NCBI GenBank assembly: GCA_051530055.1
Contig: CM121342.1
Span: 14,709,480-14,773,479 of the forward strand
Origin: Neoechinorhynchus agilis
Lineage: Eukaryota; Animalia; Acanthocephala
Length of the DNA: 64,000 nucleotides
Direction of reading: 5' to 3'
In this document: positions 1-64,000 of the stretch, in pieces
How positions within the stretch are numbered: the first letter of the stretch is position 1
How the letters are laid out: each line of letters begins with the position of its first letter
Notes under the pieces: model-generated
The model's input: the letters and a program-made list of their open reading frames with translations, nothing else
Database searches by the model: none
Told to the model about the DNA's origin: nothing
Made by a program: the position numbers and the translations under genes

Positions 1-1699
1 AATATTTTTATTAAAGAAGTTCTGCGAACCTCGTCGGGTTCATCGTTAGTTTGTTAGTTATAAAAAGAGTGTAGAAAAGCTTCAATAAAAAATTATTTAC
101 CGGGTGAAGACTTCTAATCATATACCTCGCGTGTCGACTTTTCACTTACTTTGTTTCAATAAGTTCTGCATTTTCGGATATGAGCTTATCAACTTCGTGT
201 GTCATTCCGTACAAGGACTTTTGAACTGACGAAAAGAAAGTTTAATAAGGGACCAAGTTTGACTTACTTGAGTTTTCATTGGAGTCACATAAAGAAGCTG
301 TTCCATCTTCAAAGGCGAATCTATACAAAACATAAGTGCTTGTATCAGTGTGAAAAAATACGTTCATCTTACTCGGATTCCTCATCAGTTCCATTGTAGT
401 TTTTCAATTCGGATTTGTCGAATTCTAAAAATGTAAGCTAAAGATATGTTCGATAGGACAGATTTCTCAAGTTCTACATTCAACATTGACAACAATTAGC
501 AATCTTTCTCGAACCTTTTATCGGTTTACATTTACGAACAGAATCAGCTTCAAGTTTGAATGCTTCATAACTTGAATCGTCAAATTCCATCGAAAGATTG
601 GCCAACACTTTAAAGCCTTCATGCAAACATCCATACATCGACGTTCATGCAGATAATATTGACAGAGGGCACTCACCGGAACCCAAGGGTGTCGTAGGAC
701 TCACTGATCCATCATTTACATGACTCCCATAACCCTTGGACGATTTAGGTAGCAAGGAACAAGATTCGGATCCAATAATGAAAGTAGAATCCAAACACTG
801 GCTTTGTCTAAATGTCCCAGCACCATTTATGTGCTCATAATGTTGCTTGAAAAGCTAAAAAGAATTTGCTTAGAGAAATTCTTTGCATACATACCTCTGC
901 GTATCGTTCCCTCAACTTCAAATGCGTTCTTTGAAGCTCTACATCTTTTTCCTCAAGTCGAACAACTATCTCAATTAGAGGTAAAATTGTGGCTAAAACT
1001 TAACCATTACCGTGATCATTCAAATTGCGTAATTTCACTTCATTGCTTTTAATCTTCATAACTAACTTTGCGATCTTTTCCTCGAAGGCACTTTTCTGAT
1101 CTTCGTTATAATCCTCTAATTGAACGTATTTCTAAATTGTTTTCAATTTTTGATTAATAAGTAGCGCAAAACTTCTTCGAGGATTACCTGATCAGCTAAT
1201 TGCTTCAGCTTAATTGCTCGTTGCCATTGAGTAAGTAGCTGCTCACGATCTTCCCTTAATAATTCATTATCGCTTTCCAAGTGCTGTTTATCCTGCCAAG
1301 CTGCGTCGAGAGATTCAAGTGCATTAATGACAAGTGAAAGGAGAACTCGGAAACTTTCCTCTCCATGTTGATTAATCACAGTTTCGAGTTCTTTATAAAT
1401 GGCTGAGGCTAAATGGCTCACTTTTTCACTCACATTATGGCCGCTACCAGTAAGACAATGGATTTCGATTCATAGGCACACTAGAATTCGACATCGATTG
1501 CATTAGCCGAGCCAAAAGAAGTAGTCGATATTGTTGAGCTCGATGAGATGGTCATATTCATTGGCAAGTGTTGTGATGGACTAGCTGCTGTCGTTGTGGT
1601 GGTGGTGGTGGTGGTGGATAAATTAACTGATGGAGTCGTATTGGCTGGCATTGGATCCGACGAAGATGCACATTCTTCAACGTTTTTGTTGTCGGCCAT
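1..1699 (-). CDS. MAPK8IP3: JNK-interacting protein 3/4 (sunday driver/unc-16 family), 5' part; multi-exon, continues beyond window start
   Basis: RH1 domain (VSEKVSHLASAIYKELETVINQHGEESFRVLLSLVINALESLD) and the leucine-zipper segment GMTHEVDKLISENAELIETK match JIP3/4. Exons join through canonical GT-AG introns, e.g. 38-nt gtgtgcc...ggtag and gtaatcc...atttag. JIP3 vs JIP4 not resolvable. Confidence 0.85.
1596..1617. repeat. (GGT)n microsatellite encoding poly-Thr in the JIP N-terminus
   Basis: gtggtggtggtggtggtggtgg seen directly; the ORF reads STTTTTTTT. Confidence 0.9.
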
Positions 1700-4671
1700 T
1701 TCTGAAACCTAATCAGAGGAATGACAAATGGCTTCCGATATGGAAAGCACCAAAGTTGAGGTCGGTAGAGGAACTCCGCATGGAAAACTATGTACACTTC
1801 TGTGCGTAGGCGAAAAAGCTGTTCTGATTGTGGTGTAGCAGACAGAGTGCTGTTCCTCTAAGGAAGTTTGAATAGAGTCTGGCATGGGTATCTGGAGGAA
1901 AAGGAAGATGATGTGAACAGTCTTGGTCTCACATTAACCTTTAAGTCTGATACACGCCGAAAACTACGATTTATTACGAGAAAAAGAACGAGAATTCTGC
2001 CTCTAAAGTGCTTCATTTGACGAAAAAACACACACGAGAAAACGGATTCTAATGGGAACGAATAATATGAGCAAATGGAGCTACACTACAAGAGAGAGCG
2101 ATCTGAGAATGATGCAAGGAAGTGGAAGTTTTTTTGTATAGATATACGCCTCCATACTACGCATTCGCCTCTACATACCGAGAAGTCCATGAGAAAGCGG
2201 TAAAGTGAGCATTTTCAAGACTCCCTAAAGGATTCAGTTTAATCAGTGCACTCTGTGCAGCTCGTAAATTGAGTGGTAGTGGCGGAAGCGAGAAAACAAA
2301 AGGGCGGAGTTATTTTACACACACAAAAAACCCCACTCTGTGACCCAATGAAGTAGTGAAGGCCAAATTCGATCAATGTATAAAAATTCGAGAAAAAAAG
2401 ATCATTTATGGGGAATATTTGTTCGTCTTCACAAACACACACACACATATTTCGATATTAGAAAAAAATTCAACAACGGAAAAAGTGCAATGGAAATAGT
2501 CCACTTTTCAACGAATTTCTATGTAGTAGAGGTAAATATTCACAGAAGTATAACAAATCCATTCTGAAACGATTTGATCAATATGCCGTTGAAGATGGTC
2601 CTTTGTGTAAATCTAGACGTGAAAAGCGATGGCTCTTAACGAGCCAACGGAGTTGCCCAGTTTTATTTAAGTGGAAAATCTATCTCTAGGCTTCATATAT
2701 TTAGAAATAATTGTTGTGTGTGCTTGATATTTAGACGAGATAATGTTTATAGGTATAATTTTGAGAAAAAATCCGAGTAGAAATCTTTTGAATAAGTAAT
2801 TTCGAATACTTATCTTGTTTTCTCTGGGTGATAAAATTCGACTTGGCATGAATGTTTTAGCGTCAATATCAATAACGGCCGCAAAACGCGAGAGCCAGGG
2901 TTTAAAAATTATGCAAAGTTATGATCCGAAAATCCTTGGAAACTTTTGACCGCCATAAAAACATTTTACTTGCCTTCATTTGCTTAAGCAGTTTGTCTAA
3001 CTTATAAGGACTTTTTTCGCCTTAAGAACTAGAAAAATGATCTTTAGCGAATCTAAGTTTATATCTTCCAACATTTATTAGACTAATCGAACCAAGCATC
3101 AACCAGTTTTCCTACTGACCACATAACGATTCGTTTACCACGGAGCGACATCAGTAATGAGCCACCCACTTAAGCCTTTTAAAACTCACTGTGATCTCCA
3201 ATTACTTGGTTTTTCACTTAATACCATTCAAAAAATCGTTTTATCGTTTAAAACCTCGCTTTGATGGCCTAAACAATAAATTGCGCATCGGTTCAATATG
3301 ATGAGTTGGATGAAAAAATTGTAGCTTGACAATCTTAATAGATTTGAGATTAAAGTCTGCTTAACAGCGGAATTATTATAGACAATTTACTTCTCCGTTT
3401 TTGGCTTCACAGATAAATTTTTATAGAAGACGAGAGCAGAAGGTGAATAATGCACCATTATATTCCTCCGAGAAATTCCGACTGAATTCCGGGATGAAAA
3501 TATATTGTATTCCTTATCATGGGTATCGTTAACAAAAATCTCATCACAACGAATACCGAAATAAAAAATACCTACCTATGGAACGTTTCTTAGAAATGCC
3601 ATTTTTAAGAACTTGGAAACGCGATTCTCACTTCCTACACCGCCTCACCGCATCCACCAACTCGCTGCTATTCGTCGTTATGTAGTGAGTGTTTACGTTG
3701 CATGGTGATTTTAGTGTAGAGGTAGCTGAGGCGTCAAGCGCAATTGTTTTTCGAGCTTTCCTCGCAATAAAGTTAGTGTTCCTATAGCTCTATTTAACAT
3801 GTGAGACAAAAAATTCAATTGTGTGCAAGCGCAGGAATTTTTCTATAGCGATTAAAAATCGTTATAGTTCTTTTGCTTAATGGTAGACGATATTTTATTG
3901 AACCAAATTTGCACGATATCTTCTCATATCTTTCTAAACCCGCAACTTCATTTGCTCATAAAATCAGCAAATCAATAGAAGTTTTCAGTATGTTGCAAAT
4001 TTATTGATCCTTACTTTTAAATAATATTTTACCATTTAGAACTAGAATATTCTTCGTTTCTTATAAGTTTCGTTTGGAAACTGAAAACCCTTAAAAAATT
4101 CCCATATCGTGATAATTTGTTGTTAATCTTCTAATTATTCGAAAGTTTAGAAAAAACTCAACTAACTATTTAAAATCTACCTGTGCAGAAGTAAAACAAG
4201 CAAATTTTTATATGGACCGAAATTAACGAGACAATAAATTTCAACCATTAAATGCCTTATGTTTTGTGATCATAAATATTCATTCTATATCCTATCACTG
4301 GCGATCCGAGATCACGATCATTCCTCCTGCAAAACATAAGTTTGACTGCGCAAATGGAAGGAACGCTGTATTCGTCATTTCGACCGTTACACCAGGACGG
4401 CAGCTCAGCGGTTCCAGAACCATGGTGGGAGTGTTTATAAAGAAAATTTGTAGAAAATGTTTAAGCATTAAATCGTTTTTTAGTAAATTCTTTTAAATGA
4501 ACCAGAGACTAAAAGCCCAAGTAAATTTTACCTTGCAATTTTTTTAAGAAAAAGAACACCTTTTAATATCGTTTTCCGTCAAGTCGTCTAAGCTACAGAC
4601 TACATTTGAGGAAGAAAAATTTTGTGCGTTAGGAAAGATCGTTCGACATTTTTATAGAAATTATCCCTGTT

Positions 4672-5475
4672 TCAAGAAAATACACTCCAGTACTTTAAAA
4701 ATAATTTATGTGGATAAAGAGCAGAAGAGATCTTTTTAGGTGGAATTTCCCAGAATTTATTTGTAGGATGAACTCCGTACATACGAACAACGTCGGTAAA
4801 AACATGGGCCATGGCAGCATCTACAATCGGGCGCATGATTCTCGCTCTCGTCGATAGAAAATAGTTCTCATAACAAGCGGACTCGCCATCCTTTTGAAAT
4901 CGAACTTCTGTTATCTTTTCCATTTCCATATCACGAATTCTTTCTTTAAGTTCATAAACATATTCTTTAAAATGATTGAACATGTTTTCTGTACTGTATT
5001 TCATTAGAACAATATCTTGTCCAAAAACCTGACAGTTGTTCGCAGGTATGGGAATTTCTCTCAAATATCGACCTCTGTGTTTCTTTTTTATCGCTTTCTT
5101 CAAGTCTTCAAGGTATTGAAATAGCCGTTTATAAGTTCGGTTATAAAAAACGGATTGTGCTTTTCGTTGATAAAATGAAGCCTCACAATCTATAAATGGC
5201 TTTGATGGCTTCAATCTCACAGGCATAGTTCTGTAATTTTCCGCCATTTCAGCAACGTAAGCCTTTGTAATATTGCGGCAATCAAAGTACCGTAAAATCG
5301 ATGGAGTGTAGTCTCGCCATTTTCCATTACAAATCGCTTCGTTCCGGTCCATTATGTAGGCGGTATCCGTATTGCGAGTCGCATGAAGGACCTGTATTTT
5401 CAAAAAGAATGCTTTAGAGAATCCAGAAATACTCACGAATTGAAAAACGAAAAAATCTGAGATTTCATCGCCCAT
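4672..5475 (-). CDS. Orphan protein (~253 aa after removing a probable in-frame 42-nt intron)
   Basis: 267-codon open frame with ATG. An in-frame gtgagt...aaatacag segment near the 5' end looks like a canonical intron. No family recognised. Confidence 0.55.
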   Translation of the reverse strand: MGDEISDFFVFQFVSISGFSKAFFLKIQVLHATRNTDTAYIMDRNEAICNGKWRDYTPSILRYFDCRNITKAYVAEMAENYRTMPVRLKPSKPFIDCEASFYQRKAQSVFYNRTYKRLFQYLEDLKKAIKKKHRGRYLREIPIPANNCQVFGQDIVLMKYSTENMFNHFKEYVYELKERIRDMEMEKITEVRFQKDGESACYENYFLSTRARIMRPIVDAAMAHVFTDVVRMYGVHPTNKFWEIPPKKISSALYPHKLFLKYWSVFS

Positions 5476-5564
5476 TGTTCATCAATTCATAGAGCGTAGA
5501 TGTATTATCAAATGCTGCCATGGTAACGTCCTAGCGAGACAGATACTCTAGGAATCACCAAAAG

Positions 5565-7190
5565 TTAAAGCTTGGCCGCATTCACAGTATTCAGGGCACG
5601 ACTAAGAATTGCGTTCACTTCGGCGTGTCGTGAGTACCTCCCGCCTGATTGCCGACAGACGAGACCACGACGCCCCGATGGTTCCACGGTCACTCCGTAA
5701 TGGCAGCGATGGGATGTGCACATCGGTACCCCAAGTCTCAGGGACCCTGCAATCCTTACTGTTTCGTCAGTGTACCCACAGAAGCGATTGGGATAGCATT
5801 CAGCCAATCACCCGATTCTCTTGTAGAGACAGCTGCCAATCGAATTCTGTTCACCAGGTCACGAGAATCTGAAATTAAAGAGTTATGAGTTCTCGCTACC
5901 AACGATGAGTCCAAACTGATTGTTTGCAACCGTTGACGGGGACCTTCTTGCTACCGGAATATTCACACCAAAGACTAACAGCGACTGAACTATTTCCCGG
6001 CTTACTTCATACGATCCCAAATAAGCTGGCAGAGAAATATCTTCTGCTTTTCGGTAAGGTTAGGACTCTTGACGTCAGGCCTCGTCCGACAGCTGAGTAT
6101 TTAAAATTTTCTCGAGAAAGGCTTTCACCGTCTCGTGTAATTTTTCCAGCTTATCCTTTTGTCTACAAAGAGGTGCTGTGCGAAGCTTATACAGCAATTT
6201 TGGAATGAAGAGGGTGTTCTTGATCGGGAACAGAGCCTCGTGTGAAGATAATTCATGCTTCCTAGAAGACTCAACCGGTCTAGAGTGATTAATTCTATCC
6301 CGGGGGCAGGTTCTAAAAATCTTTCACGATAGCACAAAACGTGGTTATTGAACAACAAACGCACTCCCATAGGCATCAGCGAAATAGCGAAATGCTTCTG
6401 GTGCGTGATCTCTAACTACTTCGAGCAAATCTGCTCGGTGAAGTGTGTTGAATGTATTTTTGAAATCACATTTCAAGATCACGCACGGCTTTCAGTTTTC
6501 GGTGATATAAGTGCGGAGTTAATGAACGATCGCCTCTGCACCACAAGATGTACATCAGCCCACAACTGAGTCGGGCGAAGCTGCATCTCTACCTCTTCAA
6601 CGATCCATTTATTTAAAATTTTTGCTGTCAAACATCGCAGAGTTGTTCCAAGCGTAAAGGGACGAATCCCCTTCCTTTTTCGCTAGGGTATACAGCGATA
6701 CACCGAAAAATAGCTCAATTGCTTTCGGAATCACCCCTTCCCCCCCTGCAAATTGGTCGAATAGACGTGCCAATGCATCTTCAAGGGACTGAGTAGCGTC
6801 ACCTACTAAAAATGAAGTCATATTTTTTAGGTATTGGGACCGGAGCCCGTCTAGCCCGTGAGCTGCTCCGTTGGCAAAAGAAGAGATTGCCATCTTCACT
6901 TCTGATTTCGATGATAAAACATAAGGGATCGTATCGAAGGACGAGGATACTTCGAAATACTGCCGACCGCCGTCACTCTGATGTTTGGAACGAAGAGTTC
7001 GTAAAGTTTCTTGGTTATCTTTGGCGACACTGTCCATTGATGATAAAAGGCGAACTGCTCCTCTAACATCTCAGTCTGCGATTTTCGAGGAAACGCGTTC
7101 AGCAAGCGATCTATTTGAATTGCGGCTGTGGTCAGGCTCCTTGACACGTTCTTTTCGTAGCTCGCATGCTGTCGAAAGTCATTGAGTAAA
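5565..7190 (-). mobile_element. Decayed CRE-clade (RLE-type) non-LTR retrotransposon
   Basis: Fragments across frames: DVRGAVRLLSS, GAAHGLDGLRSQYLK, FFGVSLYTLAKKEG, DFKNTFNTLHR, and C-terminal RLGVPMCTSHRCHYG...RHAEVNAILSRAL. Multiple stops and frameshifts. Confidence 0.8.
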
Positions 7191-7369
7191 ATTTTTTGTC
7201 AAACGAAAAATTTTCAATAAAAAAGTTCGACTGCAGTTCTAGCTCGTACAGTCAGTACACTTATACAGTATTTTTTACAAGTGAACGGCAAAATAAATGT
7301 ACTGTATTTCAATTCAATAAAATATGTTTTATCCGGGATTATAATCACCACAACTACAAATCAATTTAA

Positions 7370-8062
7370 TCATTCAAAAGCGTCGATATCATCAACAAAT
7401 AAAGATTCGTCTACATCAAGATCATCATCTTCATCGAATATGAGATCTTCGCCTTCCTTAATGTCAATATCTTCCTCCTCCTCGATAACCAAATGCTGTT
7501 CAAATAACTGCCTACCGGTCAATCTTCTTTCGAACTCCGCACTTTTGGACGAAGACAGAGACTCAGAACCCTTCAGTTCTGCCAAAAACTGTTCATTCCA
7601 CGCATTGAACGTTTCCGCAGTCACTCTCGTGCCTTCAAACTTAAGCATGGCTTGTCTTTGCTCTTCTTCGGATTTCCGTATCCGCTCTTCTTCCTTTACG
7701 GCTTCGATCTGGAACCTCTTATGAATGAACATATCCTCAATGTCACTGCATATTTGGTAGACCGCTTCGTGTCCCAAATACTTACGACCAATCGTCTCAG
7801 CACTCCGCTTCAGAGCAAAGAATTCGTGATCTTGTAGCAGATCATTTGGGCTCAGACGAATATCGGTTACAATTGCAGCTGATTCAGTCGGATATCCGTC
7901 TGGAAGGACGATATCGATTGAGACATTTCCAGAACCACTGTCCTTTTCATGCACAATAATCGTGAGCTGCGGTTCACCCTTTTCCGAATCAGGTCGCCTC
8001 TTAAAATCAGAATCAAACATGGATTCGAGAACCAATAACTCGTCTACAACTTCAGGTTTCAT
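7370..8062 (-). CDS. RWDD1: RWD domain-containing protein 1 (DFRP2/Gir2), intronless, ~230 aa
   Basis: N-terminal RWD (DELLVLESMF...LPDGYP), DFRP motifs EGTRVTAETFNAW and LTGRQLFE, and an acidic tail. ATG at 8062 follows ...gcttttag|aa. Confidence 0.85.
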   Translation of the reverse strand: MKPEVVDELLVLESMFDSDFKRRPDSEKGEPQLTIIVHEKDSGSGNVSIDIVLPDGYPTESAAIVTDIRLSPNDLLQDHEFFALKRSAETIGRKYLGHEAVYQICSDIEDMFIHKRFQIEAVKEEERIRKSEEEQRQAMLKFEGTRVTAETFNAWNEQFLAELKGSESLSSSKSAEFERRLTGRQLFEQHLVIEEEEDIDIKEGEDLIFDEDDDLDVDESLFVDDIDAFE

Positions 8063-8264
8063 TTCTAAAAAGCTAACCAGTCTAAAGGATTGTGACCAAA
8101 TCCGCAGCCAAACGCTAATTGACGACCGCTCCTTTGGTCTCGCTTCGGCTCTACGCTTATTCGTGGCTTGCTCAATCCTTGCGACATTCAAATTGGGTGC
8201 CAAGACGGACAAAACAGGAACCCACGGGCTTGACTTTATAAAAACGATAGCGCCACAGAATAGT

Positions 8265-8688
8265 GAATACTGTAAAAAGTAGACCTTTGGCAACGGCACG
8301 CATTCCCCCTCTTCTCGAGCTGGTCGGTTTGATCGGGAATGGCGGAAAAGAAAAATTCCGTGGGAAGAGGTCGTCTTCTTGGGGATTCACCTGCCCGAAT
8401 ACTCTAAAAAGTAGACCCTTGGCAACAGCAGGCATTTCACCTCTTCTCGAGCCGGTCGGTTTGAGCAAAAATGACGGAAAGGCTCCCTGGAAAACGGCAG
8501 TCTCCTTGGGGATTCACCTGCCAGAATAATCTAAAAAGTAGACCTTCGGCAACGGCAGGCATTCAACCTCTTCCTGAGCGGGTCGGTTTGAGCAGAAATG
8601 GCGGAAAAGGCTTCCCAGAAAAGGGCAGTCTCCTTGGGGATTCACTTGGCCGGATACTCTAAAAAGTAGACCTTTGGCAACGGCAGGT
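8265..8688 (+). repeat. ~128-bp tandem repeat (3.3 copies) derived from the CRE endonuclease region
   Basis: aaaaagtagacc recurs at 8274, 8406, 8533 and 8661. Units translate to LKSRPLATAGISPLLEPVGLSKNDGK, matching [30 protein letters not shown] of the CRE copy at 60.1 kb. Confidence 0.8.
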
Positions 8689-9944
8689 CGGAACAAAATG
8701 CACCGCAGAATTTTTAACTTCGGAAAATGGTCAGATAATTAACGATTCAGCAAGGGATTGTTGGATGCATTCTAGAGGCAATGGAGGATAAAGATGCGTT
8801 CCTTCATCGCCATAGGAATTCTTTTAGCTTAAATAAAATCAAAAAATCATCGAAAAATGCATAAATTCCGATAAATACTAGCGTTTCTCACCGTATTTAT
8901 CGCTTAAGCATTCTTAAAAAAGATTTCATCGTAGAGATCAACTCAAACGCGCCGCGAATTAATAAGAGTCATGGAGCGTTACATGAAGCGTTAGCCATGT
9001 CATTGATTTAATAGCAATTTATAGTCGTCTAAAACGTCTAACGCCATTTTGAGCTTTTCTTCCGAGTAAAGTTCATTGAATTACGCAAACTTTTTTGGAA
9101 CCTTTCCTCTGATAACAATGCGCCCGATAAGGCGAGGTTTCCTCTTTCGAAATATTTCATAATAAAGGAATCTTTACCACCATTCAATATTTACTATCCT
9201 ATCTTATTTTTGGAGATTAAGTTGTTCATATTGGTTGTTTTATATGGCGAAGAAACGAAAATGATTGTATTTTAAAATCCGATTTGTTTCGGAGGCACAA
9301 TTTTGTACGCATTTTGATAAAGGTTGTTACTTAGTAATAGACGATCATTTTAATTTCTTCGCCATAAAACAACCGATCATATCTACAATAAAATACCTAT
9401 TAACCGGGCTTATTATCACCAAAAAATTAGAAATTTACCGTCCCTAAAGATTTTCTTGGTATGATCGCCTTCATTTGCTCTTTTTTGTTTTAAAACATGT
9501 TACATAATGGGTTAAATTTTCAACAAATTTGAAATAAAGGACCACTTTAATCTCGTATTTTCACTAGAAAATTTTAAGATTGCCTGCATTTGAGTGTTAA
9601 CACATTAACTGAGCGTAATCGAATGTAGTATTTCATATTTTTTGTAGACCGCCATTAGTGTTTTTATATAGCTTGAAATTTGAATTTTTTAAGATATTCT
9701 ACATTTATAGAACTTTGGAAACAACCTTGATAAAGAAGGCGCAAGATTGTGCCTCCGATATCAATTTTTTCCCGCCATATAAAAAGAGCATGAACAATTC
9801 GATCTTTAAGCATTTCCATTGGTCTTTTGATAGATATTTTTTCCATACACGGCTGAGTGGACACACACAGTCCACCCCGATTTCGGTCTGGGAAGCGCTG
9901 GTCTGTGCTTAATGCCCAAGACCGTACGGTTATAAGCTTGTACA

Positions 9945-9985
9945 TTCCTCCGGATTCTCAGATACCTCCAGGAAGCGGGACTCAT
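9945..9985. repeat. Short dispersed repeat, second copy at ~55870-55905 in the Rubicon-like intron
   Basis: ctccggattctcagatacctcc vs ctccggatcctcagatacctcc. Family unknown. Confidence 0.5.
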
Positions 9986-10248
9986 CGGTGAGTTTCCTTC
10001 CTTCAACGAGGTATTTCGTGCCCTTTGGTTGTGCGTCATCAGCGATCTTGGATTCGAACCCGTTGACCCAAACTGGGATCAGGAGCATTAGTCCACTTTT
10101 TTTAGAAAGATCAAATAAATGTATTCAATCAATCTTCATTTCTCGACAATTAACACACTCACCACCTCCCGCCGAATTCCAGCTTTTGCACTTCCTCGAC
10201 CGTCGCCATCACGCTGGCAGCAGTCCACTTGACCACACATTGTTTCAG

Positions 10249-11656
10249 ATGATTCCGATCATGAATCCTGGTCGAAGTGAAGAAACCGACGAGGATCCGT
10301 GGTTTCTAATACCTCAATTGTTTTTACCGCAACTTCACAACTTACCGGCAGATGATGGCGATTGGCCGAGTGACCATTCAGATAAATCTTTAGAAACCAC
10401 ATCGTTGGTTGGCGATTGTGCCAATATTGAGAACGTAAACATTGAAATGAATGATGGAATCAGTGGTTTTGGTTTTTCGGAGCAAGTGGTTTTTAATCTA
10501 CTGCAAATGGGAATACGACGACCAACAGCTATTCAAACGCAGATTTGGAACGAGATTCGTACTGGATCACCGAAATCATTTCGCATTCTCGCTCAGGCTT
10601 GGAATGGTGCAGGGAAAACCCTTGCTTATTTGGTACCCATTTTCGGAATTCTCGAACGAGCTCAACAAAAATCCCAAGCATTATGCTTGGTTCCTACGGT
10701 TGAACTGGCTCATCAAATAGCTGATGTTGCGCAATGCGTAGGTAGGAATTTGATCGGTATTTCGATTTATGAGATGTCAGGCAAATGGCCTCCTAAGAAT
10801 CGCGGATCAAAGGAGATTCTGATTAGTACTTCCGGCCGGATTCAAGAAATAATGTCCAAAGAACTGATCGAATGGGACATGGTGAAATGTTTAGTTTTAA
10901 ATGACAAAAAACGGTCTCTTGTGAGAAAAGAGGTCGTTCTTTGTGAGAGATGAGGTCGACATGATGGTAACGATGCCAGGACATTATGAGATTTGTTTTA
11001 AAGTAATGGAAGCTTTACCTGATCAATGTTCCCTTCTATTTGTATCTGCTACGTTCACAGATTATGTGATTGAACGTGTAAAATGTCATGTCAAATATCC
11101 AGACGAATTAAAAGTGTTCGCACTAGACCGAAAAATGTCAATGAATCCTGAGACGACGCATTTGGAAATACCGTGTGCTTCTCGCGACGAAAAGTTGGAA
11201 ATATTGCGCTGCATCTTTGAACGAATTGTCGTTTCCAAATGCGTAATATTTTGCCGAACTCGTCAGTCGGCTCAATTTATTAAATGTGACTTTGAGCAAC
11301 AAGGTGTTAAAGATGTCGGAGTTTTAACTGGAAATAATTCGGTTATAGAGAGAATGGCGGCTTTAAACAAGTTCCGAGAATGTTTATGGAGAGTTCTTAT
11401 TACGACGAATATTTTGTCTAGAGGTATTAATCTAAGCGGCACCAATGTAGTGATCAATTACGATATTCCTACTCTCAATGAGCAGCCCGATCAGGTTGAT
11501 TACGACACATACTTGCATCGAGTTGGACGGGCTGCTCGAATCAACGGAACTGGACTTGTCATTAATCTCTCGGATCACGAAACAGGACTGACTGATCAAC
11601 TTCATGAATATTTTGGATTGAACATCGTCAAAACGAGTGTCTATGAACTTTGTTGA
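10249..11656 (+). CDS. DDX19/DBP5-like DEAD-box RNA helicase (divergent), split by a 49-nt hairpin insert
   Basis: Q motif PTAIQ, AWNGAGKT, PTVELAHQ, STSGRI, DEVD, SAT, IFCRTR, LITTNILSRGIN, VINYDIP...DYDTYLHRVGRAAR. The DYDTYLHR/VINYDIP context is typical of DDX19/25. ATG follows ttgtttcag. Confidence 0.75.
10900..10948 (+). other. Candidate non-canonical hairpin intron in the DDX19-like gene
   Basis: Removing 49 nt restores VKCLVL-DEVD. Arms 10904-10920 and 10928-10944 pair at 16 of 17 positions (2 G-U). Exact junction uncertain by 1-2 nt. Confidence 0.7.
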
Positions 11657-13170
11657 ACACGAATGCAATTATGCACGTTTGTAAACGATTGAACATCAAC
11701 GAATTTATATTAAATTTGTTTTCAATGACCTATTTCCAATTTGAGGATATTCGATGTTTAAAATGACAAAGCAGTTCTTTTTTAAATCGTGGTAAAGTGT
11801 ATTTTATAAGTTTTCAAAAAGAAATCATCGAGAGTAAATCCTTCGGATAATATTGAATTGGAGACGTGGTGATCAAAAATAATATTTGCATTTGCACCGT
11901 TGGCTAATCTAGTTTCATTTCGCGGCCTCTCCGAATCGACGAAAACGGTCTAGACGATTCTCGTATAAGTAAATCTCCACTACTGGGGCTCGATGCAAAA
12001 CGGCTTGAGTGAACATTCAACTATAACTCTATTTAGAGGGCCAATGTCACCTAGTTTTACACAAAATACACAAAGGAATCGTTATTGCGTTGGACTGGTT
12101 ACGATTGGAAACTGATTTTCTTTTTGCATAAAATTCAAAATTCAATCTCCATTCTTTTCAACTACAATCCTATATATTCGTTTCCATCGATCATAGAGAA
12201 CGTATTTTAGTAAATATTGAATTATAATTTAGTTTAAATACACTCTTGGTGCATGTTGGTGATTGGCTGGACTCTTGTTAATGATTATTTAGCTAATTAT
12301 TAATGTTTCAGCAGTAGTTTAATTTTAAAACGACGAAAAATGAAACACCAGTAGAATTATTTAAAACATATTAGAAATAACGCTGAACCGTCTCCATTGG
12401 TCTCGGCGAATTTGAAATAACACGATCCCCCAATATTTGAAACCATCAAGAAGTTCGCACAGCTTATGATAAATGGACGAAAGCAGTTTATATTTTTTTC
12501 CGAAAACAAATCCAGAGGAAGTTGTAAGACGGCGGAAGCTCGGAAATAAAGATTTGTCTTTATCTTTATCATTACAACATCCCGCTCAAATGTCCATTTA
12601 AAAACAAAACTCGATTAATGGAATACCTTAACACAAGACACGGATAATGTTTGTATACATTTGGAATATTTTAGAAGCTATTCATCAGCACTTAATTCTC
12701 CGAGGCACCTGCCGCTTTCATATGAGTTCGGCGAAACAAGAGTTCTCATCTCCTTTTCGTGCGAAATTTATTTCACCATTTTGATTGGGTTTAAGGATGC
12801 TTCTGATACCAGAAATACTGCGAGTTCAATCTTCAAACAATCTTTTTTGGATAAATCCTATTTAATGTCATTTATTAATATAGAAACGATTTAAGCTGAT
12901 TACAGTTTTGTTCACTGTGAAAGTGAACTTGATTTAGAGTAAAATATTTTTCAGAAATAGCAAAAGTTTCCAAAAATCCAATAAATCAACACGAACATTA
13001 TTTGGAGCACGCTGAGAATATGAGATCCGTCGAAGATTATATAAGGATCAGCAATAAATCACACTAGCCAATCAGATTTCGAGCAGCATTCCTTCATTTG
13101 CTATGTGATCATATAGCCTCCATAACTTGCAATACACGTATAACACACAGTTACTCACTTGCTAGAAAAA

Positions 13171-13936
<766 letters not shown>

Positions 13937-14714
13937 ATATACTTTTTTACCTAAAATATAAATTTTTGTGTGTACCCATTGTACAATGTGAACGTTATTA
14001 GCCATAAAAACATCAAAAACCTTTGAAGATTGCCGATATTGTAAGGTCCCAATAAATTACTGACGTTCCAACGTGCCCAGGAATATTTACGGAAAATCCT
14101 ATAGATCACACAGTCTCTCAGCACGAGATCACTCGAATTTAAAAGCGTCAGATTTCAGTCAATAAAAACCGTAAGGTAGCGTTATATCTGATCTAAAATT
14201 ACAAATAGTAACTCATTTCGGACAGTTGGAAGCAATCGATAGAAATCAATATCACCTATCAAAAACAAAAAGGATCAATATTGATACTACATTTTGAAGA
14301 CTTGTAGAGATGCTTTGGTGAAATTTTATACCTCTAGATTTCTATCTTTTTGTTGCCAGGTTGACCAGAGTTGATGCCATTTATCATTAATATAAAAATC
14401 AGGTTTTTTTGGGAAAACACAATGCAGCTTTGGGTATTTATTTAGGATTCAATCGAAGTATTAGAAAATTATATCGTAGAATTCCATTTTGCGATTGTAT
14501 ACCAAGTGCAGTATTTGAATAAATCATTGATTGACAAATTTAATGGCGTCCGTTGTACAGTGCAATATAAACGAATGAGGATTAAAGCTGAAAAAAGACT
14601 TAAAAACGACCAGATTGAACGTTCAATAATTTTTTACAATTTTTGCTCCAAATCAAAGATTTATGCTCTCATTCTTTTGATAGCAAATGATTTTTAAATT
14701 TTAATAACATGTAA

Positions 14715-15440
14715 TTACGCTGGAAACATTTTCTCAAAATGGCCAGCAAGTAAAGATATGGCAGCAGCATTTTCTCTTCCTTTTGGAATTACTACTTCAG
14801 CAAACCGTTTGGTTGGACGACAGAAGTTATCATGGCACGGTTTAACGTGATCATCGTGCTCATCTAATATTTGATCAAGACTTCTTTGCTCCTTATACTT
14901 CAAAACTCTTCTTGCTAACCAATATTTTCACAACCGAGTATTTGTGAGAACAATGGTAATTAATCGAATATCGGCATCACAGTCGACGAAAATCTTCAAA
15001 TCTAAGAGTTCTCGCAGTATAGGAAAGTACAGCACATACGTTCCCTCGATAATAATGATGTCAGCTTTATCGTTGATTGCTTGTTTTTGTGGCCGAATTG
15101 GACTTCCTTTAATCTCGACAACATCATTCGCTCGTGATTTGAGACGCTTTATGGTATCGCAAAGTTTGACGCAGTCGATGTATTCTGGATAGAATTGCAA
15201 ATAGTTTGAACCGTAACTGGAGTAATCAGGGACGACTTGGGTACTTTCGTTAAAGAACGATTCCATGTGGATCGTTACAATGCAAGGCTTAGCGCCATTC
15301 ATCACTCGATTTTTCAATTCGTCCACAATCTCCCGGACAACAGTAGACTTACCGGCTGCAGATCCACCTGCAACTCCTATGACGTAGGCAGACCTGAGTT
15401 TTGTATGACGAGGACGCGATGAGGCGCGTTCATTCTTCAT
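14715..15440 (-). CDS. Uridine-cytidine kinase-like protein, split by a 45-nt hairpin insert
   Basis: VIGVAGGSAAGKST, IIIEGTYVLY, RELLDLKIFVDCDADIRL + ARRVLK...RSLDQIL...VKP...RPTKRFAEVVIPKG match the UCK family. Confidence 0.8.
14916..14960 (-). other. Candidate non-canonical hairpin intron in the UCK-like gene
   Basis: In-frame 45 nt containing TGA, bounded by TTA...TTA. The 16-nt arms pair at 14 of 16 positions. Removal restores DADIRLARRVL. Confidence 0.72.
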
Positions 15441-15523
15441 TATGGGTGACTCTGAAAAGAAAAGGACTCAGAAATACCCAAATAAAAGATTTTCGAAGGC
15501 TCGAACTCGAGTGATTTATAGAT

Positions 15524-15676
15524 ATTGATTTATCAATTCAAAAATATTTCGACCGTTTCATTGGACTTCTTCAGGTTGCTTGTAGGTTTTTAAATATGTG
15601 AGAGCTCGTGTCAAAAGTTACAAGCAACCTGAAGAAATAAGGCAAAACGGACGACATATTGGGAATTAATATCAAT
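15524..15676. mobile_element. MITE-like inverted-repeat element upstream of the UCK-like gene
   Basis: Perfect 18-bp IR (15567-15584 ttcttcaggttgcttgta / 15619-15636) with degenerate extension to ~60 bp per arm. Confidence 0.65.
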
Positions 15677-15836
15677 TTTTTATTTGTGTTAATTAACAAA
15701 TAAACGTGTTAGTGAGTCGAAAATCTAAAAGCATTCTTCTCACTTTTAAGATCTTTTTAAATTCAGGTGTCTTTTAAGATTGATAAAGCCACAAAAAACA
15801 GTATAAGCAGGTAAAATCAGCAAAAAAAGGTAGTTC

Positions 15837-15973
15837 TGATACAATCACCACCGTCCGCAAAATCTTAGTTTCTCTCCTTCTTTGGCTGTCGCTATCAGGC
15901 TAGAAGCATTGATTCGTTGTACTGCGAGCGAGATATTTTGTCGCAGAAATACACCTGCTTGTGCGTCGCCGGT
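15837..15973 (-). mobile_element. Solo 3' end of the CRE-type element
   Basis: Closely similar to 61282-61418, which encodes [29 protein letters not shown]...FCGRW*. Confidence 0.75.
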
Positions 15974-18900
15974 AATTATTCATTGTTTTTAATATGGCGA
16001 AAAAAATTGAATTTATTAGGTCGATACTTTTCTAGTAGGTTCGCGATGGAAAAAAGCTACATGGACCTAATAAATTCCTACCTTTTGCCATATCAAAAAA
16101 GCTTTTAGGATTGTTCTTATCGTCTTTATGCTACGGAAGAAGACTTTGGAAAGTGGAGAAAAATATGGATAATATGATTTTGAGTATTTTATTGCAAAAA
16201 AGGGCTTCGTATGGCGCATTTGAGATTGTGGAAAAATTTTATGTATTACGATTTTTCGAGGGCGATCTCATAAAATTCATTAGTTCGTGTACGATCACTT
16301 AGATTTAAACTCGAAATTTCAGCACTAAATTTAAATTATTAGTATATCGAAGGATAAATAAATTTTTTAATAAATATATTGATCGAGACGCTGTGTACTT
16401 TACGTTTAGTTTAAACCACTGATAATTTAAAGCTAAAAACTATAACGAAAGTAAGTTTGGTGTTATTTAGGTCGCTTGTCAACATCCGAGGGAGATCGGA
16501 TTGAAGACGAATACATTTCGACTGACTGATTCAGTCATTCTCAATTCAATCAGTCAAAATATATTCGTCTTTAATGCGATCAAGCGAATAATGCAATCCT
16601 ACACGCAACCGTCTTTTTGCGATGATAAACTCCATAAAATAGACAAATATCGTTACGTTCAACTATTTTCTAAATCAAATTATGGTCCGAAGAAAATCCA
16701 TTGCTCAAAACTACGAAAAAACAATCACAATTAACATCTTGACTAAGATCCAATAAATACGCTCATTTTATTTTAATCAAGAAATCGAGCCATAGAATTT
16801 AATTAGCTAAATTAATGGGTGTATAGCAACTATTATTTTGCTTTCGAGTTAAAGATGCGATAATTTTGAATGAGAAGTATTCGCGGGTAAAAATAAATTA
16901 TCGATATAAAATCCTTCGAGATAATCCAATTAGAATTGTGGTGAGCACTAAGCAACAAATTAACCTGCGAATTCTAGAAAAGAATAAATTCATCATTGAA
17001 TTTAAAAGCTTGATTTAATAATCATTCATTCGAATCCGTTTCGATGGGAAATGCAAATTTATTAAATTGTCCGACGTAGTTTCAGCATATAAATAAGCAA
17101 TTGTTAATCACGTCTGTTTCACGGAAAAAGAAAACAATCTGAATGTATGAACTCCGATTCTTTAGAATTAATTAATATAATCTACATATTCCATACGCAT
17201 GTCCCCCCCGTTGAAATTTCAGAATTGCGCATTTTGAGCTCGTAACCGGTTAAAAAATCGCATTATTCGGTATCGTTTAGTTCACAATTTTTTTTGTTTA
17301 TCAACGCTTTTTCGACATTATAAAAAATATGTTTTTTTCAAGGAAACTAGAAGTGAGCATAAAGAGCGAGGACATTTATTTGTATTTAATGATTTGCGCA
17401 ACAATACTTATTCTTGACAAGTTTCATTAAAGCAATATGATCGCAGAGTTCGCTTTAGAATATTGAACTAGATAAAATGCTCTACATTTGATTTTATAAT
17501 ATACAAAAATCAATTGATAAAACAGTGCTATATTCTCGTGTTTCAGTCAAACTTCCCCTAGTTCTCGAATCACGATCGATTTGTTATTAATGGCAACAAT
17601 TATTTCTAGTAGCACTTAAAAAAATCGTTTTTGTACTATAACGCATGTGGAATCTCATTCGTAGGTTGCACTAAAGAACGCAATACGTTATCTAATGCAT
17701 AAAAACCTGCAAAACAGACTAAATACACTTTTGTTTCTATTCCACCAGTAAATTTCTAAATAACCTATTTAAATCTCTCTTATTTATAAGCGGTTAAACG
17801 GATTAAATGATGCAACCCACAAAAAAACTACAATATTTTTTGTATAATCTAACTAATATTCCCCTGAAGTCGCTATAGATGGTAGAACCTGATAGATTTT
17901 AATGGCTACTTTAATGGGTGTTTATAAAGGAAAATATGAAAAACAGTCACAAAGATTGCTATACTTCGTATTTTCCACTTGAATACATATTTATTCGAAT
18001 AACATTGCGCACCAGTAGCCTTAAATTCGGTCTATCGTTTTGTAATACTTCTATTTGATGAAAAGACACAAATAAGCATCGTGTTACAAAAATGTAACAA
18101 TTTACTCAATTAATATGAGTTGATGGCTAAAAATGTGGTAATGCCCGTAGAATACAATTTATTTTTAAGAAGTTGATGTGGGTCTATGAGACAAACGGAT
18201 GTCAAAAGTTCCTTTGATAAGTCCAAAACACACAAGTAACTAGGAGTTTAGACTATGAATGATTTTTTAGTGTGCATTTCGCGTATCTATTCCTTGTCAT
18301 AAGCATCGCCGATTGGCTCTAACAAGATTTTGGAAAGGAAAGTCAAAAACCAATCTATCTGCGATTTCATTTTTAAAGAAAAATTCTAATATGAATGCCG
18401 GCACCCACATCGTTCCGTTTTGAATGTCTAGCAAGTTTGAATTGCCGGCTCGGATTGTAAGGATGTTAATGAGAATGACGTTACCGAGGCCACGTTTCTC
18501 CTAGCCACATGATACCGCTTCTGTGGAGGAATTGATTTTAATTCCTTAATTATTAGTCTTAATCTTCATCCTGCTTTCGGGTTATTATTAGATATGAAGG
18601 ATCTGACGGTTTAAAGGGGCAGTAGTGAAATTCATTTTAGCATATTTGATTTCTAGTATTGATTAAATTCAATGATCGGTATTTATAGCATATCGGTGGG
18701 CGAATCTAATGATGATCGATCGCTCATTTCTTAACAGTCACTTTGAAATGGCGATTAATGCAAAAGGGGTCCAAAAAGACTAGGATCGTCGTCGGTTATC
18801 CATCTGCTTACTGTTCCGTTGATTCAAAAGTGAATTTCTCGCACTCGATTGCTGTAGCGACCATAAGTCGAGACTACTCTTCGAGCAACCACGAGGACAT

Positions 18901-19989
18901 TTTCCGGTGGAATAGTTGCAGAAGTTAATACTAATTTTGGCGTTCATCTGCAGCCATCCCCGCTGTAACGGCCATTACTGCATTAAGGCTTGAGGAGAGC
19001 CCGTTTCAAAATTATGGACGAATTCAATACTTGGTTATTTTATCATCACAAAGAAAAAAATAAATTGAAATTGCGTCATAACGAAGCGAGTTGTTGGGTT
19101 AGCGACGTTTTCGAATACGGGCTGGTCAATCAAAATTACTTTTTGAATCAAGAAATGAAAGACTGCCAAGATCGCGTATTTGATACATCCATCTTGCGAT
19201 TTTTTTATCGCTTGGTCGACATTTGATCAAGAAATTTATAACCTATACTAATGCTTGTGGGTGACGAATAAGATTACGGCTGTTGCATAATCATGACAGG
19301 AATAAGCAAAAAGCTAATTTGGCAAGTTAAAGAGAAGTATTCAATGATTTAAAAGGTAGGAAATATAAAAGAAATAAACTTAAAAGTAGTAAGATTTTGC
19401 AAAGTATCACAAAATTCGTATAATTCCCTTAATTTTTTTAAAAGTTGCGCCTTTAATCGTATTTAAGGCATAATTGACGCTGTGAAAATAATAAATTAAA
19501 CTTTTTGAAGGACTTATTGCAATTATCTGTAACTTTTCGTAAATTAAAGTCAATAACGGTAATCTTTGGAAAATTTTAAATTAGTATTTTGGGCAATGCA
19601 AATATTTATTTAATTTTTGATACTCGATTTAATTGTTTTTAATTTTGGTCACAAATTCAATGAGAACAATGGGGCACAGATAGAAGAACTACAGCGCGAA
19701 AGCTGTTACTGAATGAATAAAAAATACACATGATGTGCAATTAATTGATACTTGAAATTTTGGATACAATTACGGATTAGAGATTTCGATATTGTTTGCA
19801 CAGGAATTTATTAATAATAATTAAAACTATTAAGCAAACAGTTCTTACGCAAGTCTTTAATTGCAAATTTAGTGCTTCAAAGGCTCTTTAACCGGTGGTT
19901 TAAAATCGTCAAATCTGGTTGACAGGTGTTTGAATCACGAGATCATGAGCATATCTCTCTTGGGTACCATCATTTGCCAATAATTAAAT

Positions 19990-20520
19990 GAAATATTTCC
20001 TTCGCACCCGAGAGACCCATAAAGAAGTGCTTAAGGCATAGGACACGGATGCGATACGCTATCGGTTGCTGTCAATGTATCATGACTTAACCATGAATTT
20101 AAAGAAGCTGTGGTCGAGGACACAAGTATTACCATAAGGCGTAAGGTGCTAACGCCTGTTTTAAATTAGTGCTGAGGAAAGGGAAATCGGGCTACGTTTG
20201 GCATTTAAGCTAGACAGAATGAATAATTTCCTTTTTTGACTGCAGGCATTGTGGCTATTGGTGCCATATGTACTATGATAGAAGTGATTATAGATTAAAA
20301 AAATAATTGGCACTAGCTAGATTAAAGCAACTTCATTTTAAATTGCAATTTTGCGTACATGTAACGCTTCAGCCAATCAAAATGCTTGGTTTGCATGAAA
20401 GAAAAATCTTCTTTGTTGTGGGCGGGCAAAAATTAGCATTAAGAGCATTGGGACATATAAATCAGAAAAAAAGTCAAAACGTCTATTTTACTTCTCTGGG
20501 GAGAAGGGAAAAAATGAGAA
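19990..20520 (+). pseudogene. Highly decayed non-LTR reverse transcriptase remnant (RTE-like)
   Basis: Scattered motifs only: LLSMYHD, ggcgtaagg (GVR), LGHINQKKS. Weak by-eye match. Confidence 0.3.
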
Positions 20521-20743
20521 GCATATCCAATATAATTAATGATCTTCAATCTCTTTAGCAACATTGCTGAATGATATATTAAATCCTTCGGGATTAAAAG
20601 GCGTGGCTAGAATTCAGCCTCGTCAAAATAAAGGAACCATTATTGATCTCATTGCTCATTAAATTAATTAATCAAAAATATGGATCCAGATTACACTGAC
20701 ATTATTTTTTTATTTACAACGCAATTATTTTAACATTCTTTTT

Positions 20744-21806
20744 TCAATGCCACCGTTGTTTGGCTGAACTCAATTGGCGGGACACGTATGTAGAGTGCGG
20801 ATCAAGTTGGATTTGGTCATCCTTTCTAATTTTCTTTGCGCTCGGCAAATCCATCTTACTTTTATCGGTCTTCTTTCTTTTTCTCGTCTGCAAACCTTGT
20901 TTTTTCATTGAAAGTGGTCTATTAACCTATTTTTTTACAAATTTTCAGTAAAGTTCGGTAGAAAAATTAAACCTTGTGCAGTTTATAGTAAAGGCCGCAA
21001 GCGTTGCAGACCGATTCTCCTTGCGAATTTCTTCGCCAAAGCGTTGTTTCATTGGTTCCACAATTGGCGCACTGAATGTTACTTCTAGTGCCATGCTAAA
21101 AAATTTACAATTTAACTGAAAAGATTAAACAAAAAGAAATGCTCACCATTCTCCTGTGAGAACTCTTTTCAGCGAACGGCCCAGCATTACTGGACACTCG
21201 CGGATACATATGCATTTGGGCGCATGGTTCACAGAACACATTTCCGCTTGAATCGTATCTCCAGGATATATTAATCAGATGTGATCCACAAGTACAACAC
21301 GACCTCATTCTTTGGAGATGGGAATTATCGATTGAGACTGAATAGTTATAGAGAGCGAGATTGTTTCCGAACATCAGATCAGGCCTCGCAACTCCATGAG
21401 CGTAAAACTGGTGTTGATGTTGGGATTGAGTCGAATTTTGAGTCGGAAGGATTTGTTGGGTGCTCGGTTGATTGGTTGCAGCAAATCCATAAGAAGCCCT
21501 CGCCATTCCATTCATCATGCTTTGCTGATAGATTGGAGTTTGTAGGCTCGATGTGTTCATTTGTCGTATAATATCCGCTTGTTGAGGCTGGGCGAACGGA
21601 TATTGATGGCCAATATTTGTCTGATGTTGACTGCTGAGAGATGCATTACACGCGTAAGGCGAGTACATTTGTCCATCAAGGGGTCTTGGAGGAACCGTTT
21701 GATAATTTGACGATGGATCATTTGTAAGGCTCATGTCTTTATAAATATTTCCAGAGAAATGACTTTCTTGGGTATCACTTGATTTTAGACTTGTATTTTT
21801 AGTCAT
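20744..21806 (-). CDS. GATA: GATA transcription factor (intact C-finger, degenerate N-finger)
   Basis: [33 protein letters not shown]|[18 protein letters not shown], assembled through two canonical introns. TRKRK suggests the GATA4/5/6 class. Confidence 0.9.
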
Positions 21807-24800
21807 TTGTCCTTTAAAAAGTACGAACGGATCATGGTAAGAAAATGAAAAGTAAAAATATTCCTGTTTTGCAATCATTTTTACAATATAAAAATTTGCA
21901 GGATCTTCTATTTTTGCGTGTGCGCGTGTGTTTTATTGATGGCAACACACACGCAGTATAAAACGATGAGCACATCGCCAAGAAATATCTATTGCTCGAT
22001 TGCCTTTCGGGAGATAAAATCAAAGACTTACTTTTATCGGCTTGCCGGATATGTATTCCTCTCGTGCACACGAGTTGTCTTTCTTGTTGTCAAATAGTAT
22101 CACTTGATTTAATATCGATAATGGAACGATACGCTCGATCTGGCTCAAGTTAGCAGCAACAAGCGAGCAATAGCACTATCTTCTTGAAGAAAGTGGAGGT
22201 GTGTGTTAAGGGAAAGGAAAGAAGTGTGTGTGTTAATTCGTCTTATCGATCCTCCGTGTGTGCTAGCTTTGATATATCTCGAGAATTCGTAGCTTAAAGG
22301 GCGCACTTGTCAGCTATATGCTCGCTCTGAGACTGATTGCTCCAAAGGGTAAATCCTCAGCCAATAAGAATTCGCATATCTTAATTGCCGTACGCGTTCT
22401 TAAAAGGACCGTACGCGATACGCCAACCATCCTAAGGAATGTTTGAAGAGCAAAGATGGCGATAGTACCCACAAAAATATGCATACATCAAGATACGACG
22501 GCAGACATTGCGCCGACTTGGTGACAGGGTCTTCAACAGGGCTGTAGAGTGGCACAAATTCTCGGACACGCTAAAGAAATTTCTTAAAAGAACGATTAGA
22601 TACGATAAAAAAATGCTAAAACTTTCTTCATCCCAAGTGGCATTTATTTTAAGCATGGATAAAACCTATTAAATATTTGCATTCCATAGATACGACACGA
22701 GCTGTGTTTGCATTTCTCTAAGATACGCAAGGCAATTGTTTAATCTCGTATTGCTGTGTATGTTCCGTCGATGGAAAGCATCCGCAATGACAGCTGACGT
22801 GACTGAGCGGAGAACTAAATTTGTAAATGTGTGGTTGCGTTTCAATCCCAGTTAAAAATATCGATCTAAATGAGGCTTGTCTTTAAATTCGTTGCAACTT
22901 GCATTATCCTTCAAAAATGAATGCTGTTCTCGAAAATGATATGAATTTTTGTACTTTTTGTAAGTTTACCATGAAGAATATTTATTAAATGTTTTATTGA
23001 AACCAAGTTGCGTGTTTTGACAAAACCGAAGAGCTTTCAATACAATATTTAATTTTTCCAAGTCTCCTAATAATGCATATTAAATAAAATATTGTTTAGA
23101 ACTGATTTTTGAGTTTAAGCGCAATCTATGATTTTTCAAATAAAATTATAACACCGCGCTCGTAAAACTTCTTGCTTCAAAAATATCCATATTTAAAACC
23201 AGTTTGAAAAGAGTCAATTCGGAACAGCATCTTCGAATACTTAAACTATAGTAAACATTTGTTATGCAGTTTCATGGACTGCTCTTCATGCAGGCTACTA
23301 ATGCATTCGCTAAAACAAGTCGTAATAGCATAACGATGAACAAAAATTTAAATTGAATTTTTTAGACAATATTTATACAACAACTACATGAAATTTTATG
23401 TAGTTTCCGCTTTATACCACTTAATTGAATTTTAACTAACTACTGTAATCGGACCCAAAGATCATCCATAATGTCCAGTTTCTTGCATCTTAAGTCGGCA
23501 AACATCAATGTGATCGTTAAAACGTAGCTACACAAATTAGCTAGTATTTGATACAATAATTACGATTTCTTTTAAATATATTAACACGCTTGCATTCCCT
23601 TGATTTTTCAATTGGCCGCCAAAACTGATAAGGTTCGTTGATGTTTTGAAGCTTTCGAGTGGTTCAAATAATATCAACTTCAGATTCGGCAACACTTTCT
23701 TTAAAAAAAAGGTAACGATAATAGATACAGCGTGGTGGTTATGAGAGCCTTTGATTTTTAGGAAGTGAAAAATCTCTCATTTTTAACCTGCATTCGTTAC
23801 GTATGGCTTATTCAGGATTTTAGATTACCGACGATTTCAAAAGCATGAATTCCTACGAGGTGAAATTTCTAGCACGTCCTCAACTGCCTATCTTGACATG
23901 TGGCTTTGATCATGAGTAGTGCATCAATAAATATGTTAAAAATAGTTTGAGCAGTTCAACAGCTCTTGTTGGTCACATGGGGTTTGTATTCTCTTACTAC
24001 TTTTAAAAGCAACTCTAAACATCAATCTTTAAAACCATGATAAGAAGTGAAGCCTTTGATTAATAAATCGTTATCAGGCCAAAGTTCGCTTTCAAAGTCT
24101 AAAAATCCATTTTGCAATTTTTTTCCACTTAAATATCCATTTGATTATCTCTGATTTTTTTATTCAAAAAAACTAAACTATTCGAGCTTGGGAATGTTAA
24201 ATTAAAGTACTTATTCTGTTTAAACTATTAAGACTATGAAATTTCTGCGTTTTTGAGTGATATTTAACTTGTTAAAATGATCGACCTGTCAGATAACGAC
24301 CATAATGATTTATAGCTGTGAAGCTATGCTGCTGTCTTAACGAACATTATGTGGCTCCTTTTGTGCAATTAAGCAGTGAATATATTGCAATTAAATCGTG
24401 CATTGGGAATTAAAAACTCATATTAGTTAGGATTGGGGATAAATAATAAAAATGCCCAGAAAATATGCAAGAAATATTTTTAGTTGTTGGAAGAAACAAT
24501 TGATAGAGATACAAAAATCATCTACTTGCAATAACCTTTTACAATATCGATAATTTTATTTTCTTTGTATTTTGTTAAGCAATAAGATCGATAGAAGTTT
24601 TAATTATCAACCTTATCACAACAATTGTATGTTATTTTTTTCTCATTTAATTCTCTTAAAACATGCTTATTCAACGATTAAATGTTGCCGTACACATAAA
24701 CACGAGGTTTCCGTTAGCGACAAACAAAAATTATTTTACAACTCACCGTTTTATTTTAGCGTCTAGAAATTTTCACTCAAATGAAATAAAACATTGTTGA

Positions 24801-25208
24801 GCTCTTAAATCAGTGAAATTGCAGTGAGGTTTCGTATCGAAAAAAAACACTTTCTTGCCTATAAACTAACAATTCAATTTTAATAAAGTTTAAAAACACA
24901 GTTCTATTTAATCCTGAACGTTGTGAAGAAAAGTATTATATGATAGAAAAGTTATATTTTTAAAATTTCGGAGCAGACATTTGGACCCCATGACGCGCGG
25001 GCATCTTTCAACTATACGTTCAACCATACTGTTATCTTTTTTGAGTGGAAGAATAGATCAATCAATAAAAGACTGCGTCAACCTTGTCAGTCTTGTCTAG
25101 TTAGTCAATATGTCGCGTCTTTAGCGCACAAAATGTTGAATTTTTGCGCTATAACAGGTAAGGTTATTTATATATTTGGATATAGAGTTTTACTTAACCG
25201 TGTAACTC

Positions 25209-27866
25209 TCAGTCCTCCCACGGCTCGCAATGTACAAGGAAAAATATGGATCCAGTCTTAAGATCGTGAATATTCGCTCCACTGTGAGTTATTCGACATT
25301 TAACTGAACTAATTACGCGACCAAAGATGTACACAATTGTTGAGGATTCTTGAAAACATTTAGCGATCTTCCACGATTTTTCATTGTCCAGAAAATGTGG
25401 TAGATCTGCATCAACACAAATCCTGTAACGAAGAGCACTTAGTTGAGTACTCCATTTCGAGTTTTCGATTTGTGAAGAGATGCAACAACGTACAATTGCT
25501 ACCTTTTCATTACTACAGACACGAAATGATTCTATTGGACGGTCTTTCTGCAACTCTCCACTCGCGTCCATTATCATCTTTATGCGTATTTTTGTTTGTT
25601 TTTAAGAACACACACAAAAATGCCACCATATATGCTCAGGATATTGAAAGATTTTAAGCTCGAATATATTTTTAATAAAGTGATTTTTGATTTTCGCCTC
25701 GAATTCGCTCCTTCGCTCCTCATCATCCAGTCGTATGTCTTGTAAAATAGGCGCTATTTTGCCAAAAATGCGTTTGACCTGACAAATTACCATTTTCCTT
25801 CTCTCTGCTTCCTGGAGTATGCCTTCAATTAATCGTGGACATGACAAAAACTGGTCGATGAACTTTACTCGACTTCGCAATCGGTCTCGTGTAGCAACCA
25901 ACATCCTTACATCTGTATCGCACTTATAAATATCATGCTCGCAGTTAATTAGCCATCGTAATTTGGTATTCAATAGACGAATAAGCTTTTCCTTGGATCT
26001 CTGAACGGAGAAATGAACTTCACGAGCATAACTAAGCATTTTCTCAACTTCCGCCAATGCTATCTTATGAAACTTTTCACAAACATCATACATGAATGCG
26101 CTATCTTTCTGAATACTCAAATCGTCCAAAATTCGTTCCATTGACGTTCTAATACTTTGTTCGTATTCTGTAGATCGGTCAAGAAATTTGTGAACATTGT
26201 CTACTCATCCAAGGTCGTTCAAATAGGAGGCTAAACAATTTTTTTTGAATCTTACACTAAAATCCTAATACCTGCATTTCTATTGATACTGGACTTTCTT
26301 TTCAGAAGAAGTTTATAAATCATGTAGGTTCTGCAAGTGTTAAACTCAATTTACTTTATTTTTTGAAGAAAGAATATTGCCCTGAACTGTTGAATGCATC
26401 TTTGATGTGGGTATAATCATTTTTTCGATCGAAGCTATAAAAAAAGAAGAGAAAATACGAGAGTTCCACACAAGGACCTTAAGCAGTTCTTAAGTTAAGC
26501 AACAAATTAATGATAGTACACAAATAGGAAGACAAAAATTTTCTAATTTTCGTTTATGTCAATAAATAAAGCGGCTCATGGTTTTAAAAAAATATCTACG
26601 CTTACTTGAGACGACCTTCGATTTTTATACGGCCACTTGAAGTTCGGTCAACTCATCTTCTATATTATCCAACTTCTTGTCAGGTGATGTATTTACTCCA
26701 TGAAGTAAATCCTTAATTGACTTAAATCGATCGGTGATTTGACTTTGACTAATCTAAAATTACACTTTGGTTAGTCTATTCAGTATAAGCAGTTCGATTA
26801 TTAAAAACATTTGACTCGATGATCCGTTTCACAGGAGCAGATACGTAATCGAACGGGGATAAGAAAACAAAATTATGTTTCGAAGTAGCGCCATAGAATC
26901 GTATATAACACTTTAAGGGACGAGTACCAGAAATGTTAGTTTTTATTTAGCGGAGCTCACCTCTTTTAAACATTTTGAAAACGTTCCTGAATCTGACAGT
27001 TTCAAATATTCCGTCAAATCTATTTCAGTCGTTGACTTGAACTAAATTCTAATAGCATGAAACAACTTGAGTTCCATTGTCCAATACTTACATGACTGCT
27101 GATTAAGTCAAATGCATTTTCAAAAGATTCATCCAGCGATAAAGCTTCCCTGACAGATTTGGGAAATTTTTGTGATTTTAATTGCTTAACTACTAGAAGA
27201 ACGTCTTTCTCCTCCTTCAATTCCACATCATCTTCTAACTCCGAAGTCATTGTCTCTACCAAACCCAAACATGAATCTATAAAATCATCAAGGTTCGCTA
27301 AGGCAGTCATCCACCCTTGTGTGTGAAACCGATTCCACCTTTAAGACTACCCCAGGAAGATCCAATTTCCTTTAATTGTAGATGCTGATCGCGCAGAAGG
27401 CTATCGCATTCGTTTGAAAGTATGTAAATATCCTCTCGAATTCCACACATAATCTCATATCTGTACTTCACACAGTTAACTGATGGCTTTTCATTCAAGC
27501 AGTGCCGTATTTCACGCTCGAAGACGTGCTGTTCACAAAGCGACACTTCGCTTTCTAATTCATTCAAGTTGAGAAGGTTCGTTGAAAACAAGAAAATCGG
27601 ATTGTCGTCCGTTCCCGCTCCAAGTTCACATATCTTGTCTTCGTCCAACACCAAATAACCACCACTAATCAACAGTACTTGTTGATCTCTTTGTATGCAG
27701 GTATCGTTTTCCAATAGCGATTTTATGTGCTTAATACTATGAGGAATTGGAGTAAAAATAAACTTTAGATAAGTTCGTACTTTGTAAATATAAGATTAGA
27801 ACCGTCTCCAGGTTCAAAGTCGTATGAGTGCATAATCCCTCTGATAACCTCGAAAATATAAAGCAT
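25209..27866 (-). CDS. RB1CC1: RB1CC1/FIP200 (Atg11/Atg17-like autophagy scaffold), compact
   Basis: MLYIFEV start, QQVLLISGG...GAGTDDNPIFLFS, DQHLQ..GW.TALANLDD, KEKLIRLLNTKLRW, and an Atg11 C-terminal claw-like domain. Canonical introns plus three hairpin-type interruptions; the exon model around 26760-26910 is uncertain. Confidence 0.8.
26202..26627 (-). other. 426-nt TIR/hairpin insert in RB1CC1 flanked by GTA repeats, with an internal GT-AG segment
   Basis: GCC GTA [TAA...GGATGA GTA] GAC. The ends pair (ATCGAAGGTCGT/ACGACCTTGGAT, 11 of 12). Confidence 0.6.
27320..27372 (-). other. Candidate 53-nt hairpin intron in RB1CC1
   Basis: Frameshift inside DQHLQ-x-QGW with pairing ends GAAATT/GGTTTC and TTCC/GGAA. 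A weak GT-AG alternative adds 6 aa. Confidence 0.45.
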
Positions 27867-28549
27867 TTTATCTATTTCGGATACGTCTATAAAGTGCGAA
27901 ACGTTTATGATAGATATCAAAAATTTGCTCGTGAAAATTTCAAAATATTCAAACCAACTTGGGAAGCGTGCTTCTAGGCCGTTTGCGCTGCGATAATTTT
28001 ATTTCATCAAATTCGATTTCTTTTAAACCAACGATACGCTATTAAAATTCGGCCAGCGAACAAACAACGCAAAAAGAACATAGACGAGTGTCGTTGATGA
28101 GTATTACCACAAATGGGGACATCCAAATGGTACAGAGCGTTTTTAGCCGTGCTCAAATTAAGAATTTTTGCTGCTCAAGTCGGAATTCGTGAGAGGCGCT
28201 TCGTCCAGCGAATCGATAAAGAGACCAATGCCAAAGCTGTTCAACCAAAAAATCACTTTGAAGTCATTTGGAGTCTAAGAAAAGTCAACATTGACGCTGC
28301 TCAATCAATCTTGGCAGTTTTTACGTACGCAGTGAAATGTAACAAGCAGGAGAAACCTCCGCACGAGACTGACGCCGTAGGGTGGAAATCAATAAGGGAA
28401 GCATTGATATTTGCCACAAATGACGGAATGAAACTATTTAGTGGGAGCCGCCTTGCATAAAAAAAGGATGTCTCATTCACTCTTTTGTGAACTAAGTTTT
28501 GTCTTAGAAAAAAGAACAACCACATAATATTTTTTAAATAACTAAATCC

Positions 28550-31500
28550 TTTTTTTCGAGGTCCGATATTTCTGAAGTGCAAGTTTTCTATCAATTAACC
28601 TTCTAGAAAGGCACGAGATTGTGGGCCTCGCAAAAATATCGGACCTGATAAATTCCTTCTTTAATTTTTCCGTTCTTATCGATTTGTTTAAATATTGAAT
28701 TGTTCATTTTTTTATCAAGGAAAAAATGAAAAAAGGAATTTATTAGGTCCGATATTTCTGAAGTGCAGGTTTTCTATCAATTAACCTTCTAGAAAGGCAC
28801 GAGATTGTGGGCCTCGCAAAAATATCGGACCTGATAAATTCCTTCTTTAATTTTTCCGTTCTTATCGAATTGTTTAAATATTGTATTGTTCATGTTTTTC
28901 TATCAAGGAAAAAATGAAAAAAGGAATTTATTAGGTCCGATATTTCGGAAGTGCAAGTTTTCTATCAATTAACCTTCTAGAAAGGCACGAGATTGTGGGC
29001 CTCGCAAAAATATCGGACCTGATAAATTCCTTCTTTAATTTTTCCGTTCTTATCAAATTGTTTAAATATTGAATTGTTCATTTTTTTCTATCAAGGAAAA
29101 AATGAATAAAGGAATTTATTGGGTCCGATATTTCTGAAGTGCGAGGTTTCTATTAATTAACCTTCTAGAAAGGCACGAGATTGTGGGCCTCGCAAAACTG
29201 TCGGACCTGATAAATTCCTTCTTTAATTTTTCCGTTCTTATCGATTTGTTTAAATATTGAATTGTTCATTTTTTTATCAAGGAAAAAATGAAAAAAGCAA
29301 TTTATTAGGTCCAATATTTCCAAAGTGCAAGTTTTCTATCAATTAACCTTCTAGAAAGGCACGAGATTGTGGGCCTCGCAAAAATATCGGACCTGATAAA
29401 TTTCTTCTTTAATTTTTCCGTTCTTATCGAATTGTTTAAATATTGAATTGTTCATTTTTTTATCAAGGAAAAAATGAAAAAAGGAATTTATTAAGTCCGA
29501 TATTTCGGAAGTGCAAGTTTTCTATCAATTAACCTTCTAGAAAGGCACGAGATTGTGGGCCTCGCAAAACTATCGGACCTGATAAATTCCTTCTTTAATT
29601 TTTCCGATCTTATCGATTTGTTTAAATATTGAATTGTTCATTTTTTTATCAAGGAAAAATGAAAAAATGAATTTATTGGGTCCGATATTTCGGAAGTGCA
29701 AGTTTTCTATCAATTAACCTTCGCGAAAGGCACGAGATTGTGGGCCTCGCAAAACTATCGGACCTGATAAATTCCTTCTTTAATTTTTCCCTTCTTATCG
29801 ATTTGTTTAAATATTGAATTGTTCATTTTTTTATCAAGGGAAAAATTAAAAAAGGAATTTATTAGGTCCGATATTTCTGAAGTGCAAGTTTTCTATCAAT
29901 TAACCTTCTAGAAACGCACAGGATTGTGGGCTTCGCAAAAATATCGGACCCGATAAATTCCTTCTTTAATTTTTCCGTTCTTATCAAATTGTTTAAATAT
30001 TAAATTGTTCATTTTTTTATCAAGATAAAAATGAAAAAAGGAATTTATTAGGTCCGATATTTCTGAAGTGCAAGTTTTCTATCAATTAACCTTCTAGAAA
30101 GCCACCAGATTGTGGGCTTCGCAAAAATATCGGACCCGATAAATCCCTTCTTTAATTTTTCCGTTCTTATCGAATTGTTTAAATATTTAATTGTTCATTT
30201 TTTATCAAGGAAAAAATGAAAGAAGCAATTTATTAGGTCCGATATTTCTGAAGTGCAAGTTTTCTATCAATTAACCTTCTAGAAAGGCACGAGATTGTGG
30301 GCTTCGCAAAAATATCGGACCCGATAAATTCCTTCTTTAATTTTTCCGTTCTTATCGAATTGTTTAAATATTGAATTGTTCATTTTTTTATCAAGGAAAA
30401 AATGAAAAAATGAATTTATTGGGTCCGATATTTCGGAAGTGCAAGTTTTCTATCAATTAACCTTCTAGAAAGGCACGAGATTGTGGGCCTCGCAAAAATA
30501 TCGGACCTGATAAATTCCTTCTTTAAGTTTTCCGTTCTTATCGAATTGTTTAAATATTGAATTGTACATGTTTTTTTATCAAGGAAAAATTAAAAAGGAA
30601 TTTATAAGTTCCGATATTTCGAAAGTGCAAGTTTTCTATCAATTAACCTTCTAGAAAGGCACGAGATTGTGGGCCTCGCAAAAATGTCGGACCTGATAAA
30701 TTCCTTCTTTAATTTTTCCGTTCTTATCGAAGTGTTTAAATATTGTATTGTTCCTGTTTTTCTATCAAGGAAAAAATGAAAAAAGCAATTTATTAGGTCC
30801 GATATTTCGGAAGTGCAAGTTTTCTATCAATTAACCTTCTAGAAAGGCACGAGATTGTGGGCCTCGCAAAAATATCGGACCTTATCAATTCCTTCTTTAA
30901 TTTTTTCGTTCTTATCGAATTGTTTAAATATTGAATTGTTCATTTTTTTATCAAGGAAAAAATGAAAAAAGCAATTTATTAGGTCCGATATTTCTGAAGT
31001 GCAAGTTTTCTATCAATTAACCTTCTAGAAAGGCACGAGATTGTGGGCATGGCAAAAATATCGGACCTTATAAATTCCTTCTTTAATTTTTCCGTTCTTA
31101 TCGAATTGTTTAAATATTGAATTGTTCATTTTTTTTTCAAGGGTCTGAAGTGAAAGTTTTCTATCAATTAACCTTCTGAAAAGGCACGGGATTGTGGGCT
31201 TCGCAAAAATATCGGACCTGATAAATTGCTTCTTTAATTTTTCCGTTTTTCGAATTGTTGTAATATTGAATTGTTCATTTTTTTATCAAAGAAAAAATTA
31301 AAAAAGGAATTTATTGGGTCCGATATTTCGGAAGTGCAAGTTTTCTATCAATTAACCTTCTAGAAAGGCACGAGATTGTGGGCCTCGCAAAACTATCGGA
31401 CCTGATAAAATCCTTCTTTAATTTTTCCGCTCTTATCGATTTGTTTAAATATTGAATTTTTCATTTTTTTATCAAGGAAAAAATGAAAAATTAATTTATT

Positions 31501-34500
31501 AGGTCCGATATTTCTGAAGTGCAAGTCTTCCATCAATTAATCTTCTAGAAAGGCACGGGGATTGCGGGCTTCGCAAAAATATCGGACCTGATAAATTCCT
31601 TCTTTAATTTTTCCGTTCTTGTCGAAGTGTTTAAATATTGTATTGTTCCTGTTTTTCTATCAAGGAAAAAATGAAAAAAGCAATTTATTGAGTCCGATAT
31701 TTCTTAAGTGCAAGTCTTCTATCAATTAACCTTCTAGAAAGGCACGAGATTGTGGGCTTCGCAAAAATATCGGACCCGATAAATTCCTTCTTTAATTTTT
31801 CCGTTCTTATCGATTTGTTAAAATATTGAATTGTTCATTTGTTATCAAGGAAAAAATGAAAAAAGAATTTATTAGGTCCGATATTTATGAAGTGCAAGTT
31901 TTCTATCAATTAACCTTCTAGAAAGGCACGAGATTGTGGGCTTCGCAAAAATATCGGACCTGATAAATTCCTTCTTTAATTTTTCCGTTCTTATCGAATT
32001 GTTTAAATATTGAATTGTTCACGTTTTTTTATCAAAGAAAAATTAAAAAGGAATTTATAAGTTCCGACATTTCGAAAGTGCAAGTTTTCTATCAATTAAC
32101 CTTCTAGAAAGGTACGAGATTGTTGGCCTCGCAAAAATGTCGGACCTGATAAATTCCTTCTTTAATTTTTCCGTTCTTGTCGAAGTGTTTAAATATTGTA
32201 TTGTTCCTGTTTTTCTATCAAGGAAAAAATGAAAAAAGGAATTTATTAGGTCCGACATTTCGGAAGTGCATGTTTTCTATCAATTAACCTTCTAGAAAGG
32301 CACTTGATGTGGGCTTCGCAAAAATATCGGACCTGATAAATTCCTTCTTTAATTTTTCCGTTAATATCGAATAGTTTAAATATTGAATTGTTCACGTTTT
32401 TTTATCAAGGAAAAATTAAAAAGGAATTTATAAGTTCCGATATTTCGAAGGTGCAAGTTTTCTATCAATTAACCTTCTAGAAAGGCACGAGATTGTGGGC
32501 CTCGCAAAAATATCGGACCTGATAAATTCCTTCTTTAATTTTTCCGTTAATATCGAATAGTTTAAATAATGAATTGTTCACGTTTTTTTATCAAGGAAAA
32601 ATTAAAAAGGAATTTATAAGTTCCGATATTTCGAAAGTGCAAGTTTTCTATCAATTAACCTTCTAGAAGGCACGAGATTGTGGGCCTCGCAAAAATATCG
32701 GACCTGATAAATTCCTTCTTTAATTTTTCCGTTAATATCGAATAGTTTAAATAATGAATTGTTCACGTTTTTTTATCAAGGAAAAATTAAAAAGGAATTT
32801 ATAAGTTCCGATATTTCGAAAGTGCAAGTTTTCTATCAATTAACTTTCTAGAAAGGCACGAGATTGTGGGCCTCGCAAAACTGTCGGACCTGATAAATTC
32901 CTTCTTTAATTTTTCCGTTCTTATCGATTTGTTTAAATATTGAATTGTTTATTTTTTTATCAAGGAAAAAATGAAAAAAGGAATTTATTAGGTCCGACAT
33001 TTCGGAAGTGCAAGTTTTCTATCAATTAACTTTCTAGAAAGGCACGAGATTGTGGGCCTCGCAAAAGTATCGGACCTGATAAATTCCTTCTTTAATTTTT
33101 CCGTTGTTATCGAATTGTTTAAATATTGAATTGCTCATGTTTTTTTATCAAGGAAAAATGAAAAAGGAATTTATAAGGTCCGATATTTCGGAAGTGCAAG
33201 TTTTCTATCAATTAACCTTCTAGAAAGGCACGAGATTGTGGGCTTCGCAAAACTGTCGGACCTGATAAATTCCTTCTTTAATTTTTCCGTTCTTATCGAT
33301 TTGTTTAAATATTGAATTGTTTATTTTTTTATCAAGGAAAAAATGAAAAAAGGAATTTATTAGGTCCGATATTTCGGAAGTGCAAGTTTTCTATCAATTA
33401 ACCTTCTAGAAAGGCACGAGATTGTGGGCCTCGCAAAAATATCGGACCTGATAAATTCCTTCTTTAATTTTTCCGTTCTTATCGAATTGTTTAAATATTG
33501 AATTGTTCATGTTTTTTATCAAGGAAAAATGAAAAAAGAATTTATAAGGTCCGATATTTCGGAAGTGCAAGTTTTCTATCAATTAACCTTCTAGAAAGGC
33601 ACGAGATTGTGGGCCTCGCAAAAATATCGGACCTGATAAATTCCTTCTTTAATTTTTTCGTTCTTATCGAATTGTTTAAATATTGAATTGTTCATTTTTT
33701 TTATCAAGGAAAAAATGAAAAAAGGAATTTATTAGGTCCGATATTTCTGAAGTGCAAGTTTTCTATCAATTAACCTTCTAGAAAGGCACGGGATTGTGGG
33801 CTTCGCAAAAATATCGGAAATGATAAATTGCTTCTTTAATTTTTCCGTTCTTATCGAATTGTTTAAATATTGAATTGTTCATTTTTTTATCAAGGAAAAA
33901 ATTAAAAAAGGAATTTATTGGGTCCGATATTTCTGAAGTGCAAGTTTTCCATCAATTAACCTTCTAGAAAGGCACGGGATTGTGGGCTTCGCAAAAATAT
34001 CGGACCTGATAAATTCCTTCTTTAATTTTTCCGTTCTTATCGAATTGTTTAAATATTGAATTGTTCATGTTTTTTATCAAGGAAAAATGAAAAAGGAATT
34101 TATAAGGTCCGATATTTCTGAAGTGCAAGTTTTCTATCAATTAACCTTCTAGAAAGGCACGAGATTGTGGGCCTCGCAAAAATATCGGACCTGATAAATT
34201 CCTTCTTTAATTTTTCCGTTTTATCGAATTGTTTAAATATTGATTGTTCATTTTTATCAAGGAAAAATAAAAAGGATTTATAGTCCGATATTTCAAGTGC
34301 AAGTTTTCTATCAATTAACCTTCTAGAAAGGCACGAGATTGTGGGCCTCGCAAAATTCGGACCTGATAAATTCCTTCTTTAATTTTTCCGTTCTTATCGA
34401 TTTGTTTAAATATTGAATTGTTCATTTTTTTTCAAGGAAAAAATGAAAAAAGGAATTTATTAGGTCCGAATTTCGAAGTGCAAGTTTTCTATCAATTAAC

Positions 34501-37500
34501 TTCTAGAAAGGCACGAGATTGTGGGCTCGAATATCGGACCTGATAAATTCCTTCTTAATTTTTCGTTTTTCGATTGTTTAATATTAATTGTTTTTCTCGA
34601 AATATCGGACCGATAAATTCTTCTTAATTTTCCGTTCTTATGAATTGTTTAAATATTGAATTGTTCATTTTTTTATCAAGGAAAAATGAAAAAGGAATTT
34701 ATAAGGTCCGATATTTCGGAAGTGCAAGTTTTCTATCAATTAACCTTCTAGAAAGGCACGAGATTGTGGGCCTCGCAAAACTGTCGGACCTGATAAATTC
34801 CTTCTTTAATTTTTCCGTTCTTATCGATTTGTTTAAATATTGAATTGTTCATTTTTTTATCAAGGAAAAAATGAAAAAAGGAATTTATTAGGTCCGATAT
34901 TTCGGAAGTGCAAGTTTTCTATCAATTAACCTTCTAGAAAGGCACGAGATTGTGGGCCTCGCAAAAATATCGGACCTGATAAATTCCTTCTTTAATTTTT
35001 CCGTTCTTATCGAATTGTTTAAATATTGAATTGTTCATGTTTTTTATCAAGGAAAAATGAAAAAAGAATTTATTAGGTCCGATATTTCGGAAGTGCAAGT
35101 TTTCTATCAATTAACCTTCTAGAAAGGCACGAGATTGTGGGCTTCGCAAAAATATCGGACCTGATAAATTCCTTCTTTAATTTTTCCGTTCTTATCGAAT
35201 TGTTTAAATATTGAATTGTTCATTTTTTTATCAAGGAAAAAATGAAAAAAGGAATTTATTAGGTCCGATATTTCTGAAGTGCAAGTTTTCTATCAATTAA
35301 CCTTCTAGAAAGGCACGAGATTGTGGGCTTCGCAAAAATATCGGACCTGATAAATTCCTTCTTTAATTTTTCCGTTCTTATCGAATTGTTTAAATATTGA
35401 ATTGTTCATTTTTTTATCAAGGAAAAAATTAAAAAAGGAATTTATTGGGTCCGATATTTCTGAAGTGCAAGTTTTCTATCAATTAACCTTCTAGAAAGGC
35501 ACGGGATTGTGGGCTTCGCAAAAATATCGGACCTGATAAATTCCTTCTTTAATTTTTCCGTTCTTATCGAATTGTTTAAATATTGAATTGTTCATGTTTT
35601 TTATCAAGGAAAAATGAAAAAGGAATTTATAAGGTCCGATATTTCTGAAGTGCAGGTTTTCTATCAATTAACCTTCTAGAAAGGCACGAGATTGTGGGCC
35701 TCGCAAAAATATCGGACCTGATAAATTCCTTCTTTAATTTTTCCGTTCTTATCGAATTGTTTAAATATTGTATTGTTCATGTTTTTCTATCAAGGAAAAA
35801 ATGAAAAAAGGAATTTATTAGGTCCGATATTTCGGAAGTGCAAGTTTTCTATCAATTAACCTTCTAGAAAGGCACGAGATTGTGGGCCTCGCAAAAATAT
35901 CGGACCTGATAAATTCGTTCCTTAATTTTTCCGTTCTTATCGAATTGTTTAAATATTGTATTGTTCATGTTTTTCTATCAAGGAAAAAATGAAAAAAGCC
36001 ATTTATTAGGTCCAATATTTCCAAAGTGCAAGTTTTCTATCAATTAAACTTCTAGAAAGGCACGAGATTGTGGGCCTCGCAAAAATATCGGACCTGATAA
36101 ATTCCTTCTTTAATTTTTCCGTTAATATCGAATTGTTTAAATATTGAATTGTTCATTTTTTTATCAAGGAAAAATTAAAAAGGAATTTATAAGGTCCGAT
36201 ATTTCGAAAGTGCAAGTTTTCTATCAATTAACCTTCTAGAAAGGCACGAGATTGTGGGCCTCGCAAAACTGTCGGACCTGATAAATTCCTTCTTTAATTT
36301 TTCCGTTCTTATCGATTTGTTTAAATATTGAATTGTTTATTTTTTTATCAAGGAAAAAATGAAAAAAGGAATTTATTAGGTCCGACATTTCGGAAGTGCA
36401 AGTTTTCTATCAATTAACTTTCTAGAAAGGCACGAGATTGTGGGCCTCGCAAAAATATCGGACCTGATAAATTCCTTCTTTAATTTTTCCGTTGTTATCG
36501 AATTGTTTAAATATTGAATTGCTCATGTTTTTTTATCAAGGAAAAATGAAAAAAGAATTTATAAGGTCCGATATTTCGGAAGTGCAAGTTTTCTATCAAT
36601 TAACCTTCTAGAAAGGCACGAGATGGTGGGCTTCGCAAAAATATCGGACCTGATAAATTCCTTCTTTAACTTTTCCGTTCTTATTGAATTGTTTAAATAT
36701 TGAATTGCTCATGTTTTATTATCAATGAAAAATGAAAAAGGAATTTATAAGGTCCGATATTTCGGAAGTGCAAGTTTTCTATCAATTAACCTTCTAGAAA
36801 GGCACGAGATTGTGGGCCTCGCAAAAATGTCGGACCTGATAAATTCGTTCTTTAATTTTTCCGTTTTTATCCAATTGTTTAAATATTGAATTGTTCATTT
36901 TTTCTACCAAGGAAAAAATCAAAAAAGGAATTTATTGGGTCCGATATTTCTGAAGTGCGAGCTTTCTATCAATTAACCTTCTAGAACGGCACGAGATTGT
37001 GGGCCTCGCAAAACTGTCGGACCTGATAAATTCCTTCTTTAATTTTTCCGTTCTTATCGATTTGTTTAAATATTGAATTGTTCATTTTTTTATCAAGGAA
37101 AAAATGAAAAAACAATTTATTAGGTCCGATATTTCGGAAGTGCAAGTTTTCTATCAATTAACCTTCTAGAAAGGCACGAGATTGTGGGCCTCGCAAAAAT
37201 ATCGGACCTGATAAATTCCTTCTTTAATTTTTTCGTTCTTATCGAATTGTTTAAATATTGAATTGTTCGTTTTTTTATCAAGGAAAAAATGAAAAAAGGA
37301 ATTTTTTAGGTCCGATATTTCTGAAGTGCAAGTTTTCTATCAATTAACCTTCTAGAAAGGCACGGGATTGTGGGCTTCGCAAAAATATCGGAAATGATAA
37401 ATTGCTTCTTTAATTTTTCCGTTCTTATCGAATTGTTTAAATATTGAATTGTTTTTTTTTATCAAGGAAAAAATGAAAAAACAATTTATTAGGTCCGATA

Positions 37501-40500
37501 TTTCGGAAGTGCAAGTTTTCTATCAATTAACCTTCTAGAAAGGCACGGGATTGTGGGCTTCGCAAAAATATCGGACCTGATAAATTACTTCTTTAATTTT
37601 TCCGTTCTTATCGAATTGTTTAAATATTGAATTGTTCACTTTTTTTATCAAAGAAAAATTAAAAAGGAATTTATAAGTTCCGATATTTCGAAAGTGCAAG
37701 TTTTCTATCAATTAACCTTCTAGAAAGGCACGAGATTGTGGGCCTCGCAAAAATATCGGACCTGATAAATTCCTTCTTTAATTTTTTCGTTCTTATCGAA
37801 TTGTTTAAATATTGAATTGTTCATTTTTTTTATCAAGGAAAAAATGAAAAAAGGAATTTTTTAGGTCCGATATTTCTGAAGTGCAAGTTTTCTATCAATT
37901 AACCTTCTAGAAAGGCACGGGATTGTGGGCTTCGCAAAAATATCGGACCTGATAAATTCCTTCTTTAATTTTTCCGTTCTTATCGAATTGTTTAAATATT
38001 GAATTGTTCACGTTTTTTATCAAAGAAAAATTAAAAAGGAATTTATAAGTTCCGATATTTCGAAAGTGCAAGTTTTCTATCAATTAACCTTCTAGAAAGG
38101 CACGAGATTGTGGGCCTCGCAAAAATATCGGACCTGATAAATTCCTTCTTTAATTTTTTCGTTCTTATCGAATTGTTTAAATATTGAATTGTTCATTTTT
38201 TTTATCAAGGAAAAAATGAAAAAAGGAATTTTTTAGGTCCGATATTTCTGAAGTGCAAGTTTTCTATCAATTAACCTTCTAGAAAGGCACGGGATTGTGG
38301 GCTTCGCAAAAATATCGGAAATGATAAATTGCTTCTTTAATTTTTCCGTTCTTATCGAATTGTTTAAATATTGAATTGTTCATTTTTTTATCAAGGAAAA
38401 AATTAAAAAAGGAATTTATTGGGTCCGATATTTCTGAAGTGCAAGTCTTCCATCAATTAATCTTCTAGAAAGGCACGGGGATTGTGGGCTTCGCAAAAAT
38501 ATCGGACCTGATAAATTCCTTCTTTAATTTTTCCGTTCTTATCGAATTGTTTAAATATTGAATTGTTCATGTTTTTTTATCAAGGAAAAATGAAAAAGGA
38601 ATTTATAAGGTCCGATATTTCTGAAGTGCAGGTTTTCTATCAATTAACCTTCTAGAAAGGCACGAGATTGTGGGCCTCGCAAAAATATCGGACCTGATAA
38701 ATTCGTTCCTTAATTTTTCCGTTCTTATCGAATTGTTTAAATATTGTATTGTTCATGTTTTTCTATCAAGGAAAAAATGAAAAAAGCCATTTATTAGGTC
38801 CAATATTTCCAAAGTGCAAGTTTTCTATCAATTAACCTTCTAGAAAGGCACGAGATTGTGGGCCTCGCAAAAATATCGGACCTGATAAATTCCTTCTTTA
38901 ATTTTTCCGTTCTTATCGAATTGTTTAAATATTGAATTGTTCATTTTTATTCAAGGAAAAAATTAAAAAATTAATTTATTGGGTCCGATATTTCGGAAGT
39001 GCAAGTTTTCTATCAATTAACCTTCTAGAAAGGCACGAGATTGTGGGCTTCGAGAAAATATCGGACCTGATAAATTCCTTCTTTAATTTTTCCGTTCTTA
39101 TCGAATTGTTTAAATATTGAATTGTTCATTTTTCTATCAAGGAAAAAATGAAAAAAGGAATTTATTGGGTCCGATATTTCGGAAGTGCAAGTTTTCTATC
39201 AATTAACCTTCTAGAAAGGCACGAGATTGTGGGCCTCGCAAAAATATCGGACCTGATAAATTCCTTCTTTAATTTTTCCGTTCTTTCGAATTGTTAATAT
39301 TAATTGTTCATTTTTCTATCAAGGAAAAAATGAAAAAAGGAATTTATTGGGTCCGATATTTCGGAAGTGCAAGTTTTCTATCAATTAACCTTCGCGAAAG
39401 GCACGAGATTGTGGGCCCGCAAAACTATCGGACCTGATAAATTCCTTCTTTAATTTTTCCCTTCTTATCGATTTGTTTAAATATTGAATTGTTTTTTTTA
39501 TCAAGGGAAAAATTAAAAAAGGAATTTATTAGGTCCGATATTTCTGAAGTGCAAGTTTTCTATCAATTAACCTTCTAGAAAGGCACGAGATTGTGGGCTT
39601 CGCAAAAATATCGGACCCGATAAATTCGTTCCTTAATTTTTCCGTTCTTATCGAATTGTTTAAATATTGAATTGTTCATTTTTTTATCAAGGAAAAAATG
39701 AAAAAAAGGAATTTATTAGGTCCGATATTTCTGAAGTGCAAGTTTTCTATCAATTAACCTTCTAGAAAGGCACGAGATTGTGGGCCTCGCAAAACTATCG
39801 GACCTGATAAATTCCTTCTTTAATTTTTCCGTTCTTATCGATTTGTTTAAATATTGAATTGTTATTTTTTTTATCAAGGTAAAAATGAAAAAAGGAATTT
39901 ATTAGGTCCGATATTTTTGAAGTGCAAGTTTTCTATCAATTAACCTTCTAGAAAGGCACGAGATTGTGGGCTTCGCAAAAATATCGGACCCGATAAATTC
40001 CTTCTTTAATTTTTCCGTTCTTATCGAATTGTTTAAATATTGAATTGTTCATTTTTTATCAAGGAAAAAATGAAAGAAGCAATTTATTAGGTGCGATATT
40101 TCTGAAGTGCAAGTTTTCTAACAATTAACCTTCGCGAAAGGAACGAGATTGTGGGCCTCGCAAAACTATCGGACCTGATAAATTCCTTCTTTAATTTTTC
40201 CGTTCTTATCGATTTGTTTAAATATTGAATTGTTCATTTTTTATCAAGGAAAAAATGAAAAAAGGAATTTATTAGCTCCGATATTTCTGAAGTTCAAGTT
40301 TTCTATCAATTAACCTTCTAGAAAGGCACGAGATTGTGGGCTTCGCAAAAATATCGGACCTGATAAATTCCTTCTTTAATTTTTCCGTTCTTATCGAAGT
40401 GTTTAAATATTGTATTGTTCCTGTTTTTCTATCAAGGAAAAAATGAAAAAAGGAATTTATTGGGTCCGATATTTCTGAAGTGCAAGTTTTCTATCAATTA

Positions 40501-43500
40501 ACCTTCTAGAAAGGCACGAGATTGTGGGCTTCGCAAAAATATCGGACCTGATAAATTCCTTCTTTAATTTTTCCGTTCTTATCGAATTGTTTAAATATTG
40601 AATTGTTCATTTTTTATCAAGGAAAAAATGAAAAAAGGAATTTATTAGGTCCGATATTTCGGAAGTGCAAGTTTTCTATCAATTAACCTTCTAGAAAGGC
40701 ACGAGATTGTGGGCCTCGCAAAACTATCGGACCTGATAAATTCCTTCTTTAATTTTTCCGTTCTTATCGAATTGTTTAAATATTGAATTGTTCATTTTTT
40801 ATCAAGGAAAAAATGAAAAAAGGAATTTATTAGGTCCGATATTTCTGAAGTGCAAGTTTTCTATCAATTAACCTTCTAGAAAGGCACGAGATTGTGGGCT
40901 TCGCAAAAATATCGGACCTGATAAATTCCTTCTTTAATTTTTCCGTTCTTATCGAATTGTTTAAATATTGAATTGTTTATTTTTTTATCAAGGAAAAAAT
41001 GAAAAAAGGAATTTATTAGGTCCGACATTTCGGAAGTGCAAGTTTTCTATCAATTAACTTTCTAGAAAGGCACGAGATTGTGGGCCTCGCAAAAATATCG
41101 GACCTGATAAATTCCTTCTTTAATTTTTCCGTTCTTATCGAATTGTTTAAATATTGAATTGTTCATGTTTTTTTATCAAGGAAAAATGAAAAAAGAATTT
41201 ATAAGGTCCGATATTTCGGAAGTGCAAGTTTTCTATCAATTAACCTTCTAGAAAGGCACGAGATTGTGGGCCTCGCAAAAATGTCGGACCTGATAAATTC
41301 GTTCTTTAATTTTTCCGTTTTTATCCAATTGTTTAAATATTGAATTGTTCATTTTTTCTACCAAGGAAAAAATCAAAAAAGGAATTTATTGGGTCCGATA
41401 TTTCTGAAGTGCGAGCTTTCTATCAATTAACCTTCTAGAACGGCACGAGATTGTGGGCCTCGCAAAACTGTCGGACCTGATAAATTCCTTCTTTAATTTT
41501 TCCGTTCTTATCGATTTGTTTAAATATTGAATTGTTCATTTTTTATCAAGGAAAAAATGAAAAAAGGAATTTATTAGGTCCGACATTTCGGAAGTGCAAG
41601 TTTTCTATCAATTAACCTTCTAGAAAGGCACGAGATTGTGGGCTTCGCAAAAATATCGGACCTGATAAATTCCTTCTTTAATTTGTCCGTTAATATCGAA
41701 TTGTTTCAATATTGAATTGTTCACGTTTTTTATCAAGGAAAAATTAAAAAGGAATTTATAAGTTCCGATATTTCGAAAGTGCAAGTTTTCTATCAATTAA
41801 CCTTCTAGAAAGGCACGAGATTGTGGGCCTCGCAAAAATGTCGGACCTGATAAATTCCTTCTTTAATTTTTCCGTTCTTATCGAATTGTTTAAATATTGA
41901 ATTGTTCATTTTTTTATCAAGGAAAAAATGAAAAAAGTAATTTATTAGGTCCGATATTTCTGAAGTGCAAGTTTTCTATCAATTAACCTTCTAGAAAGGC
42001 ACGAGATTGTGGGCTTCGCAAAAATATCGGACCTGATAAATTGTTCTTTAATTTTTCCGTTCTTATCGAATTGTTTAAATATTGAATTGTTCATTTTTTT
42101 ATCAAGGAAAAAATGAAAAAAGCAATTTATTAGGTCCGATATTTCTGAAGTGCAAGTTTTCTATCAATTAACCTTCTAGAAAGGCACGAGATTGTGGGCC
42201 TCGCAAAACTATCGGACCTGATAAATTCCTTCTTTAATTTTTCCGTTCTTATCGATTTGTTTAAATATTGAATTGTTCATTTTTTTATCAAGGAAAAAAT
42301 GAAAAAAGGAATTTATTAGGTCCGATATTTGAAGTGCAAGTTTTCTATCAATTAACCTTCTAGAAAGGCACGAGATTGTGGGCTTCGCAAAAATATCGGA
42401 CCTGATAAATTCCTTCTTTAATTTTTCCGTTCTTATCGAATTGTTTAAATATTGAATTGTTCATTTTTTTATCAAGGAAAAAAATAAAAAAGCAATTTAT
42501 TAGGTCCGATATTTCTGAAGTGCAAGTTTTCTATCAATTAACCTTCTAGAAAGGCACGAGATTGTGGGCTTCGCAAAAATATCGGACCTGATAAATTCCT
42601 TCTTTAATTTTTCCGTTCTTATCGAAGTGTTTAAATATTGTATTGTTCCTGTTTTTCTATCAAGGAAAAAATGAAAAAAGGAATTTATTGGGTCCGATAT
42701 TTCGGAAGTGCAAGTTTTCTATCAATTAACCTTCGCGAAAGGCACGAGATTGTGGGCTTCGCAAAAATATCGGACCTGATAAATTCCTTCTTTAATTTTT
42801 CCGTTCTTATCGAATTGTTTAAATATTGAATTGTTCATTTTTTTATCAAGGAAAAAAATAAAAAAGCAATTTATTAGGTCCGATATTTCTGAAGTGCAAG
42901 TTTTCTATCAATTAACCTTCTAGAATGGCACGAGATTGTGGGCTTCGCAAAAATATCGGACCTGATAAAATCCTTCTTTAATTTTTCCGTTCTTATCGAA
43001 GTGTTTAAATATTGTATTGTTCCTGTTTTTCTATCAAGGAAAAAATGAAAAAAGGAATTTATTGGGTCCGATATTTCGGAAGTGCAAGTTTTCTATCAAT
43101 TAACCTTCGCGAAAGGCACGAGATTGTGGGCCTCGCAAAACTATCGGACCCGATAAATTTCTTCTTTAATTTTTCCGTTCTTATCGAATTGTTTCAATAT
43201 TGAATTGTTCATTTTTTTATCAAGGAAAAAATGAAAGAAGCAATTTATTAGGTCCGATATTTCTGAAGTGCAAGTTTTCTATCAATTAACCTTCTAGAAA
43301 GGCACGAGATTGTGGGCTTCGACAAAATATCGGACCTGATAAATTCCTTCTTTAATTTGTCCGTTAATATCGAATTGTTTCAATATTGAATTGTTCAGGT
43401 TTTTTTATCAAGTAAAAATTAAAAAGGAATTTATAGGTTCCGATATTTTGAAAGTGCAAGTTTTCTATCAATTAACCTTCTAGAAAGGCACGAGATTGTG

Positions 43501-46500
43501 GGCCTCGCAAAAATGTCGGACCTGATAAATTCCTTCTTTAATTTTTCCGTTCTTATCGAAGTGTTTAAATATTGAATTGTTCATTTTTTTCTATCAAGGA
43601 AAAAATGAAAAAAGGAATTTATTGGGTCCGATATTTCGGAAGTGCAAGTTTTCTATCAATTAACCTTCGCGAAAGGCACGAGATTGTGGGCTTCGCAAAA
43701 ATATCGGACCTGATAAATTCCTTCTTTAATTTTTCCGTTCTTATCGAATTGTTTAAATATTGAATTGTTCATTTTTTTATCAAGGAAAAAAATAAAAAAG
43801 CAATTTATTAGGTCCGATATTTCTGAAGTGCAAGTTTTCTATCAATTAACCTTCTAGAATGGCACGAGATTGTGGGCTTCGCAAAAATATCGGACCTGAT
43901 AAAATCCTTCTTTAATTTTTCCGTTCTTATCGAAGTGTTTAAATATTGTATTGTTCCTGTTTTTTATCAAGGAAAAAATGAAAAAAGGAATTTATTGGGT
44001 CCGATATTTCGGAAGTGCAAGTTTTCTATCAATTAACCTTCGCGAAAGGCACGAGATTGTGGGCCTCGCAAAACTATCGGACCCGATAAATTTCTTCTTT
44101 AATTTTTCCGTTCTTATCGAATTGTTTCAATATTGAATTGTTCATTTTTTTATCAAGGAAAAAATGAAAGAAGCAATTTATTAGGTCCGATATTTCTGAA
44201 GTGCAAGTTTTCTATCAATTAACCTTCTAGAAAGGCACGAGATTGTGGGCTTCGACAAAATATCGGACCTGATAAATTCCTTCTTTAATTTGTCCGTTAA
44301 TATCGAATTGTTTCAATATTGAATTGTTCAGGTTTTTTTATCAAGTAAAAATTAAAAAGGAATTTATAGGTTCCGATATTTTGAAAGTGCAAGTTTTCTA
44401 TCAATTAACCTTCTAGAAAGGCACGAGATTGTGGGCCTCGCAAAAATGTCGGACCTGATAAATTCCTTCTTTAATTTTTCCGTTCTTGTCGTAGTGTTTA
44501 AATATTGAATTGTTAATTTTTTTATCAAGGAAAAAATGAAAAAAGGAATTTATTGGGTCCGATATTTCGGAAGTGCAAGTTTTCTATCAATTAACCTTCG
44601 CGAAAGGCACGAGATTGTGGGCTTCGCAAAGATATCGGACCTGATAAATTACTTCTTTAATTTTTCCGTTCTTATCGAATTGTTTAAATATTGAATTGTT
44701 CATGTTTTTTTATCAAGGAAAAATGAAAAAGGAATTTATAAGGTCCGGTATTTCTGAAGTGCAAGTTTTCTATCAATTAACCATCTAGAAAGGCACGAGA
44801 TTGTGGGCTTCGCAAAGATATCGGACCTGATAAATTGTTCTTTAATTTTTCCGTTCTTATTGAATTGTTTAAATATTGAATTGTTCATTTTTTTATCAAG
44901 GAAAAAATGAAAAAAGCAATTTATTAGGTCCGATATTTCGGAAGTGCAAGTTTTCTATCAATTAACCTTCTAGAAAGGCACGAGATTGTGGGCCTCGCAA
45001 AACTATCGGACCTGATAAATTCCTTCTTTAATTTTTCCGTTCTTATCGAATTTTTTAAATATTGAATTGTTCATGTTTTTTTATCAAGGAAAAATGAAAA
45101 AGGAATTTATTAGGTCCGATATTTCAGAAGTGCAAGTTTTCTATCAATTAACCTTCTAGAAAGGCATGAGATTGTGGGCCTCGCAAAACTGTCGGACCTT
45201 ATAAATTCCTTCTTTAATTTTTCCGTTCTTATCGATTTTTTTAAATATTGAATTGTTCATTTTTTTATCAAGGAAAAAATGAAAAAAGCAATTTATTAGG
45301 TCCGATATTTCTGAAGTGCAAGTTTTCTATCAATTAACCTTCTAGAAAGGCACGAGATTGTGGGCTTCGCAAAAATATCGGACCTGATAAATTCCTTCTT
45401 TAATTTTTCCGTTCTTATCGAATTGTTTAAATATTGAATTGTTCATTTTTTATCAAGGAAAAAATGAAAAAAGGAATTTATTAGGTCCGATATTTCTGAA
45501 GTGCAAGTTTTCTATCAATTAACCTTCTAGAAAGGCACGAGATTGTGGGCTTCGCAAAAATATCGGACCTGATAAATTCCTTCTTTAATTTTTCCGTTCT
45601 TATCGAATTGTTTAAATATTGAATTGTTCATTTTTTTATCAAGGAAAAAAATAAAAAAGCAATTTATTAGGTCCGATATTTCTGAAGTGCAAGTTTTCTA
45701 TCAATTAACCTTCTAGAATGGCACGAGATTGTGGGCTTCGCAAAAATATCGGACCTGATAAAATCCTTCTTTAATTTTTCCGTTCTTATCGAAGTGTTTA
45801 AATATTGTATTGTTCCTGTTTTTCTATCAAGGAAAAAATGAAAAAAGGAATTTATTGGGTCCGATATTTCGGAAGTGCAAGTTTTCTATCAATTAACCTT
45901 CGCGAAAGGCACGAGATTGTGGGCCTCGCAAAACTATCGGACCCGATAAATTTCTTCTTTAATTTTTCCGTTCTTATCGAATTGTTTCAATATTGAATTG
46001 TTCATTTTTTTATCAAGGAAAAAATGAAAGAAGCAATTTATTAGGTCCGATATTTCTGAAGTGCAAGTTTTCTATCAATTAACCTTCTAGAAAGGCACGA
46101 GATTGTGGGCTTCGACAAAATATCGGACCTGATAAATTCCTTCTTTAATTTGTCCGTTAATATCGAATTGTTTCAATATTGAATTGTTCAGGTTTTTTTA
46201 TCAAGTAAAAATTAAAAAGGAATTTATAGGTTCCGATATTTTGAAAGTGCAAGTTTTCTATCAATTAACCTTCTAGAAAGGCACGAGATTGTGGGCCTCG
46301 CAAAAATGTCGGACCTGATAAATTCCTTCTTTAATTTTTCCGTTCTTGTCGTAGTGTTTAAATATTGAATTGTTAATTTTTTTATCAAGGAAAAAATGAA
46401 AAAAGGAATTTATTGGGTCCGATATTTCGGAAGTGCAAGTTTTCTATCAATTAACCTTCGCGAAAGGCACGAGATTGTGGGCTTCGCAAAGATATCGGAC

Positions 46501-48570
46501 CTGATAAATTCCTTCTTTAATTTTTCCGTTCTTATCGAATTGTTTAAATATTGAATTGTTCATGTTTTTTTATCAAGGAAAAATGAAAAAGGAATTTATA
46601 AGGTCCGATATTTCTGAAGTGCAAGTTTTCTATCAATTAACCATCTAGAAAGGCACGAGATTGTGGGCTTCGCAAAGATATCGGACCTGATAAATTGTTC
46701 TTTAATTTTTCCGTTCTTATTGAATTGTTTAAATATTGAATTGTTCATTTTTTTATCAAGGAAAAAATGAAAAAAGCAATTTATTAGGTCCGATATTTCT
46801 GAAGTGCAAGTTTTCTATCAATTAACCTTCTAGAAAGGCACGAGATTGTGGGCCTCGCAAAAATATCGGACCTGATAAATTCCTTCTTTAATTTTTCCGT
46901 TCTTATCGAATTGTTTAAATATTGAATTGTTCATTTTTTTATCAAGGAAAAAATGAAAAAAGGAATTTATTAGGTCCGATATTTCGGAAGTGCAAGTTTT
47001 CTATCAATTAACCTTCTAGAAAGGCACGAGATTGTGGGCCTCGCAAAAATATCGGACCTGATAAATTCCTTCTTTAATTTTTCCGTTCTTATCGAATTGT
47101 TTAAATATTGAATTGTTCATGTTTTTTTATCAAGGAAAAATGAAAAAGGAATTTATTAGGTCCGATATTTCTGAAGTGCAAGTTTTCTATCAATTATCTA
47201 GAAAGGCACGAGATTGTGGGCCTCGCAAAACTGTCGGACCTGATAAATTCCTTCTTTAATTTTTCCGTTCTTATCGATTTGTTTAAATATTGAATTGTTC
47301 ATTTTTTTATCAAGGAAAAAATTAAAAAAGCAATTTATTAGGTCCGATATTTCGGAAGTGCAAGTTTTCTATCAATTAACCTTCTAGAAAGGCACGAGAT
47401 TGTGGGCCTCGCAAAAATATCGGACCTGATAAATTCCTTCTTTAATTTTTCCGTTCTTATCGATTTGTTTAAATATTGAATTGTTCATTTTTTTATCAAG
47501 GAAAAATGAAAAAGGAATTTATTAGGTCCGATATTTCTGAAGTGCAAGTTTTCTATCAATTAACCTTCTAGAAAGGCACGAGATTGTGGGCCTCGCAAAA
47601 ATATCGGACCTGATAAATTCCTTCTTTAATTTTTCCGTTCTTATCGAATTTTTTAAATATTGAATTGTTCATGTTTTTTTATCAAGGAAAAATGAAAAAG
47701 GAATTTATTAGGTCCGATATTTCAGAAGTGCAAGTTTTCTATCAATTAACCTTCTAGAAAGGCACGAGATTGTGGGCCTCGCAAAACTGTCGGACCTGAT
47801 AAATTCCTTCTTTAATTTTTCCGTTCTTATCGATTTGTTTAAATATTGAATTGTTCATTTTTTTATCAAGGAAAAAATTAAAAAAGCAATTTATTAGGTC
47901 CGATATTTCGGAAGTGCAAGTTTTCTATCAATTAACCTTTTAGAAAGGCACGAGATTGTGGGCCTCGCAAAACTATCGGACCTGATAAATTCCTTCTTTA
48001 ATTTTTCCGTTCTTATCGATTTGTTTAAATATTGAATTGTTCATTTTTTTTATCAAGGAAAAATGAAAAAGGAATTTATTAGGTCCGATATTTCTGAAGT
48101 GCAAGTTTTCTATCAATTAACCTTCTAGAAAGGCACGAGATTGTGGGCTTCGCAAAAATATCGGACCTGATAAATTCCTTCTTTAATTTTTCCGTTCTTA
48201 TCGATTTGTTTAAATATTGAATTGTTCATTTTTTTATCAAGGAAAAAAAAAGGAATTTATTAGGTCCGATATTTCGGAAGTGCAAGTTTTCTATCAATTA
48301 ACCTTCTAGAAAGGCACGAGATTGTGGGCCTCGCAAAACTATCGGACCTGATAAATTCCTTCTTTAATTTTTCGGTTCTTATCGAATTGTTTAAATATTG
48401 AATTGTTCATTTTTTTATCAAGGAAAAATGAAAAAGGAATTTATAATATCCGATATTTCCAAAGTGCAAGTTTTCTATCAATTAACCTTCTAGAAAGGCA
48501 CGAGATTGTGGGCCTCGCAAAAATATCGGACCTGATAAATTCCATCTTTAATTTTTCCGTTCTTATCTAA
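28550..48570. repeat. Tandem satellite, ~187-bp monomer, roughly 107 copies, with higher-order duplications
   Basis: gtccgatattt recurs every 186-188 bp (28561, 28747, 28935...). Each monomer has a central TTCTAGAA palindrome and long inverted arms. Confidence 0.97.
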
Positions 48571-48731
48571 TTTCTTCCACGATTTTTTCTAATTAATAAA
48601 GAATCGCTGGCGTGTATGTTTGTAGAAATGCCGTCGAACAAGAATAAGTCATTGATTTGTATTTGTAATAAGTAAAGCACTCATTTAAGACTCTCGATCG
48701 ACCCATTTTTGCTGAAGAAATTGCGAATATT

Positions 48732-49000
48732 TTACTGATAATAAAGCTCAAGGCTCATTCCGTCAGATATTTCGTAGTCCTCGAGAGTGATGGCGTCCTT
48801 GTAGATTGTGTACCTAAGAAAGAGTTGTACTCATAAAAACTTAAACTGAACATATCGCACCATTTTTTCAAAACTATTTTATCGTAAGCTGTTCCCGTTT
48901 GAGCGGAAATAAGCTTCTTAAGGTCGCCAATGGTGTCCGATGGATTACACTTTACTCTAACCTTCTTACCAAGTCGATCGTTGCAAATCACTTCAATCAT
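48732..49000 (-). CDS. UBL5: Ubiquitin-like protein 5 (Hub1)
   Basis: [36 protein letters not shown]...KKW|[26 protein letters not shown], with one GT-AG intron. Confidence 0.96.
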
Positions 49001-50073
49001 CTAAATCGTGGCCGTTAAATTGTGTGCGTCCTTGTGAAAAACGAGATAATTGGATGAGTTTAATCTTGCCGAATAAAGCCTAACGACTTAAGCTAAAAGT
49101 AAATGTGAAATAGCCCGTTAAATTTGTAAGGTTTATAGAGGTAGAAAATAGAAGAGGTACAAATCGACAAGAAACGGTTTAAAACGGACTGAACCACTTT
49201 TCCCTCCGAACATGACGTACTAAGCCACGCTGCTTTTTCATAGTTGCGCTATCGAGCTGAAAGAAACAAAATATTAAAACAGAACCGGTAATAGACACCG
49301 CTTGGATTTTTTATGGTTTGCGTTCATTTGGGTCTGTGTTTTGAGATCTTAAAATCCACAAGTGTTATTTGTTTTAACGGAGTTTTTCTACGTAGAAGGC
49401 GTTCTTTCGTAACTTCTCTCGTGTTGTTGAGAACTGTTGCGATAGCTGTGCTATACACGCCTGCTGCTCGGCTGAACGGTTTTATGGGTATATTCACTGA
49501 TCGGATGGGTGAGTTAGTAATTTGTAGTCTTGCTGCTTTTTTATTGCTTTTCGTTCTTCACTACTCAAGGATCGCCGTTTTACTCATACCATCGGTTTTT
49601 TGGCATCTCCCTTCTTTCATTTTGTTCAAAAGCCACAATCACTCGCCTAAAGGTCAACCTCTGAGAGATTATATCTTTATTTATCACATTTCCTCCGTAA
49701 ATTAGTTATTGGTACGTACGAGAAATGTCAATTCTCTAGTAATTCAATTATTTCCGAAAATTCGCAAATATGAATAACTTTTAAAGTGCCCTCAAAATTG
49801 TTAACAAAAGCGCTTTTTTGCACAGACGTTTCGTCTTATTGTATTACACTTGTTTCTTACGCCTTCATATCTTGAGCTATGTTTCAGAAGAAGAAAAAGG
49901 AGTCTATCCGTACCAATCATCTTTTTAAGTTTGCTTTTAAAATCTTCAATACTCCATTTGTATAGTAAAACGTCTCTTATTTTAACCTCAAAAAGCACAA
50001 ATTTGCCCTTCTTTTAATTAGACAGAAATTGACTTAAAAAAGTTGAAATAATCATTATATTGTCTGTTTTTAA

Positions 50074-50200
50074 AATTTATTTCCCCGATATTTCACATCG
50101 GTCGGATAATTCCGACATTGTCACACCCACAAGCAATCACAAACCTTGGCGTAAAATATCGGAATTATCCGACCGGTGTGAAATATCGGGGAAATAAATT
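50074..50200. mobile_element. MITE-like perfect hairpin (~45-bp TIRs); partial second copy at ~50345-50392
   Basis: aatttatttccccgatatttcacatcggtcggataattccga pairs with tcggaattatccgaccggtgtgaaatatcggggaaataaatt (one difference, which is a G-U pair at RNA level). Confidence 0.8.
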
Positions 50201-50581
50201 AGTAAAGATTTGAATCCGTCGGGGTGGCGAAACTAAGAGAAAAAAGTATCTTTTCCCGCGAAGATATTAATTAAAGATATAATTTATTCGTGGAACTTTA
50301 ACGGTGTATTCCGAAAGAGAGATCGAAGAAACTTGCGAAACAAAGGCAAACCTTGGCGTAAAATATCGAAATTATCCGACCGGTGTGAAATATGGCATCC
50401 TGAAGAGGGTTTTAAAACTAATAAAAAAAGAAAGTATTTTCCCTTTCCCAAATACAATAATGCAAGTAATCATTTTATAGTTTTTAAAGTTAAAGTCACT
50501 AGAATTGGACACACCTATATGTTTGGCGCAACGATATGATTAGATTGCTTCTTTTTTTCTTTGTTTTTCTAGACAAATATC

Positions 50582-51826
50582 ATGAATATTGACGCGTTCG
50601 CAGACCACCCATCCACGGTTTCTGCCAAGTTTTCTAGTCCGATACCAGACGGATCTGATGGTTCTAAGGAAATCTTAAGTAATTTCGAAAAGACATATCA
50701 AAAGTTTGAGGACATGGGTCTTCAGGATCCTTTGCTTCGTGGAATATTTGCTCACGGTTTCGAGCATCCGAGTGCCATTCAGCAGCGTGCCATTGTGCCC
50801 ATCATCGAAGGCCACGATGTCATAGCTCAGGCACAGTCTGGAACGGGAAAGACCGCTACTTATGCCGTCGCTGCCATTCAACGCCTGGACTGCCGCAATA
50901 GTGACTGCCAAGTACTTATCCTTGCTCCCACTCGTGAGTTGGCTCGCCAGATTCAAAAGGTTGTCGTGGCTCTGGGCAACTACATGAAGGTGAAATGCCA
51001 CGCTTGTACCGGTGGTACCAGTATTGATCTAGATATGACAACTCTTAGAAATGGTGTCCATATTGTGGTCGGTACGCCCGGTCGTGTTTTAGACATGATA
51101 AGACGTCAAGCGTTTCGCACTAGTTCGATCATGATGTTCATTTTGGATGAAGCAGATGAAATGTTAAGTAAAGGATTCACCGATCAAATCTATGATGTCT
51201 TTAAAAATCTCGGAGAAGATACACAAGTTGTGTTGATGAGTGCGACGATGCCAGATGCCGTTCTTGAAGTAACTGATCGATTTATGCGAGATCCAGTTAC
51301 GATATTAGTTAAGAAGGAAGAGCTTACTCTTGAGGGTATTAAACAATTTTACGTTGATGTCCAACAAGACGCTAACAAACTTATGACTTTATGCGATCTG
51401 TACGCTAGTCTTCAGGTCACTCAATCAGTGATCTTTTGTAATACTCGCAAGGTCGTCGAATGGCTGCAGCGTGAAATGGAAGAGCGCCAGCATCCAGTTG
51501 CTGCCATTCATGGCGATATGCATCAAGATGAACGAAACCGAATTATGCAGGGATTTCTGGAAGGTCAAAGTCGTGTTTTGCTTACTACCGATCTTTTATC
51601 ACGTGGAATCGACGTCCAACAAGTCTCTTTGGTCATAAATTTCGATCTTCCTAAAGATCGTGAAAGCTATATTCATCGAATTGGTCGAGGAGGACGATTT
51701 GGTCGAAAGGGAGTCGCTATAAACTTTGTCACGAACGAGGATAAAGAGTATCTGAAAGGAATCGAAGAGTTCTATGGTACTTCCATCGAAGAAATGCCAA
51801 TGAACGTTCACGAATTGCTCGTATGA
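50582..51826 (+). CDS. EIF4A: Eukaryotic initiation factor 4A (DEAD-box), intronless CDS, 414 aa
   Basis: [60 protein letters not shown]4A3 is not excluded, but the sequence is closer to eIF4A1/2. Confidence 0.9.
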
Positions 51827-52045
51827 GGTGGCTTCGTGGTCTAAGGAGCATGACCGGAGTCTAGCACGAAACAGAAAAAAAGAGTTGAGCTCCATTTAAC
51901 AGAGTGCCTGTGTGTAGTAGTAGAAGGCTTTGGGATCAATGCATATCGATATTTCATTTCGAATGATTTTTATGAATTCCTGTTGATCTCTTTCTCAACA
52001 TGATATCGCTAAATTTCTACATTTTAAATTGGAAACAAAATTAGT

Positions 52046-52734
52046 TTATTTTGGAATGAGATAAAAATTACGCGAAAGTTCGTCACTCAAGTACTCGGAC
52101 GTTTCGGCTATTTTCTCTGTTGGAAACTCAGGTAAGTCCATTAGCCATTTAACAAAGTCTTCTCTCAACAATCCTTTAGTAACGTTCTCAAAAATACTAT
52201 ATTTGTGCACAGGCTTTCTCAAGTCAACTGGTCGTTGATTTTCGATTGGACTCCTATTCTTTGGCTTATTGGATTTTAATTGGACATTCCTTGGAGACGT
52301 ATGAAAAACCTTTAGATCTGCGAATGAAGGAATTGTGTCCAGAGTCGACCGATGCCCTTCTTCATATTCATCGTACGCACTTTGAGGACTTGTTATACTG
52401 TACGTATAAAGATAATCTTGTTCGCTTTTAGATTTAGTGCATAATTTCAGAACCAAAACCAATTGTGAGATTATGCGTTCTTGAACTCGAATCCTCCGCT
52501 GTTCGTGTCTTACGTTTGTCGCTACAAGTTGATTCTTGATTTACTTTTTTAGGCTCCTTCAAACGCACGACCGTGACTGGATTACTGTCTTCTTCGAGCT
52601 CGGAAAATTCTTCACCACACATTGTATTCAATCGCATAAATGCGTTCTTATTGCCTTGTCGAATTCGCATAGAAGGACGGTTGAAAGATCGTTTAGGCGG
52701 TTTATTCGGAATTGCTTTTGGTAGCCTCGTAACT
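52046..52734 (-). CDS. Unknown protein; two ORFs joined across a 40-nt hairpin; probably extends further 5' (towards ~53010)
   Basis: ttttag|GAG CAA CCA... reads through 52434-52670 and shifts +1 into 52046-52462 exactly at an 11-bp stem. No family recognised. Confidence 0.5.
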
Positions 52735-53196
52735 CGTAGTCCTTTTGGTTGCTCCTAAAAGTTTTTTAAGGTTAATTAAACCTGGGAATATAGAAACGAT
52801 CTGGTACATAAAGAAAATATATTGTTTTTGAAAAGGGATTTGAAATGGTAATAGCCTGTACCTTTAACATTTTGTGGAAGTGCGTCGTTTCTTTACATTC
52901 ATACTAATGATACATCGTCGTCATGGTTACGATGATCGAGTCCAAAAAATAATCGATACCTTTGTCGTTTTTTTGATTTGTTTATCGTGCGCGCACGCAC
53001 GCTCACATGTAAATCTACAAGAAAGCACAATCATAATCTTCGTTCATGTTAAATATGGACTTGACAACCTGACCTAAAATCTGAACTTTTTTTTCAACTA
53101 TGAGTCTGTTCGTTTGCTCACTATCTCCACCAAAAGGTCTATGATTAAGCGCACTCTTAAATTGCGCAAGACAACGCTGTGGGTTTAAAGTTTAAC

Positions 53197-54004
53197 ATGA
53201 GCGGCACAGAACTGGTTGTGTGTTCAATTTTATTTTCTTGGGCCACAGTTCTTCGATGTCAGCCAATTTCTGAAGTTATCGTTGAAAACAGTGAAGTAGC
53301 GACTTTACAAATGAAAATTGTTTGTTATTTCCATAAGGCAATCGGTCTTAATAAGAAAAATGAAGACCGATTGATTTGATGGAATCAAGGACATTATTTG
53401 CAATGTACATTTGCCGCCTGCGATAGCCAACACAACCGATAATCTAGGAATGATCGTCTACGTCCAGAATGTCAAAACTTATGACTATGCCACTAAGGTA
53501 ACCGTTCAATATTCTCAAAGTTTTCACCTAAAGCATCTGTTTAACGGCGATTATGAACGTGTTGCAGTTCAGAATCTTGACCGATACTCAATATGCGTAG
53601 TCCTTTTAGAAAAATCAGTGAATAAAAACGCAGACCTTGGAAACGAGGACGTGGTTAAATCCTTTTTATGCACAATTGTTAATCTTGATCCGGAAATCGG
53701 TGTGTCTATAGACGTCAAACCAGAGTTTTCTCTGTTTATTTATTTACTCTGCTTGCTGTTTATTAGTCCTATAGTTCTGCGATATTATCTTCAGTCTCGA
53801 AAAACGACAAAAATGAAAGACGAATTATCGAAGAAGAGACACACAAAAGAGAATATTGATGAGAAACGAGAACTGAGTCTTGAAGAAATTAACGATGAAT
53901 TCGATGAGGATCAAACAGATGAACTTAAAGATAATATCGATGTCGTTGTCGATAGCATTTTAAAAGAAGCTCCATGGCATATTGACACGCGGAAATTCAT
54001 CTAA
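53197..54004 (+). CDS. Type I membrane protein, family member 1
   Basis: Signal peptide (MSGTELVVCSILFSWATVLRC), Cys-containing ectodomain, TM FSLFIYLLCLLFISPIVL, and C-terminal VVVDSILKEAPW shared with paralogs. One 40-nt hairpin interruption. Confidence 0.7.
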
Positions 54005-54312
54005 ATACACAAATGAAACGATAAATTGTAGTGTATGATTATTTAATAATATGTAATAAGCGCATTGTAGGATGGTTTTTCGTGTAGAAAAATTAAAATA
54101 GGTTAAGTTTGTAGTTGACGTGCTTTTTGAACAAAATTCAGAAAAGTAAAATTCTCAAAAGAAAACATTTGTAATTATTTTGTTTAAAATAGCGACTAAA
54201 CAGTCTAGATGTGGAAAACAGCTTTGAGGTAAGCAAGTTTCTTGTTTTCATCTACACATTCGGTATTTTTGGCACACACACAATGCTATTCTCAATAAAA
54301 GCACCCATCACG

Positions 54313-55173
54313 ATGCTGAATTACTTTTGGATATTATTAAAGCTTATATTTGTTAGCCATTCAGTACCACTTTCAAGGATAAATGAAACCGAAGTCATTG
54401 CAGCTGATAACGCCACTTCGATCATCAAAGTAGAAAATGCAACCTCAAGAGCGAAATTGGACTGCTTTTTCCATACACTTAATTGGTTTCTTTTTCTTGC
54501 CTTGAGAGAAGCTGATTGATTTAATGGAATTGAGGATATTTTGTGCAACGTGCAATTGCCGTCTACCACCTCTAACTCCACAGAGAATATGGCAATGGTT
54601 GTTTATTCGCAGAACTTGGATACCGAAGACTTTTTAACAAAGGTAATCACGGAGTATTCATCGGTGTTTCAGTTTAGTTCACTATTTGGGGAACATGAAT
54701 ATTTTACGTTCCAAAACTTCGATAAGTATCGAATATGTTTAATCCTTTTAGCGACTTCGCCTAATGACACCGTTGATCTCAGAAGCGAGAAAGCGATAAT
54801 GTCTATTACGTGTACCGATATTAATCTGGAACAAAGCGTTGAAGTGCTAATGGAAACAAAGCCAGAATTCTCTTTATTTATCTATCTACTTTGCTTGCTA
54901 ATTGTCGTCTTACTTATACTAAGAGATCGTTTAAAGTCTCGAAATTCGGATAGGAAAAGCTCGAGAAATTTTCAATTTGAAAGAGAGCGTCTACCGGTTA
55001 TAAGAGAATCGGGCGTAAATACAAAGGAGATCGGCGCTCAGAGACCAAAAATGACTGATTATGACGAATATATCGATCATGTTGTCGCAAATATCTTAAA
55101 TGAAGTGCCATGGTACACAAGTCGCGGTGAATGCTCTCCAGTTAAAGACATATTACAGAAACATTTACTTTAA
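54313..55173 (+). CDS. Type I membrane protein, family member 2
   Basis: Signal peptide MLNYFWILLKLIFVSHS, KPEFSLFIYLLCLL TM, and DHVVANILNEVPW. A 45-nt hairpin with in-frame TGA sits at the same position as in member 1. Confidence 0.7.
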
Positions 55174-55226
55174 CGTTAACATTCTTGGTCTTAATGAGAT
55201 TTATCGGTTTAGTTTAATAAAAAAAT

Positions 55227-57108
55227 TCATGATTCTGGTTGCTGCTGTAGTTGTCGACCGTTGCCGCCACAGCAGCAACATTTTATTCGCTGATATTTCA
55301 GTGAACATTGCTTGTGACAAAGAGTTGAACAATCTTTAAAAAGATTCAGGTTAGAGCGTTGATGGATAAAGAAAGCTTACAAATGCAAGTAATGACGTCT
55401 TCCTCAAATGGAAAGATCAAAGTTTCCTGCTTGCACATTGAACATTGCATGCCGGCTGATGAGCAACTGGAGCACGAAAGGACGTGTTTTGTGAATATTT
55501 TAATGATCGAATCGATTATTATCTGATGTTTTCCTGATTTAACCTACGACGAACATGAGATTTTCGAGAGCTAACGGCAGCTATACCTGGAACAGATCAA
55601 ACAATGAATAAAGATGCGACTGGTTGTAGACGTGTGAGCCAGAAAGAGAATCAAGAACACTTGTAAGTCTAATGCGAAGAAATTATAAAGGAATGTAAAT
55701 CAAATTTGCCTATGAGCGATTGCTATTTTTTAAATAGACGCTGAACAGCTCTAAAAATAATTTTATTGTAATTTTTAATTAGATGTTTAGAACATCCCTT
55801 GACTTTTTCCTTTACGCATACAGTTAACTGATGTATTGCATCAGGGAAGCCAATAAAATTAACACCCTGAACCCTCCGGATCCTCAGATACCTCCCGGGG
55901 AGACGTAAAGGAAAAAGCCGAGTAAAGGATGATCTAAACACCTCATTAAAAAATAACCGGCTTGCTAGAAGACACATAAATCGATTAAAAAATTATCAGA
56001 TTTTAGAGGCAATGATTTTCAATCTTGGGGTCAAGACCCACACTTTTAAAAGTATATTCAATATTTAGGGAATAATTAAAGCAACGAAACAATGTGTCCA
56101 TGGAAAAAGATATTGTATACAATATTTCTTTTATCGCCTCTGTTTTGTAAGTTGAACTTGAACCGCCAAAATAATTGCACTAAGAACAGGAATGACATTT
56201 TTCTAAAAAGTATATTTTGGGTTTCAAACTTGGAGTCGTGACCACAAAACAAAAGGTCGAAAACTGTTATTTTAGAGGCAGTACCAAAATGGGGCAAAAA
56301 GGTGATCGCTCAAATAACCACTAGACAATCATACTGTTCATTTGAAGCATTTTTACAAGATCCAATGAGCCGTTTTAGAATTCGAAGACGTTGTCGCAAT
56401 TCCTTCACAAGGCGAATCTCGCTTACTGTCTTCTCTAACTCTGGATTCACCATATCCAAATCAATGAAAGGTTGGTTTAGGTTTTTGTCAAGAACCGACA
56501 CAGCTCGTCGACTCAATTGATATTTGTGTCCAAAATCCCAATTAGAAATGATTTTCTCCGGTAAGTAGTGTCTAACGTCGTGCATGCAAGCCGGACAGAA
56601 TTGCTTTCCGAAATATTCGCAAATCTGCCAGTTACGACGATTCATTGAGATAGCCCCACAACCGGCACATCGTTCATTGTGGACAATGGAAGGACGTGTT
56701 AGAATGAGTTGAGGTCTTGGAGGAGCCCAATCCTCGATACCACGTATAAAATGCTCTCCTAACTTAGAATCGCGTTCATACACTTCGATCTCATAAACTG
56801 TATCCGGAAATTGAGATCAAAGATTAATCATGACACTTGAGCTCATTGACCGGTGGTAAATCGTTTTCGTAAGTTAAGCTGTTAAGTAGCGAAATCGCAG
56901 TATTCGTAGCACTGCTGCTAGAGGGCGAAGGTTCATTCCTTTTCGCCATGGAACGCTCAATACGCATCGTAGAATTGGTCAGTTCAAAGGCTTCAATGAG
57001 CATATCGCAATAATCAATATGGGCTTTTTCATTCGCCGACGAAGGGCACGTTGAAAGGTCGCGATCCAGGATAAAATCCCGAATCCGTTTTAATGGAGGA
57101 TCCGGCAT
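55227..57108 (-). CDS. Rubicon-family protein (Rubicon homology / zf-RING_9 domain)
   Basis: NEKAHIDYCDMLIEAFE, EDWAPPRPQLIL, CAGCG...CEYFGKQFCPACM, PEKIISNWDF, HLYSLFDL, HVLSCSSC...CSMC...LIFPF...CI|YCSTLCHKQC. Includes a 666-nt canonical intron (55669-56334). RUBCN vs RUBCNL unresolved. Confidence 0.8.
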
Positions 57109-57739
57109 CTGCAATAAACAAACACGATATTTTAGAATTCACAATTTTACAGAAATAACCTTAAACGACCGACTTCCATAAATAGGGCATTAATCTAACC
57201 GATTTTTTTGGCCGATTTCGCTTATTCAGCCATTACTAACTTTGTTGATATTGACCAAATCGTATTTTATCATTTTAAGCATGGTTAGCCGGTAACTTTG
57301 TTCTGTTTTAAAATGTCGCCCTTACCACGGCTGTAAATTTTATTCGTATTTGTGACGAATTCAATATGGAGAATGACGCAATTTCGTCGGAAGAATCCAT
57401 GTTTCTGTGGCGAACTTTTAGTAATGTTTTTATTGATTTTTCTTATGCGTAGGTCATTGATTTAAAATGAAATCGTTTCTTGTTTATATTTACTAAAAGT
57501 CACAGAATTTTATTTAGCAGTCATATCAAATCCGCATTACCCATATGTTATGATTGTTCGGCAGCTTCCTTGATGGCAATGGCATTGCCGCGTTGGATCG
57601 CCCCGTTGATTCGCTGCGACATTGTATTGTATGCAACGTTACTTTCCTACGTTGCACCATAGGTATAAGCTTGTCAAATAGAATTAGACTCCGCAAGAGA
57701 TCTAAAATACACGACAGCAGTCCTGTTATGCGGGCAATT

Positions 57740-59800
57740 CGCGTCTCTTAAAATCAGGTCATCGTATGTACGACAGTTCCCTTTGCCCTTAAGATACAAT
57801 GTCGTTGGCTTCCAGAAAAGGAACTGTTCACGACCTGTGGGCAAGATGCCTCGGACCGAATTATATTGCCCGTGAACTGCAGTCGTCTGCGGCGCAAATA
57901 TTCACTGGGCGGTTGGACTCCGGCTCTCTTATACAGTGCTTTGTTGGTCACTTTATCTTACCATCTTACCATCTGACCTTGAACGCCGCACGTAAGAGAG
58001 ATGAATGATTTTGGTCCAACTGCCTCGTCGCCGTTGGTGACAGTGTCCAGGTCTCTGCATTGTAGTAGAGAATGCTCTCAATTAGAGCCCTAAACAGCTT
58101 CGAACGGAGTTCGTCTGGCAAAGACACTGTCAAACAGTGGTTTAAGTTGCCCCATTGCTCTCCAAGCTATAGCTCTCCTTCGGCTGACATCCGCACTCAC
58201 CTCAGGAACGACAGCTCCCAGATAGACATACCGCTCTATCTGTTTTAATTGCTCAACGCCATTCGGCCCTTAGCCAGAGACTGTATGCACGACATGCGGA
58301 ATCGTCAAGAATTCCGTCTTTTTCGAGTTGATGGTCATACCAATCATACTCGCCCTCTCGCACGGTCTATTTAGCATGCGTTGCGCTCCTTCGACTGTTG
58401 AGGACATCAATACGATGTCGTCGGCATATGCCATGTAGGAGGCGCGTATCTCAGGATACCTGCGACCTCTTTTCCTCAACAAAAGAAATCCATCTTCATC
58501 ATTCGGTAGTGCCTATATCATTACCCAATCAAGCACCAAGATGAAGAGGAAAGGAGCCAATGTGTCGCCCTGCAGAATACCTGAAGTGGTGGAAAAGTAT
58601 TCTGTCAAACCGTCAGTTGTCTTTACGGCGGAAATTGTGTTTTTATATAATGCTATAACGGATGTGACAATGATTGGCTGCACTCCATACTCCTTTAAGA
58701 TACCGCCAATCATCGTTCGATTTACCGAATCGAAAGCTCGACGGAAATCAACAAATACCAGCGTCACACCCGTTTGATGAATTCGTGCCTCCTCGAAGAT
58801 CCTCCTCAAAGCCAATATGTGCTCTGTGGTGCATCGACCTTTCCTGAAGCCGTTCTGTTCAATTCTTAGAAACGGTTCGAGGATTTGCTGAATTCGGTGT
58901 CTCAAAATGCTGCTGAAAAGTTTTCCTGTCGAGCAGCATTTCTTGGGGATCATTGATAAATGCGCCGTTTGCCGGATTTGAGGTACTGAGCCACCATTCA
59001 TTATCGGTATGATTTTTCTGGCAATGGATTCAAATTTCAGTACCTCTGCCATTTTCGCATCTGGGCCTGATGCACCATTTTCGCCGCAGCGATCGCTTCC
59101 TTCACGGAAATCGGTCCAGTGAAGTATGCCTCAGTGCTTGGGACGATTGTGCCTTTTGGAAGTGCGGGACTCCCTTCCAAAGACGATAATGGCGAATTGA
59201 GAATTTCCGCAAAATAATTTGCGAATCTCTTTTTCTGATTTCCGGGGAGAGACCTTCAATCAAAGTTGGCTGTCTTTGGGATCTTCCTGTGAGAGTGTTT
59301 ATCGCTCCCCATGCTAAGGAGGTACGAACGAAACCTTCCTTATATGCGATCCCGCGAACTGCATCCTCTATCGAAGCCTTTTGCTTTTCATTATAGAGGT
59401 TGGCAAGTTCAAGACTTGTAATGCGAGCCTCAGATCGTTTTCCTCTTTTTATAAGAGTTTTGATCTACTCAGCCATTGCCATAAATTCACAGTCCTCCTG
59501 CTATATAACCTTTGCAGCTTTTATACGCCTCATTTTTGGAGCAGCTCCGGCGGCCAGACAGCTACTGATAGTAGCCTGTCAACGCGGAGTCGATGTGCCG
59601 CTCCACTTGGTGATGCGGCAGTGAACAGGAGCAACAAAATCCACCAGTGCAACGGGAAAAAGCGAGGGCGTCGTAGCTCTCGCCGACGACTTGAGCGTCG
59701 AAATGAGCGAAACTGTCGCCGGAGGCAACGAAAGCGCCAGTTGAAGCTCATCGCCGTGGTGGGTACGGACTGTTCAGGTGGCGCTGACAGCCGTGAGCCC
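57740..59800 (-). mobile_element. Decayed RTE-like non-LTR retrotransposon (RT domain, 5'-truncated)
   Basis: QNGFRKGRCTTEHILALRRIFEE, FVDFRRAFDSVNR, GILQGDTLAPFLFIL, YADDIVL, YLRRRRLQFTGNIIR. Frameshifted. Confidence 0.85.
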
Positions 59801-59809
59801 TTTGGCCCA

Positions 59810-60830
59810 GCTATTTCAGATAGAAGAGCATTACGAATCTGCTGCGCTGCGAGGGGAAGCTGCTGGAGCGCATATCGCCGGTGGCATATTTCAGCATCTT
59901 TCCCAGTCGGGAAATGAATCAATCGGCTTCTTTTGCGAGGCATCCCAGTGTTTCCACCGCAATCGGAATGAATATATATTGATGCCCATCGAACGGGGAG
60001 TACTTATGCCGATTCTTTTCCTCGCTGAAGCTGGCGACTGCTCGCGCTTTCGAGGTGGCGTCCCGTAAGTGGGATGCTGCGAGCGTGTTGGACAAGTAAA
60101 ATCTCAAACCAATATTTTCCCGGAGCACCATGGAAGGAGAGTTGCGCCATCAGGGCGTTTACCGTCGTTCCGGGAAAGTCCGACTGGTTCGAGTCGAGCG
60201 GGAAAACCGGTCGTTGAGAGGGCTTCCTTAATTATGCGGTTGACTGCTGAGTGCTGTGCGTGGCGAGCATTTGAACGCTTGCAGTCAAGGCCGTGAGTTC
60301 CCAACCTGTTCACCGTCTCACGGCACCGACATGTATATGAGCCTGAGAAATCTATGTCCAACCGAAATCCCACAGCGACGGTGATGGCTTGGTCATCCAG
60401 CCTCCTGCCAACAGCCGTGACCGGGAAAGCCTTCAAGAAGTCGCTGGAGTGTGGAGCTGAGACTGCCAGGAGACGAGCTCTATCGGTGGGAGACGAGCGT
60501 GAGTTGCGAAGCTGCTGATAATACGCAGTGTGGAGCAAGGTAGTCCAACGTTTTTGGGAGCTTGTTTCCGTTGGAACGACCTGCCCGAACACTGACGTCC
60601 ATTGAGCGTGCGCTTCGATCTGTTCAGGTGGTGCAGGTCTGAAGAGACCGAAATCGATGACGAAAAGGCAGGAATTGCTACTTCAGTGGCACTCTAGATG
60701 CCAAGACCGCCGAATCGAATGGGAAGGATCGCCTGTTTCCATTCTGTGTCGAACAGTCGTAGGTTTAGGACTTCTGACAGGGTTGATCGAACGCAGTCGT
60801 CGAAAAGAATTTATGGACACGAAAGTCCGC
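59810..60830 (-). mobile_element. 3' half of a CRE-clade retrotransposon (RLE endonuclease)
   Basis: LPIRFGGLGI, RARLLAVSAPHSSDFLKAFP, CRCRETVNRLGTHGLDC, RHAQHSAVN, LEPVGLSRNDGKRPDG, FIPIAVETLG. Confidence 0.85.
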
Positions 60831-60954
60831 TTTTTCGCGTCTGATTGACCATTTTTCATTGTAGTGTTGGGAGTGCAGTTTGTGTGTTCATGTGGTTCAC
60901 TTAATTCACTCGAAATGGAATTCGATGATGTATTGAAGAGTATCGTTATTTTAG

Positions 60955-63100
60955 ATGAGTTCGATTCTGGATAAGATTGATTCTATTGAACAGGAGGTAC
61001 AGCCTAATTTTTATTTTACACAACTCTTTTGTAACTGCCGAAATATAAGATTGCTCGTACGCAAAAGAACAAAGCTACTGAGCGCCACTTGGGTCTTCTT
61101 AAAGCTCAATTGGCAAAGCTAAAGAGGGAACTGATTGAACCGAAAGGAGGTGGCGGTAAAGGCGAAGGATTTGACGTTGCCAGCGCCGGCGATGCTCGAG
61201 TTGGATTTGTAGGTATGGCTATTGTTTGTTCATGTTTATGGCGTAAATTATTTCCCAAAAAGAACTTTTATTTTTTAGTTTTGATACAATCACCACCGTC
61301 CGCAAAATTGGAGCTTCTCTCCTTCCTCGGCTGTCGCTATCACTCCAGCAGCATTGCCTTGTTGTACTGCGAGCGAGATATTTTGTCGCAGGAATACACC
61401 TGCTCGTGCGTCGCCGGTCGTTTCTCTCAATTTCTTCGAGCGATCCTGGAGCAGAGTGAGTGCCGACTCCGAAGGCGACAAAATAGAGGGCCCTTGCTAA
61501 TTCTCTATATTTTAGTACCTTCCTCCCTTCCGCTGCACTGGTTGCACCTCCAGCGATTTCGAGAGAGTAGGGAATGTTGCTTACTTCGAGGGTGTCCACA
61601 CGCGTGGCGTCCCAGAAAAGGCATTTGCCCTCCCGCCACGGCAGCCGAGGAAGGAGAGAAGCTAAGATTTTGCGGACGGTGGTGATTGTATCAGAATTAA
61701 CAAATAAACGTTCTTTGTGGCGTAAAAATTAAAAGAATTTATCTATTCTAATATTTTGGAGACATTTAATTTTTACGCCATAATCAAACATGAACAATTC
61801 TATCTTCAAACAAACATTTTTATTTTGGTTGTTGAACGCATATTGATTTCCCGTAGGTTTCCCATCGGTTGGAAAGTCTACGATTCTGACAAATCTTTCT
61901 GGAGTATACTCTGAAGTGGCTGCATACGAATTCACAACGCTCACGACCATTCCAGGAATGATCCGTTACAAAGGAGCCAAAATTCAGTTGCTTGATTTGC
62001 CTGGTATTATAGAAGGAGCTAAGGACGGAAAAGGACGTGGACGTCAAGTTATTGGAGGTGAGTGGAGATTTAGAGTATTTCTTACAGTTTTTGTCTCGAT
62101 TTGAACAGTTGCAAGAACATGTAGTCTTATATTCCTAGTCCTTGATGTCATGAAACCACTAACGCATAAACGAATTATTGAAAAGGAACTGGAAGGATAC
62201 GGAATTCGGTTAAATAAACAACCACCGAATATATTCTTTAAAAAGAAAGAGAAAGGCGGTGTTAACTTCCAGAGTATGGTATTTTTGTTCTCTTTGGCGG
62301 ATTAACTTGTTTATTATTATTGTCTAGGATACCAATTGTACTTTGGACGTGGAAACCGTTAAAAGTGTCCTAGCTGAGTACAAAATTCACAACGCTGATG
62401 TTTTTGTGAAATGTAATGCAGAAATCGATGACCTCATTGATGTAGCTAAGAATTCTCGTTGATTTTTGCGCGATCTGTCCCACTTTCGCATTAAATATAG
62501 TTATAGTGCTTTTTTAAGTCCGAGCCTCCCAAATGAGAATTGTAAAGCGTAATCGAGGGTAACCGACGATATATCCCTGCTATTTACGTGCTTAATAAAA
62601 TCGACCAGATTTCAATAGAGGTTTGCTATAGAAATTTAATTTCTATTTACTTTATCGAAGCAGGAATTGGACATTATATCTAAAATCCCACATTGTGTCC
62701 CGATATCGGCGCACAATAAATGGAATTTCGACGACCTTCTTGAACTGATGTGGAAAGATTTAAATCTCGTCAGAGTGTAAAGCTTAAACTTTGTCTATCA
62801 TTTCCAAAATTGCATTTCCTTTAGGTACACTAAACCAAAAGGTCAATTGCCCGATTACGGCAATCCCGTGGTTTTAAAAGCGGACGCATGCACGGTTGAG
62901 CACTTTTGCAACAAAATCCATCGACAAATGATTAAACAATTCAAATCGTAAGTGGTTCCTCGAGCTGCTGTGATACATTCGAATCGATTTGTTTATTTAG
63001 AGCACTCGTGTGGGGGAATTCTGCTAAGTTTAATCCTCAAAGTGTGGGAAAGGATCACGTTCTTATGGACGAAGATGTAGTTCAAGTTATTAAAAAATGA
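60955..63100 (+). CDS. DRG1: Developmentally regulated GTP-binding protein 1
   Basis: [14 protein letters not shown]|[18 protein letters not shown]..., [54 protein letters not shown]. Seven canonical introns plus one 107-nt hairpin insert. Confidence 0.95.
61282..61693. mobile_element. Two CRE 3' ends in inverted orientation inside DRG1 intron 2
   Basis: 61282-61336 and 61639-61693 are ~55-bp inverted copies of each other. Confidence 0.8.
62445..62551 (+). other. Candidate non-canonical hairpin/TIR intron in DRG1
   Basis: GAT GTA [gctaagaattctc...gagaattgtaaagc GTA] ATC GAG GGT AAC. Removal restores DDLIDVIEGNR. Confidence 0.72.
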
Positions 63101-63309
63101 TCTTTCAAAAACGAAATGTCTGTTGATAGTTTCGAGGCTAATTTAATAAGACTGAACCAATTGAAATATTCAAATATTAACAGAGGATTATATTTTGTTA
63201 GTTATGTTAATTCTGGTATTCTCTCTCAAAGAAGCCATAAAGAACCATTTGTAAGATTAGGACACATTTTTAAAAACAAAAACGAATTAAAAATTTTATT
63301 GCCTAAAAA

Positions 63310-64000
63310 TTAATGCGATTTTCCCCATGGAACGTCCTTCAAAATATTCGCAACAACTGCATCCACTGGGTCGCAATAACGGTCGTTTTCATTTCCTCTA
63401 GCCGAACACTCGTCCTTCAATCTACTTTCCGTCCTTTCTTTGTTCTCCGATACGACTTGACATTTGCACACTATACTTGGTGCCGCGAATCGATCCATCG
63501 GATTATCCAGTTGAAATTTACGCTTAGGAACGTGCCACAGAACAGACCATCGGTTTTGTCGGACATTCGCCTTTTCCTTTAATCCTTTCTGTCTAGCAGT
63601 TCGATTAATTGTATGATCTCGGATTATTAACGGAATCACGAACACCACACAAAGTACGTAAAGAAATAGCGAAAATGCAGGTTTTACTTCCGAAAGAGTT
63701 TCTTCGATTTCTGTACAAGAAACGGACATGACCGCATCATTGTTTCCTAGATCGACAGTGCCATTTGGTGATTTAGTCAGCAGCATAAGGCACAATCGAT
63801 AATTATCGAGATTCTGACAAGAAAGATGATTACTAAATCGAAATGTTGACGCGTAATTCTCCATTACTTGTATTTTTATATTTTTGACCTCTAAATCCTG
63901 GTAATACACCACCATTCCTAGATTATCGGTTGTGTTGGCTATCGCAGGCGGCAAATATACATTGCAAATAATGTCCTTGATTCCATCAAATCAATCGGTC
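63310..64000 (-). CDS. Type I membrane protein, family member 3 (5' end outside window)
   Basis: FDGIKDIICNVYLPPAIANTTDNLGM..., KPAFSLFLYVLCVVF TM, DAVVANILKDVPW. Confidence 0.7.

Follow-up and report, generated by a model that had tools for sequence, protein, structure and literature searches.

Comparison with described systems

Non-canonical introns of the larvacean Fritillaria borealis derive from MITEs and belong to repeated MITE families (Henriet et al. 2019, as summarised in PMC11282704). The inserts that we found in coding exons of the acanthocephalan Neoechinorhynchus agilis (GCA_051530055.1) resemble these introns in their animal host, in being species-specific exon insertions, in having inverted-repeat ends that can pair and target-site-like direct repeats at some junctions, and in coexisting with GT-AG introns at conserved positions (PMC11282704). 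They differ in that ordinary introns of N. agilis are dominantly GT-AG and its inserts, paralogs aside, are single-copy in the ~110 kb examined, without a recurring terminal dinucleotide and without the AG-AC/AT ends of Fritillaria; removal at the RNA level is here a proposal.

The nonconventional introns of euglenids share with the inserts the non-GT-AG borders (for the inserts, proposed ones), the lack of a polypyrimidine tract, the base-paired ends, the junction direct repeats that make borders ambiguous and the presence of conventional introns alongside (PMC12501133; PMC11282704). However, N. agilis is a bilaterian and its insert amounts to about one whole hairpin, whereas euglenid pairing is short and terminal, and the euglenid signature 5'-N3CDG ... 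CHGN5-6|R-3' is absent from all N. agilis inserts. Introners of Amoebophrya and other dinoflagellates also have non-canonical junctions, with variable direct repeats of 3-5 nt and inverted repeats (PMC7789003; PMC11282704), and three N. agilis elements have 3-nt repeats (TTA, GTA, GTA). Introners occur as families of many copies, whose TIR motifs are conserved and strain-specific (PMC7789003; PMC11282704), whereas no family structure could be shown for the N. agilis inserts.

Inserts that interrupt reading frames

The window analysed here is the whole stretch of 64,000 nucleotides of contig CM121342.1. Nine inserts of 38-53 nt and two longer ones (107 and 426 nt) disrupt the reading frames of a DDX19-like helicase gene, UCK, RB1CC1, DRG1, an orphan gene and a family of membrane proteins. 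The original prediction, made from the letters alone, had placed hairpin interruptions in many genes of an animal, and the host is indeed one. Most of its coordinates were recovered, the exceptions being a Rubicon-like case that is a GT-AG intron, an ambiguous orphan case and two membrane-protein inserts that can be read as GC-AG introns. At all confirmed coordinates a stop or frameshift lies within the insert, between intact ORFs, as had been claimed. Exact excision restores gap-free alignment to human UCK2, human FIP200, Pomphorhynchus DRG1 and the DEAD box, which indicates that the inserts entered formerly continuous exons, although it does not locate the present-day RNA cut site. No terminal dinucleotide or motif at the proposed junctions is common to the inserts; one 8-mer occurs in three of them (sharing test, p ~0.07).

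In the DDX19/DBP5-like helicase, a 49-nt hairpin insert (10900..10948, forward strand; -15.4 kcal/mol, z -3.85) separates VKCLVL from the DEVD of the DEAD box. The DDX19-like paralog L003 has the same insert with three differences, all at unpaired positions. These paralogs lie on two chromosomes, both with the insert and with intact ORFs (dN/dS 0.33, dS 0.072). In uridine-cytidine kinase, alignment with human UCK2 places a 45-nt hairpin insert (14916..14960, reverse strand; z -3.33) between DADIRL and ARRVL, with a TTA direct repeat at both junctions.

The RB1CC1/FIP200-like gene, on the reverse strand, has three interruptions. A 48-nt insert (RB48, 25575..25622) is spanned entirely by a 16-bp stem with four G.U pairs, folding on the sense strand with z -4.86 versus -1.2 on the antisense strand. 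A 426-nt interruption (26205..26630) consists of 423 nt and a single GTA, one of two direct-repeat copies; it has a near-terminal inverted repeat (TCGAAGGTCGT / ACGACCTTGGA) whose fold pairs the ends (z -1.18), and its exact junction lacks a homology anchor. A 53-nt insert (RB53, 27317..27369) lies between LQLK and GWMTALANLDD; its excision gives a gap-free match to human FIP200, and its fold is weak against shuffles (sense -14.0, z -1.67, versus -3.8 on the antisense strand). In DRG1, 107 nt (62445..62551, forward strand) separate DDLIDV from IEGNRRYIP, with a GTA direct repeat at both junctions and a near-terminal 10-bp inverted repeat (AATTCTCGTT / AAATGAGAATT). Aligned P. laevis DRG1 is free of this insert. 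With their 3-nt direct repeats and inverted ends, three of the elements look like small derivatives of DNA transposons.

In the membrane-protein family, paralog A (MemA) has a 40-nt insert with a perfect 11-bp stem (53338..53377, forward strand; -14.8 kcal/mol, z -5.98), and exists as two identical copies that are annotated differently. The homologous 45-nt insert of paralog B (MemB, 54478..54522, forward strand) forms a 16-bp stem with six G.U pairs on the sense strand (z -3.70) and no structure on the antisense strand. The insert of paralog C (MemC, reverse strand) is cut by the window end, its 3' end being at 63988..64000, and the full 38 nt are at L004 10172-10209. Within the family 11 of 11 stem pairs are kept, with four one-sided changes, all of them to G.U, and two compensatory changes; the stem is thus under constraint and kept by covariation. 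The insert is older than the divergence of the three paralogs (to ~35% identity), and their ORFs are still open.

Two further cases stand apart. The Rubicon-like interruption of ~52 nt, proposed as a non-GT-AG insert, was rejected as such: it is a canonical 52-nt GT-AG intron (56783..56834, reverse strand) whose last 40 nt fold into an 11-bp hairpin ending at the AG. In the orphan gene, a 40-nt hairpin lies at a frame change (52438..52477, reverse strand); of its two strands the antisense one gives the stronger fold, and an ordinary 46-nt GT-AG intron that lies upstream and uses another frame, or a GC-AG solution, offers a way around it. Its membership in the class is doubtful.

That the same inserts recur, with few differences, in tandem paralogs as well as in paralogs located on other chromosomes speaks against assembly or polishing artefacts. 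The assembly is a hybrid one (ONT R9.4 and Illumina, MaSuRCA), which leaves some room for such errors, but the MaSuRCA consensus is built from Illumina k-mers, and we regard the chance of an artefact as negligible.

Folding sets the inserts apart from ordinary introns

We found that five of the seven short inserts (DDX19, UCK, RB48, MemA and MemB) folded much better than their shuffled versions (z -3.3 to -6.0; no more than 1 of 200 shuffles matched them), whereas 12 ordinary GT-AG introns of 43-56 nt gave z +1.25 to -1.6 in the same comparison. A stable fold in every insert, as first proposed, holds for these five; RB53 (z -1.7), DRG1 (z -1.5) and the 426-nt element (z -1.2) are non-significant against shuffles and show end-pairing only. 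Among the ten strongest local hairpins within 44 kb of unique sequence, five belong to inserts that interrupt an ORF. Folding recovered stems of 11-17 bp with frequent G.U pairs, and the neighbouring introns are ordinary GT-AG ones, both in line with the prediction; these introns measure 43-56 nt and are unstructured. Taking all stems together, 19 G.U pairs stand against three A.C mismatches, a count based on MFE structures, which themselves favour G.U; a transcription-associated mutation bias could account for part of this excess. These observations support that the inserts are a class apart from the ordinary introns of the host. Their lengths, mostly 38-53 nt, overlap the low end of the ordinary introns, which would fit a size filter for spliceability. 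The ordinary introns all have GT-AG ends, so that the spliceosome of this animal looks like a conventional one, which counts against non-canonical excision.

In at least two cases, RB48 and MemB, the stem exists on the sense strand only. This speaks against programmed DNA elimination, in which germline-limited inserts would be excised from somatic DNA. In its favour, the sequenced DNA came from whole worms, germline included, and the inserts are short and precisely bounded, three of them with direct repeats ending in TA; however, the TA boundary is inconsistent, and a redundant contig has the same MemA insert, no insert-free version having been seen. To our knowledge, chromatin diminution has not been described in acanthocephalans, and we hold this explanation to be very improbable.

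Translational bypassing, in which the hairpin would stay in the mRNA and be skipped by ribosomes in the manner of T4 gene 60 and of the byps in Magnusiomyces mitochondria, finds some likeness in the sense-strand hairpins, in the 40-53 nt gaps, in the matched take-off and landing codons of UCK (TTA...TTA) and DRG1 (GTA...GTA), and in the lack of an annotated intron at DRG1. Most N. agilis cases are nevertheless without matched codons (mismatched in DDX19, RB53, RB48 and MemB), the gaps of 107 and 426 nt far exceed known bypasses, and the system is an animal nuclear-cytosolic one, for whose cytosolic ribosomes we know of no precedent. Bypassing therefore appears highly unlikely.

Canonical splice sites near the inserts

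A further possible explanation is ordinary spliceosomal splicing through cryptic GT-AG or GC-AG sites close by. An insertion would then have persisted where usable canonical sites chanced to be available around it, the protein would be slightly altered, and the hairpin would be an insertion relic or an auxiliary element. In-frame, stop-free GT/GC-AG pairs occur near nearly every insert, but with dozens per site such solutions are expected by chance. Some are of ordinary appearance. The deposited models of both DDX19-like paralogs (P0001 in the window) take an alternative 49-nt GT-AG intron, the MemA insert can be read as the opening portion of a 52-nt GC-AG intron (53338-53389), the solution of deposited protein P0244, and MemC as a 50-nt GC-AG intron. 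In MemC, a GTGAGT donor that precedes the hairpin insert by 27 nt (and the shared AG acceptor by 39 nt) would also give a 77-nt intron, and the Rubicon-like GT-AG intron itself holds a hairpin. As a counterpoint to non-canonical excision, both inserts shown to be old (DDX19 and MemA/C) have a canonical alternative of normal length that is used in deposited models.

GC at position 0 or +/-1 starts four inserts, with an in-frame AG 6-14 nt downstream. A likeness to U2-type GC-AG introns is seen in MemA and MemC, DRG1, the orphan and RB48, where the hairpin opens with a potential GC donor and an AG follows 6-14 nt past it, and one deposited model uses this solution. Unlike in such introns, the donor would sit inside a stable conserved stem, which in MemA (-14.8 kcal/mol) would sequester it, and the acceptors of DRG1, RB48 and MemB are GAG. 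MemB has CT, neither GT nor GC, at the homologous 5' boundary, leaving its conserved exon end without a donor; its in-frame options are three in total, GC-AG introns of 84 and 96 nt that delete the conserved CFFH and a 36-nt GC-AG intron inside the insert, all with a TGAG acceptor.

In UCK, all GT/GC-AG solutions of normal length delete the conserved DADxRLxRRVL region, so that the enzyme would lose its catalytic-lid motif or need a 24-nt intron; the deposited model has such a 24-nt 'intron', which takes out no more than these 24 nt of the insert. In DRG1, LIDVIEGNR is restored by exact excision only. Of 120 homologs, 115 keep both the length of this segment and its E, whereas splicing at the alternative GT-AG or GC-AG sites would remove V-I-E or I-E and would rely on a CGAG acceptor; none of the 14 canonical introns read in the window (13 folded introns and the 644-nt DRG1 intron 2) has a G at -3. 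The RNA-seq-guided BRAKER annotation fails at the insert sites of DRG1, UCK and MemA. At DRG1 the deposited model terminates at a TGA within the insert, despite more than one billion RNA-seq reads used as hints. No N. agilis contigs were matched in Logan (assemblies of public sequencing runs). As the canonical escape is poor for DRG1, UCK and MemB, we count these three genes in favour of non-canonical excision, and consider cryptic-site splicing unlikely, though the most serious of the rival explanations.

Proposed removal of the inserts and its possible mechanism

It may also be that the inserts are never removed, being disabling insertions in genes that are being lost, or that truncated proteins are tolerated in a strongly reduced parasite. 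The very high apparent loss of conserved genes in acanthocephalans, the truncated or odd deposited models of DRG1 and UCK, and an old age shown for the DDX19 and membrane-family inserts but not for those of UCK, DRG1 and RB1CC1 would agree with this. Against it, at least seven genes are hit in 64 kb and yet all flanking ORFs and canonical splice sites are intact, the old inserts of DDX19 and the membrane family lie in genes still under purifying selection, the RB48 and MemB stems have gained structure-preserving changes only, and no second, intact DRG1 was found among the annotated genes of N. agilis. The data support that the host genes are under selection and not decaying, and we consider this explanation improbable. 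Since the inserts lie in genes still under selection, they must be neutralised somehow.

In the non-canonical excision that we favour, lineage-specific insertions would have landed in formerly continuous exons of N. agilis. Each is roughly a single stem-loop, except that the 107- and 426-nt elements are sequences whose ends pair. Measured from the stem base, the conserved frame breaks at a distance of 0-3 nt on the 5' side and 0-8 nt on the 3' side. The RNA stem of the sense strand may draw both exon ends together, and the insert would then be cut out of the pre-mRNA at the stem base or directly beside it, probably at non-GT-AG boundaries in most cases. The original prediction of a structure-based removal from mRNA is in agreement with the distinct class, the selected genes and the sense-strand stems, while its non-GT-AG boundaries went beyond what is proven. 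RNA-level removal, the exact junctions and the machinery are what we infer from these patterns. By analogy with Fritillaria, the most likely candidate machinery would be a spliceosome that accepts unusual 5' ends provided that the ends pair; alternatively, cutting and joining may proceed independently of the spliceosome, which is also the suspicion for the nonconventional introns of euglenids. We give an about even chance that N. agilis removes these lineage-specific inserts by non-canonical, hairpin-assisted RNA excision, in which case they would act as a second class of introns in this animal.

Interrupted reading frames

The window lies on chromosome CM121342.1 of assembly GCA_051530055.1, and deposited proteins identify the host as the eoacanthocephalan Neoechinorhynchus agilis. 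ORF maps together with homolog alignments confirmed the interruptions proposed for the DDX19-like, UCK, RB1CC1-like, membrane paralog and DRG1 genes. A stop or a frameshift is present in every confirmed insert, between intact ORFs. The DDX19-like insert (49 nt, 10900-10948) separates VKCLVL from the DEVD box, and that of UCK (45 nt, 14916-14960) follows DADIRL and precedes ARRVL, exactly where the alignment with human UCK2 has its gap. The RB1CC1-like gene contains inserts of 53 nt (RB53, 27317-27369) and 48 nt (RB48, 25575-25622) and an element of 426 nt (RB-426, 26205-26630), composed of 423 nt and a single GTA repeat copy. Once RB53 is excised the alignment with human FIP200 is gap-free, LQLK-GWMTALANL aligning with LQHQ-GWAAIMANL. 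In the membrane paralogs A, B and C (MemA, MemB and MemC) inserts of 40, 45 and 38 nt, respectively, occupy one common site, and the DRG1 insert (107 nt, 62445-62551) lies between DDLIDV and IEGNRRYIP.

Three of the proposed cases need to be qualified. The Rubicon-like interruption of about 52 nt, taken for a non-GT-AG case, turns out to be canonical, a GT-AG intron of 52 nt (gtcatg...atcgaag, 56783-56834), the final 40 nt of which form an 11-bp hairpin. The 40-nt hairpin of the orphan gene is present, but it is without a homology anchor, folds better antisense, and can be avoided if an ordinary GT-AG intron of 46 nt is read in a different frame; rebuilding the deposited model of this gene from its length gave 438 solutions and was abandoned. 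In MemA the 40-nt hairpin interruption stands, but a reading outside GT/GC-AG is not forced, as a GC-AG intron of 52 nt is possible; MemC can be read as a 50-nt GC-AG intron. The observation of ORF-breaking hairpin inserts in the original prediction is real and mostly accurate, and their interpretation as segments removed or skipped by a structure-based signal is plausible, though unproven.

Canonical splice alternatives

At the homology-defined boundaries, considering every equivalent register, GT-AG is found in none of DDX19, UCK, RB53, RB48, MemA, MemB and DRG1. A possible explanation would be purely canonical cryptic splicing through sites nearby. GC-AG introns with an open frame are possible in MemA (52 nt), MemC (50 nt), DRG1 (113 nt), the orphan (52 nt) and RB48 (63 nt), and canonical alternatives of normal length are available in DDX19 and MemA/C. 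Our enumeration found in-frame, stop-free GT/GC-AG pairs to be numerous by chance around every insert, so the bare existence of one is uninformative either way and its quality decides. DDX19, UCK and RB53 have no GC donor at the insert start, and all normal-length alternatives of UCK remove the conserved DADxRLxRRVL region. MemB has neither GT nor GC at its conserved CFFH exon end; its GC donors are only distant or internal (-39, -27, +21), and with them CFFH is deleted or a 36-nt intron is left. The DRG1 motif [LIF][IV]D.[IV]EGNR keeps its length and its Glu in 115 of 120 homologs, and LIDVIEGNR is restored only by exact removal of the 107 nt; the GT-AG and GC-AG alternatives lose V-I-E or I-E and both rely on a CGAG acceptor. 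The ordinary introns of the window end in TAG, CAG or AAG, with G at -3 in 0 of the 14 canonical introns read (13 folded plus the 644-nt intron 2 of DRG1), whereas the alternative acceptors of DRG1, RB48 and MemB are GAG. We regard purely canonical cryptic splicing as rather unlikely.

The public annotation also bears on this alternative. Illumina and ONT reads from DNA of whole worms were assembled as a hybrid with MaSuRCA, and genes were annotated using BRAKER 2.1.5 with mRNA-seq, the hints coming from more than 1 billion RNA-seq reads; with such depth, a GT-AG or GC-AG junction in use at DRG1 should appear in the annotation. By exact look-up, the deposited DRG1 protein KAL7673321.1 (236 aa; 60955-62462, + strand) runs into the insert and ends at the insert's TGA, and the final third of the gene (four exons, 62552-63100, with three canonical introns) was left out. 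BRAKER drops junction hints that are non-canonical, and the truncated model provides indirect evidence against a canonical rival for DRG1. In the deposited UCK protein KAL7673312.1 (233 aa; 14715-15440, - strand), also by exact look-up, only 24 nt inside the insert are skipped as an "intron". For MemA, the protein deposited from a redundant contig is exactly the GC-AG solution, and the identical chromosomal copy is modelled with a different GT-AG intron. That unplaced contig, JBMGUZ010000020.1, repeats 48601-58473 of the window (8020-17892 of the locus extracted from it) at 99.98% identity, with 2 mismatches in 9873 nt, and is an assembly redundancy; comparing the two copies as alleles gave no polymorphism information. 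The BRAKER models differ between them (207 vs 251 aa; 220 vs 163 aa). Searching the protein collection with hairpin-removed DDX19-like, membrane and DRG1 sequences, as well as exact look-ups of seven alternative products, returned N. agilis genome-annotation proteins only and no Logan transcripts. Public RNA data of N. agilis exist under BioProject PRJNA1223661, which comprises 74 libraries, with a Trinity assembly at Zenodo (10.5281/zenodo.17199078).

Folding of the inserts

The claim that each insert folds into a long stem holds for DDX19, UCK, RB48, MemA and MemB, whose fold energies give z values of -3.3 to -6.0 relative to shuffled sequence, at most 1 in 200 dinucleotide shuffles being as good; in RB53, DRG1 and RB-426, however, the overall fold is not significant and pairing is confined to the ends. 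Neighbouring introns were rightly described as ordinary GT-AG, and they are unstructured: twelve of them, of 43-56 nt and from the same genes, have z values from +1.25 to -1.6. The contrast between strong insert folds and unstructured introns makes the inserts a structurally distinct class. Five of these inserts rank among the ten strongest local hairpins of 44 kb of unique sequence. Ranking the whole window on raw MFE was uninformative, GC-rich regions dominating the result.

Several features point to pairing at the RNA level. The stems of MemB (16 bp, 6 G.U) and RB48 (16 bp, 4 G.U) form on the sense strand only, the antisense being at chance, and the pooled stems contain 19 G.U pairs vs 3 A.C mismatches, an excess to be read knowing that MFE folding favours G.U and that a transcription-associated mutation bias acts in the same way. 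The orphan hairpin runs opposite to the sense-strand trend, its antisense fold being stronger. When MemA, MemC and MemB are aligned, 11 of 11 pairs are kept, four one-sided changes all lead to G.U and two pairs have changed on both sides, while slid-register controls of this alignment reach only 15-55% pairing. The DDX19 insert and that of its paralog differ at three positions, all unpaired. The conserved MemA stem (-14.8 kcal/mol) would bury the putative GC donor, which fits poorly with splicing that simply depends on U1.

In all three membrane paralogs the exon ends on either side of the insert are complementary to each other (TTCCAT/ATGGAA; 53328-53333 with 53379-53384 in MemA, 54468-54473 with 54524-54529 in MemB) and prolong the stem across both junctions. 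In an in-silico insertion control this exon-exon pairing gave p 0.01 for MemA and 0.07 for MemB, being significant only for MemA (combined p 0.011), and we treat the stem extension as a lead only. Non-coding sequence likewise contains strong hairpins or palindromes, at 16500-16575, 24579-24619 and 12251-12308 (stems of 29, 15 and 20 pairs), and a near-perfect palindrome of 26-27 bp lies at 6705-6767 of the locus of the DDX19-like paralog on CM121341.1. Exons are therefore not the only places with hairpin-forming insertions.

Host genes and origin of the inserts

In P. laevis the DRG1 exon is unbroken at the insert site and 6 of 7 canonical N. agilis intron positions are common to both species; the DRG1 insert thus entered a once-continuous exon and is lineage-specific. 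Such a history is also why alignments become gap-free after excision, which says nothing about where the RNA is cut at present. The stops and frameshifts could also be taken as marks of disabled genes or of an artefact. The DDX19-like gene and its paralog on CM121341.1 share the same insert, and both ORFs are intact despite 45 coding differences (dS 0.072, dN/dS 0.33). The membrane family reached about 35% identity after gaining the insert, with open frames in all three members and the C-x-F-H motif kept up to the hairpin, and a check for intact copies elsewhere found no other annotated DRG1 in N. agilis. Selection on the DDX19-like and membrane genes, and the single annotated DRG1, make pseudogenes or artefacts unlikely for these loci. 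The window also includes an intact gene with RWD and DFRP_C, for a regulatory protein of the DRG family, at 7373-8386 (- strand), 53 kb from the interrupted DRG1; its presence is consistent with a DRG system in use.

The homology between the DDX19-like paralogs (10236-11670 of the window, 2988-4420 of the paralog locus) ends about 13 nt beyond the CDS on both sides despite a dS of 0.07, which suggests, on sequence grounds, CDS-confined gene conversion or an unusual duplication mechanism. The paralog was considered as a retrocopy, and thus as evidence on the mature mRNA; this was rejected, an acceptor-like TTTCAG preceding the ATG in both copies and a poly(A) tail being present in neither. Acceptor-like TTTCAG/TTTTAG sites precede the start codons, either directly or by a few bases, in DDX19-like (both paralogs; 10236-10248, and 2988-3000 in the paralog locus), UCK (15453-15459) and DRG1 (60948-60954), and suggest either spliced-leader trans-splicing or 5'-UTR introns.

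Regarding origin, UCK (TTA), DRG1 (GTA) and RB-426 (GTA) have 3-nt direct repeats at their junctions along with inverted ends, and may be small DNA-transposon derivatives, which they resemble in these features. Within about 110 kb no second copies of the inserts were found. An origin from the flanks by local duplication or snap-back was discarded, as neither orientation of the joined flanks has significant similarity to the insert in any of the cases. The 8-mer TCTCACAA (complement TTGTGAGA) occurs four times in 64 kb, always inside inserts: DDX19 (10919-10926 and 10941-10948), UCK (14942-14949) and the orphan (52463-52470); the 10-mer TTCTCACAAA is common to the DDX19 and UCK inserts. A single sequence family was not retained, the 8-mer sharing test being weak (p ~0.07), and a looser TCTY/RAGA stem descriptor had 18 matches vs 14.2 expected, not above chance. 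Intron 2 of DRG1 (61213-61856, GT-AG, 644 nt, the only long one) contains a foldback element, especially at 61268-61700, whose inverted ends measure about 30 nt (gttttgatacaatcaccaccgtccgcaaaat ... attttgcggacggtggtgattgtatc). Other repeats of the window are a 20-kb satellite array between the RB1CC1-like gene and UBL5 (28559-48572; 186-bp unit, about 107 copies, 91-94% identity, 372-bp higher-order period) and a GC-richer block with frame-broken reverse-transcriptase fragments (57500-60700, - strand; RVT_1 at 58273-59130), a degraded non-LTR retroelement. The region at 5500-9000, with repeated PAVAKGLLFRV ORF fragments at about 8.2-8.7 kb, was grouped with this block.

Comparison with known systems

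Among systems already described, the inserts come closest to the MITE-derived non-canonical introns of Fritillaria, the nonconventional introns of euglenids and the introners of Amoebophrya. Euglenid nonconventional introns have the signature 5'-N3CDG ... CHGN5-6|R(exon)-3' (PMC12501133), whereas positions +4 to +6 of our inserts read GAC, ACC, ATT, TTT, ATC, AAT and AAG, with CDG in none. A further mark of the euglenid class is release as full-length circular RNA once the conventional introns are gone. The Fritillaria introns belong to repeated MITE families with TIRs and TSDs; a TIR plus a 3-nt direct repeat is present in UCK, DRG1 and RB-426, and about 110 kb contained no second copies. Fritillaria termini are dominantly AG-AC or AG-AT; no insert opens with AG at its homology-defined boundary, DRG1 alone being readable as AG...GT in one equivalent register, and AG...AC or AG...AT occur in none. 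Unlike mirtrons, which are hairpin introns with GT-AG termini giving rise to a pre-miRNA, the inserts are without GT-AG ends, and they had no Rfam match at the gathering threshold.

When the inserts are folded with 20-nt flanks, the junctions fall either at the foot of a long uninterrupted stem or, in DRG1 and MemB, in symmetric 3x3/4x4 internal loops. The bulge-helix-bulge motif of tRNA-endonuclease introns, with two 3-nt bulges separated by a 4-bp helix and a junction in each, was not found. In XBP1/HAC1 processing of the IRE1 type, twin stem-loops are cleaved in 7-nt CNGNNGN loops, whereas here the junctions fall outside 7-nt loops and each insert has one internal loop. Translational bypassing, as in gene 60 and byps, would leave the inserts in the mRNA; take-off and landing codons are the same only in UCK (TTA) and DRG1 (GTA), and not in DDX19, RB53, RB48 or MemB. 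Elimination at the DNA level would resemble ciliate-type internal eliminated sequences, which have TA or another fixed dinucleotide at both ends and are missing from somatic DNA; TA...TA is found only in UCK, DRG1 and RB-426. We found no report of unusual introns in the literature on Acanthocephala and Rotifera.

Implications

Taken together, we see an even chance that at least the DRG1, UCK, RB1CC1 and MemB inserts are removed from RNA at non-GT-AG boundaries with the assistance of their hairpins; disablement, bypassing, DNA elimination and artefact jointly share what canonical splicing leaves. Should the junctions turn out to be canonical, what is left is a frequent and recent gain of introns via hairpin insertions, which would still be of some interest. 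More far-reaching, and in our view improbable, would be a bilaterian with a spliceosome-independent, structure-guided cut-and-join process, excising short hairpins from nuclear mRNAs at the stem base whatever their terminal sequence. Palindromic insertions into exons would then be nearly neutral, and acanthocephalan "gene loss" would be inflated where annotations allow GT-AG introns only.

In the public annotation DRG1, UCK and the membrane family, and probably many other genes, are cut short or distorted at such insert sites. Metazoan BUSCO completeness of the N. agilis genome is 47%, and a published analysis takes the missing genes for true losses; both the low value and the reported losses may partly be an annotation artefact. 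To our knowledge, if the junctions are non-canonical, a class of insertion-derived introns with ends set by pairing would be known from two animal lineages, the larvacean Fritillaria and now N. agilis, the latter being the only case so far from Spiralia. In N. agilis such introns would exist beside a conventional GT-AG set, and their recognition could be tested in a metazoan for which deep RNA-seq is already available.

Follow-up and report, generated by a model that had tools for sequence, protein, structure and literature searches.

A hairpin insert in motif II of a DDX19/Dbp5-like helicase gene of Neoechinorhynchus agilis as a candidate structure-defined, non-GT-AG intron

A DDX19/Dbp5-like helicase gene in chromosomal DNA of Neoechinorhynchus agilis (10249-11656, + strand, of the 64,000-nt stretch of contig CM121342.1 analysed here, hereafter the window) is intronless apart from a 49-nt insert, and this insert, a hairpin inside motif II, is real. 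Judging from the sequence, we propose that 10900-10948 may be a structure-defined, non-GT-AG intron that is excised at the base of the hairpin, and we put the probability of this reading at about one half. The features that bear on it are collected in Table 1.

Table 1. Positions in the window of the helicase gene, its insert and the other hairpin-bearing loci
Feature	Position	Strand	Remarks
Exon 1 of the DDX19/Dbp5-like helicase	10249..10899	+	Q motif, motifs I, Ia, Ib; translation ends ...EWDMVKCLVL
Rival GT-AG intron, 49 nt	10882..10930	+	EWDM/RSFFVR/DEVD; public model P0001/KAL7673310.1
49-nt hairpin insert (equivalently 10899-10947)	10900..10948	+	exact removal joins VKCLVL to DEVD
5' arm ACAAAAAACGGTCTCTT	10904..10920	+	identical in paralog
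Two 18-nt direct repeats, TTGTGAGAAAAGAGGTCG and TTGTGAGAGATGAGGTCG, spacing 22 nt	10919..10958	+	family D1, 16/18 identical
Loop GTGAGAA, 7 nt	10921..10927	+	A>G in paralog
3' arm AAGAGGTCGTTCTTTGT	10928..10944	+	identical in paralog
Exon 2 of the same helicase	10949..11656	+	starts DEVDMM (motif II); SAT, motifs IV-VI, stop codon
45-nt hairpin insert in UCK gene (14715-15440)	14916..14960	-	between DADIRL and ARRVLK; z -3.33
43-nt hairpin between two ORFs, gene without known relatives (candidate)	52435..52477	-	z -3.0
43-nt hairpin insert after C-Y-F-H, secreted-protein paralog P1 (candidate)	53335..53377	+	z -6.13
48-nt homologous hairpin insert in paralog P2 (candidate)	54475..54522	+	z -3.75
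About 43-nt hairpin, 96-aa ORF / Rubicon-homology-domain frame (weak candidate)	56784..56826	-	z -1.67
DRG1 intron 5, possible longer member	62442..62548	+	10+3 bp terminal stem joins ends

Results

Among solved structures, the helicase product matched human DDX19B best (E 4e-56), with Dbp5 also among the best matches, in agreement with the DDX19-like identity of the original prediction. The Pfam domains DEAD and Helicase_C are present, and the Q motif and motifs I, Ia, Ib, II (DExD), III (SAT) and IV-VI place the protein in the DDX19/Dbp5 subfamily. Identity was only about 31% to any homolog among the matches found, and the homology-search matches returned contained no ortholog of this helicase, or of the uridine-cytidine kinase (UCK) described below, from other acanthocephalans or rotifers. 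The frames run as had been predicted, with ...EWDMVKCLVL extending up to 10899, a TGA stop at 10951-10953, and a restart with DEVDMM at 10949. Removal of 49 nt was expected to give VKCLVLDEVD; it does so, and the product aligns without gaps to DDX19B across motif II. Both pairs of ends that had been proposed, AA..AG (10899-10947) and AA..GA (10900-10948), hold up, and they lead to one and the same product.

The two arms of the insert form 16 of 17 pairs, two of them G.U as described before, with one A.C mismatch, and an extra pair (10902-10946) lengthens the stem. The 3' end reads ...TTTGTGAGA, and the second direct repeat, TTGTGAGAGATGAGGTCG, straddles the junction of insert and exon 2. Folded alone, the 49 nt reached -15.4 kcal/mol, and none of 200 shuffles that kept the dinucleotide composition did as well (-7.7 +/- 2.0 kcal/mol; z -3.85); the annotated intron 10882-10930 has a z of -0.20. 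The 71-nt context around the insert gave a z of just -1.14, and the fold signal is thus limited to the insert. From shuffled sequence, 2.9 hairpins with at least 17 pairs would be expected in 73 kb; 9 were counted, so that a hairpin lying exactly on a homology-defined insert is not due to chance.

In order to compare the possible products, frame-restoring deletions were scored with a profile built from 119 Dbp5/DDX19 homologs, a check of the alternative translations that the original prediction had suggested. Exact removal of the 49 nt ranked first of 1222 deletions with 296.1 bits, and the annotated GT-AG intron 10882-10930 ranked 64th with 284.2 bits, 11.9 below. The latter had been called the only GT-AG option; this holds in that 10882-10930 is the sole GT-AG pair that preserves the length of the protein, but there are 19 in-frame GT-AG pairs in all. 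VKCLVL matches the family pattern [ILMV]-K-[VI]-[LF]-V-L at 6 of 6 positions. In the alternative RSFFVR, the residues R, S, F and R at positions -6, -5, -4 and -1 were seen in none of the 119 homologs, which bears out the expectation that the GT-AG splice places Arg at a normally hydrophobic position. AlphaFold local confidence over residues 211-220 was 94 for the exact-removal form versus 85 for the annotated form. A peptide over the junction would read ...CLVLDEVDMMVTMPGHYEICFK after exact removal, or ...SFFVR/DEVDMM... after the annotated splice; the VKCLVL isoform had no exact match in a collection of 15 billion proteins, in which no transcript-derived N. agilis protein was found.

The main rival is the public annotation, which we consider rather unlikely to be correct. 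On this view, the gene would have survived a palindromic insertion of 49 nt by using an ordinary spliceosomal GT-AG intron, 10882-10930. The VKCLVL codons would then become intronic, the 3' arm of the hairpin would be translated as RSFFVR across the junction ATG/AGG (10881/10931), and the hairpin would be a relic of the insertion or would do no more than modulate the acceptor site. Such an intron has the modal length of introns in this genome (49 nt; canonical 37-53 nt), and a donor (ATG/GTGAAA) and an AAG acceptor within the range of real introns; its splice sites are preserved in the paralog, where the sole coding change is a conservative R>K, and the RSFFVR form is still modelled as a strand. 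Comparable GT-AG solutions exist elsewhere, with half a hairpin at the 52.4-kb candidate and a whole hairpin enclosed in the P family. Against it stand the profile score and the four residues absent from all homologs, and the annotated splice requires an intronic VKCLVL to remain a perfect family match by chance. Moreover, its acceptor sits within the stem in purine-rich surroundings, and the parallel UCK case has no workable GT-AG solution.

A paralog of the helicase on another chromosome (CM121341.1, copy B) retains the insert at 48 nt, with 3 differences, none of them within the 34 stem bases. Between the two copies dN/dS, measured at 1356 sites, was 0.33 (dS 0.072), and no helicase motif is damaged, indicating that the gene works despite the insert. 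The ends differ by copy: copy A has AA..GA or AA..AG, copy B has AT..AA or AA..AA. Since the junction dinucleotides vary both between paralogs and between cases, no recognition signal is evident besides the stem. A-to-I editing that creates GU..AG was rejected as an explanation, as it fits copy B (AT..AA) only, and neither copy A nor UCK. The VKCLVL codons are intact between the copies, with about 1.3 changes expected under neutrality and 0 observed, which carries little weight because there are only two copies.

These data also bear on whether the insert is simply an unrepaired disabling mutation, which would make the helicase and UCK genes young pseudogenes in the gene-losing genome of a parasite. 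About 45% of metazoan BUSCO genes are missing in N. agilis (PMC12690905), and the insert does bring a frameshift and a stop. Nevertheless, we find this improbable: each affected gene has one lesion, always a hairpin; the insert is common to two DDX paralogs under the constraint given above; three diverged P-family paralogs (P1, P2 and P3) all retain the insert together with open exons; and UCK is apparently single-copy, being the sole N. agilis protein among the best 120 matches.

The UCK gene provides a second clear case. Its insert holds an in-frame TGA and splits DADIRL from ARRVL, where the closest homologs read continuously through DADxRLARRV[LM]. Exact removal would give the junction CGATTA/GCAAGA, ambiguous by 3 nt owing to a TTA repeat. 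When the profile was restricted to close, eukaryote-like homologs, it scored 184.5 bits, versus 171.7 for the annotated 24-nt GT-AG intron; against a profile dominated by bacteria, exact removal and a 39-nt alternative were indistinguishable. None of the GT/GC-AG pairs in UCK preserves the motif, the solutions being micro-introns of 21-27 nt or loss of the conserved ARRVL.

We also weighed whether ribosomes hop over the insert by programmed bypassing, in the manner of T4 gene 60 or of Magnusiomyces 'byp', with the hairpin as a take-off signal. The gap in T4 gene 60 is reportedly 50 nt, and a gap of 41-49 nt with a hairpin resembles it; in UCK, too, the insert ends in the codon that also precedes it (TTA/TTA). 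This match occurs in UCK alone. The DDX take-off codon, TTA, is not repeated at the landing site, where AGA stands before GAT, and it is followed by AAT instead of a stop. Bypassing is not known from eukaryotic cytosolic translation. We hold this to be the least probable of the explanations considered.

Ordinary introns in the same DNA look quite different from the inserts. About 18 GT-AG introns of 37-53 nt are unstructured: 14 canonical introns folded at -0.6 to -9.8 kcal/mol (z +1.75 to -1.5), compared with -9.7 to -17.7 kcal/mol (z -2.5 to -7.6) for 8 hairpin inserts. A T-rich 3' end followed by CAG or TAG was found in 12 of 14 local introns. The homology-defined helicase insert has neither the terminal GT/GC..AG of a U2-type intron nor its pyrimidine-rich YAG 3' end and low structure (the insert folds with a z of about -4), and the U12-type AT-AC signals /ATATCCTT and branch site TCCTTAAC are absent from 10890-10960. 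Of about 24 intron positions, only about 3-6 are non-canonical candidates.

Further candidate hairpins are present, but they are ambiguous. In P1 and P3 compared with P2, the stem is preserved through 4 G.U changes and 2 compensatory changes (51/51 cells paired), and the fold of P2 reaches -13.9 kcal/mol in the sense strand versus -2.4 in the antisense strand; the upkeep of this stem and its sense-only folding point to a structure at the RNA level. As proof of exact excision, the P1, P2 and P3 hairpins were demoted to candidates, because GT-AG introns could enclose them (possible upstream donors AAA/GTGAGT, ATT/GTTTGT and AAA/GTTGAA). A homology search with the P family returned two proteins only. 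For the 52.4-kb candidate, a GT-AG intron whose donor lies in the hairpin loop is an alternative. In DRG1 intron 5, the junction that preserves V-I-E is non-GT-AG, with an ambiguous boundary. DRG1 intron 4, seemingly one base off, proved to be canonical (donor ATG/GTATTT), a hairpin in a GATA gene (21126-21174) overlaps an ordinary GTGAGC...TTTTTTAG intron, and a brute-force census of joined ORFs was too noisy for use. The 8-mer TTGTGAGA/TCTCACAA was found solely inside three independent inserts, no further copy of any insert was present in the roughly 106 kb searched, and Rfam matched the inserts to no family.

The sense-strand dependence of the P2 stem, which relies on G.U pairs in RNA, also speaks against removal at the DNA level, in which the inserts would be elements like the internal eliminated sequences (IESs) of ciliates, cut out of the somatic nuclei, while the assembly would represent germline DNA. 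The non-GT-AG ends, a size like that of short IESs and the TTA direct repeat flanking the UCK junction would suit such elements. However, the boundaries show no TA or TTAA consensus, the source DNA came from pooled whole worms, and the literature searched contains no report of programmed DNA elimination in Acanthocephala, so that we regard this explanation as very improbable.

Discussion

Precise non-GT-AG excision of the helicase insert is supported indirectly by the UCK case, by purifying selection on the insert-bearing paralogs, and by the lack of structure in canonical introns. According to this proposal, the cut sites would lie some 2-4 nt beyond the stem base in the sense transcript, and the codon of Leu217 (TTA) would be joined to that of Asp218 (GAT) at the junction 10899/10949, giving motif II as VKCLVL-DEVD. 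Removal would occur at the RNA level, where the helix may draw both junctions together, and could be carried out by a spliceosome with relaxed requirements for intron ends, or by a separate nuclease and ligase; we know of no animal enzyme that removes such a segment. The inserts themselves may have arisen as small palindromic DNA insertions, from a mobile element or as a product of snap-back repair. Tentatively, we suggest that N. agilis could possess a second, structure-guided route of intron removal, which would act on palindromic insertions of about 41-49 nt whatever their terminal dinucleotides, and which perhaps extends to longer introns with paired ends.

If confirmed, excision of this kind would be a first for Acanthocephala or Rotifera, for which we found no description of structure-defined non-GT-AG excision in the literature searched; there, structure-defined non-GT-AG introns are described in euglenozoans only, and non-GT-AG spliceosomal introns in larvacean tunicates. 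It would represent functional convergence with the nonconventional introns of euglenozoans in an animal, and would mean that small palindromic elements could colonise the catalytic motifs of essential genes. The survival of palindromic insertions within coding sequence also bears on the origin of introns. Annotation restricted to GT-AG introns would then mis-model every such gene. All the hairpin-insert genes examined do carry odd public models: the helicase has RSFFVR for the motif II strand, UCK a 24-nt 'intron', P1 a truncated N-terminus, and the Rubicon-homology gene lacks the upstream reading frame. Part of the low BUSCO completeness or 'gene loss' may therefore stem from annotation. With a compact genome of 46 Mb, RNA-seq from 74 individuals (PRJNA1223661) and a Trinity assembly (Zenodo 10.5281/zenodo.17199078), N. 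agilis is tractable for work on the mechanism.

The inserts share features with several known systems. Like XBP1/HAC1 introns and bulge-helix-bulge introns, they are short, structure-defined and without GT-AG signals, and they would be rejoined exactly. Introns of the XBP1 type, processed by IRE1 and RtcB, have two stem-loops with 7-nt CNGNNGN loops and cleavage in both, the XBP1 intron being 23-26 nt long; the helicase insert has a single hairpin, a loop (GUGAGAA) that departs from this consensus, and junctions outside the stem. For the tRNA splicing endonuclease, exon and intron must pair with each other, and a helix of 4 bp lies between two bulges of 3 nt. The predicted structure of the helicase insert shows no such bulges at the junctions, which lie symmetrically outside one stem. 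A small inverted-repeat insertion in an exon, a short repeat at the junction (TTA in UCK) and an 8-mer common to three inserts recall introner or MITE introns. Introners carry or create GT-AG ends and occur in many near-identical copies; no repeated copies of our inserts were seen in about 106 kb. They also resemble mirtrons and other intronic hairpins in shape and size (about 45-60 nt), but mirtrons have canonical GT-AG ends and stems of about 22 bp, unlike the stems of 17-19 pairs and the non-GT-AG ends seen here. N. agilis has 15 annotated microRNAs only.

A resemblance in organisation is offered by the nonconventional introns of euglenids and diplonemids, which have variable non-GT-AG borders and an RNA stem that joins the junctions, coexist with conventional introns, arise at new positions, and are removed by a machinery that is unknown (PMC6221363, PMC4770533, PMC12501133). 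Variable non-canonical borders with a junction-joining stem are found in both the DDX and the UCK inserts. The Euglena intron code, 5'-N3-CDG ... CH'G-N5-6 with a purine at the start of the exon (PMC12501133), is absent from every insert: positions 4-6 read GAC (DDX), ACC (UCK), GCA (P1) and CTT (P2), no CAG/CTG pair stands at the required spacing, and the sole fit is the purine at the start of the following exon. In contrast to euglenozoan introns, moreover, the inserts are very short (41-49 nt) and consist almost wholly of one hairpin. Within animals, the larvacean tunicates Fritillaria borealis and Oikopleura, with compact and fast-evolving genomes, have many non-GT/AG introns (about 95% non-canonical), which are handled by a U2-type spliceosome with altered U2AF and snRNA modification; an introner or transposon origin has been discussed, and no requirement for a hairpin is described (PMC13326754). 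Larvaceans are thus an animal precedent for escape from the GT/AG rule, and the N. agilis candidates would differ from them in forming a minority of introns marked by structure.

The helicase gene and its hairpin insert

The helicase gene had as its top protein match KAL7673310.1 of N. agilis (99%), and its identity to any homolog found was just about 31%. Among solved structures, human DDX19B (E 4e-56) and yeast Dbp5 were closest, and the full set of DEAD-box motifs was present. Illumina, ONT and HiFi data went into the 46-Mb genome assembly, and its annotation came from BRAKER, which allows canonical splice sites only (PMC12690905). Sequence, reading frames and stop codon around the 49-nt DDX insert were all as described in the original prediction, as was its hairpin, in which 16 of 17 arm positions paired, two as G.U, with one A.C mismatch; one additional outer pair extends the stem. 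The insert folded at -15.4 kcal/mol, compared with -7.7 +/- 2.0 in dinucleotide shuffles (z -3.85, 0/200). Folding with 71 nt of context weakened the signal to z -1.14, so it is the insert itself that carries it. The insert also contains a pair of 18-nt direct repeats spaced 22 nt apart, the second extending into exon 2, suggesting an origin of part of the 3' arm by junction duplication or templated repair.

Features discussed in the text
Feature	Position	Strand	Remarks
DDX19/Dbp5-like helicase gene	10249-11656	+	open frames 10249-10899 and 10949-11656; no further interruption
UCK gene	14715-15440	-	single open frame apart from 45-nt hairpin
UCK hairpin insert, 45 nt	14916-14960	-	between DADIRL and ARRVLK; contains TGA; z -3.33
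8-mer TTGTGAGA/TCTCACAA	10919-10926, 10941-10948 (DDX); 14942-14949 (UCK); 52463-52470 (52.4-kb candidate)
P1 gene	53179-54004	+
Rubicon-homology model	55227-57114	-
GU-rich hairpin, 60 nt	25572-25631	-
DRG1			7 GT-AG introns
DRG1 intron 2	61215-61857
DRG1 intron 5	62442-62548
UBL5			1 GT-AG intron
GATA gene			1 GT-AG intron
ABC transporter	locus L002		~8 GT-AG introns
eIF4A-like helicase	50582-51826	+	intronless
RWD/DFRP protein	7370-8062	-	intronless
ADI-family protein	L003 1032-2681		intronless
TFIIA	L003 4329-4808		intronless
Strong hairpins beyond examined coding junctions	L002 13705-13767, 9566-9609; window 54037-54077		intergenic
Strong hairpin beyond examined coding junctions	25335-25378		inside predicted reading frame
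AT-rich tandem array	L002 2449-4046
Satellite array, 20 kb	28559-48572
GC-rich block	57500-60600

Which removal restores the helicase

All frame-restoring deletions of 5-110 nt, yielding 1222 distinct products, were scored against a profile of 119 Dbp5/DDX19 homologs. Loss of the 49 nt had been predicted to restore motif II by joining VKCLVL to DEVD, and the top product of all was indeed the removal of 10899-10947 or 10900-10948 (296.1 bits), reading ...EWDMVKCLVLDEVDMM.... Ahead of DEAD, the aligned family reads [ILMV]-K-[VI]-[LF]-V-L over six positions, and VKCLVL matches all six. The main rival is the cryptic GT-AG splice at 10882-10930, on which the public model KAL7673310.1 is precisely built and which joins RSFFVR to DEVD. 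It is not literally the only GT-AG option, as had been claimed, since 19 in-frame GT-AG pairs exist. Such a splice would be mechanically ordinary, but the resulting protein misfits the family, and we consider it less likely than exact removal: this length-preserving pair ranked 64th (284.2 bits), and four positions of RSFFVR hold residues found in none of the homologs. Its Arg is misplaced, as predicted, for it falls directly before the Walker B Asp, where 0/119 homologs have Arg. When both forms were modelled with AlphaFold, confidence at residues 211-220 was 94 for VKCLVL versus 85 for RSFFVR, with 181 versus 147 residues at pLDDT 90 or more; this contrast may weakly indicate exact removal.

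The second helicase copy (paralog B, KAL7674905.1 on CM121341.1) carries the same hairpin insert, 48 nt long. Three changes set this insert apart from that of copy A, the gene in the window: one nucleotide is missing at the 5' edge, the loop has A>G, and a G>A lies two bases short of the 3' end. None of them touches the 34 stem bases (3/15 outside versus 0/34 within, rough p 0.025). The two proteins differ at 22 of 452 amino acids; dS between the coding sequences was 0.072 and dN/dS 0.33. Judged from these sequences, purifying selection acted on both copies while they bore the insert, which must therefore somehow be neutralised. Plain pseudogene status appears unlikely, as do elimination of the insert from DNA and its bypassing by ribosomes. 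At its ends the homology-defined segment has different dinucleotides in the two copies, which speaks for recognition by structure rather than by a dinucleotide signal; the comparison fits the annotated intron just as well, its GT and AG being present in both copies.

A second case and further candidates

The strongest parallel to the DDX insert, a second and independent case, is the uridine-cytidine kinase gene (UCK). Alignment with human UCK2 leaves a gap precisely at the hairpin, and 13 of the 14 closest homologs where the motif was found have RLARRV[LM] as part of DxDxRLARRV[LM]. A closest-homolog profile gave 184.5 bits to exact removal, 180.1 to a 39-nt alternative and 171.7 to the public model (P0124) with its 24-nt GT-AG "intron"; none of the GT/GC-AG pairs at this insert preserved the motif.

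The paralogous secreted-protein genes P1, P2 and P3 share a hairpin site, with hairpin lengths of 43, 48 and 41 nt, respectively. Across these diverged copies the stem shows four G.U and two compensatory changes, with 51/51 cells paired. That of P2 folds in the sense strand only (-13.9 kcal/mol versus -2.4 antisense), which indicates selection of the structure in RNA. A canonical GT-AG intron enclosing the hairpin also solves each of the three, with an upstream donor that differs per copy. Hairpins between reading frames were likewise found in a 52.4-kb gene without known relatives, where a GT-AG alternative has its donor in the hairpin loop, and in the 56.8-kb Rubicon-homology gene. The P-family and 52.4-kb cases show hairpin conservation, not exactness of excision. 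DRG1 intron 5 may be a longer member of the class: its ends are base-paired in a terminal stem of 10+3 bp, and residues that align with Rbg1 are lost under canonical GT-AG splicing. Its junction cannot be fixed because the region is variable.

Public BRAKER models were odd at every hairpin insert examined. That of P1 (P0122) begins only at an internal ATG, without the signal-peptide exon, and the Rubicon-homology model starts downstream of its hairpin, dropping a 96-aa upstream reading frame. The GU-rich hairpin listed in the table (20/22 pairs, one in-frame TAA, located in the loop) separates two open stretches of one reading frame, the first of 179 aa with a weak ATG17-like match and the other of 122 aa, and may be a further such insert.

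Contrast with ordinary introns

Canonical GT-AG introns predominate in the DNA read and measure 37-53 nt, except DRG1 intron 2 (~640 nt) and one ABC-transporter intron (~270 nt); their 3' ends are mostly T-rich, then CAG or TAG. Fourteen of them showed no more folding than shuffles (z +1.75 to -1.5), in contrast to eight hairpin inserts (-2.5 to -7.6). The hosts of the inserts seen are otherwise intronless, save for the uncertain DRG1 intron 5. Conserved intronless genes also occur, and the neighbouring DRG1 and ABC transporter have 8-9 short introns apiece. DRG1 intron 2 exceeds the usual local length more than tenfold, and its long open frames, present in both orientations, point to an inserted element.

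Origin and genomic setting

In 64 kb there are four occurrences of the 8-mer TTGTGAGA/TCTCACAA, 4/4 inside hairpin inserts, and the other loci read have none, a hint that the inserts sharing it have a common origin. It is probably dispensable, as paralog B has mutations at both sites. None of the inserts recurred in the ~106 kb searched, and no Rfam family matched; only 15 microRNAs are annotated in N. agilis. Hairpins with at least 17 pairs numbered 9 in 73 kb versus 2.9 in shuffles, a roughly threefold excess, about half at these coding junctions. Elsewhere, one L002 hairpin is a 63-nt palindrome with 26/27 pairs, and a palindrome-making process may act genome-wide.

A second AT-rich tandem array, in L002, has hairpin-containing units every ~114 nt and adjoins a P-type ATPase gene. 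The satellite array (186-nt unit, ~107 copies, 91-94% identity, 372-nt higher-order period) accounts for the flat base composition at 30-48 kb. The GC-rich block (47-48% versus ~35% elsewhere), situated directly upstream of DRG1, contains fragmented reverse-transcriptase frames (Pfam RVT_1) and probably represents the decayed remains of a non-LTR retrotransposon.

Mechanism and known systems

We regard hairpin-guided excision at the RNA level as the most likely reading, with a probability of about one half. The helix would set both junctions side by side, and cutting and ligation would occur just beyond the stem, past short unpaired stretches that total about 3-5 nt for both ends in the better-defined cases. 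The sequence-level part of the original prediction stood and its scope widened to a candidate class including UCK; that the insert is removed at all, exactly and in RNA, we infer with partial support. XBP1-type, BHB and U12 introns, mirtrons and gene-60-type bypass each miss a defining feature in the DDX insert. Animal spliceosomes can process non-GT/AG introns, as in larvacean tunicates (PMC13326754), where a hairpin requirement is not described. The nearest functional analogue is provided by the nonconventional introns of euglenids and diplonemids, whose borders vary, whose ends are paired by a stem and whose machinery is unknown (PMC6221363, PMC4770533, PMC12501133). Our inserts lack the experimentally defined Euglena code N3-CDG...CH'G-N5-6|R (PMC12501133) and are thus not members of the euglenozoan family. 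If real, hairpin-guided introns would be new for Acanthocephala and Rotifera as far as our literature search found, which returned no report of non-canonical introns in either group, and would represent a variant of known intron kinds.
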